64,000 bases of DNA from a virus. Made by a program: the position numbers and the translations under genes. Where the stretch lies: positions 114,009 to 178,008 of IMG/VR virus record IMGVR_UViG_3300025005_000002; one strand, 5' to 3'. The notes under the pieces were generated by a model. That model was given only the letters and a program-made list of their open reading frames with translations. It was not told the origin of the DNA and did not search any database. Numbering within the stretch: the first letter of the stretch is position 1; every line of letters begins with the position of its first letter. This document shows positions 1-64,000 of this stretch, in pieces.

Positions 1-58
1 TATCATTCTTCAAATAAAACGACCATAATATATATTATTTGTTAGTAGCTCATTATCT

Positions 59-646
59 ATGAGATATATACATATATTGTTAATGTACTCAATATTGGCA
101 ATGGGATGGTTTATACTGCCAAATTGTGGAAATGGAGGAGGTGGTAATACTCCAATTGATAATAGTGTGCCTATAGATAATATATGTATAATAGAGTTTA
201 CTCAAACTCCAGTGTATTCTGATAATACATTAATGAGTAGTACACCAGATAGAGAGATATCTGGGTATTATTTGTATGTGTGTCATATTATTAGCGGAGT
301 CCCAGGAAATATGGTATGGATTGCAGAGATTAATAATCCACTAAAATGGGAAAAGGATGCGTGGAGAGGATCATGGGACATCAGGAATCTCTTATATGAT
401 AACACTAGTCTAATTTATGGAACTAGTCCAGACGGATTAACAGCATTTTCTTTAAAAGCTGTGTCTATTAGAGTAGATGAAAAAGGCAATCCATTTGTTT
501 CAGATTTTAGTGTACCATGGGTTTATAGTATAACACCATACCCATTAGATAATCAAACTTTACATGAAGGAGATATTTATGCGACGGATATTAATGGTAG
601 TGGCCCTATTAATATGGACTTTGGGATTGGGGGTAACAATAAGTAA
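59..646 (+). CDS. Putative exported lipoprotein-like protein, possible FnIII-like beta-sandwich
   Basis: Hydrophobic N-terminus followed by LPNC-GNGGGG (lipobox-like Cys plus Gly linker); GYYLY and SLKAV...VSDFS resemble FnIII-like strands. Confidence 0.45.
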   Translation: MRYIHILLMYSILAMGWFILPNCGNGGGGNTPIDNSVPIDNICIIEFTQTPVYSDNTLMSSTPDREISGYYLYVCHIISGVPGNMVWIAEINNPLKWEKDAWRGSWDIRNLLYDNTSLIYGTSPDGLTAFSLKAVSIRVDEKGNPFVSDFSVPWVYSITPYPLDNQTLHEGDIYATDINGSGPINMDFGIGGNNK

Positions 647-971
647 TGCAGAAACTTTTCCCGTTGTTGTAGCGTCCATATATAATGATAATACTTCGTG
701 TGGTACTACTGCTATGACTGTGAAGGTTTATCAAGGGACATGTAAATCTGGTGTTGTGTTTGCTACCGGGCCTGCGTCTTGTGGTACAACTAGTAATATT
801 ACCAATGGTAGTTTAATAGCGTGCGGTACTGGGTCACATAATTATTATGCCACCGCTACTGTTGCTGCTGGCGGGACAGAAGGTGATTGTTCTGGAGTCA
901 AAGCATACGCGCCACCAGCGTGTTCAGCTACACCAGCTGCTCCATCTATTGGGAATATTATAAGGAAATAA
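579..971 (+). CDS. Putative secreted Cys-containing protein
   Basis: GAAGGAG RBS at 566-572 before ATG 579; signal peptide MRRILMVVALLIWTLGLGVTISNA; several Cys; overlaps the upstream ORF by 68 nt. Confidence 0.6.
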   Translation: MRRILMVVALLIWTLGLGVTISNAETFPVVVASIYNDNTSCGTTAMTVKVYQGTCKSGVVFATGPASCGTTSNITNGSLIACGTGSHNYYATATVAAGGTEGDCSGVKAYAPPACSATPAAPSIGNIIRK

Positions 972-1261
972 TGGCTGATACGTCAAATAATCCTTGGTAT
1001 CCATCGCCAGAATTTCTGGCTCAAGCAGGGCATGTGTTGCTTGGTATGCTTGCTGTGCTAGCACCACGTGCCCTGTGGGATGGATGGATGCCAGCCGCTG
1101 CTGGTACAGCAATGGTTTATATTTATATGTTGGTTAAAGAATTTTCATATGATATTTATATAGAGAAAGAAACTGTTGCTATTGGGTGGAAGGATATTGC
1201 GTATTTATCGGTTGGTACTATTACTAGTTGGGGATTGTTAATATATTTAGGACGTCTATAA
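971..1261 (+). CDS. Small multi-pass membrane protein
   Basis: TAATG stop/start coupling at 969-973; about three hydrophobic segments. Confidence 0.6.
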   Translation: MADTSNNPWYPSPEFLAQAGHVLLGMLAVLAPRALWDGWMPAAAGTAMVYIYMLVKEFSYDIYIEKETVAIGWKDIAYLSVGTITSWGLLIYLGRL

Positions 1262-1292
1262 TCTTATTTATCTTTTACGGCGGTAATTTTAT

Positions 1293-1343
1293 AGCGGGGT
1301 TGCCAAGTGGCTAAGGCGCTGGCCCCATAAGCTAGTCATCGCA
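1293..1343 (+). pseudogene. 3'-truncated tRNA-CAT copy A
   Basis: AGCGGGG, D arm GCC..GGC, anticodon arm CTGGC-CCCATAA-GCTAG, then breaks off 3 nt into the T stem; no T loop or acceptor 3' strand. Confidence 0.7.
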
Positions 1344-1350
1344 AAAGAAA

Positions 1351-1407
1351 TGCGGGCGAATCGGCCAAAGTGCAGATGCCAGCCTCATAAGCTGGATAGG
1401 TGGGTGG
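1351..1407 (+). pseudogene. 3'-truncated tRNA-CAT copy B
   Basis: TGCGGGC, D arm ATC..GAT, anticodon arm CCAGC-CTCATAA-GCTGG, GTGGGTG then an AT-rich spacer; no 3' T-stem strand or acceptor 3' strand. Confidence 0.6.
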
Positions 1408-1416
1408 TAATAAAAT

Positions 1417-1491
1417 TGCGGGGTCGCCAAGTGGTAAGGCACTAGCCTCATAAGCTAGTTATCGAGCGTTCGAATCGCTCCCCCGCAACCA
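1417..1491 (+). tRNA. tRNA with CAT anticodon (Met, or Ile2 if lysidine-modified)
   Basis: Full cloverleaf: TGCGGGG/CCCCGCA acceptor, GCC/GGC D stem, CTAGC-CTCATAA-GCTAG anticodon arm, GAGCG-TTCGAAT-CGCTC T arm, encoded ACCA end. Confidence 0.95.
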
Positions 1492-1509
1492 AATATAGTG
1501 GGGTGAATT

Positions 1510-1970
1510 ATGAAAGAAAGGTACAAGAAGTCTAATGAAACAAAATACAAACAATTAGGTGTCCATGCAAGTACTGCTAGATATCAATTGACCAAGATAA
1601 TGTTGTTGCATTACGCCAAGGAATGTGGGGAAGATAAATGTTATAGATGTGGCTTACCAATAGAATCGCCAAATGATTTAAGTATTGATCATAAAATACC
1701 GTGGTTACATAATAGCAAAGAATTGTTTTTTGATATAAATAATATCGCATGGTCACACAAGAAATGTAACAAAACCGACAGAACTGGGCGCAAACAAAGT
1801 AAAGAGGGATATTCATGGTGTATGACTTGCAAAAAGAATTAAAATTAGAGGCATTTAATAAAAAAGCAACACGTTGGAATGGTGTAGATTTTGAATGTAA
1901 GGTGTGTAAATCTAAAAGAATGAAAGAATTTCAACCAAGAAGAAAAGATAGAGGTAAAATATTTAAATAA
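1510..1970 (+). CDS. HNH endonuclease with a frameshifted C-terminal zinc-finger (in-frame ORF 1510-1842; -1 frame continues to 1970)
   Basis: CYRC...LSIDHKIPW...NIAWSHKKCN HNH motif; -1 frame after TGC AAA AAG gives KKELKLEAFNKKATRWNGVDFECKVC. Confidence 0.75.
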
Positions 1971-1987
1971 TTATCGAAGGAGGTAAT

Positions 1988-2302
1988 TTGTCTGCCCAAT
2001 TAGAGTTTATAGATGCGCAACATTTTTTACTTGCTTTTCATGAGATGGTTGGTATGATGGCCGATGATAGACCCGGTGATAATGATCCAATATTTGCATG
2101 GGTAACATTTAATTCCTGTGTGAAATTATTAAATATTCTTGGTGCTGTTGATGGCAATATGTTAAAATTAATACTTAAAATTAAAAGACCAACAAATGAT
2201 GATGAGGATGATCAAGAAAAATATTTGCGTAAAATGTATGATATAAGTGAAAAAATGTTAAATTTAGTTGGATGGCCACAAGATATAAGTGTGGAGGAGT
2301 GA
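1988..2302 (+). CDS. Hypothetical protein
   Basis: AAGGAGGT RBS before a TTG start; 104 aa. Confidence 0.55.
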   Translation: MSAQLEFIDAQHFLLAFHEMVGMMADDRPGDNDPIFAWVTFNSCVKLLNILGAVDGNMLKLILKIKRPTNDDEDDQEKYLRKMYDISEKMLNLVGWPQDISVEE

Positions 2303-2306
2303 GATT

Positions 2307-2585
2307 ATGAATGTGGGGTTATTTCTTAAAAAATATTATAAATTAATTGAGGATATTAATTCAGCTGATGTGGATAGTGTAGACGCATTTTATACAAAGG
2401 TGTATACCGAAGTATTTGATTATATGGCTGACTATTATAATTTTATAACTGAATATTCAGATGAAACAGAAGGTGACCACGCCATACAAGCAATGCATAG
2501 GTTAATAAGGAAATTAAATTTGCCAGTGAAGGAATTTAAGGTTCCAAGTTTGGCACTTCACATTTTTTATAATGAGGGTATATAA
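2307..2585 (+). CDS. Hypothetical protein
   Basis: GGAGGAG RBS before ATG 2307; coupled to the upstream gene. Confidence 0.55.
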   Translation: MNVGLFLKKYYKLIEDINSADVDSVDAFYTKVYTEVFDYMADYYNFITEYSDETEGDHAIQAMHRLIRKLNLPVKEFKVPSLALHIFYNEGI

Positions 2586-2632
2586 TTTTGTTTCAAGAAA
2601 TGTTAAATTTGAGAATAATGGGGGTGGTCGGC

Positions 2633-3146
2633 ATGATTTATCTAATTGCTGACACGCATTTTCGGTCACTTTAACATTATTAGGTATTGTGGTAGGCCTT
2701 TTGCATCTGTTGATGAGATGAATGGGAGGATGGTTCATAATTGGAATTCAGTCGTTACTCCAGAAGATACTGTGTATCATTTGGGAGATTTTTCTTTAGG
2801 ATCTGCTGAATTGGTTAGGAACTATCGATATAGATTGGTAGGTAATATTGAATTAATATTTGGTAATCATGATCATAGATCTATTGGGTTTTGGGATAAA
2901 TTGGGTATTAAGGCTCATAAAAAACCAATAATTGTTGATGGTATGTTATTTAGTCATGCCCCAATAATGCACCCAGAATTGCCAAATGTTCATGGGCATA
3001 CACACCAGAATAATACTAATATTGAGGGTACCCATATATGTGTGTCTGTGGAGCAAATTGATTACACACCAATTTCTCTCGATAAGGTTAAAGAAAGGAT
3101 AGCTCATGCGCAGCAAATGGTTGTGGATGTCGAGGATACAGGATAA
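2633..3146 (+). CDS. Calcineurin-like metallophosphoesterase with a +1 frameshift near codon 10
   Basis: MIYLIADTHF (ATG 2633) plus +1-frame GHFNII reconstitutes the DxHxxH motif; later LGDFS, GNHD and HGHTH motifs. Confidence 0.85.
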
Positions 3147-3279
3147 GTTATCAGTAGCAGATATTAGTGTATTTGACGTTGCAATGTATTTCCCGGAGTC
3201 AATAAATATAGCACAAAGAATCTGGGTATTAAATCGTTATATTGGTGCGATGAAAGATCGCCCAGAATTTAATAAGTAG
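3127..3279 (+). CDS. Small hypothetical protein (50 aa, not in the ORF track)
   Basis: ATG 3127 to TAG 3279 (MSRIQDKLSV...EFNK) fills the gap up to the terminator hairpin. Confidence 0.4.
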   Translation: MSRIQDKLSVADISVFDVAMYFPESINIAQRIWVLNRYIGAMKDRPEFNK

Positions 3280-3330
3280 TGCCCCGCCTCTACCAGAATA
3301 TCGGTAGGGGCGGGCATTTCATCTGTTTTT
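3280..3330 (+). terminator. Intrinsic terminator-like hairpin
   Basis: TGCCCCGCCTCTACC / GGTAGGGGCGGGCA stem of about 14 bp with one bulge, followed by TTTCATCTGTTTTT. Confidence 0.65.
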
Positions 3331-3342
3331 GGGGTAAATTGT

Positions 3343-4029
3343 ATGATTGTGATGTCTAGACAAGCAAGGGTCCTTCTGTCTAAAATTCAAGAACAATGTC
3401 CTATGGTTCAGTATGAGGTAACAGATGTAGAATGGTATGCACATAGTTTTACGATTTCGTTGTTATGCAGTTGGTGGAAGGTAAAAAAGAAGATTGAAGG
3501 TGGTGTTGGCGATACCCATACATGGTATCTCCCAGTAGTAGGATCGCAGGATTATATTTCATTAGTCGGGCATATAATTAGATTAGGTGGGAAGATTAAG
3601 CAAGCAAATTTGGATTGGTCAAATAACCACAGGCAAGTGTATCATTATCTATGTGCGAATATTTTAACATGTGATTTTAATCTTAATGAATTACGTACTA
3701 TTTTAGATATTGGATCAGAATTTAATATCCAAGATGTACAACAGGCAGCAGATAAAACACGTGGTGTAACTGGTGGTGATAATATATCTTACCTTTTGGC
3801 GGTATTACAACGTAATAAGCAAGCCAAAGATATAAAGGCGCAGAGGGTATCAGAAGCGATAAATTTATCCCAAAGGTGTTTGAAGAAGATAAGTTCAAAG
3901 CGTAGTGGTGCATTAGATGTTACGTTAATGAAAATATCATTTTCAGATGCTAGGGAAACTCAAGAAGTGATGAGGAGAATGAATGCAATTCAGAGATCTT
4001 TCGGGAGCAATAGAGTTAGTAAAAAGTAA
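3343..4029 (+). CDS. Hypothetical protein, possible DnaD-like helicase loader/initiator
   Basis: Directly upstream of the primase-helicase; DVQQAA...NISYLLAVL resembles the DnaD C-terminal motif. Confidence 0.35.
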   Translation: MIVMSRQARVLLSKIQEQCPMVQYEVTDVEWYAHSFTISLLCSWWKVKKKIEGGVGDTHTWYLPVVGSQDYISLVGHIIRLGGKIKQANLDWSNNHRQVYHYLCANILTCDFNLNELRTILDIGSEFNIQDVQQAADKTRGVTGGDNISYLLAVLQRNKQAKDIKAQRVSEAINLSQRCLKKISSKRSGALDVTLMKISFSDARETQEVMRRMNAIQRSFGSNRVSKK

Positions 4030-6622
4030 GATAAGCCTTTTAGATTTAGTCAAACAACATACTGGTGAAGAAGGTAAAATCCAAGGTTTGAATATTAGTT
4101 TCGCATGTCCGTTCCATGCTGAGCATGACCCATCATTCAAGGTAAATATAGCAGGTGAAATACACGAACATTTCTTTTATTGTTTTGGGTGTAAGCGTGG
4201 CGGTAGTATTATTGATTTTATTCAGTTTGCAGAAGGTATAGAAGTAGTTGAGGCCACTCAGCTACTAGCAGAACGCCACGGTGTTGATCTCACTCCCTTC
4301 CTAGATGATTCGCAAGATCCCCGCCGATCTTTCTTAGCAAAAATCAATCAAGCAGTTGTTGATGTATGCCATGAAGCACTACTCGGGAATCTAGGTGCTT
4401 CATCTGTATTTATGATAGAGAGCCGGAAAATAGATATTGAGACCCTAAAGCTATTTAAAATTGGTTACACGGTGTCTACACAGTGGTTGCATGAGAGTAT
4501 AACCAAAAAATTAGGTGTAACTATCTCATATTCAGATTTAAAGGATATTGACCTATGTAATCCAATGATGTGGGATAATGCGATTGTGTTCCCAGTGTTT
4601 AGTAGTAGTGGGCACGCAACACACTTCTATACTAGGCCATTTTCTGGTAGTGTAAAATATGTTGGGACATCGTCAAATTCTCAGTTATATAGTGAAGATT
4701 CAATATATGGGTTACATATAGCTAGGAAATCGTTACGAGAAAATGGTTATAAATTGAATGTTGTAGAAGGCCAAATTGATCTGTTGCAGATGTATTCACA
4801 TGGGTTTAAGAATACTGTTGCGGCTTGTGGCTTATCCAAATATACATCGTCGGTATTTATTAATGCGATTTCCAAATATAAAGTGAATGAGGTGGTGCTT
4901 ATACCAGATGGAGATGAGCCTGGTAAACGAGAATTGATTAAGATTGCAGAAGATTTTACTGTTTATGGTAATATATTTGTGTCTTTTGTTGTTTTGCAAA
5001 ACGGAGACCCAGATGAAATACTTAAAGAATTTGGTGCATCTGGGATTAATAATTATATTGTCAATAATATACATCCCATACATTTTTATATTGATAATGC
5101 TTACAACACGAATGCTGGGCTTTCGGATGAAATAAAATTTCTTGATGTGGTATGTAAGTATATTAATAAATTTAGTACTGTTTATCGTGAGATGGCATCT
5201 AAACATATAGAAATTAAGTATGGTATACATGATGCATTAGATTATTTTATTACCTACTCGTTAAATCCTAGAGATATTCATGACAAAGAATCAGAAGCAA
5301 CCATTATTAAATTAATGGTAGAAGACAAAGAATTTGCTTATACTGTACGACATGAAATCGGTGAGCATGAATTTTATGTGCGCAATAATGCAGATATCTA
5401 TAAAACTATCTGTGCTTGTTTGACTAAATATGGTACAGTTTCAGAAGAAATTTTAATTAGTGTACTTAAAAAACCACTCCAACAGTACTGGGGTACGTTG
5501 CAGAAACACAATCTTGATATAGAATTTTGTATTCAGCAAGTTAAAGAATTATTTATGAGACGTAGTGCTAGCAAGGTAGCGGTTAGATTGTTGGCAGAGT
5601 CCATGGATATAGATAAATCGGTAGATGTGATTATGCAGGAACATCGTGCAGCAATAGTAGAGATTAATGATCGTCGTAATACGATGGTAACATCATCAAC
5701 GCAAGATTTGGCGGATCGGTTTTCAGAGTTATACATAGAACGTGCTCAGTCTGGTAAGACTATTTTAGGTACGCCACTTAGTAATAGGTGGGCCACACTC
5801 AATACAGCATGGTCTGGGTTGGAGCTTGGGTATGTCCATATGGTGGCTGCTCATACTGGTGTGGGGAAGACTTCGGTGGCGGTTAATTGGTTTAATGATG
5901 TAATTACACTATCTCAGGAACCAGCATTGTTTATATCGGCAGAAATGTCTAGGGATGACATTTGGACAAGGATGATGTCTATACATTGTGGGTTATCAAA
6001 TACAATGATTAGACTTGGTAAATACCCACCAAGTTCTGTTGAATGGGAAAAGATGATGGAATCGTTTAAGGTTTTACGTGCAGCGCCAGGGTATGTTATT
6101 GTGCCGAATAATTTTACAATATCAGAGATTATGGGTATAATAGAATACCACAGACTTAAATTTGGATGTAAACATGTATTTATTGATTATGTCCAATTAA
6201 TTAAGGCTGATAATAGAGCTGGTAAGAAGTGGGAAGTTCTTGATGTAGCTAGTTCATTATTACAGAATAGGGCCATGAGTTCACGAGATCCAATATGTAT
6301 TGTCACAGTAGCACAACAGAATAAAGATAAATCTGAGATATTCGGGTCGGTTGAAGGTGTCGGTGGTGCGTATAAGCTAAGCCAAGATGCCGCGAAGGTG
6401 GTAATTTTAACTGAGAAATCTAATGAAGAGATTAATAGATTTGGTGGGAAACGTGGGAATATTACAATGAACATAGATAAAGTACGTATGGGCCCGTCTG
6501 GGATTATTGTAGATATAATGTATGATAAAGATCCCAATTTGGGATCACTTAAGGCTGGTGAAGCAGCCAATTGGGATGGGGAGATCAATCTTAATATAGA
6601 GATTGTGCCTGTCTATACCTAG
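3983..6622 (+). CDS. DnaG-type primase fused to a DnaB-type replicative helicase
   Basis: CHC2 zinc finger CPFH...CFGC; TOPRIM VEG..D and DGD; helicase Walker A AHTGVGKT and FIDYVQL. Confidence 0.92.
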   Translation: MQFRDLSGAIELVKSKISLLDLVKQHTGEEGKIQGLNISFACPFHAEHDPSFKVNIAGEIHEHFFYCFGCKRGGSIIDFIQFAEGIEVVEATQLLAERHGVDLTPFLDDSQDPRRSFLAKINQAVVDVCHEALLGNLGASSVFMIESRKIDIETLKLFKIGYTVSTQWLHESITKKLGVTISYSDLKDIDLCNPMMWDNAIVFPVFSSSGHATHFYTRPFSGSVKYVGTSSNSQLYSEDSIYGLHIARKSLRENGYKLNVVEGQIDLLQMYSHGFKNTVAACGLSKYTSSVFINAISKYKVNEVVLIPDGDEPGKRELIKIAEDFTVYGNIFVSFVVLQNGDPDEILKEFGASGINNYIVNNIHPIHFYIDNAYNTNAGLSDEIKFLDVVCKYINKFSTVYREMASKHIEIKYGIHDALDYFITYSLNPRDIHDKESEATIIKLMVEDKEFAYTVRHEIGEHEFYVRNNADIYKTICACLTKYGTVSEEILISVLKKPLQQYWGTLQKHNLDIEFCIQQVKELFMRRSASKVAVRLLAESMDIDKSVDVIMQEHRAAIVEINDRRNTMVTSSTQDLADRFSELYIERAQSGKTILGTPLSNRWATLNTAWSGLELGYVHMVAAHTGVGKTSVAVNWFNDVITLSQEPALFISAEMSRDDIWTRMMSIHCGLSNTMIRLGKYPPSSVEWEKMMESFKVLRAAPGYVIVPNNFTISEIMGIIEYHRLKFGCKHVFIDYVQLIKADNRAGKKWEVLDVASSLLQNRAMSSRDPICIVTVAQQNKDKSEIFGSVEGVGGAYKLSQDAAKVVILTEKSNEEINRFGGKRGNITMNIDKVRMGPSGIIVDIMYDKDPNLGSLKAGEAANWDGEINLNIEIVPVYT

Positions 6623-6659
6623 GTTACTTAATGATATAGTTAATACGATAAATTAGTAT

Positions 6660-7379
6660 ATGAAGACATGTACAAAATGTGGGATTAAGAAATCAAACTT
6701 TGGTAAAGATAAAAGAGCAACAGATGGATTACAATCACAATGTAGTGAGTGTAAGAATCAAGGAATATTTAAATATAGGAAGGCATCTGATTGGGCTAAT
6801 AAGGCATACAAAAAGAAGTTAATAAAAATATGTTCAAAATGTGGCGTGAAAAATCCTATATGTGGTTTTGGTAAGGATAGAAGGGCATCAGATGGGTTAG
6901 AATCAGAATGTAAAGAATGTAAGTCTAAAAGAAATATTGAGTATGAAAAGACGCCAAGATGTAAAGAAAAAAGACAGCGAAGAGATAAAGTTAAAAGGAG
7001 CGAATGCAGTAAAAGACATTATCAAAATAATATAGATCGTTATAGAAAGTGTAACGAGATGAGATACAACAAAAACAAAGAAGAGATATCAGAAAAACGA
7101 AAAATAACAAATAAATTATTAAAATTTGAGGTTATGTCCCATTATTCTATTATTATTGGTGTGCCGATATGTGCGCATAAATATTGTCAAATTACTGACA
7201 TTGATATGCTTTGTATTGACCACATTAATAATAATGGGAATAAACATAGAAAAGAAGAGGGTATTACTGGTGGAGTAAAATTGTATAAATGGTTAATCGA
7301 TAATAACTATCCTACTGAGTTTCAAGTATTATGTTGGAACCACAATATGAAAAAATACATGGAGTTAATAAACAAATGA
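6660..7379 (+). CDS. HNH-type homing endonuclease with two N-terminal zinc-finger repeats
   Basis: Two CxKC...FGKD.RA.DGL...CxEC repeats; C-terminal LCIDHINN...QVLCWNHN. Confidence 0.8.
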   Translation: MKTCTKCGIKKSNFGKDKRATDGLQSQCSECKNQGIFKYRKASDWANKAYKKKLIKICSKCGVKNPICGFGKDRRASDGLESECKECKSKRNIEYEKTPRCKEKRQRRDKVKRSECSKRHYQNNIDRYRKCNEMRYNKNKEEISEKRKITNKLLKFEVMSHYSIIIGVPICAHKYCQITDIDMLCIDHINNNGNKHRKEEGITGGVKLYKWLIDNNYPTEFQVLCWNHNMKKYMELINK

Positions 7380-7936
7380 ACAAATTTAAAAAGCTTCTCT
7401 GGGTTATTGGCCCTGCTGGAAGTGGTAAGACCACTATTTCAAAACAAATTGCCAGTATAGTAGGAGTAGAATTTATAAGTTCTGGAGACATAGTAAGAAG
7501 CTTGGCAGATGCTCATAAAGACCTGGCCAATGGTGACCTTTATTATAATGATGATGCAATTATGGGGGTCATAAATGATAGAATTAACACTACGTCTAGT
7601 CAGATTATTATTGTTGATGGGGTCCCAAGAACTAGTGGACAAGTCAGATGGATTAACGAAAACATGTCGAAATATTTATGGAGCGTGGTATATATTGACG
7701 CGCCTACGATTAAAAGAATCAAACGACTTATTAAAAGAGGTCGTGACGATTACGACAGTCACGATATAATATTAAAAAGGGTCTCTAAGGACGAGGATAA
7801 TATGAAATATATTGCCAATATGTGCCTTGAAGTGTTGGCCCCTAGTAAGATAAGATTTATTGATTCGATTATAGATGGGGATACTTCATTAGAGGTCGAT
7901 AGATTGCTTACATTACTTAGTACGATGGAGGGATAA
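7376..7936 (+). CDS. Adenylate kinase-family NMP kinase
   Basis: GPAGSGKTT P-loop, SSGDIVR, VDGVPRT; ATGA coupling with the upstream stop. Confidence 0.85.
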   Translation: MNKFKKLLWVIGPAGSGKTTISKQIASIVGVEFISSGDIVRSLADAHKDLANGDLYYNDDAIMGVINDRINTTSSQIIIVDGVPRTSGQVRWINENMSKYLWSVVYIDAPTIKRIKRLIKRGRDDYDSHDIILKRVSKDEDNMKYIANMCLEVLAPSKIRFIDSIIDGDTSLEVDRLLTLLSTMEG

Positions 7937-8419
7937 ATGGGAGTGTCGCTTTATTTAGCTGGTCCTGTTGATTTTAATGAAAGGACTTATTATGATATCA
8001 TAGATGGGCTTATCGTTGACGATGTTCCAGTTATTTTGTTTAGGCCTGGGATGGCGTTTAAGGTTAGAGGAGAAGCAGATCCAAAATATCTAGTTGATGT
8101 TAATATGGAAGCTATGATGCGTTCAGATATTGTGGTATTTTATTTGAATGCTTCAAAAACGTGTGGGATGTGGATGGAGTCTATCTGGGCATTAAATAAT
8201 AAAAAACGTATGATATTTTATGCAGAGCCTGGGGTTCGCTTGTCTTTATATACAAGATGGTTAGTTGGTCAGGTTCATTCTGAATGGATTACTGATATTG
8301 AGGAATTTGGAAAGGCTTTAAATAAACAAATTTCTCAGGTATATAGAAGTAGATTATTAGGTAATATCTTTGATGTATTACCTTTAGATGATACAGTTAC
8401 TTTATTGGAGGAGGGATAG
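7937..8419 (+). CDS. Nucleoside 2-deoxyribosyltransferase / N-glycosidase-like protein
   Basis: LYLAGP N-terminus, RSDIVV, GMWME pattern typical of the NDT superfamily. Confidence 0.65.
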   Translation: MGVSLYLAGPVDFNERTYYDIIDGLIVDDVPVILFRPGMAFKVRGEADPKYLVDVNMEAMMRSDIVVFYLNASKTCGMWMESIWALNNKKRMIFYAEPGVRLSLYTRWLVGQVHSEWITDIEEFGKALNKQISQVYRSRLLGNIFDVLPLDDTVTLLEEG

Positions 8420-8420
8420 G

Positions 8421-8885
8421 ATGAGTGATCGTTTATTGGTGAAGGTATTGGAAGATGCACCATTTAAACCACCCGAGTTGAGACCAGCAAAGCCCGGGGA
8501 TGTTGGTTTAGATTTAGCTGTGTGTATTAAGGAAGACCAGATGGTTATTTCTGCTGGGCAAATTATAGATATCCCATGTGGGATAGCGGTAAAATTGCCC
8601 TGGGGAACTTGGGCTGGTATCAAGTCGCGTTCGTCTACTTTTGCTAAGAAGAAATTGTTAGTAATTGAGGGGGTAATTGATGAAGATTATACTGGAGAGC
8701 TTAAAGTATTCATTCTTAACCCAAACAAATATGACGTTGTGATTAAAAGGGGTGAAAGGTTGGCCCAATTAATAGTATACCCAAAAGTCTCATTTAATGT
8801 GACTTATGTTGATGTATTGCCAAAGACAGAAAGAGGAGATAGTGGCTTTGGGAGTACTGGCGGGTTTGTGGGTGATTTAGTATGA
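8421..8885 (+). CDS. dut: Trimeric dUTPase
   Basis: GDVGLDL, RSS, GVIDEDYTGE, RLAQL, ERGDSGFGSTG motifs. Confidence 0.95.
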   Translation: MSDRLLVKVLEDAPFKPPELRPAKPGDVGLDLAVCIKEDQMVISAGQIIDIPCGIAVKLPWGTWAGIKSRSSTFAKKKLLVIEGVIDEDYTGELKVFILNPNKYDVVIKRGERLAQLIVYPKVSFNVTYVDVLPKTERGDSGFGSTGGFVGDLV

Positions 8886-8939
8886 GTAGGGTGTCTTCAA
8901 TAGGATTAGACCGTCTAAATAGATCTAGGGGGATATAGA

Positions 8940-11900
8940 TTGAATACTATCAGTCCAAACGGATTAACAGTACTTAGAAAACGGTATCTTCGTAAGAAGG
9001 GATCAACCCACGAGACACCTGAGGAATTATTTTCACGAGTAGCCAAGGATATAGCAAGTGGTGAAGAACTTCCTAAGAAGAAGAAGGAAGAGTTAATTGA
9101 AGCATATACTAATATGATGGCTAATTTAGAATTCTTGCCAAATACGCCAACATTAGTAAATGCTGGCACTAATAATGGGTGTGCCTATGCAGCATGTTAT
9201 CTACTAGATGTTGGTGACTCATTAGATGATATATTTAGCGTTTACCGTAAGGCAGCATTAATACAGAAGGCTGGTGGTGGTGTCGGTATGGATTGGTCGA
9301 ATGTCAGACCACGTGATACCCTCATTAAGTCTACGGGGTATAAGACACGCGGTGTAGTGCAGTTCATTAAGATCTATGCTGATTCCATGTCTGTGGTAGA
9401 CCAGGGTGGGATTAGGCCATCTGCGAACATGGGTGTCTTATCTGTTCATCATCCAGATATTCTTGAATTCATTAATATGAAGCATTCTGGTGCTGCGCAA
9501 AATATGAACATTTCAGTAGCTATTACTGATGAGTTTATGAAGGCTAAAGATGAAGGTAAAAAATATAATTTGTATTTTCCTGTGTATGGGAACAGGGAAA
9601 AGGCGGGCGAGTTAGATGCAAAAGATGTGTGGGATAAAATTGTAGCTATGGCTTGGCGTATTGGTGATCCGGGTATATTGTGGCTTGATCGAGCAAATAG
9701 GGATAACCCAACACCATCCCTTGGGCAACTGCGTGGAACAAACCCGTGTGTGGTTGGTGAAACGTTAATTGCTGTGGCAGATGGACGGAATGCTGTTAGT
9801 ATTAAACAGCTTACAGCCGAGGGGAAAGATATTCCAGTATACTCACGTAATTTGAAAACTGGTCAGGTAGAGATTAAGTGGGGTAGAAATCCACGTCTAA
9901 CTGGTGAGAAAAAAGAGGTCTGGAAACTTACATTAGATGATAATTCAACAGTGATAGCAACACCAGACCATAGAATACCATTGAGGGATGGGGGTGAACG
10001 CGTTCTTAAAGACTTATTGCCGGGTGATAGTTTATTACCATTTAATACGTATGTGACGCATAAACGTGGGTGTGACTATAGGCAGATATGTGAGACGTCT
10101 ATGCATAAGCCAAAAAATGGTAGATTGCGAGGAAGCAAACGGCAATATCAATTAATATATGATTTTTATAGTGGTGACACAAATTTTGATCCAACAATGC
10201 ATGTGTTACATCATGTCTCATGTGATTCTACAGATGACGCATTTGGTAATTTATGTAAAATGACCAACCAAATGCATCAAGAGGTTCACGACATTACGGG
10301 TAATAAGAACCCAATGTTAAGGCTTAAGGACCCAGAAGGGTATGCGGAGCAAATGCGACAAACAATGGCAGGACTTAATAATCCCTCGTCGCGTGTGCGT
10401 GGTGCAATGCCGGTTGACGAATGGTATCAGGCAGTTGTAGCAGCCATAAAATTAAGAGTGTATACGCGGGCCCCGGGATATGAGAATGTGTTTCAATTAT
10501 GTAAAAAAATGGGGATTCCCACACCAACTAAGTTTAGGTTACGAGCAATTGGGTGCCCAGAAGGAGTGGGGTTTAGAGAGAAGATTAGTAGAGATACCGG
10601 GCTACCAATGATGGTTGTTTATCCAGAGAAGAATGGATGTGCTGGATTAAATAATCCGTCTGCAAAGAAGCATGGTTCGGTTCCGGTTGATGTGTGGTAT
10701 GGGAAGGTGAAGGGGCTTGTGCTTCGTAAACAAAGATTACCGACATGGAAAGAACTGCACAGATTTTATAAGGAAACTGGGATGCCTAGTCATAAAAGAT
10801 TCAGGCTTAACAGTTGTGGGGTTGATACGTTGGCCGAGTTGTGGGACCGGATTCGTGCAGAGATACTTGTGGAGCATAATATTGAGATATCACGACAGAC
10901 AAATAAATCTATAGGTACACTTGATAAGGCTGTTGCGTATTGGAATCATAAAGTAAAGTCTGTTGAATTTCATGGGTACGAAGACGTGTATAACATTACA
11001 GTGGATGACAATCACAATTATTGTATTATAACGTCCTGGACTGATACCAAATTTATGGGGTCTAGTGGTATATGCAAATTTAATTGTGGCGAGACCTGGT
11101 TACTTCCTGGGGAAAGTTGTTGTCTTGGATCAATAAATTTGGTGGCGATGTTAAAGAAAAAGGTAGATGCTGATGGAGTGATTATATATGAGTGGGACTA
11201 TGATAAGATTAATAAAACGGTGCCAATGGCAGTTAGATTTTTAGACAGTGTTCTAGATGTTAGTCCGCAACCATTGCAAGAGATTAAAGATGCGATGATG
11301 AAAACAAGGAAGATTGGTCTCGGTGTAATGGGGTTTGCTGATGCCCTGATTAAAATGAAGATACAATATAATTCGATGCAAGGACTTGAACAAGCTGAGC
11401 ATATTATGGGGTATATCAATACCAAGGCGATGGATGTTAGTGTTGAATTGGGGAAAGAAAAAGGAGTATTTCCAGCCTGGGAGTTAGATAAATTGGGTAC
11501 TGCTCGTAGAAATGCTATAGTTACTACAATTGCACCCACTGGATCAATCTCCCTTATCGCTGGAGTATCTTCTGGTATTGAACCTGTGTATGCTATAGCG
11601 TATACACGTATGGCGTTTGGTGATAAGAAGCTGAGTGAATTGCATGCGGATTTTGATGAAGAGATGCGTAGGCGTAGTATAAATATACCAGATATGTTTG
11701 ATGTTATTTTTAATGAGCATAATGGCTCAATCCAAAAGATGAATATACCAGATGATATAAAACGTACATTTGTTACTGCCCATGACATTTTGCCAGAATG
11801 GCACGTACGAATGCAAGCTGCATTTCAGAAGCACACTGGTAATTCTATCAGTAAAACAATTAACATGAAGAAGGATTCAACAATTGAAGACATCGATGAA

Positions 11901-12500
11901 GCCTACAGGCTCTCGTATAAACTTGGATGTAAAGGAGTCACGATATATAGAGATGGATCGAAATCTGCTCAGATTTTATCTTCAGGTGTACAAAGCCAAC
12001 CAGTGGGTCAGAATGGTGGATTTGGACCACGGGTTAGAATTGAGGCACCGACTGGACGAACTTATGAAATACCCTTTGGATTCGGGGATGCTCTTATTAC
12101 CGTGAATGAAGATGACATTGGTTTGTGTGAGGTTATTGTAAAAGCTGGTAGGTCTGGGTCGCCAATTTCGGCAGAGGCTGAATCACTTGGTAGATTGGTG
12201 TCATTATTGATGAGATGTGGTGTGTCTACCAAATATATCACCAAGCAACTTCGTGGGATTTCTGCTGGTGAAACGGCATTTTATAAAAGTGGGCGTACTA
12301 TTACATCATTATCAGATGCAGTTTGTGCAGCGATAGAAAATCATATAGGATATAAAATGCCAAAGGGTAGTACGCCCACAAAATATAAATATGAGTCAGT
12401 GCTTACATATAAACAAAATTGCCCGGAGTGTGGTAATTTGGTGATTCATCAATCCAAATGTATAGAATGTTCGGCTTGCGGATGGTCAAAATGCAAGTAA
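8940..12500 (+). CDS. nrdJ: Class II (B12-dependent) ribonucleotide reductase with intein
   Basis: [18 protein letters not shown]|CGE split by the intein, [10 protein letters not shown]-terminal TSCPD-like domain and CPEC...CSAC zinc ribbon. Confidence 0.93.
9747..11084 (+). mobile_element. Intein (446 aa) in RNR, carrying an HNH-type endonuclease
   Basis: Starts [10 protein letters not shown], ends [12 protein letters not shown]...KFN before the extein Cys; inserted immediately before the catalytic Cys of NPCGE; internal HHVSCD...NLCKMT...H motif. Confidence 0.9.
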
Positions 12501-12664
12501 ATGATGAGAAAGAAATTGGTAGAGAATTAACCGCTGAGGAAAAGGGAGACATTTTGAAGAAATTTCCTCATTGCTCTCTATGTGGATTCCCTGAGAGGGA
12601 TGGTCATAAGAATATGTGTCCTAATACTGAGCCCAAACAACGCTTACTGATGGAAGCCCTGTGA
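12491..12664 (+). CDS. Small CxxC-containing hypothetical protein
   Basis: ATG overlapping the RNR stop; CSLC...H..C. Confidence 0.45.
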   Translation: MQVNDEKEIGRELTAEEKGDILKKFPHCSLCGFPERDGHKNMCPNTEPKQRLLMEAL

Positions 12665-12939
12665 CTCCAGATCATCGGGAGATAAACCCAGAAACAGGAC
12701 AGCAAAAGGGATATGTTGTGCTATCAGAAGAAGAACGAAAGAAAGGGTTTATTAGGCCAGTACGACAAGTTTATTTACATCTTACATGTAAGACAACAAC
12801 AAGGATGGGGATTGCTCTAGCAGAAACGTATGCACGAGATCCAAAATTTTATGGTGGGACATTTTGTGTAACATGTAAAAATCATTTCCCACTTGATCAA
12901 TTTTTGTGGGAAGGGACTAACGAGATAGTGGGGTCCTAA
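12661..12939 (+). CDS. Hypothetical zinc-binding phage protein
   Basis: HLTC...TFCVTC pattern; coupled GTG start. Confidence 0.6.
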   Translation: MTPDHREINPETGQQKGYVVLSEEERKKGFIRPVRQVYLHLTCKTTTRMGIALAETYARDPKFYGGTFCVTCKNHFPLDQFLWEGTNEIVGS

Positions 12940-13323
12940 ATGCAAGTAAAATTTGAAGATAGTGAATTACGTGAGTATGTAAAACAGCACATTGGTGCCG
13001 CCACTAAGTCTGTAGTACGTGCAGAAGTTGCCGCACTTATTCATGAAGAGATGGAGAAAAAATTGAGAGAGATAACTCCACATTCTATACAGGTAGCAAT
13101 AAGTGGTATCCTTAATGAAAGGATTAAAAAGACTGTTGATGATGCATTTAAGGTTTTAAATGATAGTGGTGTTGATTCAACATATCCGAATTGGCATCCT
13201 CCACTGTTGTTTATTCAAAAAATGACACTTGGGATTAGAGAAGAATTAAAAGAGAAATTGTGGAAATATATATCATCTAAAATAGGGGTTGAATTAAATA
13301 CCTCTCTTAAGGAGCGCAAATGA
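12940..13323 (+). CDS. Hypothetical protein
   Basis: 127-aa ORF in a tightly packed operon. Confidence 0.5.
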   Translation: MQVKFEDSELREYVKQHIGAATKSVVRAEVAALIHEEMEKKLREITPHSIQVAISGILNERIKKTVDDAFKVLNDSGVDSTYPNWHPPLLFIQKMTLGIREELKEKLWKYISSKIGVELNTSLKERK

Positions 13324-13541
13324 AGAATAAAAATGTATGGGATATTAAATCAATCGAGGACATTGAAATTCCAGAGATTTTTATGGAAAACGCTAAGATG
13401 GGTATTGCAAGGATTCAGTTTGAGTCCTTAAAGGTTAAGGAATTGCAGAAGTTGAATGAGAAACTTGATAGGTTAATTGCTGTTATGACACCGTCAAATG
13501 TTAAGGTTGCAAAAGGTTCTGCGAAGGGAGATGGACAGTGA
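13320..13541 (+). CDS. Hypothetical protein
   Basis: ATGA coupling at both ends. Confidence 0.5.
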   Translation: MKNKNVWDIKSIEDIEIPEIFMENAKMGIARIQFESLKVKELQKLNEKLDRLIAVMTPSNVKVAKGSAKGDGQ

Positions 13542-14011
13542 GTGTTAGCACACCAATTAAAGATGTTATAGTTAGGCCCCTTATTGTGCACCATGATGAT
13601 CGTGGGTATTTAATGGAGATACTTAGAGATGATAGCCCAACATTTACCAAATTTGGGCAAGTGTATTTAGTTGGTGATGTCGCTAGGGGTACTGTACGGG
13701 CTTTTCATAGACATAGTGAACTCGTTGATTGGTTCTTTATCTCTCATGGTGCTGCGAAATTCGTATTGGTAGATGGTCGAGAAGATTCTCCGACATATCG
13801 CAATTATCAGGTCATTGTTACTGGAGATCGTAAACCAGCATGTATCACAGTCCCTCCTGGTGTGTGGCATGGATGGATGGCACTTACTGATGATACACAG
13901 TTAATTAGTGTAGCTAGTAATTCGCATGATCCTTCTAAATTAGATGAGGAGAGAATCGCCCCAGATTACTTTAATTATATAAAGCGATTTTGGGACGTTG
14001 AATTTAAATGA
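13538..14011 (+). CDS. dTDP-4-dehydrorhamnose 3,5-epimerase-family cupin (RmlC-like)
   Basis: HHDDRGYLME, VRAFHRH, TVPPGVWHG cupin motifs. Confidence 0.85.
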   Translation: MSVSTPIKDVIVRPLIVHHDDRGYLMEILRDDSPTFTKFGQVYLVGDVARGTVRAFHRHSELVDWFFISHGAAKFVLVDGREDSPTYRNYQVIVTGDRKPACITVPPGVWHGWMALTDDTQLISVASNSHDPSKLDEERIAPDYFNYIKRFWDVEFK

Positions 14012-14604
14012 AAAATCATATGATGTATAATTGTTTTCTTGAGTACTTACAAAAGATTAAAGATTTGGGTGGTGATATTATTGAAGTAGGGGTACATAGA
14101 GGCAATTCATTAAAGGTGTTAGGGGCGATTACAAGAGATTTAAACATTAATAAAATTATTTATGGTGTAGATACCTTTTGTGGTATGCCGGATCGTGTTA
14201 TAGATGGATTAGATAACGGATATAATGAAAACGGCGAAATTACTCCTGGGGAAGGTGGGCATTATCCGGGTGATTTTAAAGATACATCACTTTTACAAGT
14301 GTCTAGGGCGGTTCCATGGGGGAATATCAAATTAATTCCAGGTGTATTTCCTGTGTGTGCTGATCAAATTAAGAGTGATAAATTCTGTTTTGCCCATGTT
14401 GATGTTGATATCTACAATTCATATAAAGATTCATATCAATATCTTTGGCCAAGAATCGTATCGGGTGGTGTTATAATTTGTGGTGATGATTACTTGTGTC
14501 CATGGTTAAAGGGTGCCAAAAAAGCGATTGATGAAGTAACTGCTGAATTTGGTGTTGTTCCTATCATTACACCAAAGGGACAACACGTTATAGTGAAACC
14601 ATGA
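14008..14604 (+). CDS. TylF/MycF/NovP-family sugar O-methyltransferase
   Basis: IEVGVHRG, DTFCGMP, FAHVDVDIY, GGVII..DDY. Confidence 0.88.
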   Translation: MKNHMMYNCFLEYLQKIKDLGGDIIEVGVHRGNSLKVLGAITRDLNINKIIYGVDTFCGMPDRVIDGLDNGYNENGEITPGEGGHYPGDFKDTSLLQVSRAVPWGNIKLIPGVFPVCADQIKSDKFCFAHVDVDIYNSYKDSYQYLWPRIVSGGVIICGDDYLCPWLKGAKKAIDEVTAEFGVVPIITPKGQHVIVKP

Positions 14605-15194
14605 AAAAGATACAATTTGGATCTGGTGGTAAGGATTGTTTTATTGATGGATGGGAAAATTATGATATAGATATAGATATTAGGAAGCCATTACCATTTG
14701 AAAATAATAGTGTGGATTTTGTGATGGCTGAGCATCTAATTGAACATGTTACGCAGCATGACGCCTATTTATTTTTTTTGGAGTGCAGACGGATTTTGAA
14801 ATCTGGTGGTACGGCCAGGATTATAGTGCCAGATATCAAAAGAATTTATGAGAATTGTAATGAAGAATACCGTGGGTTTGTTAGGCGGTGGTGGCCCGGT
14901 GAAAAACAATGGTATAATTCGAGGTATTGGGAATATAAAGAGAAAAATTGTAAAAAAGATAATCTTACTAATAGTGTTATAGCTGAACAAATGATATTTA
15001 ATTTTGCCCATGTGTCATTTTGGACTGCTGATTTATTGGTTACTGCTTTAAATATTGTGGGATTTAAAACTATAATTGAAGGATATGGGAAGTCGAGTAT
15101 CCCAGAATTAATCGGAGTTGATCGACATGGTATTGCAATTGGAATGGCCGCTACTATTATGGAGTCTATTGTAGTTGAGGCGACAAAGTCATGA
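14601..15194 (+). CDS. Class I SAM-dependent methyltransferase
   Basis: QFGSG, DIDIRKPLPF, AEHLIEH, RILKSGG...IIVPD. Confidence 0.85.
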   Translation: MKKIQFGSGGKDCFIDGWENYDIDIDIRKPLPFENNSVDFVMAEHLIEHVTQHDAYLFFLECRRILKSGGTARIIVPDIKRIYENCNEEYRGFVRRWWPGEKQWYNSRYWEYKEKNCKKDNLTNSVIAEQMIFNFAHVSFWTADLLVTALNIVGFKTIIEGYGKSSIPELIGVDRHGIAIGMAATIMESIVVEATKS

Positions 15195-15946
15195 TTTATA
15201 GTTCTATAATGTTCTTTAATGAACTTGATTTGCTTGATTTAAAGATTGCAGAAGAATCTCCATATGTAGACAAGATTTACATTACGGAGTCACCATTAAC
15301 ATTTACTGGCAATCAAAAACTACTTAATTTCCCGGTGGAAAAATATAAAGACAATGATAAAATAGTGTATTTAGTCACTCCAAAAGAGATATACAAAGAT
15401 TGTAAGGTCGCATGGGATAGGGAATTTTTGCAGAGAAATTATGCACAGGCTATAATACCATTTAATGATGATGATGTCTGTTTTGTTACTGATGCAGATG
15501 AAATAATTTGTGGGGATATGTTTCCCACTATACTTCATGGATTAAAAACATATCAATTTGTTGCGATGCATATGAAGTTTTGTATGTTTTATATTAATGT
15601 TGAAGTTGTAGGGCAGATTTGGGAGCCACCATTTGCTGCAAGGGGAAGGATGTGTAAGCAATATGCATTTCAAACTATGAGGAATAGAAAAGTAGGCACA
15701 AATAAAGTAATAGATAATTGTGGTAAGCATTTATCTTATTTAGGTGGTGAAGAAGCAATTAGGTTTAAATTAAGAAGTTATTCACATACAGAATGTGCTG
15801 TCCCAGAACGCGTAGCGTCCATTATTAATGATTTTAATATGGTAGGATATAATAATAATAGATTAAAAATAATAGAGGTAAATAGGTTTTATCCAAGGAT
15901 CATATTAGATAATTTAGATAGGTGGGAAAAATATATAAAGAGGTGA
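15191..15946 (+). CDS. Glycosyltransferase family 17-like (beta-1,4-GlcNAc transferase-like)
   Basis: MFFNELDLL...VDKIYITES..TFTG, REFLQRN, TDADEI (DxD), HLSYLGG. Confidence 0.82.
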   Translation: MIYSSIMFFNELDLLDLKIAEESPYVDKIYITESPLTFTGNQKLLNFPVEKYKDNDKIVYLVTPKEIYKDCKVAWDREFLQRNYAQAIIPFNDDDVCFVTDADEIICGDMFPTILHGLKTYQFVAMHMKFCMFYINVEVVGQIWEPPFAARGRMCKQYAFQTMRNRKVGTNKVIDNCGKHLSYLGGEEAIRFKLRSYSHTECAVPERVASIINDFNMVGYNNNRLKIIEVNRFYPRIILDNLDRWEKYIKR

Positions 15947-15949
15947 TTT

Positions 15950-16216
15950 ATGTTTAGTCATATTAAGGGATTGTGTAGGGTGTTTGGTGGTGTTGGTGAA
16001 GAAAGAGCGGAGAAAAGTAAGGTAGTAAATCACATAGTATTTGTAAAAAAAGGATCGGGGATTGATATGGTAAAACTCAAATCTATGGGGTTTCATGTTG
16101 TTGAAGGAGATTCAATAGAAGAGGGACGTGATTTCAAATTTATTGAAAGTGTACAAGTTACAACTACCTTCTATTCAAGAGAAGTAGAAGAGGAAGAAAA
16201 AGAAGGAGAAAGATAG
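15950..16216 (+). CDS. Hypothetical protein
   Basis: GAGGTG RBS; 88 aa with an acidic tail. Confidence 0.5.
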   Translation: MFSHIKGLCRVFGGVGEERAEKSKVVNHIVFVKKGSGIDMVKLKSMGFHVVEGDSIEEGRDFKFIESVQVTTTFYSREVEEEEKEGER

Positions 16217-17250
16217 TGGTACTCGTCCTTGGTGGGGCAGGCTATGTTGGGTCAGTGCTTGTTGAGGCGTTGTTGGATCAGGGGTATTCGGTTAGAGTTT
16301 ATGATAGGGAATATTATAATATAGATAATTCTAAATTTTCTAAGAAGGCAGATTATTGTTGGGGTGATGTAAGGGACATACGCCCAGAAATTTTTAATGG
16401 TATTGATGCAGTGATTAATCTTAGTGGCCTAAGTAATGATCCAACTGCAGAATATAATCCCGAAGCAAATAAGGAGATGAACACAGGGGCAACCATTAGT
16501 TCAGCAAAACAAGCTATAGACCTTGGGATAATGAGGTATGTTTTTGCCTCTAGTTGTTCAGTATACTATAGAGATATTAGCGGTACTGATATAGATGATG
16601 TTATATTGAATGAAAATGATAAAATTAGTCCAAAGGCTGCTTATTCTAAATCAAAATATGAGGCTGAACAAGGATTGTTACGTTTAGCCGGTGAATATAA
16701 AGGATTTTGTCCAGTTATTCTGAGAAAAGGGACTATATTTGGGTGGTCCCCAAGGATGCGCTATGATCTCGTTGTTAATACATTTGTCAAAGACGCACTT
16801 AAAACTGGGAAGATTACTATTCATAACGGTGGTGAGATGTGGCGTCCTATGCTTGAAATTAATGATGCTACTAGGGCTTATATTGCATGTCTCCAGGCGA
16901 AGGCTCCGAAGGTTAGAGGTCAGATCTTTAATGTTGCGTACAAAAATTTTAGGGTATCTGAGATTGCGTTAAGGACCGTAGAGGCATTGAAGAAACTTGG
17001 GATTAATGTTGAGATCGAAATTCAAAATTCGCTTGGTAGTGTAAGATCATACAGAGTATCGCTAGAGAAGGCTCGTAATGTCCTTGGCATAACACCATCA
17101 GTTACAATTGGTGAGTCGGTGGCCAATATGGTAAATAATATTAAGGCTGAAAAATACACAGATTTTGACAATCCTATATATTACAATATCCGTTGGCTCA
17201 AAACTCTCGAACATGCTAGTCGTATACTTATAAATGGGGAGGTATTTTAA
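16216..17250 (+). CDS. NAD-dependent nucleotide-sugar epimerase/dehydratase (extended SDR)
   Basis: GGAGYVG Rossmann motif, FASSCSVY, YSKSK (YxxxK). Confidence 0.9.
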   Translation: MVLVLGGAGYVGSVLVEALLDQGYSVRVYDREYYNIDNSKFSKKADYCWGDVRDIRPEIFNGIDAVINLSGLSNDPTAEYNPEANKEMNTGATISSAKQAIDLGIMRYVFASSCSVYYRDISGTDIDDVILNENDKISPKAAYSKSKYEAEQGLLRLAGEYKGFCPVILRKGTIFGWSPRMRYDLVVNTFVKDALKTGKITIHNGGEMWRPMLEINDATRAYIACLQAKAPKVRGQIFNVAYKNFRVSEIALRTVEALKKLGINVEIEIQNSLGSVRSYRVSLEKARNVLGITPSVTIGESVANMVNNIKAEKYTDFDNPIYYNIRWLKTLEHASRILINGEVF

Positions 17251-17553
17251 ATGATGATAATGAGTCATTGGGACTATCGTGTAGTTAGGAAAAATGTTTA
17301 TATGGGTAAAACAATCAGTCCAGAAGTTCAGTATGCAATATATGAAACGTATTATAATGATGAAGGCGAGCCTATTATGATTACTACTGATTATATGTCA
17401 CCATATGGTGAGACACCAGAGGAATTGAAGAGTGATTTGGAGAAAATGGTAGCAGCGCTAGATAAACCGGTGTTGAATTGGGGAGATTTTAAAAATAAAG
17501 AGATTGAGGTACCTACAAATGACAAAGTCATTGGCGGTGGTGATAGGCAGTAA
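17251..17553 (+). CDS. Hypothetical phage protein
   Basis: GGGAGGT RBS; WDYRVV...YAIYETYY..GEP. Confidence 0.55.
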   Translation: MMIMSHWDYRVVRKNVYMGKTISPEVQYAIYETYYNDEGEPIMITTDYMSPYGETPEELKSDLEKMVAALDKPVLNWGDFKNKEIEVPTNDKVIGGGDRQ

Positions 17554-18394
17554 CGGACAATTTGGGTCAGATATTGTTAAGGTTTTAAATGGGAAATTTA
17601 CGGTTAAGGCATTAACTCATAAAGATATTGATATTACCAAAAAGGCGTGTTATGATAGTATCGTTGCGCTTGAGCCTCAATATGTAATCAATACTGCGGC
17701 ATTTCATAATTTAAAGGCATGTGAAGAAGAACCAGATAAAGCATTTTTAGTGAATGCCTGGGGTGCGTTAAATTTAGCTAGGGCTTGTAATGATATAGGG
17801 GCCACACTGATTCATACCAGTACGGACCATGTGTTTGATGGTGAAACTGATCAGCCATATTTTGAGGATAGTAAGACTTGTCCGGTTAGTTCATATGGTA
17901 GGTCCAAGTTATTGGGTGAACAATTGGTAACTGCTTATATAAATAAGCATTATATATTGAGGGTGTCAACTTTATATGGATATGTACCACCAAGTGGTAA
18001 ACCATGGAATTTTATTGATATGGTTGTTGGGAAAGCGATTAAGAAAGAGAAGATGACCATTGTTAATATGCTTTATTCTTCACCAACGTTCACAGCCAAT
18101 GCAGCTAATAAATTACTTGCCATATTAACCAGAAAATTACCATATGGTGTATACCATTGTTCTGATGGTGGGGTTACATCTTTTTATGATTTGGCAGTTT
18201 TTATATGTAAATATTTAAATTTGGAGGTAGATATAGTCCCACTCACAGAACCACTAGATAGTGTGCCACGACCAAAATATTGTATTATGGGTGGTGCAAA
18301 ATTGGATGGTTTTGGTATACCATCTAGGCCATGGCAGGCATGTATAGCGGTTTATTTAAATAATAAGTATCCGGAGTATGCTCCTAAACGATAA
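17519..18394 (+). CDS. rmlD: dTDP-4-dehydrorhamnose reductase-like SDR
   Basis: GSNGQFG, NTAAFHN, HTSTDHVFDG, YGRSK, LRVSTLYG. Confidence 0.88.
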   Translation: MTKSLAVVIGSNGQFGSDIVKVLNGKFTVKALTHKDIDITKKACYDSIVALEPQYVINTAAFHNLKACEEEPDKAFLVNAWGALNLARACNDIGATLIHTSTDHVFDGETDQPYFEDSKTCPVSSYGRSKLLGEQLVTAYINKHYILRVSTLYGYVPPSGKPWNFIDMVVGKAIKKEKMTIVNMLYSSPTFTANAANKLLAILTRKLPYGVYHCSDGGVTSFYDLAVFICKYLNLEVDIVPLTEPLDSVPRPKYCIMGGAKLDGFGIPSRPWQACIAVYLNNKYPEYAPKR

Positions 18395-18421
18395 AAAAGC
18401 AAATATTTTATCGGGGAGCTA

Positions 18422-18976
18422 ATGTCGCCAGCTAAAATTAAGCAAAAATGTGTTGAATGTGGTGTTGTATTTGAAAGATCTAAGTTTAATCCATATTTGG
18501 ATCGATGTGAAAAACACAGGATATCAAATAAAAAAGTAAGGGTACAAGTTGAAGGACCAGTTAAGAAACTGGCAAAGAAGACGAAAAAAGAGGAACCTCA
18601 ACAAATAATATTGCCAGTTCCATCATTAACTAATTTTAAACCAATTGTTGTTACCATAGAAAAGGAGAAGATTTATTTACATCTTTTATCTCGTGGATGG
18701 CAATTATCAACCAGTAATAAATTATTTAAGAAGACAGACAAAGTAAACGTCGTAGCTACTCTTGGGTCAGATGGATCACAATCACAAAAGTTTACTGCTA
18801 GTTTTTGGGGTGGCGATAAATTTAGTGGGTTTGATGGTAGTTTGTCTATAGTGGAGAGGGCACAGTTGAAAAAGTTACCATCAGAAATAACTAATGATTT
18901 AGAAGATATTATAAATTTAATTTGGCCGATTGGAGAGAATGATGAGAAAGAGTGCGGAGAAAAGAAAAGAATATAA
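18422..18976 (+). CDS. Hypothetical protein with an N-terminal CxxC finger
   Basis: CVECG...RCEKH. Confidence 0.5.
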   Translation: MSPAKIKQKCVECGVVFERSKFNPYLDRCEKHRISNKKVRVQVEGPVKKLAKKTKKEEPQQIILPVPSLTNFKPIVVTIEKEKIYLHLLSRGWQLSTSNKLFKKTDKVNVVATLGSDGSQSQKFTASFWGGDKFSGFDGSLSIVERAQLKKLPSEITNDLEDIINLIWPIGENDEKECGEKKRI

Positions 18977-19616
18977 TAAGAAGGCTTGGCCCAAATATAT
19001 TAATCGGATTGGAAAAGAGGAGAGGTCTAAACGGCAGATAGTGTCGTATATTAAAAATAGAGATAAAGTACAGGCAAGGCATAAAATAAGAAGGGTAGAG
19101 ATCTGTGAGTTTGTGGACGAGCAAAAGAAAGGAAAACAGTGTGCCTATTGTGGCAATGTGGATTGGAGGGTATTAGAATTCCATCATCTGGGCGATAAAG
19201 ATATGTGGGTTAGTATTATGCGGAAGTACGCATGGGGCAGGGATAAAATCTTGGCTGAGATTGCTAAGTGTGTTATATTGTGCACCAATTGTCATAAGAT
19301 TCTTCACCACGAAGAGAGACAAACAGAACAGGTAGCGAGTGGCTGGAAATGCAGTAGGGCCAGAAGGGCCGCTGCGTATAAACTAGTTGATGATTATAAG
19401 AAGAAGAGTAAGTGTATCAAGTGTGGAAATAATGATTGGCGTGTGTTAGAATTTAATCATAGGGACCCAGCGACCAAAAGTGGTGATATTGGTCGTATGC
19501 GTAGTGACGGGTGTACCAAGAAACTTGTGATAGAGATGGCGCAATGCGATATGTACTGCGGTAACTGTCATAAACTATATCATTTAGGAGAATGTGGTGA
19601 TGCAGAAAAGGACTAA
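18942..19616 (+). CDS. Tandem double-HNH endonuclease
   Basis: Two CxxCGNxDWRVLEFxH...CxxxCxNCH repeats. Confidence 0.8.
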   Translation: MRKSAEKRKEYNKKAWPKYINRIGKEERSKRQIVSYIKNRDKVQARHKIRRVEICEFVDEQKKGKQCAYCGNVDWRVLEFHHLGDKDMWVSIMRKYAWGRDKILAEIAKCVILCTNCHKILHHEERQTEQVASGWKCSRARRAAAYKLVDDYKKKSKCIKCGNNDWRVLEFNHRDPATKSGDIGRMRSDGCTKKLVIEMAQCDMYCGNCHKLYHLGECGDAEKD

Positions 19617-20667
19617 TAAGAGGAAAATATTATATGTTCTCGCCGACAGCCAGGGATGTGGACATTACCGTTGTCTTCTCCCGGCTTGGTATTTGCAGAT
19701 GATAACAGACACATATCATACTACATGTTCCTGGGAGTTGTCATTAGCTGACATGTATTGTTATGATATGATTATATTTCAGCGGCATTTTGAAGATAAG
19801 GTTAAACCGTTATGGGACGCAGCCAAAGATTCTGGAGTAATTATGGTATATGAAACGGATGATGACTTTTTTAATATCCGCCCAATAAACCCTGCGTATA
19901 AGTTTATACACAATAATGAAAAACAAAATGTTAGAAATTTTATGAAGATGGCAGATGCTGTAGTGGTATCTACTGAGCACCTAAAGAATCAGATGAAGTG
20001 TTATAATAAGAATATTTATGTGATACCAAATATGGTTGAAGTGAATAAGGATTTTATTGCTCAACGGCCATATGATTACAGTAAAGAAATTCGTATCGTA
20101 TATGCTGGTGGACCATCGCATGGTGATGATTTTAGGGGGATGGAGGCGTCTATAGTTAAATTACTTGATGAATTTGGTGATAAAATTAAAGTGTTTTTTA
20201 TGGGGTGGGTACCAGAATGTTTGAAAGAAGAGAAACGTATCATACAAATACCTTGGCTAAAGATTGGTGAGTATCTCCATACTTTGGCTAGTATACAGCC
20301 ACATATTGGTATTTGTCCTCTGGAAGAAAATATTTTTAATAGAAGTAAAAGTAATATGAAATGGCTTGAATATACAGCAGTGGGTGCGGTTACTGTTGCT
20401 TCCAATGTGTTACCATACCAAGAGGTTATTACTTCTGGGATTAATGGTGTGTTAGTTGATGGTCAAAGGTCACGTGATTGGTGCCATGCATTGGAGGATT
20501 TAATCAATAATCCAGATAAGATTAAACCAATGGTAACTGGTGCAGTACAAGTTATGGAAGAGAAACAATTAAATATTGTAACTAGTCCAATACTTTCGAA
20601 TGTCATTGGTACGATATTTAATAATGTGGCCGCAATGAGGGAACAAAAGAGAAAGAAGGCATCTTAG
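19600..20667 (+). CDS. GT-B fold glycosyltransferase (GT4-like)
   Basis: GCGHYRC, YETDDD, STEHL, FNRSKSNMKWLEY, ASNVLPY. Confidence 0.82.
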   Translation: MQKRTNKRKILYVLADSQGCGHYRCLLPAWYLQMITDTYHTTCSWELSLADMYCYDMIIFQRHFEDKVKPLWDAAKDSGVIMVYETDDDFFNIRPINPAYKFIHNNEKQNVRNFMKMADAVVVSTEHLKNQMKCYNKNIYVIPNMVEVNKDFIAQRPYDYSKEIRIVYAGGPSHGDDFRGMEASIVKLLDEFGDKIKVFFMGWVPECLKEEKRIIQIPWLKIGEYLHTLASIQPHIGICPLEENIFNRSKSNMKWLEYTAVGAVTVASNVLPYQEVITSGINGVLVDGQRSRDWCHALEDLINNPDKIKPMVTGAVQVMEEKQLNIVTSPILSNVIGTIFNNVAAMREQKRKKAS

Positions 20668-23600
20668 TGCAAAATTTTATACATACCCACTGCCATAGTT
20701 CATATTCACTAATGGATGGGGTCACTTCCCCGGCTAAGATGGTAGCACATGCTAAGAAACTTGGGTTCCAGGGTTTGTGTCTCACCGATCATGGTAATAT
20801 CTTTGGTGCCATACCATTTTATGAGGCATGTAAAGAACAAGGGTTGAAATGTGGTATTGGTATTGAGGGGTATGTGTCTAAGGAGAGGAAATTTGAAGGA
20901 CGGGAGAAACTTGGACATATAGTGTTAATAGCCAAAAATATGGTGGGGTATAAGAATCTTATTAAGATTGTATCAGATGCCTTTGAAAATTTTTATTATA
21001 AACCTAGAATGTCGTTGGATGTTATTGCTAGGTTTAGTGAGGGGATTATTTGTTCAACTGCTTGTTTGCATGGATTGATTGCTAGGGATGTGTATGATGA
21101 TAAGGCTGATGAAGCGGTTGCAACATTAAAACGATTGCGGTCTATATTTAATAATGATCTTTATGTTGAGGTGATGGAAACGGGGGTTAAGGGGCAAGGT
21201 GGTTGGGCAGATCTGATGTTAGAAATGGCGGAGAAATTTAAGATTAAACCAATTATTACTAATGATATACACTATTTAAATAAGGATGATGCTGAAATAC
21301 AAGATGCAATGGTTGCATTACAATTTGGAACGCATATTTTGGATAGGAAACGTGGTGTTGTTTATGGTGACTGGCCAGACGATGTGAGTAAACCATCAAT
21401 TTTGAATGCTGAATATTATATGAAGACTCGTGGTGAGTTGGAGAAATTTGCTTCCAATATCCCAAAAGTAGCATTTGATAATACAATGGAGATTTGTGAG
21501 AAATTAGAAGATTATAATATTGAGTTTAAGACTGGTAAATATATGCCAGAACTGCCTAAGTCGTTTTTACCGGCAAACATAGAGACTAATGATGAATACT
21601 TAAAGACGCTTGCTTATGATGGGCTAAAAAGTAAAGGTATAGATACACAAGAGTATAGAGATAGGTTGGAGTATGAGTTAGGTGTAATATCAAAACTTAA
21701 TTTTTCTTCATATTTTTTAATCCTTGGTATTGTTATAAAGGAGGTACGTAAGCGTGGTATTTTAGTTGGACCAGGAAGAGGTTCGGCAGGAGGCAGTTTA
21801 ACTTTATTTGCTCTTGGGATATCGGGTGTAGATCCAATAAAATACAAGCTTATGTTTGAGCGGTTCTTAAACTCTAGTCGTATTGATCTGCCTGATGTTG
21901 ATATAGATTTTGAGCAACGAAGGAGACCAGAGGTTATTGATATTGTACAGCAAATTTTTGGAGCTGATAAAGTTTCTAAGCTCGCAATATTTAACAATAT
22001 GACAACCAAATTGGCGATTAGAGAAGCTTTGCGGGCCATTGAACCAAATCGTAAAAGAGTAGATGAGCTTATAAAGGATCTTGGTGGTTTAGATGAACTG
22101 GAGCCTAAAGAGTTATTTGAGGAGACTGCAAAGAGAGAAGAAGAAGGTGTAATGGTTGTCATGGATAAGATGCGGGCATTTAAATCCCCTCGAGCGGGTA
22201 AGAGTTGGTATGATTTCGCTGCTGGGCTGTCTGGCAATCCTAAGGCTGTATCGATCCATGCATCTGGGGTTATAATTTCTAAGGATAGGTTTAGTGATAT
22301 AGTACCAACATTTAGGGTGAATAGAGAGTCAGAGACGGCATTGATGTGTGATATGTATGTATCGTCAAAACTTGGGTTGGTTAAATTTGATTTGCTTGGT
22401 TTGACTACCCTTGATATTATTAAGATAACTTGCGAAATGATTAAAGAGAACCATGGCATAGATATTGATCCTTATGCCTTGCCGTTTGATGACCAAAAAA
22501 CGTTTGCGTTATTTCAGGCTGGGAATACATGTAGAGTATTTCAAGCTGAAGGAGATGGGTTCACCAATATGATGAAGGGATTGGTCCCAACCGAGTTCGA
22601 ACATATTATTGCTATGAATGCCCTTTATAGGCCAGGGGCTTTGGCTTATGATGAAGCGATTAAAATGTCAGCCGCTGAAAAATATATAAGGACTAAAAAT
22701 GGTTTAATACCCCCAACCAAGATTGATCCATGTATTGATGATGTACTTGCACCTACGCACTATATGATGCTTTTCCAAGAGCAGATTATGGAAATTGCAC
22801 GGCGTGTAGCTGGGTATACTATGGCAGAAGCCGATCACCTACGTAAGGTTATTGGTAAGAAATTGGTTAAAGAGATTGATGATGAAGGTGACAAGTTTGT
22901 CGCAGGTGCTATTAAAAACGGAAAGAGCAAGGAATTTGCTGAATATATTTTTGGCCTTATTAAGCCATCAGCAAGGTATCTCTGGAATAGAGCACATTCT
23001 GCAGCATATGGAGTCATCACTTACATCACGGCATACTTAAAGGCTCATTATCCCGTAGAATTTATGTGCGCTAACCTTATAATGACTGATGCTGATCAAG
23101 CAAAGGTTATCATTGCTGATTGTAAGAAACTTGGAATCAAAATTTCAAGACCTGATGTTAATAAGTCTAAACTGTCATTTTCTGCTTCTGGTGATACTAT
23201 ATACATAGGTTTGTCTTCTATCAAAGGCATCGGTGAGACTTCTGCTGGTGCATTAATCTCTGAACGCAATAAAAATGGTGAATATAGATCATTTGCCGAT
23301 TTTATTAATAGAAATCGTAGTGTGCCATCTAATCAAGTTACTCAATTAGCATTGGCTGGTGGATTCTCATTTGATAAGAGTATAAATAGGAAGGATATAA
23401 TAGAGAATATAGCAGAGATTAAGAAGTATATACGAGTAAAGAGCCTTTCTCCAAAGGTTGTAATGAGTAGATATACTACTGCTAGTGAGTTTGATAAGCC
23501 AGCATATAAAAAGGCAATAGAAACTGGGTTCCTTGGTTTGGAGTTGCCTGATGATATAATTTCGGTCCCATGGTTTAAGAAGCAAGTTGAGTATGATTTG

Positions 23601-24203
23601 TCGGAGATATTAGAGATTGAATCGGAAGTAATAGGGCTTTTAGATGTTGATTCGGTGTTAGATATATATCAAGCATTAGCCGATTCGGTTGGGGCTATTT
23701 CACTTACCAAGGCATTAACATTACCAACACAATCAGTTGTTTATATTTATGGAATTAATGGTGGGGTGGAGGTTATTTATCCAAAGAAAGATCAAACATG
23801 GAGTAAATTTGGGTCGGTGGCTGTGATTGATAGGGAGGGGCTCCATCAGAGGAATATAAATATTAATACAGAAGATTTGGATGATAATGTGGTGAGTGGG
23901 GTTAATTATGGGTGTATTAAGACTTCTCTTAACAAGAAGTTTATCCCAATTATTGTAAAGGGTATTGTAAAATATAGTAATAAGCGTGGTAAGGGGTTAA
24001 CTTTGGTAGGGAAGCCCACATTGCCACAGCAAGGGATTAAGGTTAAAAATATTGGATTTATGAAGGCCCCATCTATGATGGATAAGATAATTATTAGTAA
24101 AGTTTGTGGAGACCTTGGGAGTATCGATATACTTACTAATGATATAATTAAATCGCTCGTGGGTATAGTGGGACCGACAATATTTGCGAATATACGGGAG
24201 TAA
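20667..24203 (+). CDS. dnaE: DNA polymerase III alpha subunit (family C)
   Basis: PHP HTHCHSSYSLMDG and LTDHGN; GPGRGSAGG; catalytic PDVDIDF; KFDLLGL; NRAHSAAY. Confidence 0.96.
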   Translation: MQNFIHTHCHSSYSLMDGVTSPAKMVAHAKKLGFQGLCLTDHGNIFGAIPFYEACKEQGLKCGIGIEGYVSKERKFEGREKLGHIVLIAKNMVGYKNLIKIVSDAFENFYYKPRMSLDVIARFSEGIICSTACLHGLIARDVYDDKADEAVATLKRLRSIFNNDLYVEVMETGVKGQGGWADLMLEMAEKFKIKPIITNDIHYLNKDDAEIQDAMVALQFGTHILDRKRGVVYGDWPDDVSKPSILNAEYYMKTRGELEKFASNIPKVAFDNTMEICEKLEDYNIEFKTGKYMPELPKSFLPANIETNDEYLKTLAYDGLKSKGIDTQEYRDRLEYELGVISKLNFSSYFLILGIVIKEVRKRGILVGPGRGSAGGSLTLFALGISGVDPIKYKLMFERFLNSSRIDLPDVDIDFEQRRRPEVIDIVQQIFGADKVSKLAIFNNMTTKLAIREALRAIEPNRKRVDELIKDLGGLDELEPKELFEETAKREEEGVMVVMDKMRAFKSPRAGKSWYDFAAGLSGNPKAVSIHASGVIISKDRFSDIVPTFRVNRESETALMCDMYVSSKLGLVKFDLLGLTTLDIIKITCEMIKENHGIDIDPYALPFDDQKTFALFQAGNTCRVFQAEGDGFTNMMKGLVPTEFEHIIAMNALYRPGALAYDEAIKMSAAEKYIRTKNGLIPPTKIDPCIDDVLAPTHYMMLFQEQIMEIARRVAGYTMAEADHLRKVIGKKLVKEIDDEGDKFVAGAIKNGKSKEFAEYIFGLIKPSARYLWNRAHSAAYGVITYITAYLKAHYPVEFMCANLIMTDADQAKVIIADCKKLGIKISRPDVNKSKLSFSASGDTIYIGLSSIKGIGETSAGALISERNKNGEYRSFADFINRNRSVPSNQVTQLALAGGFSFDKSINRKDIIENIAEIKKYIRVKSLSPKVVMSRYTTASEFDKPAYKKAIETGFLGLELPDDIISVPWFKKQVEYDLSEILEIESEVIGLLDVDSVLDIYQALADSVGAISLTKALTLPTQSVVYIYGINGGVEVIYPKKDQTWSKFGSVAVIDREGLHQRNININTEDLDDNVVSGVNYGCIKTSLNKKFIPIIVKGIVKYSNKRGKGLTLVGKPTLPQQGIKVKNIGFMKAPSMMDKIIISKVCGDLGSIDILTNDIIKSLVGIVGPTIFANIRE

Positions 24204-24204
24204 T

Positions 24205-24408
24205 ATGCCAAAGACAATAGTTACTGGGGCAATGAATGTTAGTGTTGATGTGCGTGAGGTTATGAATAGTTATGTGTGTAATAAAGTTGGGATAGGGGAG
24301 GGGCAGTATGCAGATCCAAAATTTGCACTAGATGATTTAGGGGCTATGCTTGTTTCTCTTGGAAAAGATAGGGGGATCAAAATTAAAGTAGTGATAGACC
24401 ATAAATGA
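24205..24408 (+). CDS. Hypothetical protein
   Basis: GGGAG RBS before ATG 24205. Confidence 0.5.
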   Translation: MPKTIVTGAMNVSVDVREVMNSYVCNKVGIGEGQYADPKFALDDLGAMLVSLGKDRGIKIKVVIDHK

Positions 24409-25439
24409 AAATCCTCATAGTTGGAGACATCCACATTGATGGAAATTGGACCGAAGATACTGATGAAGTTTTGTCTAAAATAACCGGGTTTGCGTATGGA
24501 TGTGAGAAAGTTATTCTCCTTGGGGACATATATCATCGTAGGGATGTACAAAAGGGAGGGAAAGAAGAAGCCAGATTTCATAGATTTTTGGGGTCTTTAC
24601 CAAGAGAAGCCGAGATTCATATATTAACTGGTAATCATGATCTATCTGATGAGCGCAATCTATTGGCGGAAGTCAAAACCTTTCCATTTATTCAAAGGAT
24701 ATATTTATATGATGAACTGAGCATACCATTTTCTATTGGTGACAAATTAGCCGTAATGTTGCCATGGGAAGTTCATCGTAGGACTGATACTGTTGAATGG
24801 TTTAAATCTAAGTGTGAATATTTAAAAACACTCAATGAAAAGTTTATATTATTTGCACATCTGCCGTTGATTGAGGCCAAGTTTAATAATACTAAAATGA
24901 TTAGTAATCAAGCAAAGAATTTCCCTTCAGTTAAATTATTAGAAGCGATACCAAATTTTGAGTTTGCATTTCTTGGTGATATTCATTTACCACAAGATGT
25001 TGGTCATCGTGCAATATATGTTGGAGGGATTAGAAATATAAATTTTGCAGAAAATGGCGATAAACGGGTTATATTGTTTGATACAGATAAAATGGTTGGT
25101 ACCAATTTATGGCTTGGTTGCAGGGATACGTATATGGCTGATATTAAGATGGCCGACCTTAAGGGTTTATTATTAGATCCAATACTTACCAATAAAATGG
25201 TAAAATTGAAGGTGCACTGTACACAGGAGGAATATGAAAGAGGGATAGAATTAATAGATCATAAGGCGTATGATCTAAAAATAGATTATGAGATACAGGG
25301 TAAAAAAGAGTTTAAAAGCCTCGATATAACTGATGATGACCGTATGTTTTATATGTATTGTGATACATTGTCTGGGAAGTATGGTGTCAATATAATAGAT
25401 AAAGTTAAAATTATTGGTAGGGATATTATTAATGGATGA
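24405..25439 (+). CDS. sbcD: SbcD/Mre11-like nuclease
   Basis: GDIH, LGD, GNHD, AHL, GDIH phosphoesterase motifs; adjacent to an SMC-like ATPase. Confidence 0.88.
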   Translation: MKILIVGDIHIDGNWTEDTDEVLSKITGFAYGCEKVILLGDIYHRRDVQKGGKEEARFHRFLGSLPREAEIHILTGNHDLSDERNLLAEVKTFPFIQRIYLYDELSIPFSIGDKLAVMLPWEVHRRTDTVEWFKSKCEYLKTLNEKFILFAHLPLIEAKFNNTKMISNQAKNFPSVKLLEAIPNFEFAFLGDIHLPQDVGHRAIYVGGIRNINFAENGDKRVILFDTDKMVGTNLWLGCRDTYMADIKMADLKGLLLDPILTNKMVKLKVHCTQEEYERGIELIDHKAYDLKIDYEIQGKKEFKSLDITDDDRMFYMYCDTLSGKYGVNIIDKVKIIGRDIING

Positions 25440-25755
25440 TAATAACGGGTTTAGGGATAAAGTAATCGCTATGTATGAACATAGGCAGGCATTTGGATGC
25501 CCTACTATGAAATGCAAGTCTTTACAAGATACCATTTTAAAAGAAAGTAATGATAATACATATGAATTATGTTTAAGTATAAGTGTCCTATTATTTTTAA
25601 ATAATATAGAAATCAATGATGGGGTATTGGGTGATATGGCTGCATTGGTATATAGAAATAATATAAAATATGGCATAAAATGTGCTTCTACTTCATTTGA
25701 AATATGCCAGGCATGTGCGGTAAGCAAATTAATTAATAATAAGGATGTACAATAG
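25432..25755 (+). CDS. Hypothetical protein
   Basis: ORF between sbcD and sbcC with overlapping start and stop codons. Confidence 0.45.
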   Translation: MDDNNGFRDKVIAMYEHRQAFGCPTMKCKSLQDTILKESNDNTYELCLSISVLLFLNNIEINDGVLGDMAALVYRNNIKYGIKCASTSFEICQACAVSKLINNKDVQ

Positions 25756-27905
25756 TGAGGCTTATACTTAATAATTTTTTATCATATGGGGACAATGTTG
25801 TTGTGGACATTTCTCCTGGGGTTACGTTAATCCGTGGAGATAATGGTGTTGGTAAATCTGGGTTACTGGAGGCATTCACATATGCTATCTGGGGTAAAGC
25901 ACGCGGAACTTCTGAGTTTCCTGGTGGAGATCACCTTATACGTGATAGCAATAGAAATATGTCTGTGGAACTTGGATTATCCTCGTCCAATCAAGTTAAA
26001 ATCACTCGTGGTCGTGATGATCTTGCTACTAATCTTTCTATTAATTTATGTGGTGCGGATCAACAATTTGTTACTTTAGATGGTGGCGAGAAGATAATCA
26101 ATAATATAGTTGGTATGGGGTATGATACATTTGTTAAGACTGCATATTTTCAACAAGGTAAAGATAAGGCATTTTCCGAATTAACATCTACAGAATCACG
26201 CAAAAAAGTTGTTGAAATGCTTGGATTAGATCGTTGGCAAGAGAAGCAAGCAATAGCATCGAAAAAATTAGATGAGATTAAAAAACAAATTACAAAATAT
26301 AAGATTATTATGGATAGTATAGATAATAAGGTTTTAACTGCTGAAATAGAGCAGGCTACCACAGAGACCAAAGATACACAAAATAAGATTAATATTGCTG
26401 GGCTTGAATTAGAGATTACTAAAAATATGTTAACTAGTGCCCGATTTAATGCGTCAGCATTATCAGATAAAATTAGTGCTATAAGTGCTCAGGTTGCATT
26501 GGAAGAGGAAAAGCGGAAAGCATTAACTATTGTTAAGCTAGAGATTGAAGATTATTCGCAAAAAATGTGGAATCTTAGGAAACAGTTAAAGGTTAATGTT
26601 GATAGGGGCATTGCTATCAATATTAATATGAAAGCATTGCAAGAGCAGATAGATAGGGTAGATATTGGGGTCATAGTGGAGCTCCAAGAAAGAGATCGGG
26701 TGACGTTAATATCGCATCGAAATGTTTTATTAAATAAGAAAGATGCTTTAAGAGATATGACTAATCAAATATCAACCATGGAGAAGCAGAGAGATAACTT
26801 AACCACATGTGGGATGGAATGCCCAGTGTTGGGTACTAAATGTGAAATGTTGGGGCAAGATAGATTACAAGAGAGAGTCAAAAAAATAAATGAAGATATT
26901 GCCTATATGACTATTGACATGCTTAGTTTGGGGGAAGACATAAATAAACTGCAGCTTAAAATTTCTATATATGAAGCCAACATAAATAAATATGAGAATA
27001 TAAAGACTGATTATGCTACAAATGTATCGAAATTAGATGGGCTTGCTTTAGAGCGCAAGGGGATTGATGAATTAATTACTTCAACTAAATCAAATGTTGA
27101 TAATATTAATACTTTAATGCAAAATACTAATATTAAATATGCTTCGGTATCAACAGAATTAGAACAAATAAAGACTGGGATGATTACGGTTGTTAATCTT
27201 AGACAAGAGTATACCAAGGTTAATGCTGATGTTTCCACATTAGAGAAAGAGTTAAAAGGTAGAGAAGATGATATTAAAAAATTAAATAATACTATAGCTT
27301 CAGATGAGGCCAAGATAAAAATAAATACAGGGAAATTAAAAGAATTTGATAAATTTTCTTCTCTCTGTGATGGGTGTATTAATGAACAACATATATATGA
27401 CATATTAACTATAGCATTTGGCCCAAATGGTGTACCAGCTATGCAGATAGAGGCTATGAAGGATCAGATTGAGGTATTGGCTAATAATATACTGCAGTAT
27501 GGTGGGCAGAAATTGTCAGTGTCGATACTTTTAAAGGAACCGAAGAAATCAGGAGATGGTGTAAAAGATGTATTTAAGATCTTGGTAAAGACTGGAGATA
27601 GGGTAATTCCCCTATTTAGGCTCTCTGGTGGGGAGGCTTATTGGGTTGATCTTAGTGTCCGTGCAGCATTGTTTCTTGTGTGGCGTGTGCGAAACCCAGA
27701 TAATATATTAGATATTTTAATGATAGATGAAGGGCTTGGTAAGATAGATGATGGGAAACGTAGGATATTGGTAGATGTACTTAAATATTTATCTACTAAG
27801 GTAAAACGAGTACTCGTCATAACTCATACGGATCTTAAAAATTTGGTGGATGAGTTTGATAATGTGATCACAGTTAGTAAAATTGATGGTGTGAGTACGG
27901 TATAA
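25755..27905 (+). CDS. sbcC: SbcC/Rad50-like SMC ATPase
   Basis: Walker A GDNGVGKS, YFQQ Q-loop, long coiled coil, LSGGE signature, LMIDEGLG Walker B, ITH. Confidence 0.9.
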   Translation: MRLILNNFLSYGDNVVVDISPGVTLIRGDNGVGKSGLLEAFTYAIWGKARGTSEFPGGDHLIRDSNRNMSVELGLSSSNQVKITRGRDDLATNLSINLCGADQQFVTLDGGEKIINNIVGMGYDTFVKTAYFQQGKDKAFSELTSTESRKKVVEMLGLDRWQEKQAIASKKLDEIKKQITKYKIIMDSIDNKVLTAEIEQATTETKDTQNKINIAGLELEITKNMLTSARFNASALSDKISAISAQVALEEEKRKALTIVKLEIEDYSQKMWNLRKQLKVNVDRGIAININMKALQEQIDRVDIGVIVELQERDRVTLISHRNVLLNKKDALRDMTNQISTMEKQRDNLTTCGMECPVLGTKCEMLGQDRLQERVKKINEDIAYMTIDMLSLGEDINKLQLKISIYEANINKYENIKTDYATNVSKLDGLALERKGIDELITSTKSNVDNINTLMQNTNIKYASVSTELEQIKTGMITVVNLRQEYTKVNADVSTLEKELKGREDDIKKLNNTIASDEAKIKINTGKLKEFDKFSSLCDGCINEQHIYDILTIAFGPNGVPAMQIEAMKDQIEVLANNILQYGGQKLSVSILLKEPKKSGDGVKDVFKILVKTGDRVIPLFRLSGGEAYWVDLSVRAALFLVWRVRNPDNILDILMIDEGLGKIDDGKRRILVDVLKYLSTKVKRVLVITHTDLKNLVDEFDNVITVSKIDGVSTV

Positions 27906-27916
27906 AGGAGGTATAA

Positions 27917-28141
27917 ATGGTCTGGAAATATCGCAGGAGGATAGTTAAGATATTAAACGGTGTAGAGATTGATATCGCTGGATTGTGTGAAATTAAAGAA
28001 GGTGATTTATTTAAGATGTATAACGATGGGGACCAATTGGATGATGATTATACAACTGGTAGGATTTGGATTGCCAGATCAAATCCAATCCCAAGTAAAG
28101 AATATGATTTATTGTACGAAATACAGGGAGAAGCAATGTGA
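27917..28141 (+). CDS. Hypothetical protein
   Basis: AAGGAGGT RBS. Confidence 0.5.
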   Translation: MVWKYRRRIVKILNGVEIDIAGLCEIKEGDLFKMYNDGDQLDDDYTTGRIWIARSNPIPSKEYDLLYEIQGEAM

Positions 28142-28680
28142 TGTGTACTGGGAATATTATTGAGTTTGGGTGTAAGGTTATCACTGAGGAACTTGTTTTT
28201 AATAAAACAATTTTAGATGTTGGTGCGTATGATGTTAATGGATCTTTGAAAGATATGGTAATGAAGTTTAATCCGAGATTATATGTTGGGGTTGATATAA
28301 GAGAAGGACCCAATGTTGATATTGTGTGTGATATATCTGATATAGAACATCTATTTGAGATGGAATCATTTGATGTGGTTATATGTACGGAAGTGTTGGA
28401 GCATGTGGAAAATTGGCGTGTTGCCATAGATAATTTAAGGCAGGTAGTAAAATCAGGTGGGTTTATTCTAATAACAGTTCCTACTATTGGGTTCCCTTAT
28501 CATGGGTATCCTAATGATTACTGGCGGTTTACATTAGATAATTTCAGAGACATATTTAGTGATTTTGATTGGATTGCATGGCAGCAGCATAATGACCCAG
28601 GTATTTGTATATTAATTCGTAAACCAATCGGGTATCAATATACGCTTACGTCAAGTACTATGGAGGTTGCGCGTGTTTGA
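28138..28680 (+). CDS. Class I SAM-dependent methyltransferase
   Basis: ILDVGA, GVDI..GPNVD, CTEVLEHV, HGYPNDYWRF. Confidence 0.88.
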   Translation: MMCTGNIIEFGCKVITEELVFNKTILDVGAYDVNGSLKDMVMKFNPRLYVGVDIREGPNVDIVCDISDIEHLFEMESFDVVICTEVLEHVENWRVAIDNLRQVVKSGGFILITVPTIGFPYHGYPNDYWRFTLDNFRDIFSDFDWIAWQQHNDPGICILIRKPIGYQYTLTSSTMEVARV

Positions 28681-28885
28681 TTGGAAGCAATTTAGTATTT
28701 ATTTATTTAGATGGCAACTATCAACTATTACTCTAGCCCCGTGTATTTATTATTTGAATCCAAGAATAGGGGCTATTTTCTCTACAATTATTGCCAATTT
28801 TGTTGGTGGTGTGATATTCTATTTTGTGGATAAATATTTAATATTTAAGGAGGGAAATAATGCCAGTGTCAAAATTCAATCTTAA
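28673..28885 (+). CDS. Small two-TM GtrA-like membrane protein
   Basis: GGAGG RBS before GTG 28673; RWQLST...IIANFVGGVIFYFVDKYLIF resembles half of a GtrA domain. Confidence 0.5.
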   Translation: MFDWKQFSIYLFRWQLSTITLAPCIYYLNPRIGAIFSTIIANFVGGVIFYFVDKYLIFKEGNNASVKIQS

Positions 28886-29222
28886 TAAGTATTTTGATTT
28901 TAAGGGTATTATTGCTATGGTTGTTGGGCTTTCTGTATTAATCGGGTCAGTCCTTGGAGTAAATGCATATTTTGCAAAGGATCGAGAGTTTAAAGCATAT
29001 GTAGTTTCTGTGGATCGGAGATTTGCTGAGTCAGACACCAGGTTACTAATATATCAGGCGGAGCAATCGAAATCTTATGTACAGGAAAAGATATGGAAAG
29101 TACAAGATAGGGTGGAGCAAAAGCCTGGTGATATCGAATCTAAACATAAGTTACGTGAATTACAAAATGAAAAAGAGGAACTAGATATTAGGATACAAGA
29201 TTTGAAGAATGGCAAACAGTAA
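28860..29222 (+). CDS. Single-TM coiled-coil protein
   Basis: AGGAGG RBS; one hydrophobic helix followed by a charged coiled coil. Confidence 0.55.
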   Translation: MPVSKFNLNKYFDFKGIIAMVVGLSVLIGSVLGVNAYFAKDREFKAYVVSVDRRFAESDTRLLIYQAEQSKSYVQEKIWKVQDRVEQKPGDIESKHKLRELQNEKEELDIRIQDLKNGKQ

Positions 29223-30055
29223 TGGAAATATCTGGGTCAATGTTTATACACAATGCAATTAAGCAAGATTATTGTATTGAGGCAGTAGCCGCTAGTTTTT
29301 CTGATTTATGTGAGGAAGTGATTATCCTGGATGCGGAAAGTGATGATGATACTGTCGATTTATTATATGAGATAGCAAAAAAATATAATAATGTTAAGGT
29401 TCATACTGGGGCAAAATGGGCATGCGAGAGACCTGGGCGTAGTGGGTATGATAGGTATGCAGTATTAGCTGATCAAGCCAGGGCTCTAACAAGACATCAA
29501 ATACATTTTATGATACAAGCAGATGAGGTTTTGCACGAAGATTCAATTCCAATTATATATAATTCTTTAATTAGTGATCCAAGAACATCATATGCAATTG
29601 CTAGGTATAATATATTCGGTAGTCCAGACAAATACTTAAGGTTTGATTCAAAACAACTTACTGGGCACGAACAGCCATGCAGTATTTGGCCAATAAGGTT
29701 GGGCGATAGGGGGCTTGTTGCATTAGGGGATGCAGAGAGTATTACTCCTGGTAATAAGCCTGGTAGGTTACCCGTTGATGCGTGTTTATTCCATTATTGC
29801 CATGTTAGAGATTTAAGGAAACAACTAGATAGGGTGTCGGCTATCCAAGATTGGTTCTTTAGTAATACCGGTAGTGGTGGGGAGGTTGATAAAAGGATAG
29901 TTGAGCAAAAAGCAACTACTGGGTATTTTGATGCTCGTGTGTGGTATCCAGATGATCGGTGTTTTATCCCAATCCCTAAACCGCATCCAAAATGTGCATT
30001 ACCATGGGTTGAAAAACAACGTAAGCAATTTGAGGAGATATTTGGCAATGGATAA
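29222..30055 (+). CDS. Glycosyltransferase family 2-like
   Basis: IHNAI..DYC, ILDAESDDDT, QADEVL (DxD-like), FHYCHVR. Confidence 0.78.
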   Translation: MEISGSMFIHNAIKQDYCIEAVAASFSDLCEEVIILDAESDDDTVDLLYEIAKKYNNVKVHTGAKWACERPGRSGYDRYAVLADQARALTRHQIHFMIQADEVLHEDSIPIIYNSLISDPRTSYAIARYNIFGSPDKYLRFDSKQLTGHEQPCSIWPIRLGDRGLVALGDAESITPGNKPGRLPVDACLFHYCHVRDLRKQLDRVSAIQDWFFSNTGSGGEVDKRIVEQKATTGYFDARVWYPDDRCFIPIPKPHPKCALPWVEKQRKQFEEIFGNG

Positions 30056-30305
30056 AGTGAAGTTGTATTTCATTAGTTTGGGGTATGGTATTGCTAATTT
30101 TTTACGTGGATTAGATATTTTGGTTAATTCAATCTTGGGTGGAGATGGCAGGGAAACAATATCTAGTCGTCTTGGGAAGTATAGACATGGGCATCCAGGA
30201 GTTGAGTTTGTAGCTAAGATTGTTGATAAAATATTCTTTTGGGAAAAAAATCATACCAACACACATGAAAATCCTACTGTGGGGGATAAACAGACGTGGA
30301 ATTAA
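30048..30305 (+). CDS. Conserved-looking hypothetical phage protein
   Basis: GAGGAG RBS before ATG 30048; LDILVNSILGGDGRETISSRLGK. Confidence 0.6.
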   Translation: MDKVKLYFISLGYGIANFLRGLDILVNSILGGDGRETISSRLGKYRHGHPGVEFVAKIVDKIFFWEKNHTNTHENPTVGDKQTWN

Positions 30306-30973
30306 TTGAGGTACTAGACCATGGATATATTAAATTATTGAGGGTAGATGGTACAGATAGGGATATTGAGAATAGCGCTCGTGCTAGTTTTATAAAATCA
30401 GTAGATAAAGTGACGCCAGGATTTATTGAACGACTAGCTAAAGAAGGGCATTCTTCACCATTTCGTTGTGTTGGTCTGTGGTTTGAGATAAAGATGCCTG
30501 GTGCAGTAAAAAATCAATTTTATCGTCATGTGGTATCAAATGCTATTATAGATAGTCCTGTGTCTTGGAATGAGGTTTCATTTAGGGGGGTACATAATGA
30601 TATTGAATTTTATACACCGCATGTTAGAGCTGCTACTGGTAGGTGGGGACAGGGTGATGTTTTAAATAATGAGTTTGATATAGAATTTCAAAGAGATCTT
30701 AAAGATTTTTATACAAAAGGGTTAGATTATTATAATCGTTGGATTGTGAGGGGTGCATCTGCAGAACATGCTAGATCTTTTTTGCCTTTTTATAATATAT
30801 ATACGGTTGTTAGGAGTAGGATGAGTTTAGAGGCAGCATGTCATTTCTATAAATTAAGGAGTGATTCTCATGCTCAACTTGAGATACAACAATATGCTGC
30901 TGCTATAGATATTATATGTGGTAAGTACTTTCCTATTTCATGGGAGGCACTTAAAGCAGGTATAAAGAATTGA
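30296..30973 (+). CDS. thyX: Flavin-dependent thymidylate synthase
   Basis: SARASF, GHSSPF, RH...WNEVSFR, EHARSFLP, HAQLEI. Confidence 0.88.
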   Translation: MELIEVLDHGYIKLLRVDGTDRDIENSARASFIKSVDKVTPGFIERLAKEGHSSPFRCVGLWFEIKMPGAVKNQFYRHVVSNAIIDSPVSWNEVSFRGVHNDIEFYTPHVRAATGRWGQGDVLNNEFDIEFQRDLKDFYTKGLDYYNRWIVRGASAEHARSFLPFYNIYTVVRSRMSLEAACHFYKLRSDSHAQLEIQQYAAAIDIICGKYFPISWEALKAGIKN

Positions 30974-32247
30974 GTTGTACTAATTGTCCTAAAAAGGCAA
31001 CTTGTGAGAAAATATGTCCATATATTGAGGGGTTGTTATACTCACAGACTCATAATGTTTGCAAGTATAATAATGGTGGATGTTATTATGACGTAGGAAC
31101 TGAATGTACTGTCAATAATCCTGATGGTCTTTATCAAAATTATGATGGTGAGTATGGGACCTGTAATGAAACTAGGTGTTCTAAATTTAATGGGTGTGCA
31201 TTTGGGTATTCTTGTTGGACTACGGGATGTAATGTTAGCACGTGTGAAAATTATGATCCGATAGAAAAGGGTCAGGTGTTTAAATTTGGTGTTGAAAATG
31301 GGTTTAGGAAAGAGATAGCATACGATTCGGGTGCCCTAGATATAATTAAGCATAAGTTGACTAATTATTTTGATTTAGATCGGGATGAAGAGCAAGTTGA
31401 GGTACCTATTGGTAATATAGAAGATATTGTACATGTTGCTGGATTGGATTGTAGATCTTGTAAACTTAGGAATAAGTGTAATGCTTTAAAATTGTGCAAA
31501 AAGATGGCGGCTATTTTAACTACTGCTATTGTCGATAATATTGAGGGAGAATTTGAAAATATGAAGGTTAAAATCTTGTCTGGGTCTAAGTATGTTACAC
31601 CAGAGATTAGACTTAAACTTATTAAATTGCTTAAATGTGAGAAATTTTTATCAAAAAGACAGAGGGATGTATTGTGGTTGCATTATATAGAGGGAGTACC
31701 TCAAAAGGATATAAAGGATATCCTTTCAGCGTATAGGTGTTCTAGTGAGAATTGTGTATTCTTTAGTCCTAAAAAAGTTGATGTATGCCCTAGGTGTGGG
31801 GCCAATGAATTTATTCATACTAATATCACATCACAAGCAGTAAATAGGTATATTAAATGGGGGTTGTCAAATATACGTAAAAAGTTTTTGATTGACCTAG
31901 ATATGTTTGATACTCCGGAGTATAATAAGGAGTGTGTGGTGTGTGGGAAACCATTTAAGACGAAATATAAACATCAACAATTTTGTATCGAGGAATGTAG
32001 GGTTAAGTTATATACTAAGAAACGTAGGGATGTGCGTAGGAAAAGGAGAACCCTAGCACGTAAAAGTAAGGTAAAACAAATTGTCAAGCAGAGAAAGTGT
32101 GCCAATCCGGATTGTGGCATAATATTTACACCTAAACCATTTCAGATATATCACTCTAAGAGTTGTAGGTTGAGGGTAACTAGAACAAATTATATAATAC
32201 ATATCCCAAATATCCATGATGTTGGTGGTAGGATTAAAAGACGTTAA
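30970..32247 (+). CDS. Cys-rich protein with a sigma-70 region 4-like HTH (putative late transcription regulator)
   Basis: LSKRQRDVLWLHYIEGVPQKDI...NITSQAVNRYIKWGLSNIRK; multiple CxxC clusters; lies just upstream of the terminase genes. Confidence 0.65.
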   Translation: MSCTNCPKKATCEKICPYIEGLLYSQTHNVCKYNNGGCYYDVGTECTVNNPDGLYQNYDGEYGTCNETRCSKFNGCAFGYSCWTTGCNVSTCENYDPIEKGQVFKFGVENGFRKEIAYDSGALDIIKHKLTNYFDLDRDEEQVEVPIGNIEDIVHVAGLDCRSCKLRNKCNALKLCKKMAAILTTAIVDNIEGEFENMKVKILSGSKYVTPEIRLKLIKLLKCEKFLSKRQRDVLWLHYIEGVPQKDIKDILSAYRCSSENCVFFSPKKVDVCPRCGANEFIHTNITSQAVNRYIKWGLSNIRKKFLIDLDMFDTPEYNKECVVCGKPFKTKYKHQQFCIEECRVKLYTKKRRDVRRKRRTLARKSKVKQIVKQRKCANPDCGIIFTPKPFQIYHSKSCRLRVTRTNYIIHIPNIHDVGGRIKRR

Positions 32248-32306
32248 TCCAATTTACGTATATACAATAATATATATTTGTTTAAAAAACATAAGAAGTA
32301 AATTTA

Positions 32307-32885
32307 ATGAGGTGGCTAATGAGTGTTCCTTCTATTGAGGTCCGTGATCTTATTTGGGATATGGCCCTAAAATTAAGGCCTTCATATGTTATAGCACGGG
32401 AGTTGGGATTAGATATTACCGATGTTATTGATGTTGTGGCCCAGTATCGTATTGCTCTAGATAAGAAAATTCAAGATAATCCTGACCTATTAGACCGTAA
32501 ATTGGCCAATATATTTGGGCAATTAGAAGAGTTGGATTTGGTTAAGAAGGAAGCATGGGCTACATATGAAGGTATCCCGTCAGATAATACTAATTCTAAA
32601 GCCAAATTGTTAAAATTGATTACTGATGTTGAAGCCCAGCGTAGCCAAATCCTTCAATTACTTGGTAGTGATAAGGATGCAATTACAAGATTACAATTAG
32701 CCCAGTCTACACAAAATCAATTTGTCAATATTGTTAAGGGTGTTGTGTCTGGATGCCCCAAATGTCTGGAGGGACTTAAGCGGGCATTACAGTCTGGACG
32801 CGTTAAGATAGTCATAGAAGATACTCGGCCAGTAAATGTTGTAGAAACTGAATTAATTAATGCACTTCCATTAGAGAATAATTAA
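32307..32885 (+). CDS. Putative terminase small subunit
   Basis: N-terminal HTH-like segment (VIARELG), helical body, directly upstream of and coupled to TerL. Confidence 0.45.
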   Translation: MRWLMSVPSIEVRDLIWDMALKLRPSYVIARELGLDITDVIDVVAQYRIALDKKIQDNPDLLDRKLANIFGQLEELDLVKKEAWATYEGIPSDNTNSKAKLLKLITDVEAQRSQILQLLGSDKDAITRLQLAQSTQNQFVNIVKGVVSGCPKCLEGLKRALQSGRVKIVIEDTRPVNVVETELINALPLENN

Positions 32886-35839
32886 TGGAAGGTAATAATA
32901 ATGGTAATTTTTATACTTCATTGGATCAATTAGCCAATGATTTTGTGGAGTATGCTGATGCGGACGTGCGGGCCAGATATAGAGATAATCCACTAGAATA
33001 TTTTAAAAAATTTCATGGGTTTATTCTCCCGCCTATCTTAGATTGGATATTTCGTAAAATATATGATATGGCCAAAGATTCAGTTGATAATGGTGTACGT
33101 TCTAATGGTCTTGATATTATCATATGTGCAGCTCGAGGAAGTGGTAAGTCGTTGTTTGCATCGATGCTTGAGTTTGCGTTGTGGTATTTTTTGGATTCTG
33201 ATTGTCTAAATGCCGCTGGATCGCTCCATAAAGATACTGCAATTATTACAAATCGCGGTAGTGTCCCAATCAGTGATGTGGTGGTAGGTGATATGGTCGT
33301 GTGTTCTGATGGTAGATGGCACAATGTGCTTGGGAGATCGGTAACAAATATTGGTACGCCATGGGTTCAATTAAGAGTATTTGGTAGTAATATACCAACG
33401 ATTTTAACTGTTGATCATAAAGTTTTGACACAGCGTGGGTTTGTCTCGGCAGGAGAACTAACGCAGGCTGATTATGTTATCCTTCAAGGGAACAAAGAAC
33501 AAACATATATACCGACAATTGAATGGGATATCCCAAATAATTGTTCGGGTAAATATAGAATTAAATTGAATAAATTAATGAATATGTCATTTCATGAACC
33601 AGATTTTTATAGGTTGATTGGGTATTATTTGGCTGAGGGTTGTTCTGGGGGTAGCAATAGTTTGGGTAAAAATCATGGAAGTATTGTTTTTAGTCTGTCA
33701 GCTGATAATGATGGTGATATCATAGCAGACCTTAAGACATTAATCCCGAGATATATGCTTTGTGATGTTAAGATCGAAGAACGCCCACTCAAACGTGAGT
33801 CTGTTACAATGGTTCGTTGTGCTAGTCCGGCTTTTAGAAATTTTTTTGGTCAGTTTGGGGCAGATGCTATGCACAAGAAATTACCGTATGAATGGTTGGC
33901 CATGGATAATGAATATATTAGACAATTGGTGCGTGGTATGTGGTTGGGAGATGGACATATTAGAAGGACTAAAAATTTGTGGAATTATGAGAGATCTGAA
34001 GCTGGGTATACTACAACATCACAACAATTAGCAATATGGGTTAGAATGGCTTTGGCTAAACTTGGTATAGCAAGTTCTATATCTAAACAAAAAGTACCGT
34101 CAATTAATATGGCATCAACTAAGAAATTTAAAAATACCCAACCATATAGGTATAATATAAGTGTTTATGGGTCTGCTTTTTATAAGTTGATGACAGAAGT
34201 ATTAAATAAAGATGTTAGCTGGGTGTGGAATAGGACAGATAAACCATATGATGTATTTGGGTATGAAAAATCGAGGTGTGATGGAGACAAAATATTATAC
34301 AAAGTAAAATCGGTTGTACTATTAGAAGAATGTTTTGATCATTATGATATTCAGGTAGAAGGTATCCATGATTTTTGTACATTAAATGGTGTTGTGCATA
34401 ATTCTGAAGACCAGGCATCAATTGTTTATTCGTATACATGTTCTTATATTGACAATGATGCAAAAGTATCTAGCGTTGTTGATAAACGTACTATATCTGT
34501 CACCAATAAAAAGGGGCCTGCTCCTACGCCAGTTTTGAAATGTTTGACTAGTTCACCTAAGAGCTTGCGAGGCCACCATCCGGGAGCATTGCGTAAAGCC
34601 CCCGGATTGTTGGTCTTGGATGAAGCGGCAGAAATTGTTGATGGGCTAATGAAGCAGGCATTGCCGATGACTAAAGAAGCAAGGCCTCCTTTTAACTTGA
34701 TTATCTCAACGTTTCATCATGCGTTTGGTGATTTCCAGGATTTTTGGGATAATGCTGAGGCTCGTGGATTCCTGAAAATTTCTATGGATTCGTTTGATGT
34801 GTGTGAAAAATGCATCGATGATTGTACTAAATGTATACCAGAATTTGATGAAACTTATTGTCAATTGATATGTGGATGTTATTTTAATTTTGAGATCCCA
34901 CGTGAGCAATTACCTATGTGGGTGCGATTCCATTACCAGGAGCGACTTGATGAGACGAGACTTGATCAAAAACCAGCAAATTGTATATATCCAAAGTTAT
35001 GTAATGAGTGTCCACAGAGAGAAACATGTGGAGCAATTAAAGTAAAGATTAAGCAGCCTGGAGACTTTGGTAGAATATGTGAAAAATGTGGTGAAAAGGT
35101 AGACCATAAGGCTAGACGTAGTGCTGGGCACTTTCCAGTTGAAGAAGTGCGTAAAGCTTGGAAACGTAATGATAAAACTACATTTGAAGTTGAGTATATG
35201 GGCTGGCGTCCAGGTCGTGGTATTTTTGTTCTTGACCCATATGAGATTGATAAGGCCATAGTACCAGATGAACAGTGTTATTATAAAAGGGGATTTGGTT
35301 CTACATTTTTGGGGATTGACTGGGGTGCCGCTGGTACTACAGCTATGGCGGTAGTGCAGTATATGACGGACGAATTTGTTAATATTATCGCGTATCATTC
35401 GTTAAATGCTCCATCAGATACTGATTGTTATCAGCTTGTTGCAGACCTATCTAAGCAATATGGTATATCAATGGTGTTACCAGATAGTTCGCATGTGTTC
35501 CAAAATATGCATATGCAAAAAGAATTGGGATTAGTGGTTAATCCAATTAATTTTACTGTTCAGAAGGAAGCAGGAGTTGGGGCTATGCGTATGAAGTTTG
35601 AACGTAGACAGGTAAGAATACCAGAGCGATATCGGCAGACTTTATGTAAAGATTTAAAGAATTGGCGTAGAGATGCGAGTGGTAATATAATTAAGAAGAA
35701 TGATCATGGTCCAGATGCATTGTTGTGTGCAATGATTAATAGTACATCGTTTGGTTCGGCTGCAACGTACTTTACTGGAGATAATGAAGAAAAGGTTAGA
35801 AAGACCTATTATGATCGCTGGGATCAATCAATATTTTAA
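32885..35839 (+). CDS. terL: Terminase large subunit with intein
   Basis: Walker A ARGSGKS, spliced AAGSEDQA motif, Walker B LVLDEA, nuclease GIDWG and DHGPDAL. Confidence 0.92.
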   Translation: MEGNNNGNFYTSLDQLANDFVEYADADVRARYRDNPLEYFKKFHGFILPPILDWIFRKIYDMAKDSVDNGVRSNGLDIIICAARGSGKSLFASMLEFALWYFLDSDCLNAAGSLHKDTAIITNRGSVPISDVVVGDMVVCSDGRWHNVLGRSVTNIGTPWVQLRVFGSNIPTILTVDHKVLTQRGFVSAGELTQADYVILQGNKEQTYIPTIEWDIPNNCSGKYRIKLNKLMNMSFHEPDFYRLIGYYLAEGCSGGSNSLGKNHGSIVFSLSADNDGDIIADLKTLIPRYMLCDVKIEERPLKRESVTMVRCASPAFRNFFGQFGADAMHKKLPYEWLAMDNEYIRQLVRGMWLGDGHIRRTKNLWNYERSEAGYTTTSQQLAIWVRMALAKLGIASSISKQKVPSINMASTKKFKNTQPYRYNISVYGSAFYKLMTEVLNKDVSWVWNRTDKPYDVFGYEKSRCDGDKILYKVKSVVLLEECFDHYDIQVEGIHDFCTLNGVVHNSEDQASIVYSYTCSYIDNDAKVSSVVDKRTISVTNKKGPAPTPVLKCLTSSPKSLRGHHPGALRKAPGLLVLDEAAEIVDGLMKQALPMTKEARPPFNLIISTFHHAFGDFQDFWDNAEARGFLKISMDSFDVCEKCIDDCTKCIPEFDETYCQLICGCYFNFEIPREQLPMWVRFHYQERLDETRLDQKPANCIYPKLCNECPQRETCGAIKVKIKQPGDFGRICEKCGEKVDHKARRSAGHFPVEEVRKAWKRNDKTTFEVEYMGWRPGRGIFVLDPYEIDKAIVPDEQCYYKRGFGSTFLGIDWGAAGTTAMAVVQYMTDEFVNIIAYHSLNAPSDTDCYQLVADLSKQYGISMVLPDSSHVFQNMHMQKELGLVVNPINFTVQKEAGVGAMRMKFERRQVRIPERYRQTLCKDLKNWRRDASGNIIKKNDHGPDALLCAMINSTSFGSAATYFTGDNEEKVRKTYYDRWDQSIF
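33221..34402 (+). mobile_element. Intein (394 aa) in TerL, carrying a LAGLIDADG endonuclease
   Basis: Starts SLHKDTAII, ends YDIQVEGIHDF...VVHN before the extein Ser; LIGYYLAEG and LVRGMWLGDG motifs. Confidence 0.92.
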
Positions 35840-35853
35840 AATTGGAGGATGTT

Positions 35854-36135
35854 ATGAGTGGTGAATTGATTTGCCAGAATGAGAATTGTGCTAAGACGTT
35901 TATTCCTATGTTTGAGGGACAACTTTATTGCACCAAGAAATGTAAACGTGCTCGTATAATGAGGCGTAATAGAGGGAAAAAGAATGCAAATGTTTACAGT
36001 GCTAGGATCGCAGATACTAAGATATGTCAGCATTGTCAAAAGGTTATACAACGTGATCCAAAGACACCAGATTACCAGTGGGAAATGCAAAAGTATCATA
36101 AGAAATGTTATGAAGGCATACATACGATAGCCTGA
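35854..36135 (+). CDS. Small zinc-finger protein
   Basis: GGAGG RBS; CQNENC..F.P...QLYC..KC and CQHC motifs. Confidence 0.6.
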   Translation: MSGELICQNENCAKTFIPMFEGQLYCTKKCKRARIMRRNRGKKNANVYSARIADTKICQHCQKVIQRDPKTPDYQWEMQKYHKKCYEGIHTIA

Positions 36136-36147
36136 TTGGAGGACGAG

Positions 36148-38178
36148 ATGGGACTAATAAATCGATTGTTTGGTTCTGCAAAATTAGAGGAGTCACTTAT
36201 TGAGGTAGAATCAACAGTGGGTCATTTAGAAAGAACTGTTGATGCTGCAAGAGAAATACATGAATCGGCTATGATCAATATGCTAAATGATTTGGAATCG
36301 GAGAATGCTGGGTGGCGCAATATCGGTACAGCTAACGATTCTATTAGAGACTTTACTACTGACACTCATAGAGAATTGAGTAGAATGGCGTGGTCAGCGG
36401 TTATGACCAATCCAATTGCTGCTCGTGAAATTTTTTATAAGACAGTATTTGTGGCTGGTAAGGGACTGCGTTGTACTTCACAGATTCCAGAGATTACAAA
36501 GGTTTTAGATGAGTTCTGGACTGCAACACGTAATAAAATTCCTTATTATTTCCCTATGTATATTAACCGGTACAATATTGATGGTGAATGTTTTTTTGCG
36601 TTATTTATAGAGAAACAAAGTGGAAAAGTTACACTTAGGGATATTGAACCACAGGAAATTACAGAAATCTTGTATGACCCCGATGATATCGCTGTTCCTG
36701 TTTATTTCAGGCGTCAGTTTTGTAAGACTAGTGGGGCAAAAGGTACAAACCAAAGTACAGAGACGAAGGATATTTGGTATAAGAGTGTGGATTGTATACA
36801 ACACCCACAGTTGGAAAAAGAAGTAAGATTACCAGATAATGCAGAGGTTGCGGGGAATGACGAGAAGAATATAGATATATTTATTTTCCATTTTAAGAAT
36901 AGCTTACTTACAAATAGGCGACGTGGACTTTCTACATTAACTAATCATCTGCCTTGGTTACGTGAATATAAGGATATCCTTAGAATGCGTACTGGTATTA
37001 ATAAGGCGCGATCAACATTTTTCCTTGATGTTACTATGAAGAACGCGACTAAATTACAGATTCAGGAAGAATCTAAGAAACATACATCTCCACCAAGGCC
37101 AAACACTTGTGTTGTTCATGGTGACGATGTTATATATTCATTTATGACACCAAATGTAGCTGGTACCGATGTGGCGTCCGACCTAACAGAGATTAAGAAT
37201 ATGTCGGCTGTTGGATCTATGTTGCCACCAGATTTGCTTGGAGAATCAGGCAAGTCAAATTATCAAAATTCTGGGAGAAGTAAATTTCCATTTGTGCGGT
37301 CTATGGAATTTCAGCAAGAATTATGGGAGTATGCACTTAAGTATGGTATTATGTGGGTTGTAGTGTGGGCAGCTACTGAGTATGGTGAGTTACCAGGATC
37401 TTTTAAGGTAGCCAAGAAGTTGAATATCTCTTCATTAGCGCTTACACAAGAAGGTGATTTATATGATATAAATACTATGGCCATACAAAATGAGAAGGTA
37501 ACTAAGGTTGTTAAGCAGCACATTAAGAATCTATTAGAGGCTGCAGCGGTTGCTCCTACTGATGTCACTGGTGCACCAGCTCCAATGCAGCAAATGCCTG
37601 GGGTACCTACACCACAGGGGCAACCAATTCCTGGTGGAGACCCAGCTAAAGCTGAAGGTGCAATGGATGATTATGTTATTATAACAATGAGTGAAGAAGT
37701 TGATGCAGTAGATTTGGTTGATGTTCAATTCCCAAGGATTGATACTGAGAATCTTGGTGATATGGCGATGGCGTTCCAAGCGTTTGATGCTATGAAGATT
37801 GTGTCCAAGCGTACACTTGCTAAACTTGCTGGGTTCGACTATGAGAAGGAAAAGGAATTAGTTGCACAAGAGACTGCTGAAGCGATGAAGACTATGGAAG
37901 ATCAGCAGGCTAAATTAGCAGGTAATCCAGCATTGGGTGGTGGTGTTAATCCGATGCCTGGTGGCCCAAACCAAACAGATATAAATAGTCCTGGTACCCC
38001 TGGATTTGGTGGTGCGCCGCCACAACCTCCAGCTGCCAATTCGGCTGGCAATATCCAGGCAGTATTGGCTGACATATTAAACCGTCCAGGTAGGGCTAAG
38101 AAGCGTGGACCAATTAATGAATCACGTTTAATGGTAGCACATAAGTTAGTAGAGGCATTTTTGGTGGAGGATAAATAG
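36148..38178 (+). CDS. Portal protein
   Basis: Follows TerL; NPIA, IDGECF, RRRGLSTL, YKDIL..R motifs; GGAGG RBS. Confidence 0.8.
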   Translation: MGLINRLFGSAKLEESLIEVESTVGHLERTVDAAREIHESAMINMLNDLESENAGWRNIGTANDSIRDFTTDTHRELSRMAWSAVMTNPIAAREIFYKTVFVAGKGLRCTSQIPEITKVLDEFWTATRNKIPYYFPMYINRYNIDGECFFALFIEKQSGKVTLRDIEPQEITEILYDPDDIAVPVYFRRQFCKTSGAKGTNQSTETKDIWYKSVDCIQHPQLEKEVRLPDNAEVAGNDEKNIDIFIFHFKNSLLTNRRRGLSTLTNHLPWLREYKDILRMRTGINKARSTFFLDVTMKNATKLQIQEESKKHTSPPRPNTCVVHGDDVIYSFMTPNVAGTDVASDLTEIKNMSAVGSMLPPDLLGESGKSNYQNSGRSKFPFVRSMEFQQELWEYALKYGIMWVVVWAATEYGELPGSFKVAKKLNISSLALTQEGDLYDINTMAIQNEKVTKVVKQHIKNLLEAAAVAPTDVTGAPAPMQQMPGVPTPQGQPIPGGDPAKAEGAMDDYVIITMSEEVDAVDLVDVQFPRIDTENLGDMAMAFQAFDAMKIVSKRTLAKLAGFDYEKEKELVAQETAEAMKTMEDQQAKLAGNPALGGGVNPMPGGPNQTDINSPGTPGFGGAPPQPPAANSAGNIQAVLADILNRPGRAKKRGPINESRLMVAHKLVEAFLVEDK

Positions 38179-41100
38179 TGCCAAGGAAGACTCATAAGGA
38201 ATACATTAATGAATATACACGTGTATATTTTGAATATTATACCGCTTTAACACAGGGAAGACAAGAAGTCGCAGACGAATATTATAATGAATTAACAAGA
38301 ATTTCTAGTGAATATGTTATAGACGGTGGCAAAGCCAACACACTAGTTGATGCTGCTACGTTCTCTGTTCGTGCACAGTTAATAGACCCAATTGAAGATA
38401 GGTTAGCTGATTTGGTTGTAAATAAACCTGTAGTTGGGGGTGTTAATAAAGAGGCCTTACGTGTAAGTGGTGTGGGTAATAGGTTTGGTACTCAGATTAT
38501 GATTGATGGTGATGAACGAAGGCTGTATATTGGCATGGGTAATAATAGTATGAATGCATTTGCTGTTGAGGCTGGATTTAACCAAGTAGTTGATGTTGAA
38601 GAGGCAAAAAGGATTAAGAAATTACAGGGGTTGTTTATGGAGGTCAATGACGACATAGCTGAGATAACGGTAGCTCTCAATGCTAAGGGAACGTTGTCTC
38701 CTGGGGCCAACAAGTTTGTTGGTACAAAATTTGATCCTGGTGCATTGATGAGGAAGTTGGTTGATAAGAGAAAACAATGGAATCAGATAGTTGAAGAGCT
38801 TGGTGCAACTATTTCTAGTAGATATAATACTGATATTGTGTTACCTAGTAATGATATAGAATATACCAGAAATGTTGGGAAAACCATTAGGCAGAATCCT
38901 CTTATTAACCTATACATGCATCAAAATATTTTGCCTTATTTACAATATCGTAGTGGTGAAGAATTGCCGATTGGAAAGGCATTGGATTTAGTAAGTAATG
39001 TTGAGTTTTTTGATGGTAATATTAAGGATGATGGATATTGGGTGATTAAGAAGATTGAAGTAGACCATGGCGTTGGGGCTATATTAGTAAAGCATAAAAG
39101 AAGTGGTAGGGTTATTGCTTATGTCCCACCAGTAAGAAAAACCCACATAGATGCGCTTAAACAAATATTTAAAGATCCAGACATGCCTATTGATATGTTG
39201 TTTATTGATATGAGATATAGCGATGTTTCTAGTATGTTAATGGCTGACCCGTCGGTTACAACAAGATCGTATCAATATTTGACTAGTAGAGAACTTTCAG
39301 ATGCTATTGTTGATGCTTATCAACTTACGAATGAACGACCAATTAGTTATCAATTGATGAATGTTGATAATAATATGCAAGCAATAACTATAGTAAAATC
39401 TCTCGAGACTAGGTTAGTTTCTAGTGCAAATCAACGTGCTGATGTTCATATGTCACCAGTAAGCCATGATAAGAGGCCCATGATTGCTGTAATGGATAGC
39501 AAAGGGTTTGATATAAGTCCATCACAACAGACTCTAGGTGAGATCCATGATGAGATTTTAGAAATTGCAATTAAAAAGACTAGGGAAGCACGGCTTGGGT
39601 TGTCTGCGGCAGATATAGAAGATAAAAAGGTAAATTTGAGTGATGAATATGAGGTATATGGATATGCAACTGAGGATCAAGATTTAAGAACTGAAGCTGA
39701 TCAAATGTTGCATTCTGTATTGGCAGAAGAATTAGATATACCGCTTGGTGTGGAAGGTGCTATCCATGATCCACTTTATGTCCAATTTGGTGTATCTAGT
39801 GAAGTTTTCAGCGTGGTCACTGATTCTACTAAAGCAGATGCTAGTGCCTTAGCTTGGGTTAAATTACATACAAAGGAAAAACACGCAGAAGAGATTATTT
39901 CTGCAGTTAAAAGATTTAGTATGGTAGATGATGGGAAAGTCATAGATTTATCACTAATGGCTATACCAATATCACCTACTCCAGGTACTACGCTTTCAAA
40001 TGGCGAGGTTCTTATCAATCAAGCGAGAGCGGTTTATAGGCAAAATCTGCGAGATGCGGTGTTGTCGCAAGAAGTGTTTGATAAGATTATAAAATGGGAT
40101 ACATCTAAATTTGCATCAAATATTGATGCTAGGGCTGAGTTTATAAGATTAATGCATGACTATACATGGGTTAGGCCTCATTTTAATTTGGATATTGAAT
40201 GGATGAAACATGAAGAGGATGTTATTCAACAGGTATCTAGGGCTTTAATGTTTCAAACTAAACAAAATAGTGAAGACACAGTAAAAATATTCAAAGGTAC
40301 TGCGGCTAAATATTTTGGCCCGATTGATGATAAAATCATTAGTGTGTTGGGTGCTGTTGGAGTGGCGGGTAAAAAGGGAGAGGTTAATAAATTACTTAAA
40401 GAAAGAGAGCGTCTCATAGGTGTTATCGCCACCAGAATTGATAAGGATAAGGCTAAAAGTTTTGTTGTACTAAGTAAAGCAGCCTCAAACTATGGTGTGT
40501 CAATTGATGAACTTAATGATTTAGCTAGAAATACTCATGGGTTTAGTATAATAGCAGGGCTTGATGGTATTAGTGCAAATAGAGTAGAAGCCACGCGCCA
40601 AGAATTGTTGTATTTTTATAATAGGGCAAAAGCGTATGAAGAATTTATTGGATGGCTAAATAATAATCATAGTAATTTTAGAGCTGTTGTTGGCCTTAGA
40701 ATGAGTGGCGCGGTTACGATGGATCGTGTGACAGAAGCCGCATTTTCACAAGAGATAGCCAGTGCCTATATGGCTGATGGTTTGGGCAGAGAATTAGATG
40801 CTAGATTTGATCAGTTTGTCGGGTTGGTTAATGCTAAGAACTCATTTGATGCACCCGTGGCTCATTATATTAATATGATTAGGATACAAGAACTTTTACG
40901 CAGGGTAGAAGAAACCAATAGATTAGCACCAGAATATACTACATATATGAGAGAATTAGAGACTGCTATCAATAGGTTTGGTAACATTAATAATTTATTT
41001 ATAGATCCTCCGATTTATAGTGGGTATGATGCGGATATAGGTGGGCGTGTATCGACGATTTTATCTGAGATAGAGATTTTGAATTCGCCTTCAGTTAATC

Positions 41101-44100
41101 TATTACATGGCCCTTTCGAAGACCTAATAGATTTTAGTGATTTTGAAAGGGGGGTCCGTAATGTACAAAATGATTTACGTAGATTTACCAATATAATAAG
41201 AGATAATAATGAATTAGAAGTAGCAATAAATCGGTATTTTAAGATCAAAATAAATAATTTTGTGGCGGAATTAAGGGGGTTAAGTACCCCTGATAGGGCA
41301 AATGATTATAATAAGAAATTAAACGAGGCAACTGAATTTGTTTTGGGGGTTATGGGGTACACACCAACTGAAAAAAGGCGTTTTGTGTTGTTAGATATAC
41401 CAAGTATTGACGCGGTTGACATCACTAAATTTGATAGGGGTGCTGATGTTATATTTGCGCATACAAATAAATTAGTTAAAGCAGCAACAAAGGAATGGAT
41501 GGAGAAGGTCAAGCACACAAAGGTTATAGAGGATAAGGCAAAAACCACAAGTAATAAGGAAGTAGCTAGGATACTTACTGAAAGAGAAGCTCTTGTTATA
41601 ACCTTAGAAAATAAGACTAATGATTTATTGGGCATTGGAAGGAAGATAGCTGCCATATCTAGTTCATTACCAAAGGATAAAGCGGAAGAATTTAATGCTG
41701 CAGTTGATTATAAAACTGAAAATGAAGTTGCATATGCGTTTTTAAATATGCGACATTTGGATAATAGTAGGACCATTCTTCGTGGAGAAATAGCTGATAT
41801 TCGCATGAAGATTGCTGAATTAGATATAAAAAGGTTTAAAACATTTAATATGGCAAACCCTGATCAGGGTACAGACGATGTTATTGGTGGGTTTAATGCA
41901 ATCAGATCTGGGAAAATAAACCCAGAAGCTGCCAATGAAGTTTCTAACATATTAGCAATGGCAGATGCTAAGAGAGATGAGAAATCTAAGCTTGTATTAG
42001 TATTACAAAAAATGCAGGATTTACATAATGAACGATCTAGGATGGTAGAGAGGGGGAGTAGGGAGGTAATAAATAAAGAAATATTTAGCATATTTGCTGC
42101 GGAAACCAAGTTATCTAATCCATATATATATGAAAAGGTAGTAATACCAGCTATAAATAATGTGTATTTTTCTGATGCCGAGGTGGATGGGCATATTAGG
42201 CTTATGATTGAAGCTATAGATCTTAAATTAAATGAACTTGATGCGATTATTGGAAAGACAGAGAAAGCAATAAAGACATTAAAAGGGTATTCCCGTAATA
42301 TAGATATACCATTTAAAAAGTTTGTGCGTAAGGATATGAGTGACAATGCCTTTGTTATTAGTAGCCCGCATGTTATATTGGAATTAAATGGTGATCAAGT
42401 TGTAGCTGCAAAACAATTTGCCCCTGGGTTATATACTGGGAGAATCGACCGTCCTGGGTTGCCAATTGATTTAATGAAAGAATTTGGTCTTTCTGGGGAA
42501 AGTGCATTCTTATTCCCTACTATGATTGATGGTACAAGAGTATATAAATTAAATATACCGGTTCATGCTACAGCAAGGCAAGCTAATGCATTAATTATTG
42601 AGGCTGAAAACCAGGCAAATCATTTTGGTGTGGATACTCTTGTTGTTGAATTCCCAGCAAGGATATATAGAAATTTTGTTCCTAATTCTGATGAATTTAA
42701 AGCATTGCGTAAATATTACAATATGTCAATGGTGGATGGTAAAAAAGTACCAGAATTTGTATTTCCAAGGGCAATAGACAGGTCAAGAACAGTTATATTT
42801 GGTTCTGGGTATCACTATGACGTATCAGAAGACAATGAAATTAGAAAATTTCAAACTATTATTTCGAAAAGTGGTATTGGTGATTTTTTAAAGGAACCAA
42901 AAAGATTAGAGTTAATGCTTGAAGCAGACCATATAAAATTTTATGATAGAATAAGCCAGATTACTGATGATATTGGTACCCCAGTGCAAAAAGCGATTAT
43001 TAATGGAGAGTTAGAAAATTGGAGGGTAGCTGTATTAGAGGCTATGGCTGGTAAATATATTAATACAGTAAATAGTGCAAAGAAGAAGAGTGTTGGGTCA
43101 TTTTTTGATGAAGCCCTGAATATATCTAGAGGTATTGAGCCCATAGAATTTCCAGTTGTTGTGTTTGTAGATAAAAATAATGCAATACGTATTAAAAATC
43201 TTGGAGTTTTACATTCTGGGGGAGCGATTGATCCATATTCATATGTTTTATTAAATAGTGGTAAGGGGTTCTTACCTAATGATGCTCAATTTTCAGTTAT
43301 AATCTCTGGGACAGCAGATAGGTTTAGGGTTACTAATGCTACTGGTACCCTTCCAAAAGAAGTGTCTTTTAATACGATCTTACACACGATTACAGACATA
43401 GTATCTACAAAAACTAGGGTAAAATATACAATAGATGTGGCAAGTGTTGAGAGAGAGATTCAAGAATCTTATGATGAAATGGATAAAGCAATAAAGAGAT
43501 TACAAATACCGCAAGAGGTATTAGATTATATAACTAAAGGAGAAAAACGATTAAAAGAAACTTTGGCTAGAGATATATTGGCCTCCCCTGGCATTCGTTC
43601 GAAAGAAAATGCTGCCATGAAAAAGTATTATGCCAATATTAGAAAGTTGTATGCTGAAGTATTGACGAAACATGAAAGGTTTACTGATCTCCATAAGTAT
43701 GTGTCAATTAAGAATAAGTATCTTGGTGAGGCCGGGAAAAGAGTTTATAGTGATAATTTAGTTGATGATGGGATAATAACAATAGCTAAGAAATCACTTA
43801 GTGATATGGGTATAGCTGTATGGTTTGATAATAGTATACCAATACAATCAATACCAGCTTCATTTTTAGACCTTCAAATTAGAGAAGTCCGTGCGATGAT
43901 AAATGTAGACCCACAAAAGTCTTCTGAATTATATGAAAAGTTAGAAACGTTGAAGGCTATGCGTAATGGTTTTGTTAATTCAGAAAGTAGAACATTAGTA
44001 TTTAATCCTGATACTAGTGTCATATATAATGAATATTTACTTCGACAATTGATCGATGTAGATCTTAGATATGCCAATATAATTAAAGATGAAGTACTGC

Positions 44101-47100
44101 AGGCCCAGGTTATGCAACAGATTAGTTTGTTGCGTTATAGTATTAAAAGAGATTCAGAAATTGCTAATAAGGTACGTTTATATCGAGAGATTAATAAGAT
44201 TATTGGTGAGTTATCTGATAGTAAGGGCAATTTTGCTCTTGGTAAGGAGTTGTTAGAACTTAGAATAGAAACTGTATTGACACCAGCAAAACAAGCCAGG
44301 AAAAATGAATTAGAAACATTATTAACATATTTTACATCTTTATCTACTAATAAGACAGATTTAGTATCAGATATTGAGAATATGATGGTAATTAAAGCTG
44401 AACCGTCGAGTATGGCTGATTGGTTTAAATTGCGTAAGCATGTGGTCCAGACTGTTGTAGAAAATTGGGTATCAGATGCTAAGACGTCCTTATCTAGGAT
44501 TTTGCCAAGGTCCATAGATTTTAAAAATGCGATTAATGGGTCACCAGTTCAATATATAAATTTATTTGATGCTAGGGATGTTAAGATTAGAGAATTGGCT
44601 GATGCTGCAAAAAAATTCTCAGAGGCCAATGCTGAACATGCGCGTCTTATTGAAAGAACTGGCATTAATGAGTATCAGGCTGAATTTTCTCGTATAAAGG
44701 ATAACATTGAAGAATTAGTGAAAAAGCGTGCTTCTATATTTGACAAATTTGATCAAGTGGCGGTTGCCGAAACTGCCTATGATGTTTTAGAGCGGCTAAA
44801 TAACGGTGATCCATTTTTTGATTCAGAAGTTGCTAAGCGTATGAAATATATACTGCGTATAAAATTGGAAGAGTTATCGTTAGAGAGGGATAAGGTACGG
44901 GCAACAGATCCTCTTAGGTATAATATTATTAATACAGATATTAAAAATATTGACGATGCATTAAAAGAGTTTGATAGGCTCAATAACCAAAATTTATTGC
45001 GTAGATCTGTTGGACTTGGGGTTGATTTGATTGACAAAGAGATAGAGGCCAATCGTAGTAGGCTTGTCGCACTTAATGATATATTGTCTAGGGTAGAGGA
45101 GTTAGGGCGTATTGAGACACTTGCCGGAGAAATAGCGTTACATTCAGAAACGGTGTCTGCATTATCTGCAGAATTAGAGGCTATTAAATTAAAGATTGAG
45201 TGGATACCGCATCAAATATCTGAAGATGCTCAGCATATATATTTAATGAAAACCCAGCGTATTGGGCAAATAAAACGAATGAATGAAACTCTTATATCAT
45301 TAAAAAATGAATATGATAAGGCAAGTGGGGGTACAGCAGTTCGACTTGGTTTTGAAATTAGCAAGATTGAGAAAGGGATACAAGAAATAGAAAAATCGCT
45401 TATTGACCCAGATAATGTACAATCGGTCAAAGAAGCTGAAGATAGGCTTGCCAAAAATATATTGCAGTATGATGATGTTAGATTGGCAAATATAGGATAT
45501 ATAAAAGAGCAGATAATAGAACACAGATCGGCACTTCAAACAGCAGATAAAAAGGAAGCGATTGCAATAAATGCAAGGTTAAAAATGTTAGAGGATATGT
45601 TAAAGAATAAAGATTTCTATAAACAGATTGAACAAACCCTTGGTGCATTAGGCCATGCTGAACATGAAAGATTTTGGTTATTAGCCAATAAAAATAAAGC
45701 ATATATGGACCCATCGTATACTGAACGTATAAAGGATGTTAATGAAGTTATCCAAGAATTGAGAACTCAATTAGTCGAATTAACTGGGCAAATGAGTGCT
45801 AAAGATCCATTTTACAATGTAAATATGATTAAACGAGATTGGGATACGCTTAAGAAAGTATCCAACAATATTATAAATTTAGTAAAACCATCACCAGAAG
45901 AGGTAGTTACAATATCTACCAATAATTTAAGTGAGATTTTTATCAAAAGGTATGCTCAACAACAATTTGCGAAGAAATTTAATGATGCAGCTGAAGGTGT
46001 AGACCTTTTGTTGGGAGGGCGTACAATTGATTATGGTGTAGTTACTGAGATAACATCCAGATTAAAGATAAAAACTATTGACGACCTTTCTTTCCTTAGT
46101 CAAAAGATCGAGGGAAGATTTATAAAAGAAACAGTTGGTAAGGGGTTAAGTGCAGAAAAAATAGCGGTACTAAAGAAGCAGTATATTTTAGAGGATTTAA
46201 TTGAATTTATGCATTCGCAAAAGATTAAAGTACCAAGTGCTGGTGTTTATGATAAGGGATTAAAGAAAATAGTTGGTGTTGGAGAACTTAGTAATTTTAT
46301 ACCAGGAAAAATATCAGCACCAATGGGTAAAATATTTAGTTCAATGTTGGAAGAATGGGTAACTACTTATTCTAAAGATTTTGATGTTATATCGGTAGAT
46401 AGATTTAAAGTGTTGACCTTATTATCGCGGGGTATAGATAAAGACAAGTTAAAGGCTAATATAGGTAAACTAGAAAGAAGAGCACACAATTTAAGGGTTA
46501 AAACAAACGAAATATCAATAGAAATGAGTAATACTTATAATAGTCTATTACGAGAATATGATGCAACAGTTTATGATAATTTAAAAATTGGTAATTTAAA
46601 AAGGAAATTGATAAGTTTGTTTAGGAAGCGTTCTGCGACAGACACAGAATTAGCTGATGTTGAATCATTAATCACGGTTGGGAAACAATTTTATCCTAGT
46701 GTTATAAATATTACAGATGTTGCATCAAATGTACAATTTAAGGATTCTGTTATTGATTTCCTTAGGTTATCACTAGGTAAAGATATGCTTATCAATGAAG
46801 CGGCTAAACTTGAGGAAGTTGATAGGAAATTTGAAGTATTAAATATAGCTAAAGCTAGTAGGAGAGTGTATACTATTGGTGATTATTTATATAATGTAGA
46901 GAATATAAAACAATCTAGGTCTGAACTTGGTTTGTTATTAGATGGTGTTGTAGATGGTCTTATGCGGTCAGCAAATGATTATAATCCAAAAGCGGCTAAG
47001 ATGATAGCTTCCGATTTAGAACGGATTTTTAGAAGTGCTGGGGTTAATGTTAATACAACGTTTAAGGTAGCTGGATGGAATCTACCAAAAGTAAGGAGAA

Positions 47101-50100
47101 CCCTAAATCAAGCTTTAATTTTTGATATCTCTTCACCAAAGGTCGCAGCAGGAATACGAGAGGCCTTAAAGAAACACAATATAGAGGCAGACGAATTTAT
47201 TTATGATATGGTGCAATCATTACAGGGTATGTCTGGTGTTTCAACAGATAACTATGGAAGACATATCGTTGGTGCATTGCGCAATAATATATCTAATATC
47301 GTTGTCGAATTTTTTTCTAATTTGGCGCAAGGTACTGCGGAGATGCCTTTTATTAATCTGCAGCGTGGGTTATCTACAAAAGAAGCAGAAGAATATCGTA
47401 ATTTATTAGCAAGAGATATTGTAGGGACACTTGATGAAGATTTGGTTATTAGGAAAAAGGATTTGGAAAGGTGGTCTAGGGGGTATCGGCCCATGCCAAA
47501 ATGGGGTGGAGAATTTCTTCCATCAGGTCTTAAATCACAAGACACCATATTAAAAACGTATATCAAAGCGTATCTATTAGATGATGGTCGTATTGTGATA
47601 GCTGGTAATGAAGTGACGTATGACCAATATTATGGTATAGCTGAACCTAGATTTAGAATATTAAATGTACTACATGATAAACCACTTACGATTGCTGAGA
47701 AATATCTATTTGAAAATTATAATGCTGATAGGAAACGGTATAGTTCATTATTTATAAGCAAAAATTATGATGGTCGTGGAGTGGTTGCATCTGCCCTTGA
47801 AATAATATTAAAAGAGAAATTTGGTATTGATATTGAGAAGGAGCTGGTCGGTAGGCCTGATGCAATTTGGCAAAAATATAGAGACAAATTGGTAAAGATA
47901 AAACTTGCTCCATTGCGTGAATTTGCAGAGGGTGAGGCTAGGTGGATTGCTGATGCTGGGACAATTATCAATCATGCTGAATGGGTTGAATATGTCAATC
48001 ATTCAAATGATATATTTAATACATTTTTTACTTTATTAAACCGTTCTGGTGTTGATACCGATATTTTAAAAAAGGATGATAAGTGGGCTTCGGTGTATTC
48101 GCCCAAACTTGCAGAATTTGGTACAGTGCAAGAAGAGATGGGCAGGCTCAAATTAAGGATAGGACAATATGAGGCTGACATATTCGCCAGGGTTAATAGT
48201 GTTACTCCACGTGGGGTACAAATAGGGTTAAACCCAAAATCAATTACTAATTTTTTAATGAGGGGTATTATTGGGAAGGATGCGCGTGATATAGCTACCA
48301 GGTATAAAGGAGAAGTGTTTCCAACTGGAGAATTAGATGTATTTAGGCAATTAAAGAGTGTTTATGATTATTATCTACAGAAACCTGCAATGGAAGAGAT
48401 GTTAAAAGTTAATAGAGATAGAGAATCAACCGTGTTATCATTGTTACAACGTTCAAAGATAGATCCAATATCATTAGGGGTGGTTGAGGGTACTGAATAC
48501 ACAATAGATGACATTGATACTGTCTTTGAAGATGTGCTTGGTATGGTTAATAGGATGAAAGATAGGTTGGAGTCTGTTGATGTATACTATCCTGATCTTG
48601 ATGAGTTGGTCAAGTTACCACAAAAACAATTCATTAAAAATGTACCAGAGGTATTAGCTTCACTTGTATTAAATACTGTCAAAAATACCATAGCCACCAC
48701 ATATGAGCGTTTGCCATCAGTATTAGACAGTGCGTTAGAAAAAGTTGCGACTCTTGAAAGAAAGTTAGTTGGGATGCCATTCATTAGTGTGGAGTATAAT
48801 AAAGAAGCATTAAAATGGTCAGGTAATATAAAATTAATAAATGGTAATGTTGTTACTTTTAGTGGTGATGATTTTGTTAAAATTGAGCAAGAACTTGGCG
48901 TGTTGAATACCTCTTTTGCTGTGGCTATTGATGAGGCAGAGAGGGGGTTAATTCGAACAGACATTGAAAAACTTGAGACCATACGTGGTATATTGTCCGA
49001 TATACATAAAATGAAATTACAACTTGCTGAACTTGGTAGGGTATTAAATACTGATGTAAAAGATATAGAATTCAAGGTAAAACTTTTAGGGGCCCTAGAA
49101 ATTTTACAACATGAGTATGTATTTGTTAAGGGTGGGAAGCTTAAAAGGATAAAAGAAATACAGGATAGGATATATTTCCTTGTTGGAGACAGGGCAGATG
49201 AAAGTGGTGGTCGTATTTGGGAATTGTCTCATCCAGTTACTGGTGTAATATCTGAAGGAAATTATAAATTAATAAAGCAATTTAAAGCAGAATTGCAATC
49301 ATTAAAATTTGAGTTGAATGGGGGGATTGATAAAAAGGGTAGAGTAGTGGCTGGATTGGCTAATGTTGTTGAGGGGATTGAAGAAAGTGGTACAGTTATA
49401 GAATATACAACGTCTAAAGAATTTGTTATACATACTAGAAGTGCCTTAAACCAAGAATTACGATCGATCAAATCGTTTATTGATGATTTTGTGCCCAAAA
49501 TGTTGCGTATTGATGACATACGTGTTTTCCAGCGTATGCCACGGCCAATTCAAACGGTGGAATTGGCTGTAGGTGATGATTTGATAAATAATGTTAATAT
49601 AGTAATTAGTGATTTGTATGAGGCCATAACAGAGAAAAATAAGTTACTTACAATGCCGCAATTTACTCAAGAATTTGTTTCTCATGAGATTATGGCTAAT
49701 ATTAAACTTTTTGATTCTAAGATTAAAAGTTTAGAGATGCAAATTGTAAAGGCTAAAGCAGAAGGTGATAAGACGAAAATTAATTCTCTGTTAGTAGATT
49801 TGAATGAATTAACTTCAAGGCGTAAGGTTATTGGAAATGGGCTTGGTAAGGTTATTGCTGATGGGCAGATTTTATATTCTTCTGATGCTCAACGAATTAG
49901 AGATATTAATGTTTTGCGAATTGCGTTACGCGATGAACAAAATCCAGAAAAAGCTAAAAAAATAAAGGACGAGATAAGTAAATTAGAGTCTATAAAGCGT
50001 ACACCAGTGGAGATTGAAGTAATAGATGAAACAAAGGCATTAAGTGAATTAGAGGTTTTACAAGAGCGGATCATTAAAGATGGGATTTACGCTAACCCAG

Positions 50101-53100
50101 AAGATGTAGTTGCATATGAAGAATTGCAAATGAAATTAAATCAAGTTGCGGATGCCGGGTTACATATTAAGATGAATACTAAACAGATAGCAGCGTCTAC
50201 TCAATTGGATGAGTTGTTTAAAATGACCCAGAAAGTAAGTAACCATGAGTGGATGGTCTTGTATAAAGATAGGTACCTTAAATTAATGGATGATTTTGAT
50301 AGTGCTGGTGATATATTCCTCAATGCCAAATTTATAAATTCAAAACACCATAATCTTGGTGTTATGATGCGGCGTAATATGGATATTGAACAGATACTGT
50401 CTATGTGGTATGAAGATGTTAGAGGTATGTTAGCCCCAGAATTAAAGAAGGATATTGCTGTTTTAGTTGGTGAATTGACGGCTACTAACAGGGGGCATAT
50501 AAGTGCCCAACTAGAAGAATTAAGAAAGGAATTAGCATTAATTCCAGATAGTGATCGGACAATGTTATTGCGTGGGTACTATGAAAAAAGGATTGCGATA
50601 TTAGAAAATATACTTGGCATGATATCTAGGGGTGGTGTTACTAAATATCAGGCTGTGTTGTATGAGATGGGCATGCGCCTAACTGGTGGGGTTACTAACA
50701 GGGGTGATAAAATAAAAGGACTGGTAGCAGATAGACAAGAGTTGGTCGACCAGATAATAAGGATACAAGTAGATTTAGATTCACAATCTGTTTATCACAG
50801 ACGTATAGCAAAGTTACAGCATGATATAGCTGAGGTTGGGTATTCAGAGGATAGGGGAGTATACGCACAAACAGTAAAACCATTACAAGACGAGATTGAT
50901 CATATTACAAAGTTTAAGTTATTAGATGGTGAGGATATAATAAGGAAGCAGAAGTTAATTGAGGATTTAACTGTAAAGCGTGACGATTTAAGTAGTGGTA
51001 TATTAATGATAGAAACAGCTTTAAAGAAGGCATTAAATATTAATACCAATGAATATAAATATAATATAGGAAGGTTTAAAGAAATAGCAATGTCGTTACC
51101 TTTATCTATTGATGAGGCCCTATTTGTTGAAAAGATTACTCAGAAATTTCCGCGTGATATCATGAAGTTTGTTGATGATGTTGGCGTTCGTATTGGTGAA
51201 TCTGCTCTGTTTAAACCAAAACTCGATGAATTACGTTCTATGGTTGTTATTAGTAATGGACCAGCCATGGATATGATGCAGGCCATAGTTGATCAAATGG
51301 GGAGTTTGAGTACATATTCTATACCAGATGGCAAAGATATGGCTAGTGATTTGACAGCTAGGTTTAGGATTAAACCAGATTTTTTTGAGCGTGGTGAGTT
51401 ATTTTATCCAACTGAGATTTTACCAGATTTCGATACTACTACAGCTCAATTGATTGAATCTCAGAAGAGGTATGCGTCTGCGCTTAAAAAATTAAAACCA
51501 GGTACGGTTGAGATGTCCGAATATCAAATTCAAAGATTGCGTGAATACTTAGATAGTATGGTGATACCTGAGATTTCTGGGGACGATAGAAAGATATGGG
51601 TTACTGTGCTTGCGGAGCTTAAAAATAGAGGATATGATCCCATTAGAATGTTACCATCAAATGCGTATCAATTAAAGAAAAATTTGTTAAAGGGTATGGT
51701 AACAGATAAAACAATAACAAGACAAACGGCGAATGTATTTTGGGCAGCAGATGAGAAGATTAAAGCATATGCAGAAAAACAAGAACTTGGTAAATTGGAA
51801 GGAGTTGTTGGAGACTTAGCATCTGAAATTAAAATACAGATGGAAGTAGCAAATATCCGTGCCGCAATGGCAAGACAACGTGCTACAATTATATTAATAC
51901 AAAATCTGGTACATTATAGAGATTCGAATAAGCTTAAAAGAGAAATATTTAAAATGTCTAATACCGCAGATTTTGTAACTAAATATAAAGATTTTATTAC
52001 TTCTATAAACCCTGTTATGACTGAGATCAACTTACCAGGTAAGGTACAGACCATTAGTATGAATACTGGGTTTATGGAAAGATTGGCCAGTACATTTGCT
52101 AATGAAATATATTTATCTAGAATAGCTCCTGGTGGGGATATAATAAGAGACGTAAAAATACCATTTGGGGATGCAGTATTACATACAGAATTGACTGATG
52201 AGCGTATGCGCATATTACGTAAAATTGCGGCTGATGCTGCCGAACAACATGTAAAAGTTACCGGTGAAATGTTAAAATTTACTGATGATACAATTAAAAA
52301 TGCATATAAAATATTGAGTATGGATGGGGTAGTACCACTGTTTAAAAACTTTGCTATAGTTGATATTAGCAAGGATAAACTTGGTCAATATATACCGGTT
52401 TTTGATGGGGTAATAAGGGTTGATCTATCTATGGATGATTTGCAAAAAATATGGTGGCATGATCCTTTTACTGGGTATACAAGTGAAGCGAATACAGAGG
52501 GTCAAATATTAGAAGAATATATAAAAGCAGCATTTATTCGTGCAGATAATTTGGCGATCAAAGATACTATGCAGGAGATAATAAAGGCCGAACTACCAGA
52601 AAAAATTGATCAGATGTTTAATATTTTGCGTAGTCATATACCGTATGAAGGTACATTAAAATTTTTAGATGAAGCCTTAGGCATTGGGATAAAGCATACT
52701 GCAACAGTTGCAGAGATTATAAAGATGGCAAATAATCGTGTTGACAGGGTGCTTAATAGTTCATATTCGTTGGCATTATCTTTATTAAACGGTATAAGTC
52801 AGACTTCTATTGGGTTATTGTTTAGCCATGCAGCTGGTGCTAAAACATATTATAAAAAAGGTGTTAGATTCGCCAAGTATATTGGTGGTAGAAAAGACAT
52901 AGGGGGATTGCTGCGTGCATTGGCTACGAGTGCCTCATTTAAGGGTAGAGAAGAATTGTTTAATACTGCCGCAATGTTTATGAATGAAGAGACTAGGAGA
53001 ACTGTAACTGGTGTTAAAAATGTAATGAGTGCTATTTTGGCTGGTACTTATTTTACTACGGCAACAGAAACTTCTAATGCAGTAAATCAGGTTATCTCGG

Positions 53101-59391: not shown

Positions 59392-59742
59392 ATGGATAAT
59401 GTAGTAATAGTACACAATTTTTTGGGGTCTGCATTTGCACAAGTGTTTAGCGTAGTTGTGCATGTGGTGGGGGTATTTATAGGAGCTACATTAGTACGCG
59501 GGTATTATATAGTTTTTAAAGGACATCCATCCAATGTAGCCTTTGCAATGGTGATGTTGTTGTCTTCAATGGTTACTACTAGTATAATCCTTGGTACAAG
59601 TTCATTTGTGTGGTTTTTCCGTGTCTGTTTATTTTGTGAATTAAATGAGCACCTCGCGTGGTTGCAAATGTTATGGACTGGGTTTTATGGAGTTGGGTTT
59701 ATTATACTATACTTAATACTCAAGAAGAAAATAAGTTTATAA
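59392..59742 (+). CDS. Three-TM membrane protein
   Basis: Three hydrophobic segments and a basic tail. Confidence 0.5.
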   Translation: MDNVVIVHNFLGSAFAQVFSVVVHVVGVFIGATLVRGYYIVFKGHPSNVAFAMVMLLSSMVTTSIILGTSSFVWFFRVCLFCELNEHLAWLQMLWTGFYGVGFIILYLILKKKISL

Positions 59743-59751
59743 GAAGGTATT

Positions 59752-59904
59752 ATGGATACATTATTGAATATATTGATATTTTTGGTCGTGTCTGGGGGGA
59801 TGTTAACTGGTGGGTATCTACTACTGAAGAAATTCGTCCCTGAAACTGCCGCACAGATTAAGGTGACTGTTGATGGGTTATTGGCAGGATTTAAGAAAAA
59901 ATAG
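59752..59904 (+). CDS. Small single-TM protein (50 aa, not in the ORF track)
   Basis: AGAAGGT RBS; MDTLLNILIFLVVSGGMLTGGYLLLKK...FKKK. Confidence 0.5.
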   Translation: MDTLLNILIFLVVSGGMLTGGYLLLKKFVPETAAQIKVTVDGLLAGFKKK

Positions 59905-60196
59905 GACTCGCACTCCGATTATTGATTTCTTAAGGGAAGATAAGCCGTATTCTAGTATGCGGTTACTTCAATTTATATTCTTCATATTGTTTTCTTTTGC
60001 GTGGTTTTATGTTTCACTTGTTAGTAAACCCCCTGTATTGGCTGATGTCCCACCAGGGGTGCAGATGGTTATTGGTATATTATTGACTGGCAAGGTATTA
60101 CAGAAGGGTGTTGAGGCGTGGAAGGAAAATGATGGTAAAGATAAAAATAAAGAAGACAAGGAAAAAGAGAAGGAAGATAAGGATGGTGGTAAATGA
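59870..60196 (+). CDS. Two-TM holin-like membrane protein
   Basis: FLRED..YSSMRL followed by two TM helices and a highly charged tail. Confidence 0.5.
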   Translation: MMGYWQDLRKNRTRTPIIDFLREDKPYSSMRLLQFIFFILFSFAWFYVSLVSKPPVLADVPPGVQMVIGILLTGKVLQKGVEAWKENDGKDKNKEDKEKEKEDKDGGK

Positions 60197-61113
60197 ACGC
60201 AACCATAGAGAAATATTTGCTTTTATTTAAAGTAGGTATACCAGTTGTATTGTTTGTATTTTTGATCATGCTTGCATATAGTAAGTGGGTCAGATATACG
60301 GCAGACTTATCTGGTAAAGAAGCGATTATGGCTCAAGAATTGCGTGAGAGGAATAAAGATTTAGATAAGGCTCAAGTTGATATACTTAAAATCATTAAGA
60401 CTAATGACACAACGTTAAGTAAATTACAAAAAGAATGGATTAAGAATCATAATTTAGATCTTCAACAATATCAAACATTATTATTACTATATCAAAAGCA
60501 AGTTTCTGGCAAGGGTACTTCAACAGTACCAACTACCCCAACTTCAGTAGTTATGGTTGATAATCAGGTTATTAAAGATTGGAAGTTGGATTATAGTGAC
60601 TTCCGTATAGATATAGAAGCTGATGCATTAAGTAAAGAATTTGATTATATGCTCCATCAACGATTCAGTGTCAACGTAACAAAAGCCATTGATGAGCGGG
60701 GTAATGGTGCATATTTTGCCAATGTGTCGGAGATAGATAATACAGGTAAATCAGTTGGTGAGGTAGTAGTAAAAGATTTTGTGGTTAAAGAAGTAAAACC
60801 AAGTGAAAAGAAATTTAGATGGTTTGGTGCGCCATTACAACTTGGTATCGGGGTTGGTGGTGCGGATGGAAAATTTGTCCCGCAAATTATTGGTGCATAC
60901 CCAATTATGACTTATGGGTTCACTACAGTGGATACTACGTGGGCAATTGGGCCATATTTAGGTACAAATGGGGATATCTATTCTGGTGGATTATGGGCTG
61001 GGTATGATGTAGGTAGTGCTACCGGTATTAATTTCATAAGGGGAACAAAGATTGGTGTATTTGGTGGGTATTCAACTGATGGGTATGTAATTGGCGTAGG
61101 GGTAGGCAAATGA
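60193..61113 (+). CDS. Membrane-anchored protein with a coiled coil and a beta-rich C-terminus
   Basis: N-terminal TM, coiled coil, Gly/aromatic beta-strand C-terminus. Confidence 0.5.
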   Translation: MNATIEKYLLLFKVGIPVVLFVFLIMLAYSKWVRYTADLSGKEAIMAQELRERNKDLDKAQVDILKIIKTNDTTLSKLQKEWIKNHNLDLQQYQTLLLLYQKQVSGKGTSTVPTTPTSVVMVDNQVIKDWKLDYSDFRIDIEADALSKEFDYMLHQRFSVNVTKAIDERGNGAYFANVSEIDNTGKSVGEVVVKDFVVKEVKPSEKKFRWFGAPLQLGIGVGGADGKFVPQIIGAYPIMTYGFTTVDTTWAIGPYLGTNGDIYSGGLWAGYDVGSATGINFIRGTKIGVFGGYSTDGYVIGVGVGK

Positions 61114-61123
61114 GGAAAGTAAT

Positions 61124-61726
61124 ATGAAAATTTGTAGTAAATGTAAAATTGAAAAACCTAAAAATTTGTTTTATAGAAGTAAAAGAGAAAAAGATGGGCT
61201 GTGTTTCCAATGCAAAGCTTGTGTATCTAATGCAAGGAAGAAATATGTCAAAACACCACAAGGTAAAATAGTTAAAAAAAGAGCTAGGACAAAATATAAT
61301 AACACCACCAAAGGTAAAGAGGCCCACAAAAATGATTTGATGAGGTATTATAGTACCCCTCATGGGAGTATATTTAGAAAAGAGTACAACATTAAGTATA
61401 ATCATGGTATTACCCTAGAAGAGTACAATGCAATGTTAGAAGCCCAGGGTGGATGTTGTGCTATTTGTGGTACTAATACCCCAGGTGGACAAGGTAGATT
61501 TCATGTAGATCACGATCATAATACTGGTAAGATCAGGGGATTACTTTGTCTTATGTGTAATAGTATGCTTGGGTATTCTAGAGATTCTACAGAGATACAT
61601 AAAAATGCCATTAAATATTTGAATAGGGCGATAATTGATAGTGATTTATTCCCGATCATCAAGTTAGGGGCTTTTGGTGGTATATCTACTAATGGTTATA
61701 TTGGTGGTATTTCAATAAGTAAATAA
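61124..61726 (+). CDS. Endonuclease VII-like (HNH) homing endonuclease
   Basis: N-terminal CxKC...DGL...CxxC finger; HGITLEEY, CAIC, HVDHDH.TGKIRGLLC..CN..LG. Confidence 0.88.
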   Translation: MKICSKCKIEKPKNLFYRSKREKDGLCFQCKACVSNARKKYVKTPQGKIVKKRARTKYNNTTKGKEAHKNDLMRYYSTPHGSIFRKEYNIKYNHGITLEEYNAMLEAQGGCCAICGTNTPGGQGRFHVDHDHNTGKIRGLLCLMCNSMLGYSRDSTEIHKNAIKYLNRAIIDSDLFPIIKLGAFGGISTNGYIGGISISK

Positions 61727-61740
61727 TTGGAGGGCAACTG

Positions 61741-62331
61741 ATGGCCACTTTAGTATTTCAGGGGTATTTTGGAGCAGGGCCGACCTGGACTACTCTAGAA
61801 AATGTTGGGCAACTGATTGGGTTTTATGGGACCTCCTATGGAGATAAGGTAGCGGTTTCTGCCTATCAGTCATCTACTCATATTTCTGGTGCTGGCGGTG
61901 ATGCTTGTACTACAAACCATAATAGAAATGTTAAATATATAGATAGTACACATTTTGATACTGGGTCTGGATCAGAGGTTTTAAATGATACTAATCTTGT
62001 CTCTACTGAGAGTACATTAAGGATTTATCTAAACCATGGTTCTGCTGTAGCTACTCAAAATGGTCGTTTTTACTGTTATAACGGAAGTTCTGTTTCTAGT
62101 TATTCAACAGATATCCAAGTGTTTGCATTTGAACAAGGAGTAAGTGCTACAGCATGGACTTCAATTAATAATGGTAGTTCTACTGGTGGAGATAACTCAG
62201 GGCAGCGATTAGATATCGCAAATAAAACTGCTGCAACAGATAACTATTGGTATATATCTGTATCGTGTAGTCCATTAAGTGTAGGTGCTAAGACTGCCTA
62301 TGCATTCGGTTCTAGCTTAGAATATTATTAG
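61741..62331 (+). CDS. Hypothetical virion structural protein
   Basis: GGAGG RBS; Ser/Thr/Gly-rich beta-type composition. Confidence 0.5.
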   Translation: MATLVFQGYFGAGPTWTTLENVGQLIGFYGTSYGDKVAVSAYQSSTHISGAGGDACTTNHNRNVKYIDSTHFDTGSGSEVLNDTNLVSTESTLRIYLNHGSAVATQNGRFYCYNGSSVSSYSTDIQVFAFEQGVSATAWTSINNGSSTGGDNSGQRLDIANKTAATDNYWYISVSCSPLSVGAKTAYAFGSSLEYY

Positions 62332-62391
62332 GGAGAGGTTTAGTTGAGTATTATTAATTTACCAGTTTCCAATAATAAAATTGGGGGCTAT

Positions 62392-62925
62392 ATGAGTAAA
62401 AGAAATTACGCTGCTGAGAGAAAATTTGTGCATCAAAAAAGACGCAGAGATAAATTATTGGCAGAAGGCAAATGTTGGGTGTGTGGAAATGAACGTGATA
62501 GTTGGCAGAAGCGTTGTATTAAATGTAGTGGTAATATGCACAGGACTCAAAGAAAAATATATCAAGGACGTGTCGCTGCTGGTGTTTGTGGGCATTGTGG
62601 GGATGTCGTTGTAGGAGAGATTGGTTACTGTGAAAAACACTGGTTGCAGCGTGTTAGTATAGATATTACAAAAAAAGAATGTAGTGCAGAAGAATTAAAA
62701 CAGCTACTTGAATCACAAAATTATATTTGCCCATACACAAATGAAAAAATTATACCAGGAGTAAACGCAAGTTTAGACCATAAAATCCCACAATCTAGGG
62801 GTGGTGCCCACGATTTGGGTAATCTACAGTGGGTGATACAAAGAGTTAATATGATGAAACAGAACATGCTACATGATGAGTTCTTAGATCTTTGTCGTAA
62901 AGTGGTGGCGCATACTACTAAGTAA
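62392..62925 (+). CDS. HNH endonuclease with N-terminal CxxC repeats
   Basis: CPYT...SLDHKIPQSRGG...GNLQWV...VNMMK. Confidence 0.85.
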   Translation: MSKRNYAAERKFVHQKRRRDKLLAEGKCWVCGNERDSWQKRCIKCSGNMHRTQRKIYQGRVAAGVCGHCGDVVVGEIGYCEKHWLQRVSIDITKKECSAEELKQLLESQNYICPYTNEKIIPGVNASLDHKIPQSRGGAHDLGNLQWVIQRVNMMKQNMLHDEFLDLCRKVVAHTTK

Positions 62926-62937
62926 TCAAAGGAGAAA

Positions 62938-63954
62938 ATGGAGATGGACAAGTTTACTAAGGTTTTTGAAGCAGATATGCAGAATTCGCTTGATAATCTT
63001 ACAGAAGTAGATAAAAAAGAGCGTAAAATTAAAACTGGCCCAGTTGTTGGTGGTGCTGCAATTGGTGGTGTGGCTGGTGCTGGGGGGCCATTAATGGCTA
63101 CAGCCCATAAAACTGTTAAATTTAATCGTTCTATTAATGCAATGCATAAGGTACATCCCAAGATGACAGAGAAGGCATTATTAACTTTAGCCAAAAAGAT
63201 GGGTAAGGGTGGTGCTGCTGGGGTTGTTGCTGGTTGGACTTTAGGTGCTGGGGCTTCGTATTTCCATAATCGTAAAAAGAATGTTGCTGAGTCGGTATTA
63301 GAAGAAGTTAAGGGACGTATTGCAGCTAAGAAACTTGAGGAAGGTATTGGTAGTACTGTAGCTGGGCTTTTGGCTAAAGTTAGGGGGTTGAAACCAATTA
63401 AGAAGGCTGGTAATGTCGTTAAGGATTTAAAGGCCACTGCTAGAGTAATTAGACCAAGGCATAAATTATATAGGGGTATTGGAAGGACTAGGTTTGGGGC
63501 ATTGAAGGCTAATGCCGGTGATGTTGGTAGGGATATTGCCGGTATTGCAAAGGCCAATCCTTATGGTGCTGCACTTGTTGGTGGTGGTGCACTTGGTGTT
63601 GGTGGGCTTACTGCTTGGGGATTAAAGAGGCCTAAGAAATCAGTATATGAAGGTGCACCATTTGATTTTTCAAAGTTAAAAGATAAGAAAGGTAAGGACA
63701 AAGGTAAGGGTGGTGGTAAGGTCCCCCCACAATTTGCAAAAGGTAAGGATAAAGGTGGTGATTCACAAAAAGATGGTGAAGTGAATCCTGCACAGGAAGC
63801 TTTGGCTAAAGCCAAAGGTAAAGCAAAGAAAAAGGGTGGAAAGAAGGGTCTGCCACCTGAATTTCTAAAGAATATAAAGGGCGGGGACAAGGGTACCCCA
63901 CCAGTTGCCGGAGATAAGAAGAATCTGCCTGTCTTTTTTAAAAAAGAAAGGTAG
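62938..63954 (+). CDS. Basic Lys/Gly-rich protein, possible internal virion protein
   Basis: AAGGAG RBS; Gly-zipper-like hydrophobic stretches alternating with Lys-rich segments. Confidence 0.55.
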   Translation: MEMDKFTKVFEADMQNSLDNLTEVDKKERKIKTGPVVGGAAIGGVAGAGGPLMATAHKTVKFNRSINAMHKVHPKMTEKALLTLAKKMGKGGAAGVVAGWTLGAGASYFHNRKKNVAESVLEEVKGRIAAKKLEEGIGSTVAGLLAKVRGLKPIKKAGNVVKDLKATARVIRPRHKLYRGIGRTRFGALKANAGDVGRDIAGIAKANPYGAALVGGGALGVGGLTAWGLKRPKKSVYEGAPFDFSKLKDKKGKDKGKGGGKVPPQFAKGKDKGGDSQKDGEVNPAQEALAKAKGKAKKKGGKKGLPPEFLKNIKGGDKGTPPVAGDKKNLPVFFKKER

Positions 63955-64000
63955 GCAATAGAAATGACAAGAATTGGTGAGATTTTATTAACTGGGTATT

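What the first reader, a model, noticed from the sequence alone, without database searches (positions are those of the whole stretch)
13538..30055. Phage-encoded sugar synthesis, methylation and transfer set woven into the replication module
Seen: an RmlC-like epimerase, TylF O-methyltransferase, two class I methyltransferases, GT17-, GT4- and GT2-like transferases, an NDP-sugar epimerase/dehydratase, RmlD and a GtrA-like protein. They are interleaved and translationally coupled with dnaE, sbcCD and thyX. Known: RmlC/RmlD make NDP-deoxysugars, TylF enzymes O-methylate sugars, and phages glycosylate DNA bases, virion proteins or host surfaces. Inference: a complete pathway for a methylated deoxy-sugar glycan. 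Co-expression with replication genes favours DNA hypermodification; virion or cell-surface glycosylation are the alternatives.
Basis: partly seen in the sequence, partly recalled or inferred. Interest (0 to 1): 0.82.

Follow-up and report, generated by a model that had tools for sequence, protein, structure and literature searches.

The report
Phage sugar-coating kit, probably for virions
A 178-kb uncultured phage carries about a dozen genes for reshaping, transferring and methylating sugars, mixed in with its DNA-replication genes. The evidence suggests they coat the phage's own tail or particle proteins with methylated sugars, not its DNA, but no chemistry has been measured.

Summary
Window 13538-30055 encodes an RmlC-like cupin, a TylF-like O-methyltransferase, two class I methyltransferases, GT17-, GT4- and GT-A-type transferases, a GalE/Cj1427-like SDR and RmlD. 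They are interleaved and start/stop-coupled with dnaE, sbcCD and thyX. Only the "GtrA-like" call lacks HMM support.

- The pathway is not complete: the phage has no RmlA, RmlB or other nucleotidyltransferase.
- DNA hypermodification is disfavoured. There is no ThyA-type hydroxymethylase/hydroxylase, TET/JBP dioxygenase or C5-methylase. 27 of 28 other viral records with the GT-A homolog also lack ThyA and TET/JBP.
- In those phages the homologous GT-A + methyltransferase module lies in structural operons: after the portal, between head and tail genes, or among baseplate and tail genes.
- This phage has one more enzyme outside the window, a GT2-GT9-methyltransferase fusion in its tail-fibre block. 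There, [IV][ST]GG is about 7-fold over-represented.
- No integrase was found, which argues against lysogenic surface conversion.

Best reading (about 0.5): glycosylation of virion proteins, probably tail proteins, with a methylated rhamnose-type glycan. This scan has flagged similar cassettes on other phage DNA. Novelty: a new variant of a known kind.

The parts
13538..14011 (+). RmlC-like cupin (157 aa), a 3ejk-type 'dTDP-sugar isomerase/epimerase'
   Evidence: PF00908 2e-15. Best PDB match is 3ejk at 5.5e-16. The His of the F-H-R-H stretch aligns with the RmlC catalytic His, but the RmlC Lys73 and Tyr133 equivalents are not conserved. TIGR01221 scores only 33.7 bits against a cut-off of 155.75.
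14008..14604 (+). Minimal TylF/NovP/MtfD-type sugar O-methyltransferase (198 aa)
   Evidence: PF05711 48.8 bits, cut-off 23. PDB hits are NovP 6e-10 and MycF, with the D-x-D...DDY metal site kept and the N-terminal ~90-aa lid absent. 29% identity to the M. avium rhamnose O-methyltransferase MtfD, 4e-13. Homologs lie within ~3 kb of the GT-A homolog in 9 other viral records.
14601..15194 (+). Class I SAM methyltransferase (Methyltransf_11 type, 197 aa)
   Evidence: PF08241 8e-9. 35% identity to a homolog sitting next to GT17 and GT-A homologs in L170.
15191..15946 (+). GT17-like glycosyltransferase (251 aa)
   Evidence: PF04724 68.6 bits, cut-off 26. The D-x-D-E motif is invariant in A1. Relatives of 58-67% identity occur in metagenomes. 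At least 473 viral loci at 24-39% identity, usually in sugar islands with SDRs, GT11, GT25 and DegT.
16216..17250 (+). NAD-dependent SDR (344 aa): NDP-sugar 4-epimerase or C4-dehydrogenase, not a 4,6-dehydratase
   Evidence: PF01370 1e-31. Best PDB matches are 6vo6, a putative sugar-nucleotide epimerase/dehydratase (Cj1427 of C. jejuni, from my memory), and 6wjb, deposited as an NAD-dependent epimerase/dehydratase family protein (a UDP-GlcNAc 4-epimerase, from my memory). GxxGxxG and YxxxK are present. S-S-C-S replaces the RmlB S-T-D-E residues.
17519..18394 (+). RmlD-type dTDP-4-dehydrorhamnose reductase (291 aa from the ATG; the ORF opens at 17504)
   Evidence: PF04321 1e-64. TIGR01214 213.3 bits against a 224 cut-off. 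GxxGxxG, S-T-D and YxxxK are present. Phage-type relatives reach 57-87% identity, then identity drops to <=42% for cellular RmlD.
18930..19616 (+). Duplicated HNH-like zinc-finger protein (228 aa), preceded by a 184-aa Zn-ribbon ORF at 18422-18976. Probably a selfish insert, not a pathway enzyme
   Evidence: Two C..CG..WRVLEF.H...C.NCHK..H repeats are visible in the translation. The Pfam HNH hit is only marginal.
19594..20667 (+). GT4-type (GT-B) glycosyltransferase (357 aa), stop overlapping the dnaE start
   Evidence: PF00534/PF13692. 14,477 homologs. The nearest (about 30% identity) are domains of 700-3600-aa multi-GT proteins (GT4x3, GT4+GT2, GT4+GT9), which points to a chain-extending enzyme. 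A homolog lies in the L170 head-tail module.
20667..27905 (+). Interleaved replication and repair genes: DnaE (20667-24203), SbcD (24405-25439), SbcC (25755-27905) and small ORFs. Not part of the glycan set
   Evidence: Pfam.
28138..28680 (+). Class I SAM methyltransferase (Methyltransf_23/11, 180 aa)
   Evidence: Homologs lie beside the GT-A homolog in 6 other loci.
28667..29222 (+). Two small membrane proteins: a 72-aa two-TM ORF (28667-28885, 'GtrA-like' lead only) and a 120-aa TM + coiled-coil ORF (28860-29222)
   Evidence: Hydropathy. No Pfam GtrA hit. Atlas score 0.91 to viral 'GtrA fragment' clusters. Neither is conserved next to GT-A homologs elsewhere, apart from one weak hit.
29222..30055 (+). 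GT-A fold glycosyltransferase of a small, mostly viral family (277 aa)
   Evidence: Only 15 proteins were found by the word-indexed search of 5.8e9 proteins. Invariant motifs in A2 are S-x-D-x-T (DAESDDxT in the closest relatives), Q-A-D-E-V-x-H-E, H-Y..R and H-P. AlphaFold pLDDT is 92.5. Top Foldseek hits are SunS/ThuS peptide S-glycosyltransferases, Listeria RmlT (a TDP-rhamnose WTA rhamnosyltransferase), SpsA, ppGalNAc-T2 and TarS/TarP. 28 IMG/VR loci at 32-40% identity.
30296..30973 (+). ThyX (225 aa) with an atypical active-site loop. A neighbour, not shown to belong to the set
   Evidence: PF02511 1e-24. Aligned to T. maritima ThyX, R-H-R becomes R-H-V with an 8-residue insertion, and Tyr91 becomes Gly.

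Best explanation
The genes form a phage-borne protein-glycosylation kit that decorates the phage's own virion, most likely the tail and fibre proteins, with a short O-methylated glycan containing a rhamnose-type 6-deoxyhexose.

Proposed steps (all inferred unless marked):
1. The host supplies an activated sugar, dTDP-4-keto-6-deoxyglucose or another NDP-sugar. The absence of RmlA and RmlB in the phage is shown.
2. The cupin and RmlD convert it to dTDP-L-rhamnose or an epimer. The GalE/Cj1427-like SDR supplies a second, epimerised sugar.
3. Soluble transferases act in the cytoplasm on newly made structural proteins. One initiates on Ser/Thr. The candidates are the GT-A enzyme or the GT9-like domain of the 727-aa GT2-GT9-methyltransferase fusion encoded in the tail block at G000:C1:23935-26118.
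4. GT17, GT4 and GT2 extend the chain.
5. The TylF-like methyltransferase and the three class I methyltransferase domains O-methylate the sugars after transfer, as TylF-family enzymes do.

The glycan would shield or stabilise exposed virion surfaces or tune adsorption. Placement among replication genes reflects gene shuffling (an HNH-like insert lies inside the set) and early supply of enzymes, not a DNA target.
For: 1. All transferases and methyltransferases lack TM segments, so the acceptor is cytoplasmic.
2. Homologs of the GT-A enzyme (32-40% identity) occur in 28 IMG/VR records. In 18 of them structural genes lie within 10 kb.
   - Nine loci have a T4-like portal just upstream or nearby (PF07230 1e-62), with the order GT-A, MT23, TylF.
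   - Seven have the module just after a candidate tape-measure protein and a ConA-lectin-domain tail-type protein; both Pfam hits are weak.
   - In L170, homologs of GT-A, GT17, MT11 and GT4 lie between head protease/major head protein and a minor tail protein.
   - In L168 the module lies between a baseplate wedge and a tail spike.
3. The phage carries a GT2 + GT9-like + Methyltransf_11 fusion in its S/T-rich tail-fibre-like block. Full-length homologs (29% identity over 714 aa, E 1e-68) sit directly beside GT-A homologs in other phages. This fusion family accompanies GT-A in 19 of 33 loci.
4. Precedents:
   - Corndog has an O-methyltransferase, two GTs and a GlcNAc-transferase between portal and protease (PMC4351075).
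   - Capsid and tail glycans have been shown in mycobacteriophages (Freeman 2023, as cited in PMC12619734 and PMC11256854).
   - PBCV-1 A064R is a GT-A + GT + methyltransferase fusion, and A061L is a 209-aa methyltransferase. Together they build a di-O-methyl-rhamnose cap on the capsid glycan, and they are early genes (PMC9614988).
5. The TylF-like enzyme is closest to rhamnose/deoxysugar O-methyltransferases MtfD, NovP and MycF.
6. [IV][ST]G is 2.4-fold enriched in the tail block (54 observed, 22 expected) but not elsewhere. [IV][ST]GG is 17 observed against 2.3 expected. A second GT-A/TylF/MT23 phage (G019) shows 66 against 20 in its tail region. Lambda and SPP1 tail regions show 5/5 and 7/4.
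7. The GT9-like domain has an invariant CxxC-x12-C-x14-C module. This recalls the iron finger of the protein heptosyltransferase TibC, which modifies Ser in N-S-G-G (PMC4358343).
8. No tyrosine or serine integrase was found in this phage or in the other GT-A phages.
Against: - No chemistry exists. The acceptor is inferred from gene neighbourhood in other phages, and Pyle et al. also found DNA-modifying GT clusters next to structural genes.
- In this phage itself, ten of the genes sit among replication genes and are coupled to dnaE.
- No sequence homology to the Corndog/Che8 enzymes was found.
- Fold neighbours of the GT-A enzyme include teichoic-acid transferases as well as peptide transferases.
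- The GT9-like domain is structurally nearer WaaF/3tov (TM 0.66-0.71) than TibC (0.50-0.55), and its Cys4 segment is modelled poorly.
- The motif enrichment was found post hoc, has only two controls, and could be a structural feature of beta-rich fibres.
- Group B's tape-measure and ConA-domain hits are weak, and the tail block of this phage is poorly annotated.
- The host is unknown, so the supply of dTDP-4-keto-6-deoxyglucose is assumed.
Confidence: 0.5

Rival explanations
1. Host envelope remodelling. The soluble transferases modify lipid-linked or polymer precursors (wall teichoic acid, O-antigen, capsule or S-layer glycan) on the cytoplasmic face during infection. This would change the cell surface to block superinfection or keep progeny from sticking to debris. 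The small membrane proteins at 28667-29222 would help at the membrane.
For: - Foldseek neighbours of the GT-A enzyme include Listeria RmlT (TDP-rhamnose to WTA), TarS and the prophage-encoded TarP.
- GT4's nearest relatives are multi-GT polysaccharide-synthase-like proteins.
- GT9 and GT17-island partners (GT11, GT25, DegT) are typical LPS/CPS families.
- A 72-aa two-TM ORF resembles viral 'GtrA fragment' clusters, and a TM coiled-coil protein lies next to the GT-A gene.
Against: - No GtrA HMM hit.
- No GtrB-type TM-anchored GT2, and no GT-C, Wzx/Wzy/ligase-like multi-TM protein in the region.
- The two membrane ORFs are not conserved beside GT-A homologs elsewhere.
- No integrase in this phage or in the other GT-A phages, 8 of them at least 90% complete. 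Known surface-converting phage GTs are prophage genes.
- Embedding between portal, head and tail genes in several lineages is not expected for host-surface genes, though morons do sit after tail genes.
Confidence: 0.17
2. DNA hypermodification. The transferases glycosylate a base in phage DNA and the methyltransferases methylate the sugar, protecting the genome from nucleases.
For: - The genes are interleaved and coupled with dnaE, sbcCD and thyX.
- Phage DNA glycans of up to three sugars, made by repurposed GT-A and GT-B enzymes, are known. Phages can encode NDP-sugar supply for them (10.1101/2023.12.21.572611; PMC13326640).
- The adjacent ThyX has an unusual active-site loop.
- Earlier scan notes suggest that the phage already edits its nucleotide pool (PurZ-like; unchecked here).
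Against: - No ThyA-family enzyme, TET/JBP or C5-methylase is present to create a hydroxyl acceptor.
- Among 28 other viral records with the GT-A homolog, 0 have ThyA. One has TET/JBP, about 34 kb away from the GT-A gene.
- No ThyX lies next to GT-A homologs elsewhere.
- O-methylated sugars and deoxyhexoses are not among the DNA glycans described in the two DNA-glycosylation papers read here.
- A fifth and sixth transferase domain and a fourth methyltransferase domain are encoded in the tail block.
Confidence: 0.08
3. The acceptor is something else: a small molecule or lipid (glycolipid or secondary-metabolite-like product), or a host protein. The set would be an auxiliary metabolic module unrelated to the virion.
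For: - TylF-family enzymes are best known from antibiotic deoxysugar tailoring.
- GT17-like genes in marine phage sugar islands have no assigned acceptor.
- No acceptor is identified directly here.
Against: - No aglycone-forming genes are present.
- Linkage to structural genes recurs across lineages.
- There are multiple chain-extending transferases.
Confidence: 0.08

Closest known systems
Mycobacteriophage virion glycosylation cassettes (Corndog gp35-38; Che8-type GTs; Freeman et al. 2023)
   Same: These are phage-encoded soluble glycosyltransferases plus an O-methyltransferase. In Corndog they sit between portal and protease, as the homologous GT-A/MT23/TylF module does after the portal in nine IMG/VR loci. 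The enzymes are not virion components, and glycans were found on capsid and tail-tube subunits (PMC4351075, PMC12619734, PMC11256854).
   Different: No detectable sequence homology. The set here is far larger: five or six GT domains, four methyltransferase domains and three NDP-sugar-modifying enzymes. In this phage it is split between the replication region and the tail block. Nothing has been shown experimentally.
Chlorovirus PBCV-1 A064R + A061L (capsid N-glycan rhamnosyl/methyl cap) and Mimivirus fibril glycosylation clusters
   Same: A064R is a tri-domain GT-A + second GT + SAM-methyltransferase protein, and A061L is a separate ~200-aa methyltransferase. Together they make O-methylated rhamnose on a virion protein. 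The genes are expressed early. The virus encodes part of the sugar-nucleotide supply (PMC9614988). The 727-aa GT2-GT9-MT11 fusion plus TylF/MT11/MT23 follows the same logic.
   Different: This is an analogy only. No sequence match was found in the PDB search. The hosts are eukaryotic, the glycans are N-linked, and the UDP-rhamnose route differs.
Phage DNA sugar hypermodification clusters (T4 alpha/beta-GT; 5hmC-glycan BGCs of Pyle et al.; arabinosyl-5hoC of RB69/DLP3)
   Same: Both involve GT-A and GT-B enzymes recruited from cell-envelope families, sometimes with phage-encoded NDP-sugar synthesis, placed near replication genes.
   Different: The defining acceptor-forming enzyme (a ThyA homolog, or C5-MT + 5mYOX) is absent here and in 27 of 28 related records.
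Bacterial autotransporter heptosyltransferases (TibC/AAH, BAHT)
   Same: Both have a GT9-type fold with a four-cysteine insertion near the end of the C-lobe. BAHTs are cytoplasmic O-glycosyltransferases acting on Ser in beta-helix turns such as N-S-G-G (PMC4358343). The phage tail block is enriched in [IV][ST]GG.
   Different: The phage domain is structurally nearer WaaF/3tov than TibC. It lacks the BAHT N-terminal beta-barrel and is fused to GT2 and methyltransferase domains. Metal binding and oligomer state are unknown.
dTDP-L-rhamnose pathway RmlABCD
   Same: An RmlD near-equivalog and an RmlC-superfamily cupin are present.
   Different: RmlA and RmlB are absent. The cupin is of the 3ejk type and lacks two RmlC catalytic positions.
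gtrABC / TarP-type serotype-converting phage genes
   Same: Phage-borne GT2-like enzymes. TarP is among the structural neighbours of the GT-A enzyme.
   Different: No GtrA HMM hit, no membrane-anchored GtrB, no GtrC and no integrase.

Membership tests
dTDP-L-rhamnose pathway (RmlABCD) | RmlA glucose-1-phosphate thymidylyltransferase | tested here: not met
   PF00483 and PF12804 have no match in the whole 178-kb record; the controls are positive.
dTDP-L-rhamnose pathway (RmlABCD) | RmlB dTDP-glucose 4,6-dehydratase (SDR with T-D-E and YxxxK) | tested here: not met
   There are only two SDRs in the genome. The 344-aa one has S-S-C-S in place of S-T-D-E and matches epimerase/dehydrogenase structures best.
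dTDP-L-rhamnose pathway (RmlABCD) | RmlC 3,5-epimerase with the His/Lys/Tyr/Asp catalytic set | tested here: inconclusive
   The Pfam family hit is 2e-15, but TIGR01221 scores 33.7 bits against 155.75. The best structure is 3ejk, a 'dTDP sugar isomerase'. The His aligns; the Lys73 and Tyr133 equivalents do not.
dTDP-L-rhamnose pathway (RmlABCD) | RmlD 4-reductase | tested here: met
   PF04321 218 bits. TIGR01214 scores 213.3 bits, just under its 224 cut-off. The cofactor and catalytic motifs are present.
Phage DNA sugar hypermodification cluster | Acceptor-forming enzyme: ThyA-family dNMP hydroxymethylase or 5-hydroxylase | tested here: not met
   PF00303 is absent in G000 and in 28 of 28 records with the GT-A homolog.
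Phage DNA sugar hypermodification cluster | Post-replicative route: C5-cytosine methyltransferase + TET/JBP (5mYOX) | tested here: not met
   PF00145 and PF12851 are absent in G000. TET/JBP is present in 1 of 28 related records, about 34 kb from the GT.
Phage DNA sugar hypermodification cluster | Glycosylated base in virion DNA | not testable with these tools
   Needs LC-MS or raw long-read signal.
Phage virion glycosylation cassette (Corndog/Che8 type) | Phage-encoded soluble GTs with sugar O-methyltransferase | tested here: met
Phage virion glycosylation cassette (Corndog/Che8 type) | Location within or beside virion structural genes | tested here: inconclusive
   Met for the 727-aa fusion in the tail block and for homologous modules in 18 of 28 other phage loci. 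The window cassette itself lies among replication genes, and its last part lies 2.8 kb upstream of TerL.
Phage virion glycosylation cassette (Corndog/Che8 type) | Sequence homology to the characterised enzymes | tested here: not met
   tblastn of the GT17 and TylF-like proteins against 50,697 phage records found no mycobacteriophage hits.
Phage virion glycosylation cassette (Corndog/Che8 type) | Glycans on capsid or tail proteins | not testable with these tools
   There is only a motif-enrichment lead.
TylF/NovP/MycF sugar O-methyltransferases (PF05711) | Family HMM above cut-off and metal-binding Asp residues | tested here: met
   48.8 bits against a cut-off of 23. D-V-D-I-Y-N-S and G-D-D-Y align to the NovP D-G-D-L-Y-E-S and D-D-Y.
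TylF/NovP/MycF sugar O-methyltransferases (PF05711) | N-terminal helical lid domain | tested here: not met
   The match starts at profile position 89 of 264. The viral homologs are all about 200-235 aa.
CAZy GT17 (PF04724) | Family HMM above cut-off with a conserved DxD | tested here: met
gtrABC serotype-conversion system | GtrA (PF04138) flippase-like protein | tested here: not met
   No hit at E<=5. There is only an embedding-based lead.
gtrABC serotype-conversion system | Membrane-anchored GtrB, multi-TM GtrC, temperate phage | tested here: not met
   There are no TM segments in any GT and no integrase or resolvase.
Bacterial autotransporter heptosyltransferases (BAHT) | GT9-type GT-B fold | tested here: met
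   Foldseek hits: 3tov, WaaF, TibC and WaaC.
Bacterial autotransporter heptosyltransferases (BAHT) | Cys4 iron finger inserted in the C-lobe | tested here: inconclusive
   CxxC-x12-C-x14-C is invariant in 10 homologs, against TibC CxxC-x15-C-x11-C. The segment has pLDDT 51-64, and metal binding is untested.
Bacterial autotransporter heptosyltransferases (BAHT) | Closer to TibC than to LPS heptosyltransferases; N-terminal beta-barrel | tested here: not met
   TM score is 0.66-0.71 to WaaF/3tov and 0.50-0.55 to TibC. The N-terminus is a GT2 domain.

The most novel reading that the evidence does not exclude
The set glycosylates the phage's DNA by a route that needs neither a ThyA homolog nor a TET enzyme. 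For example, the neighbouring atypical ThyX (R-H-V plus an 8-residue loop insertion, Tyr91 to Gly) could make a hydroxylated or hydroxymethylated pyrimidine. The transferases would then load this base with a methylated deoxyhexose glycan, in a genome that may also use 2-aminoadenine.
Probability: 0.06. Interest if true: 0.9.

Novelty: new variant of a known kind. Interest (0 to 1): 0.45.

Why it matters
Virion glycosylation has been shown so far in only a few cultured phages (mycobacteriophages) and in giant viruses. This analysis links a small, almost purely viral GT-A family, a lid-less TylF-like methyltransferase and a GT2-GT9-methyltransferase fusion into one module. The module recurs in large uncultivated phages, usually inside head or tail operons.

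If these enzymes do coat tail fibres with methylated deoxysugars, sugar shields on phage particles would be widespread. That would matter for adsorption, particle stability, recognition by defence or immune systems, and the engineering of therapeutic phages.

The work also gives a concrete candidate acceptor motif, [IV][ST]GG in tail proteins, that can be tested by co-expression and mass spectrometry. Finally, it shows that GT genes lying next to replication genes are a poor predictor of DNA modification.

Tried and rejected
- A megablast of the region against 50,697 phage records found nothing. DnaE finds only relatives of at most 35% identity.
- Close relatives of the phage exist in metagenomes: 57-87% identity for GT17, RmlD and GT-A. 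Direct synteny in the nearest relatives therefore rests on matching contig lengths:
  - 5,258 bp for the GT17 and RmlD homologs;
  - 97,798 bp for the GT-A and RmlD homologs.
- The promoter and terminator scan was no better than shuffled sequence, so transcription units are undefined.
- My first 'RNR next to GT-A' hits in other loci turned out to be intein matches inside a T4-like portal gene.
- PHROG annotation of the tail block of this phage gave almost nothing.
- A PDB sequence search with GT4, GT-A and the 727-aa fusion gave no informative GT hit.
- The BAHT idea was tested by fold and is only partly supported.
- Rejected: recent capture from a host LPS locus. The nearest cellular RmlD is at most 42% identical, while phage-type relatives reach 57-87%. 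Composition also matches the rest of the phage.
- Rejected: a gtrABC-like system.

Full report
**Setting.** The window is bases 114009-178008 of a 178,008-bp IMG/VR phage record estimated to be 92% complete. Almost all genes are on the + strand, with uniform GC (0.34-0.40) and GC skew. The window runs through these genes in order:
- primase-helicase;
- an intein-bearing ribonucleotide reductase (8940-12500);
- the region in question;
- ThyX;
- terminase (32885-35839);
- portal;
- a 5,840-aa MuF-type protein;
- scaffold;
- major capsid protein.

No cultured phage is related at the DNA level.

| Window coordinates | Assignment |
|---|---|
| 13538-14011 | RmlC-superfamily cupin |
| 14008-14604 | TylF-family O-methyltransferase |
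| 14601-15194 | Methyltransf_11 enzyme |
| 15191-15946 | GT17-like transferase with an invariant DxD |
| 16216-17250 | SDR epimerase-type enzyme |
| 17519-18394 | RmlD, a near-equivalog |
| 19594-20667 | GT4-type transferase |
| 28138-28680 | Methyltransf_23/11 enzyme |
| 29222-30055 | GT-A enzyme |

The GT-A assignment rests on an AlphaFold model (pLDDT 92.5) and Foldseek, not on the weak Pfam hit. DnaE, SbcD, SbcC and ThyX lie between and after these genes. Starts and stops overlap by 1-4 nt or abut throughout.

The one item I could not confirm is the 'GtrA-like' 72-aa ORF. It has no PF04138 hit even at E<=5. It has only an embedding-based resemblance (0.91) to viral clusters auto-named 'GtrA fragment'.

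A 184-aa Zn-ribbon ORF and a 228-aa protein with two HNH-like repeats sit between RmlD and GT4. They look like a selfish insertion.

**What the enzymes are.**
- *RmlD.* It has its cofactor and catalytic motifs.
- *The cupin.* Its best match is 3ejk, a 'dTDP sugar isomerase'. It lacks two RmlC catalytic positions, so it may be a mono-epimerase or isomerase.
- *The SDR.* It has S-S-C-S where RmlB has S-T-D-E. Its best structural matches are 6vo6, a putative sugar-nucleotide epimerase/dehydratase (Cj1427 of C. jejuni, from my memory), and 6wjb, deposited as an NAD-dependent epimerase/dehydratase family protein (a UDP-GlcNAc 4-epimerase, from my memory). It is therefore not a 4,6-dehydratase.
- *Missing steps.* The whole phage has no PF00483 or PF12804 nucleotidyltransferase and only these two SDRs. 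The pathway is therefore not complete and must start from a host NDP-sugar, most simply dTDP-4-keto-6-deoxyglucose.
- *The TylF-like enzyme.* It keeps the metal-binding Asp motifs of NovP and MycF but lacks the N-terminal lid. Its only hit in the phage collection is a misfiled M. avium record, where it matches the rhamnose O-methyltransferase MtfD (29% identity, 4e-13).
- *GT4.* Its nearest relatives are domains of very large multi-GT proteins, which suggests chain extension.

**Not a recent host capture.** RmlD, GT17 and the GT-A enzyme each have relatives of 57-87% identity in metagenomes. For RmlD there is then a gap down to at most 42% identity for cellular homologs. Matching contig lengths suggest that the GT17 and RmlD homologs share a 5,258-bp contig. 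They also suggest that the GT-A and RmlD homologs share a 97,798-bp contig.

**Testing the DNA reading.** The literature I read says that sugar hypermodification of phage DNA starts from one of two sources. One is a hydroxylated base made by a ThyA homolog. The other is C5-methylase plus 5mYOX/TET. Such pathways are usually clustered (10.1101/2023.12.21.572611; PMC13326640).

This phage has none of these enzymes. Among the 28 IMG/VR records that carry a GT-A homolog at 32-40% identity, none has ThyA. Only one has TET/JBP, and it lies about 34 kb from the GT. ThyX is not a neighbour of the GT-A gene in any other lineage.

**Where the module lives elsewhere.** I clustered the ORFs of 33 loci around GT-A homologs and annotated the recurrent neighbours.
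- Nine viral loci have a T4-like portal gene (1e-62, itself split by an intein) just upstream or nearby. In the fullest version, a few small ORFs follow the portal, then GT-A, two unknowns, MT23, two unknowns and TylF.
- Seven loci have a candidate tape-measure protein, a 977-aa ConA-lectin-domain protein, a Methyltransf_24 enzyme, a GT2+GT9 fusion, GT-A and a CmcI/rhamnosyl-O-methyltransferase-like enzyme.
- L170 contains homologs of four of this phage's enzymes (GT-A, GT17, MT11, GT4). There the module lies between head protease/major head protein and a minor tail protein.
- In L168, a complete 253-kb phage, the module lies between a baseplate wedge subunit and a tail spike.

TylF-like genes occur in 9 of the 28 records, always within about 3 kb of GT-A.

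**A missed component.** Searching the neighbours back against this genome revealed a 727-aa protein at G000:C1:23935-26118, outside the window. It has GT2, GT9-like and Methyltransf_11 domains.

It lies among S/T-rich ORFs of unknown function between a 1,674-aa ORF and a DNA ligase. I take this block to be the tail-fibre block, although PHROG support is thin. Full-length homologs sit directly beside GT-A homologs in other phages.

The phage thus has five or six GT domains and four sugar-type methyltransferase domains. The architecture GT-A + GT-B + methyltransferase mirrors PBCV-1 A064R. That enzyme, together with the small methyltransferase A061L, builds the di-O-methyl-rhamnose cap of the capsid glycan and is expressed early (PMC9614988).

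**Leads on the acceptor.** Two leads came from earlier scan notes, and I tested both here.
- *Motif enrichment.* [IV][ST]G is enriched 2.4-fold in the tail block (54 against 22 expected from within-protein shuffles). It is not enriched in the middle (36/32) or the head block (12/12). [IV][ST]GG is 17 against 2.3 in the first 40 kb and 4 against about 2.9 elsewhere. A second phage with GT-A, TylF and MT23 (G019) shows 66 against 20 in its terminal 27 kb. Lambda and SPP1 tail regions show 5/5 and 7/4. The pattern was chosen post hoc and there are only two controls.
- *Cys4 module.* The GT9-like domain carries an invariant CxxC-x12-C-x14-C module. TibC, a GT9-related protein O-heptosyltransferase, has a CxxC-x15-C-x11-C iron finger used for substrate recognition, and it modifies Ser in N-S-G-G (PMC4358343). 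However, the modelled domain (pLDDT 84) is closer to WaaF/3tov than to TibC. The resemblance stays an analogy.

**Against surface conversion.** None of the transferases has a TM segment, and no GtrB/GtrC-like proteins exist. No tyrosine integrase was found in this phage or in any of the 28 GT-A-bearing records. No serine recombinase was found in this phage or in the 19 of those records tested, which include all that are at least 90% complete. The fold neighbours of the GT-A enzyme include both peptide transferases (SunS, ThuS, ppGalNAc-T2) and teichoic-acid transferases (RmlT, TarS, TarP). The fold therefore does not decide the acceptor.

| Reading | Confidence |
|---|---|
| Virion-protein glycosylation kit making a methylated, rhamnose-type glycan, most likely on tail proteins | about 0.5 |
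| Host envelope remodelling | about 0.17 |
| DNA hypermodification | about 0.08 |
| Another acceptor | about 0.08 |

This scan has flagged comparable phage GT/methyltransferase cassettes on other DNA, with the same tentative reading. Those notes are leads, not evidence. Relative to published work (Corndog, Che8, PBCV-1), this is a new variant of a known kind. It is larger, uses unrelated enzyme families, includes partial deoxysugar synthesis, and is scattered through replication and tail regions.

Noticed in passing
G000:C1:23935-26118 (outside the window; L196:5935-8118): A 727-aa GT2 + GT9-like + Methyltransf_11 fusion with an invariant CxxC-x12-C-x14-C module lies in the tail-fibre-like block. 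Its homologs sit next to GT-A homologs in many phages.
   Followed up: yes
G000:C1:1-31880 (tail block, outside the window): [IV][ST]G is 2.4-fold over-represented and [IV][ST]GG about 7-fold in tail-block proteins only. A second GT-A-bearing phage (G019, 130-157 kb) shows the same. Lambda and SPP1 do not.
   Followed up: partly
window 30296-30973: ThyX has R-H-V plus an 8-residue insertion in place of the canonical R-H-R...S loop, and Gly where T. maritima ThyX has Tyr91. Its activity may differ from standard dTMP synthesis.
   Followed up: partly
window 18422-19616: A Zn-ribbon ORF and a protein with two HNH-like CxxC...H repeats are wedged between RmlD and GT4. This is probably a homing-endonuclease-type insert that helped to break up the sugar cluster.
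   Followed up: no
window 8940-12500 and 32885-35839: The ribonucleotide reductase carries an intein (PF14890). The 984-aa terminase has an internal segment (residues about 118-368) that matches intein-bearing proteins, so it may also be intein-split.
   Followed up: no
L173:3704-5896 and equivalents (L090, L171, L172, L175): T4-like portal genes in other GT-A-bearing phages are interrupted by an intein. This produced false 'RNR' hits in my first synteny screen.
   Followed up: partly
window 38178-55700: A single 5,840-aa ORF lies between the portal and scaffold genes. It was already examined by another follow-up in this scan.
   Followed up: no
window 30970-32247: A 425-aa protein has a weak sigma-70 region-4 hit and a treble-clef zinc ribbon, just upstream of the terminase. 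It may be a late-gene regulator.
   Followed up: no
phages collection record AF143772.2: A Mycobacterium avium glycopeptidolipid gene cluster (mtfB/C/D) is filed among the phage records. It was the only 'phage' hit for the TylF-like protein.
   Followed up: no
L005-L084 (GT17 loci): GT17-like genes are common in viral contigs (at least 473 loci), often in several copies per locus. They come with DUF5672, GT11, GT25, DegT aminotransferase, SDRs and sometimes PhoH, forming a widespread viral sugar island with no known acceptor.
   Followed up: partly
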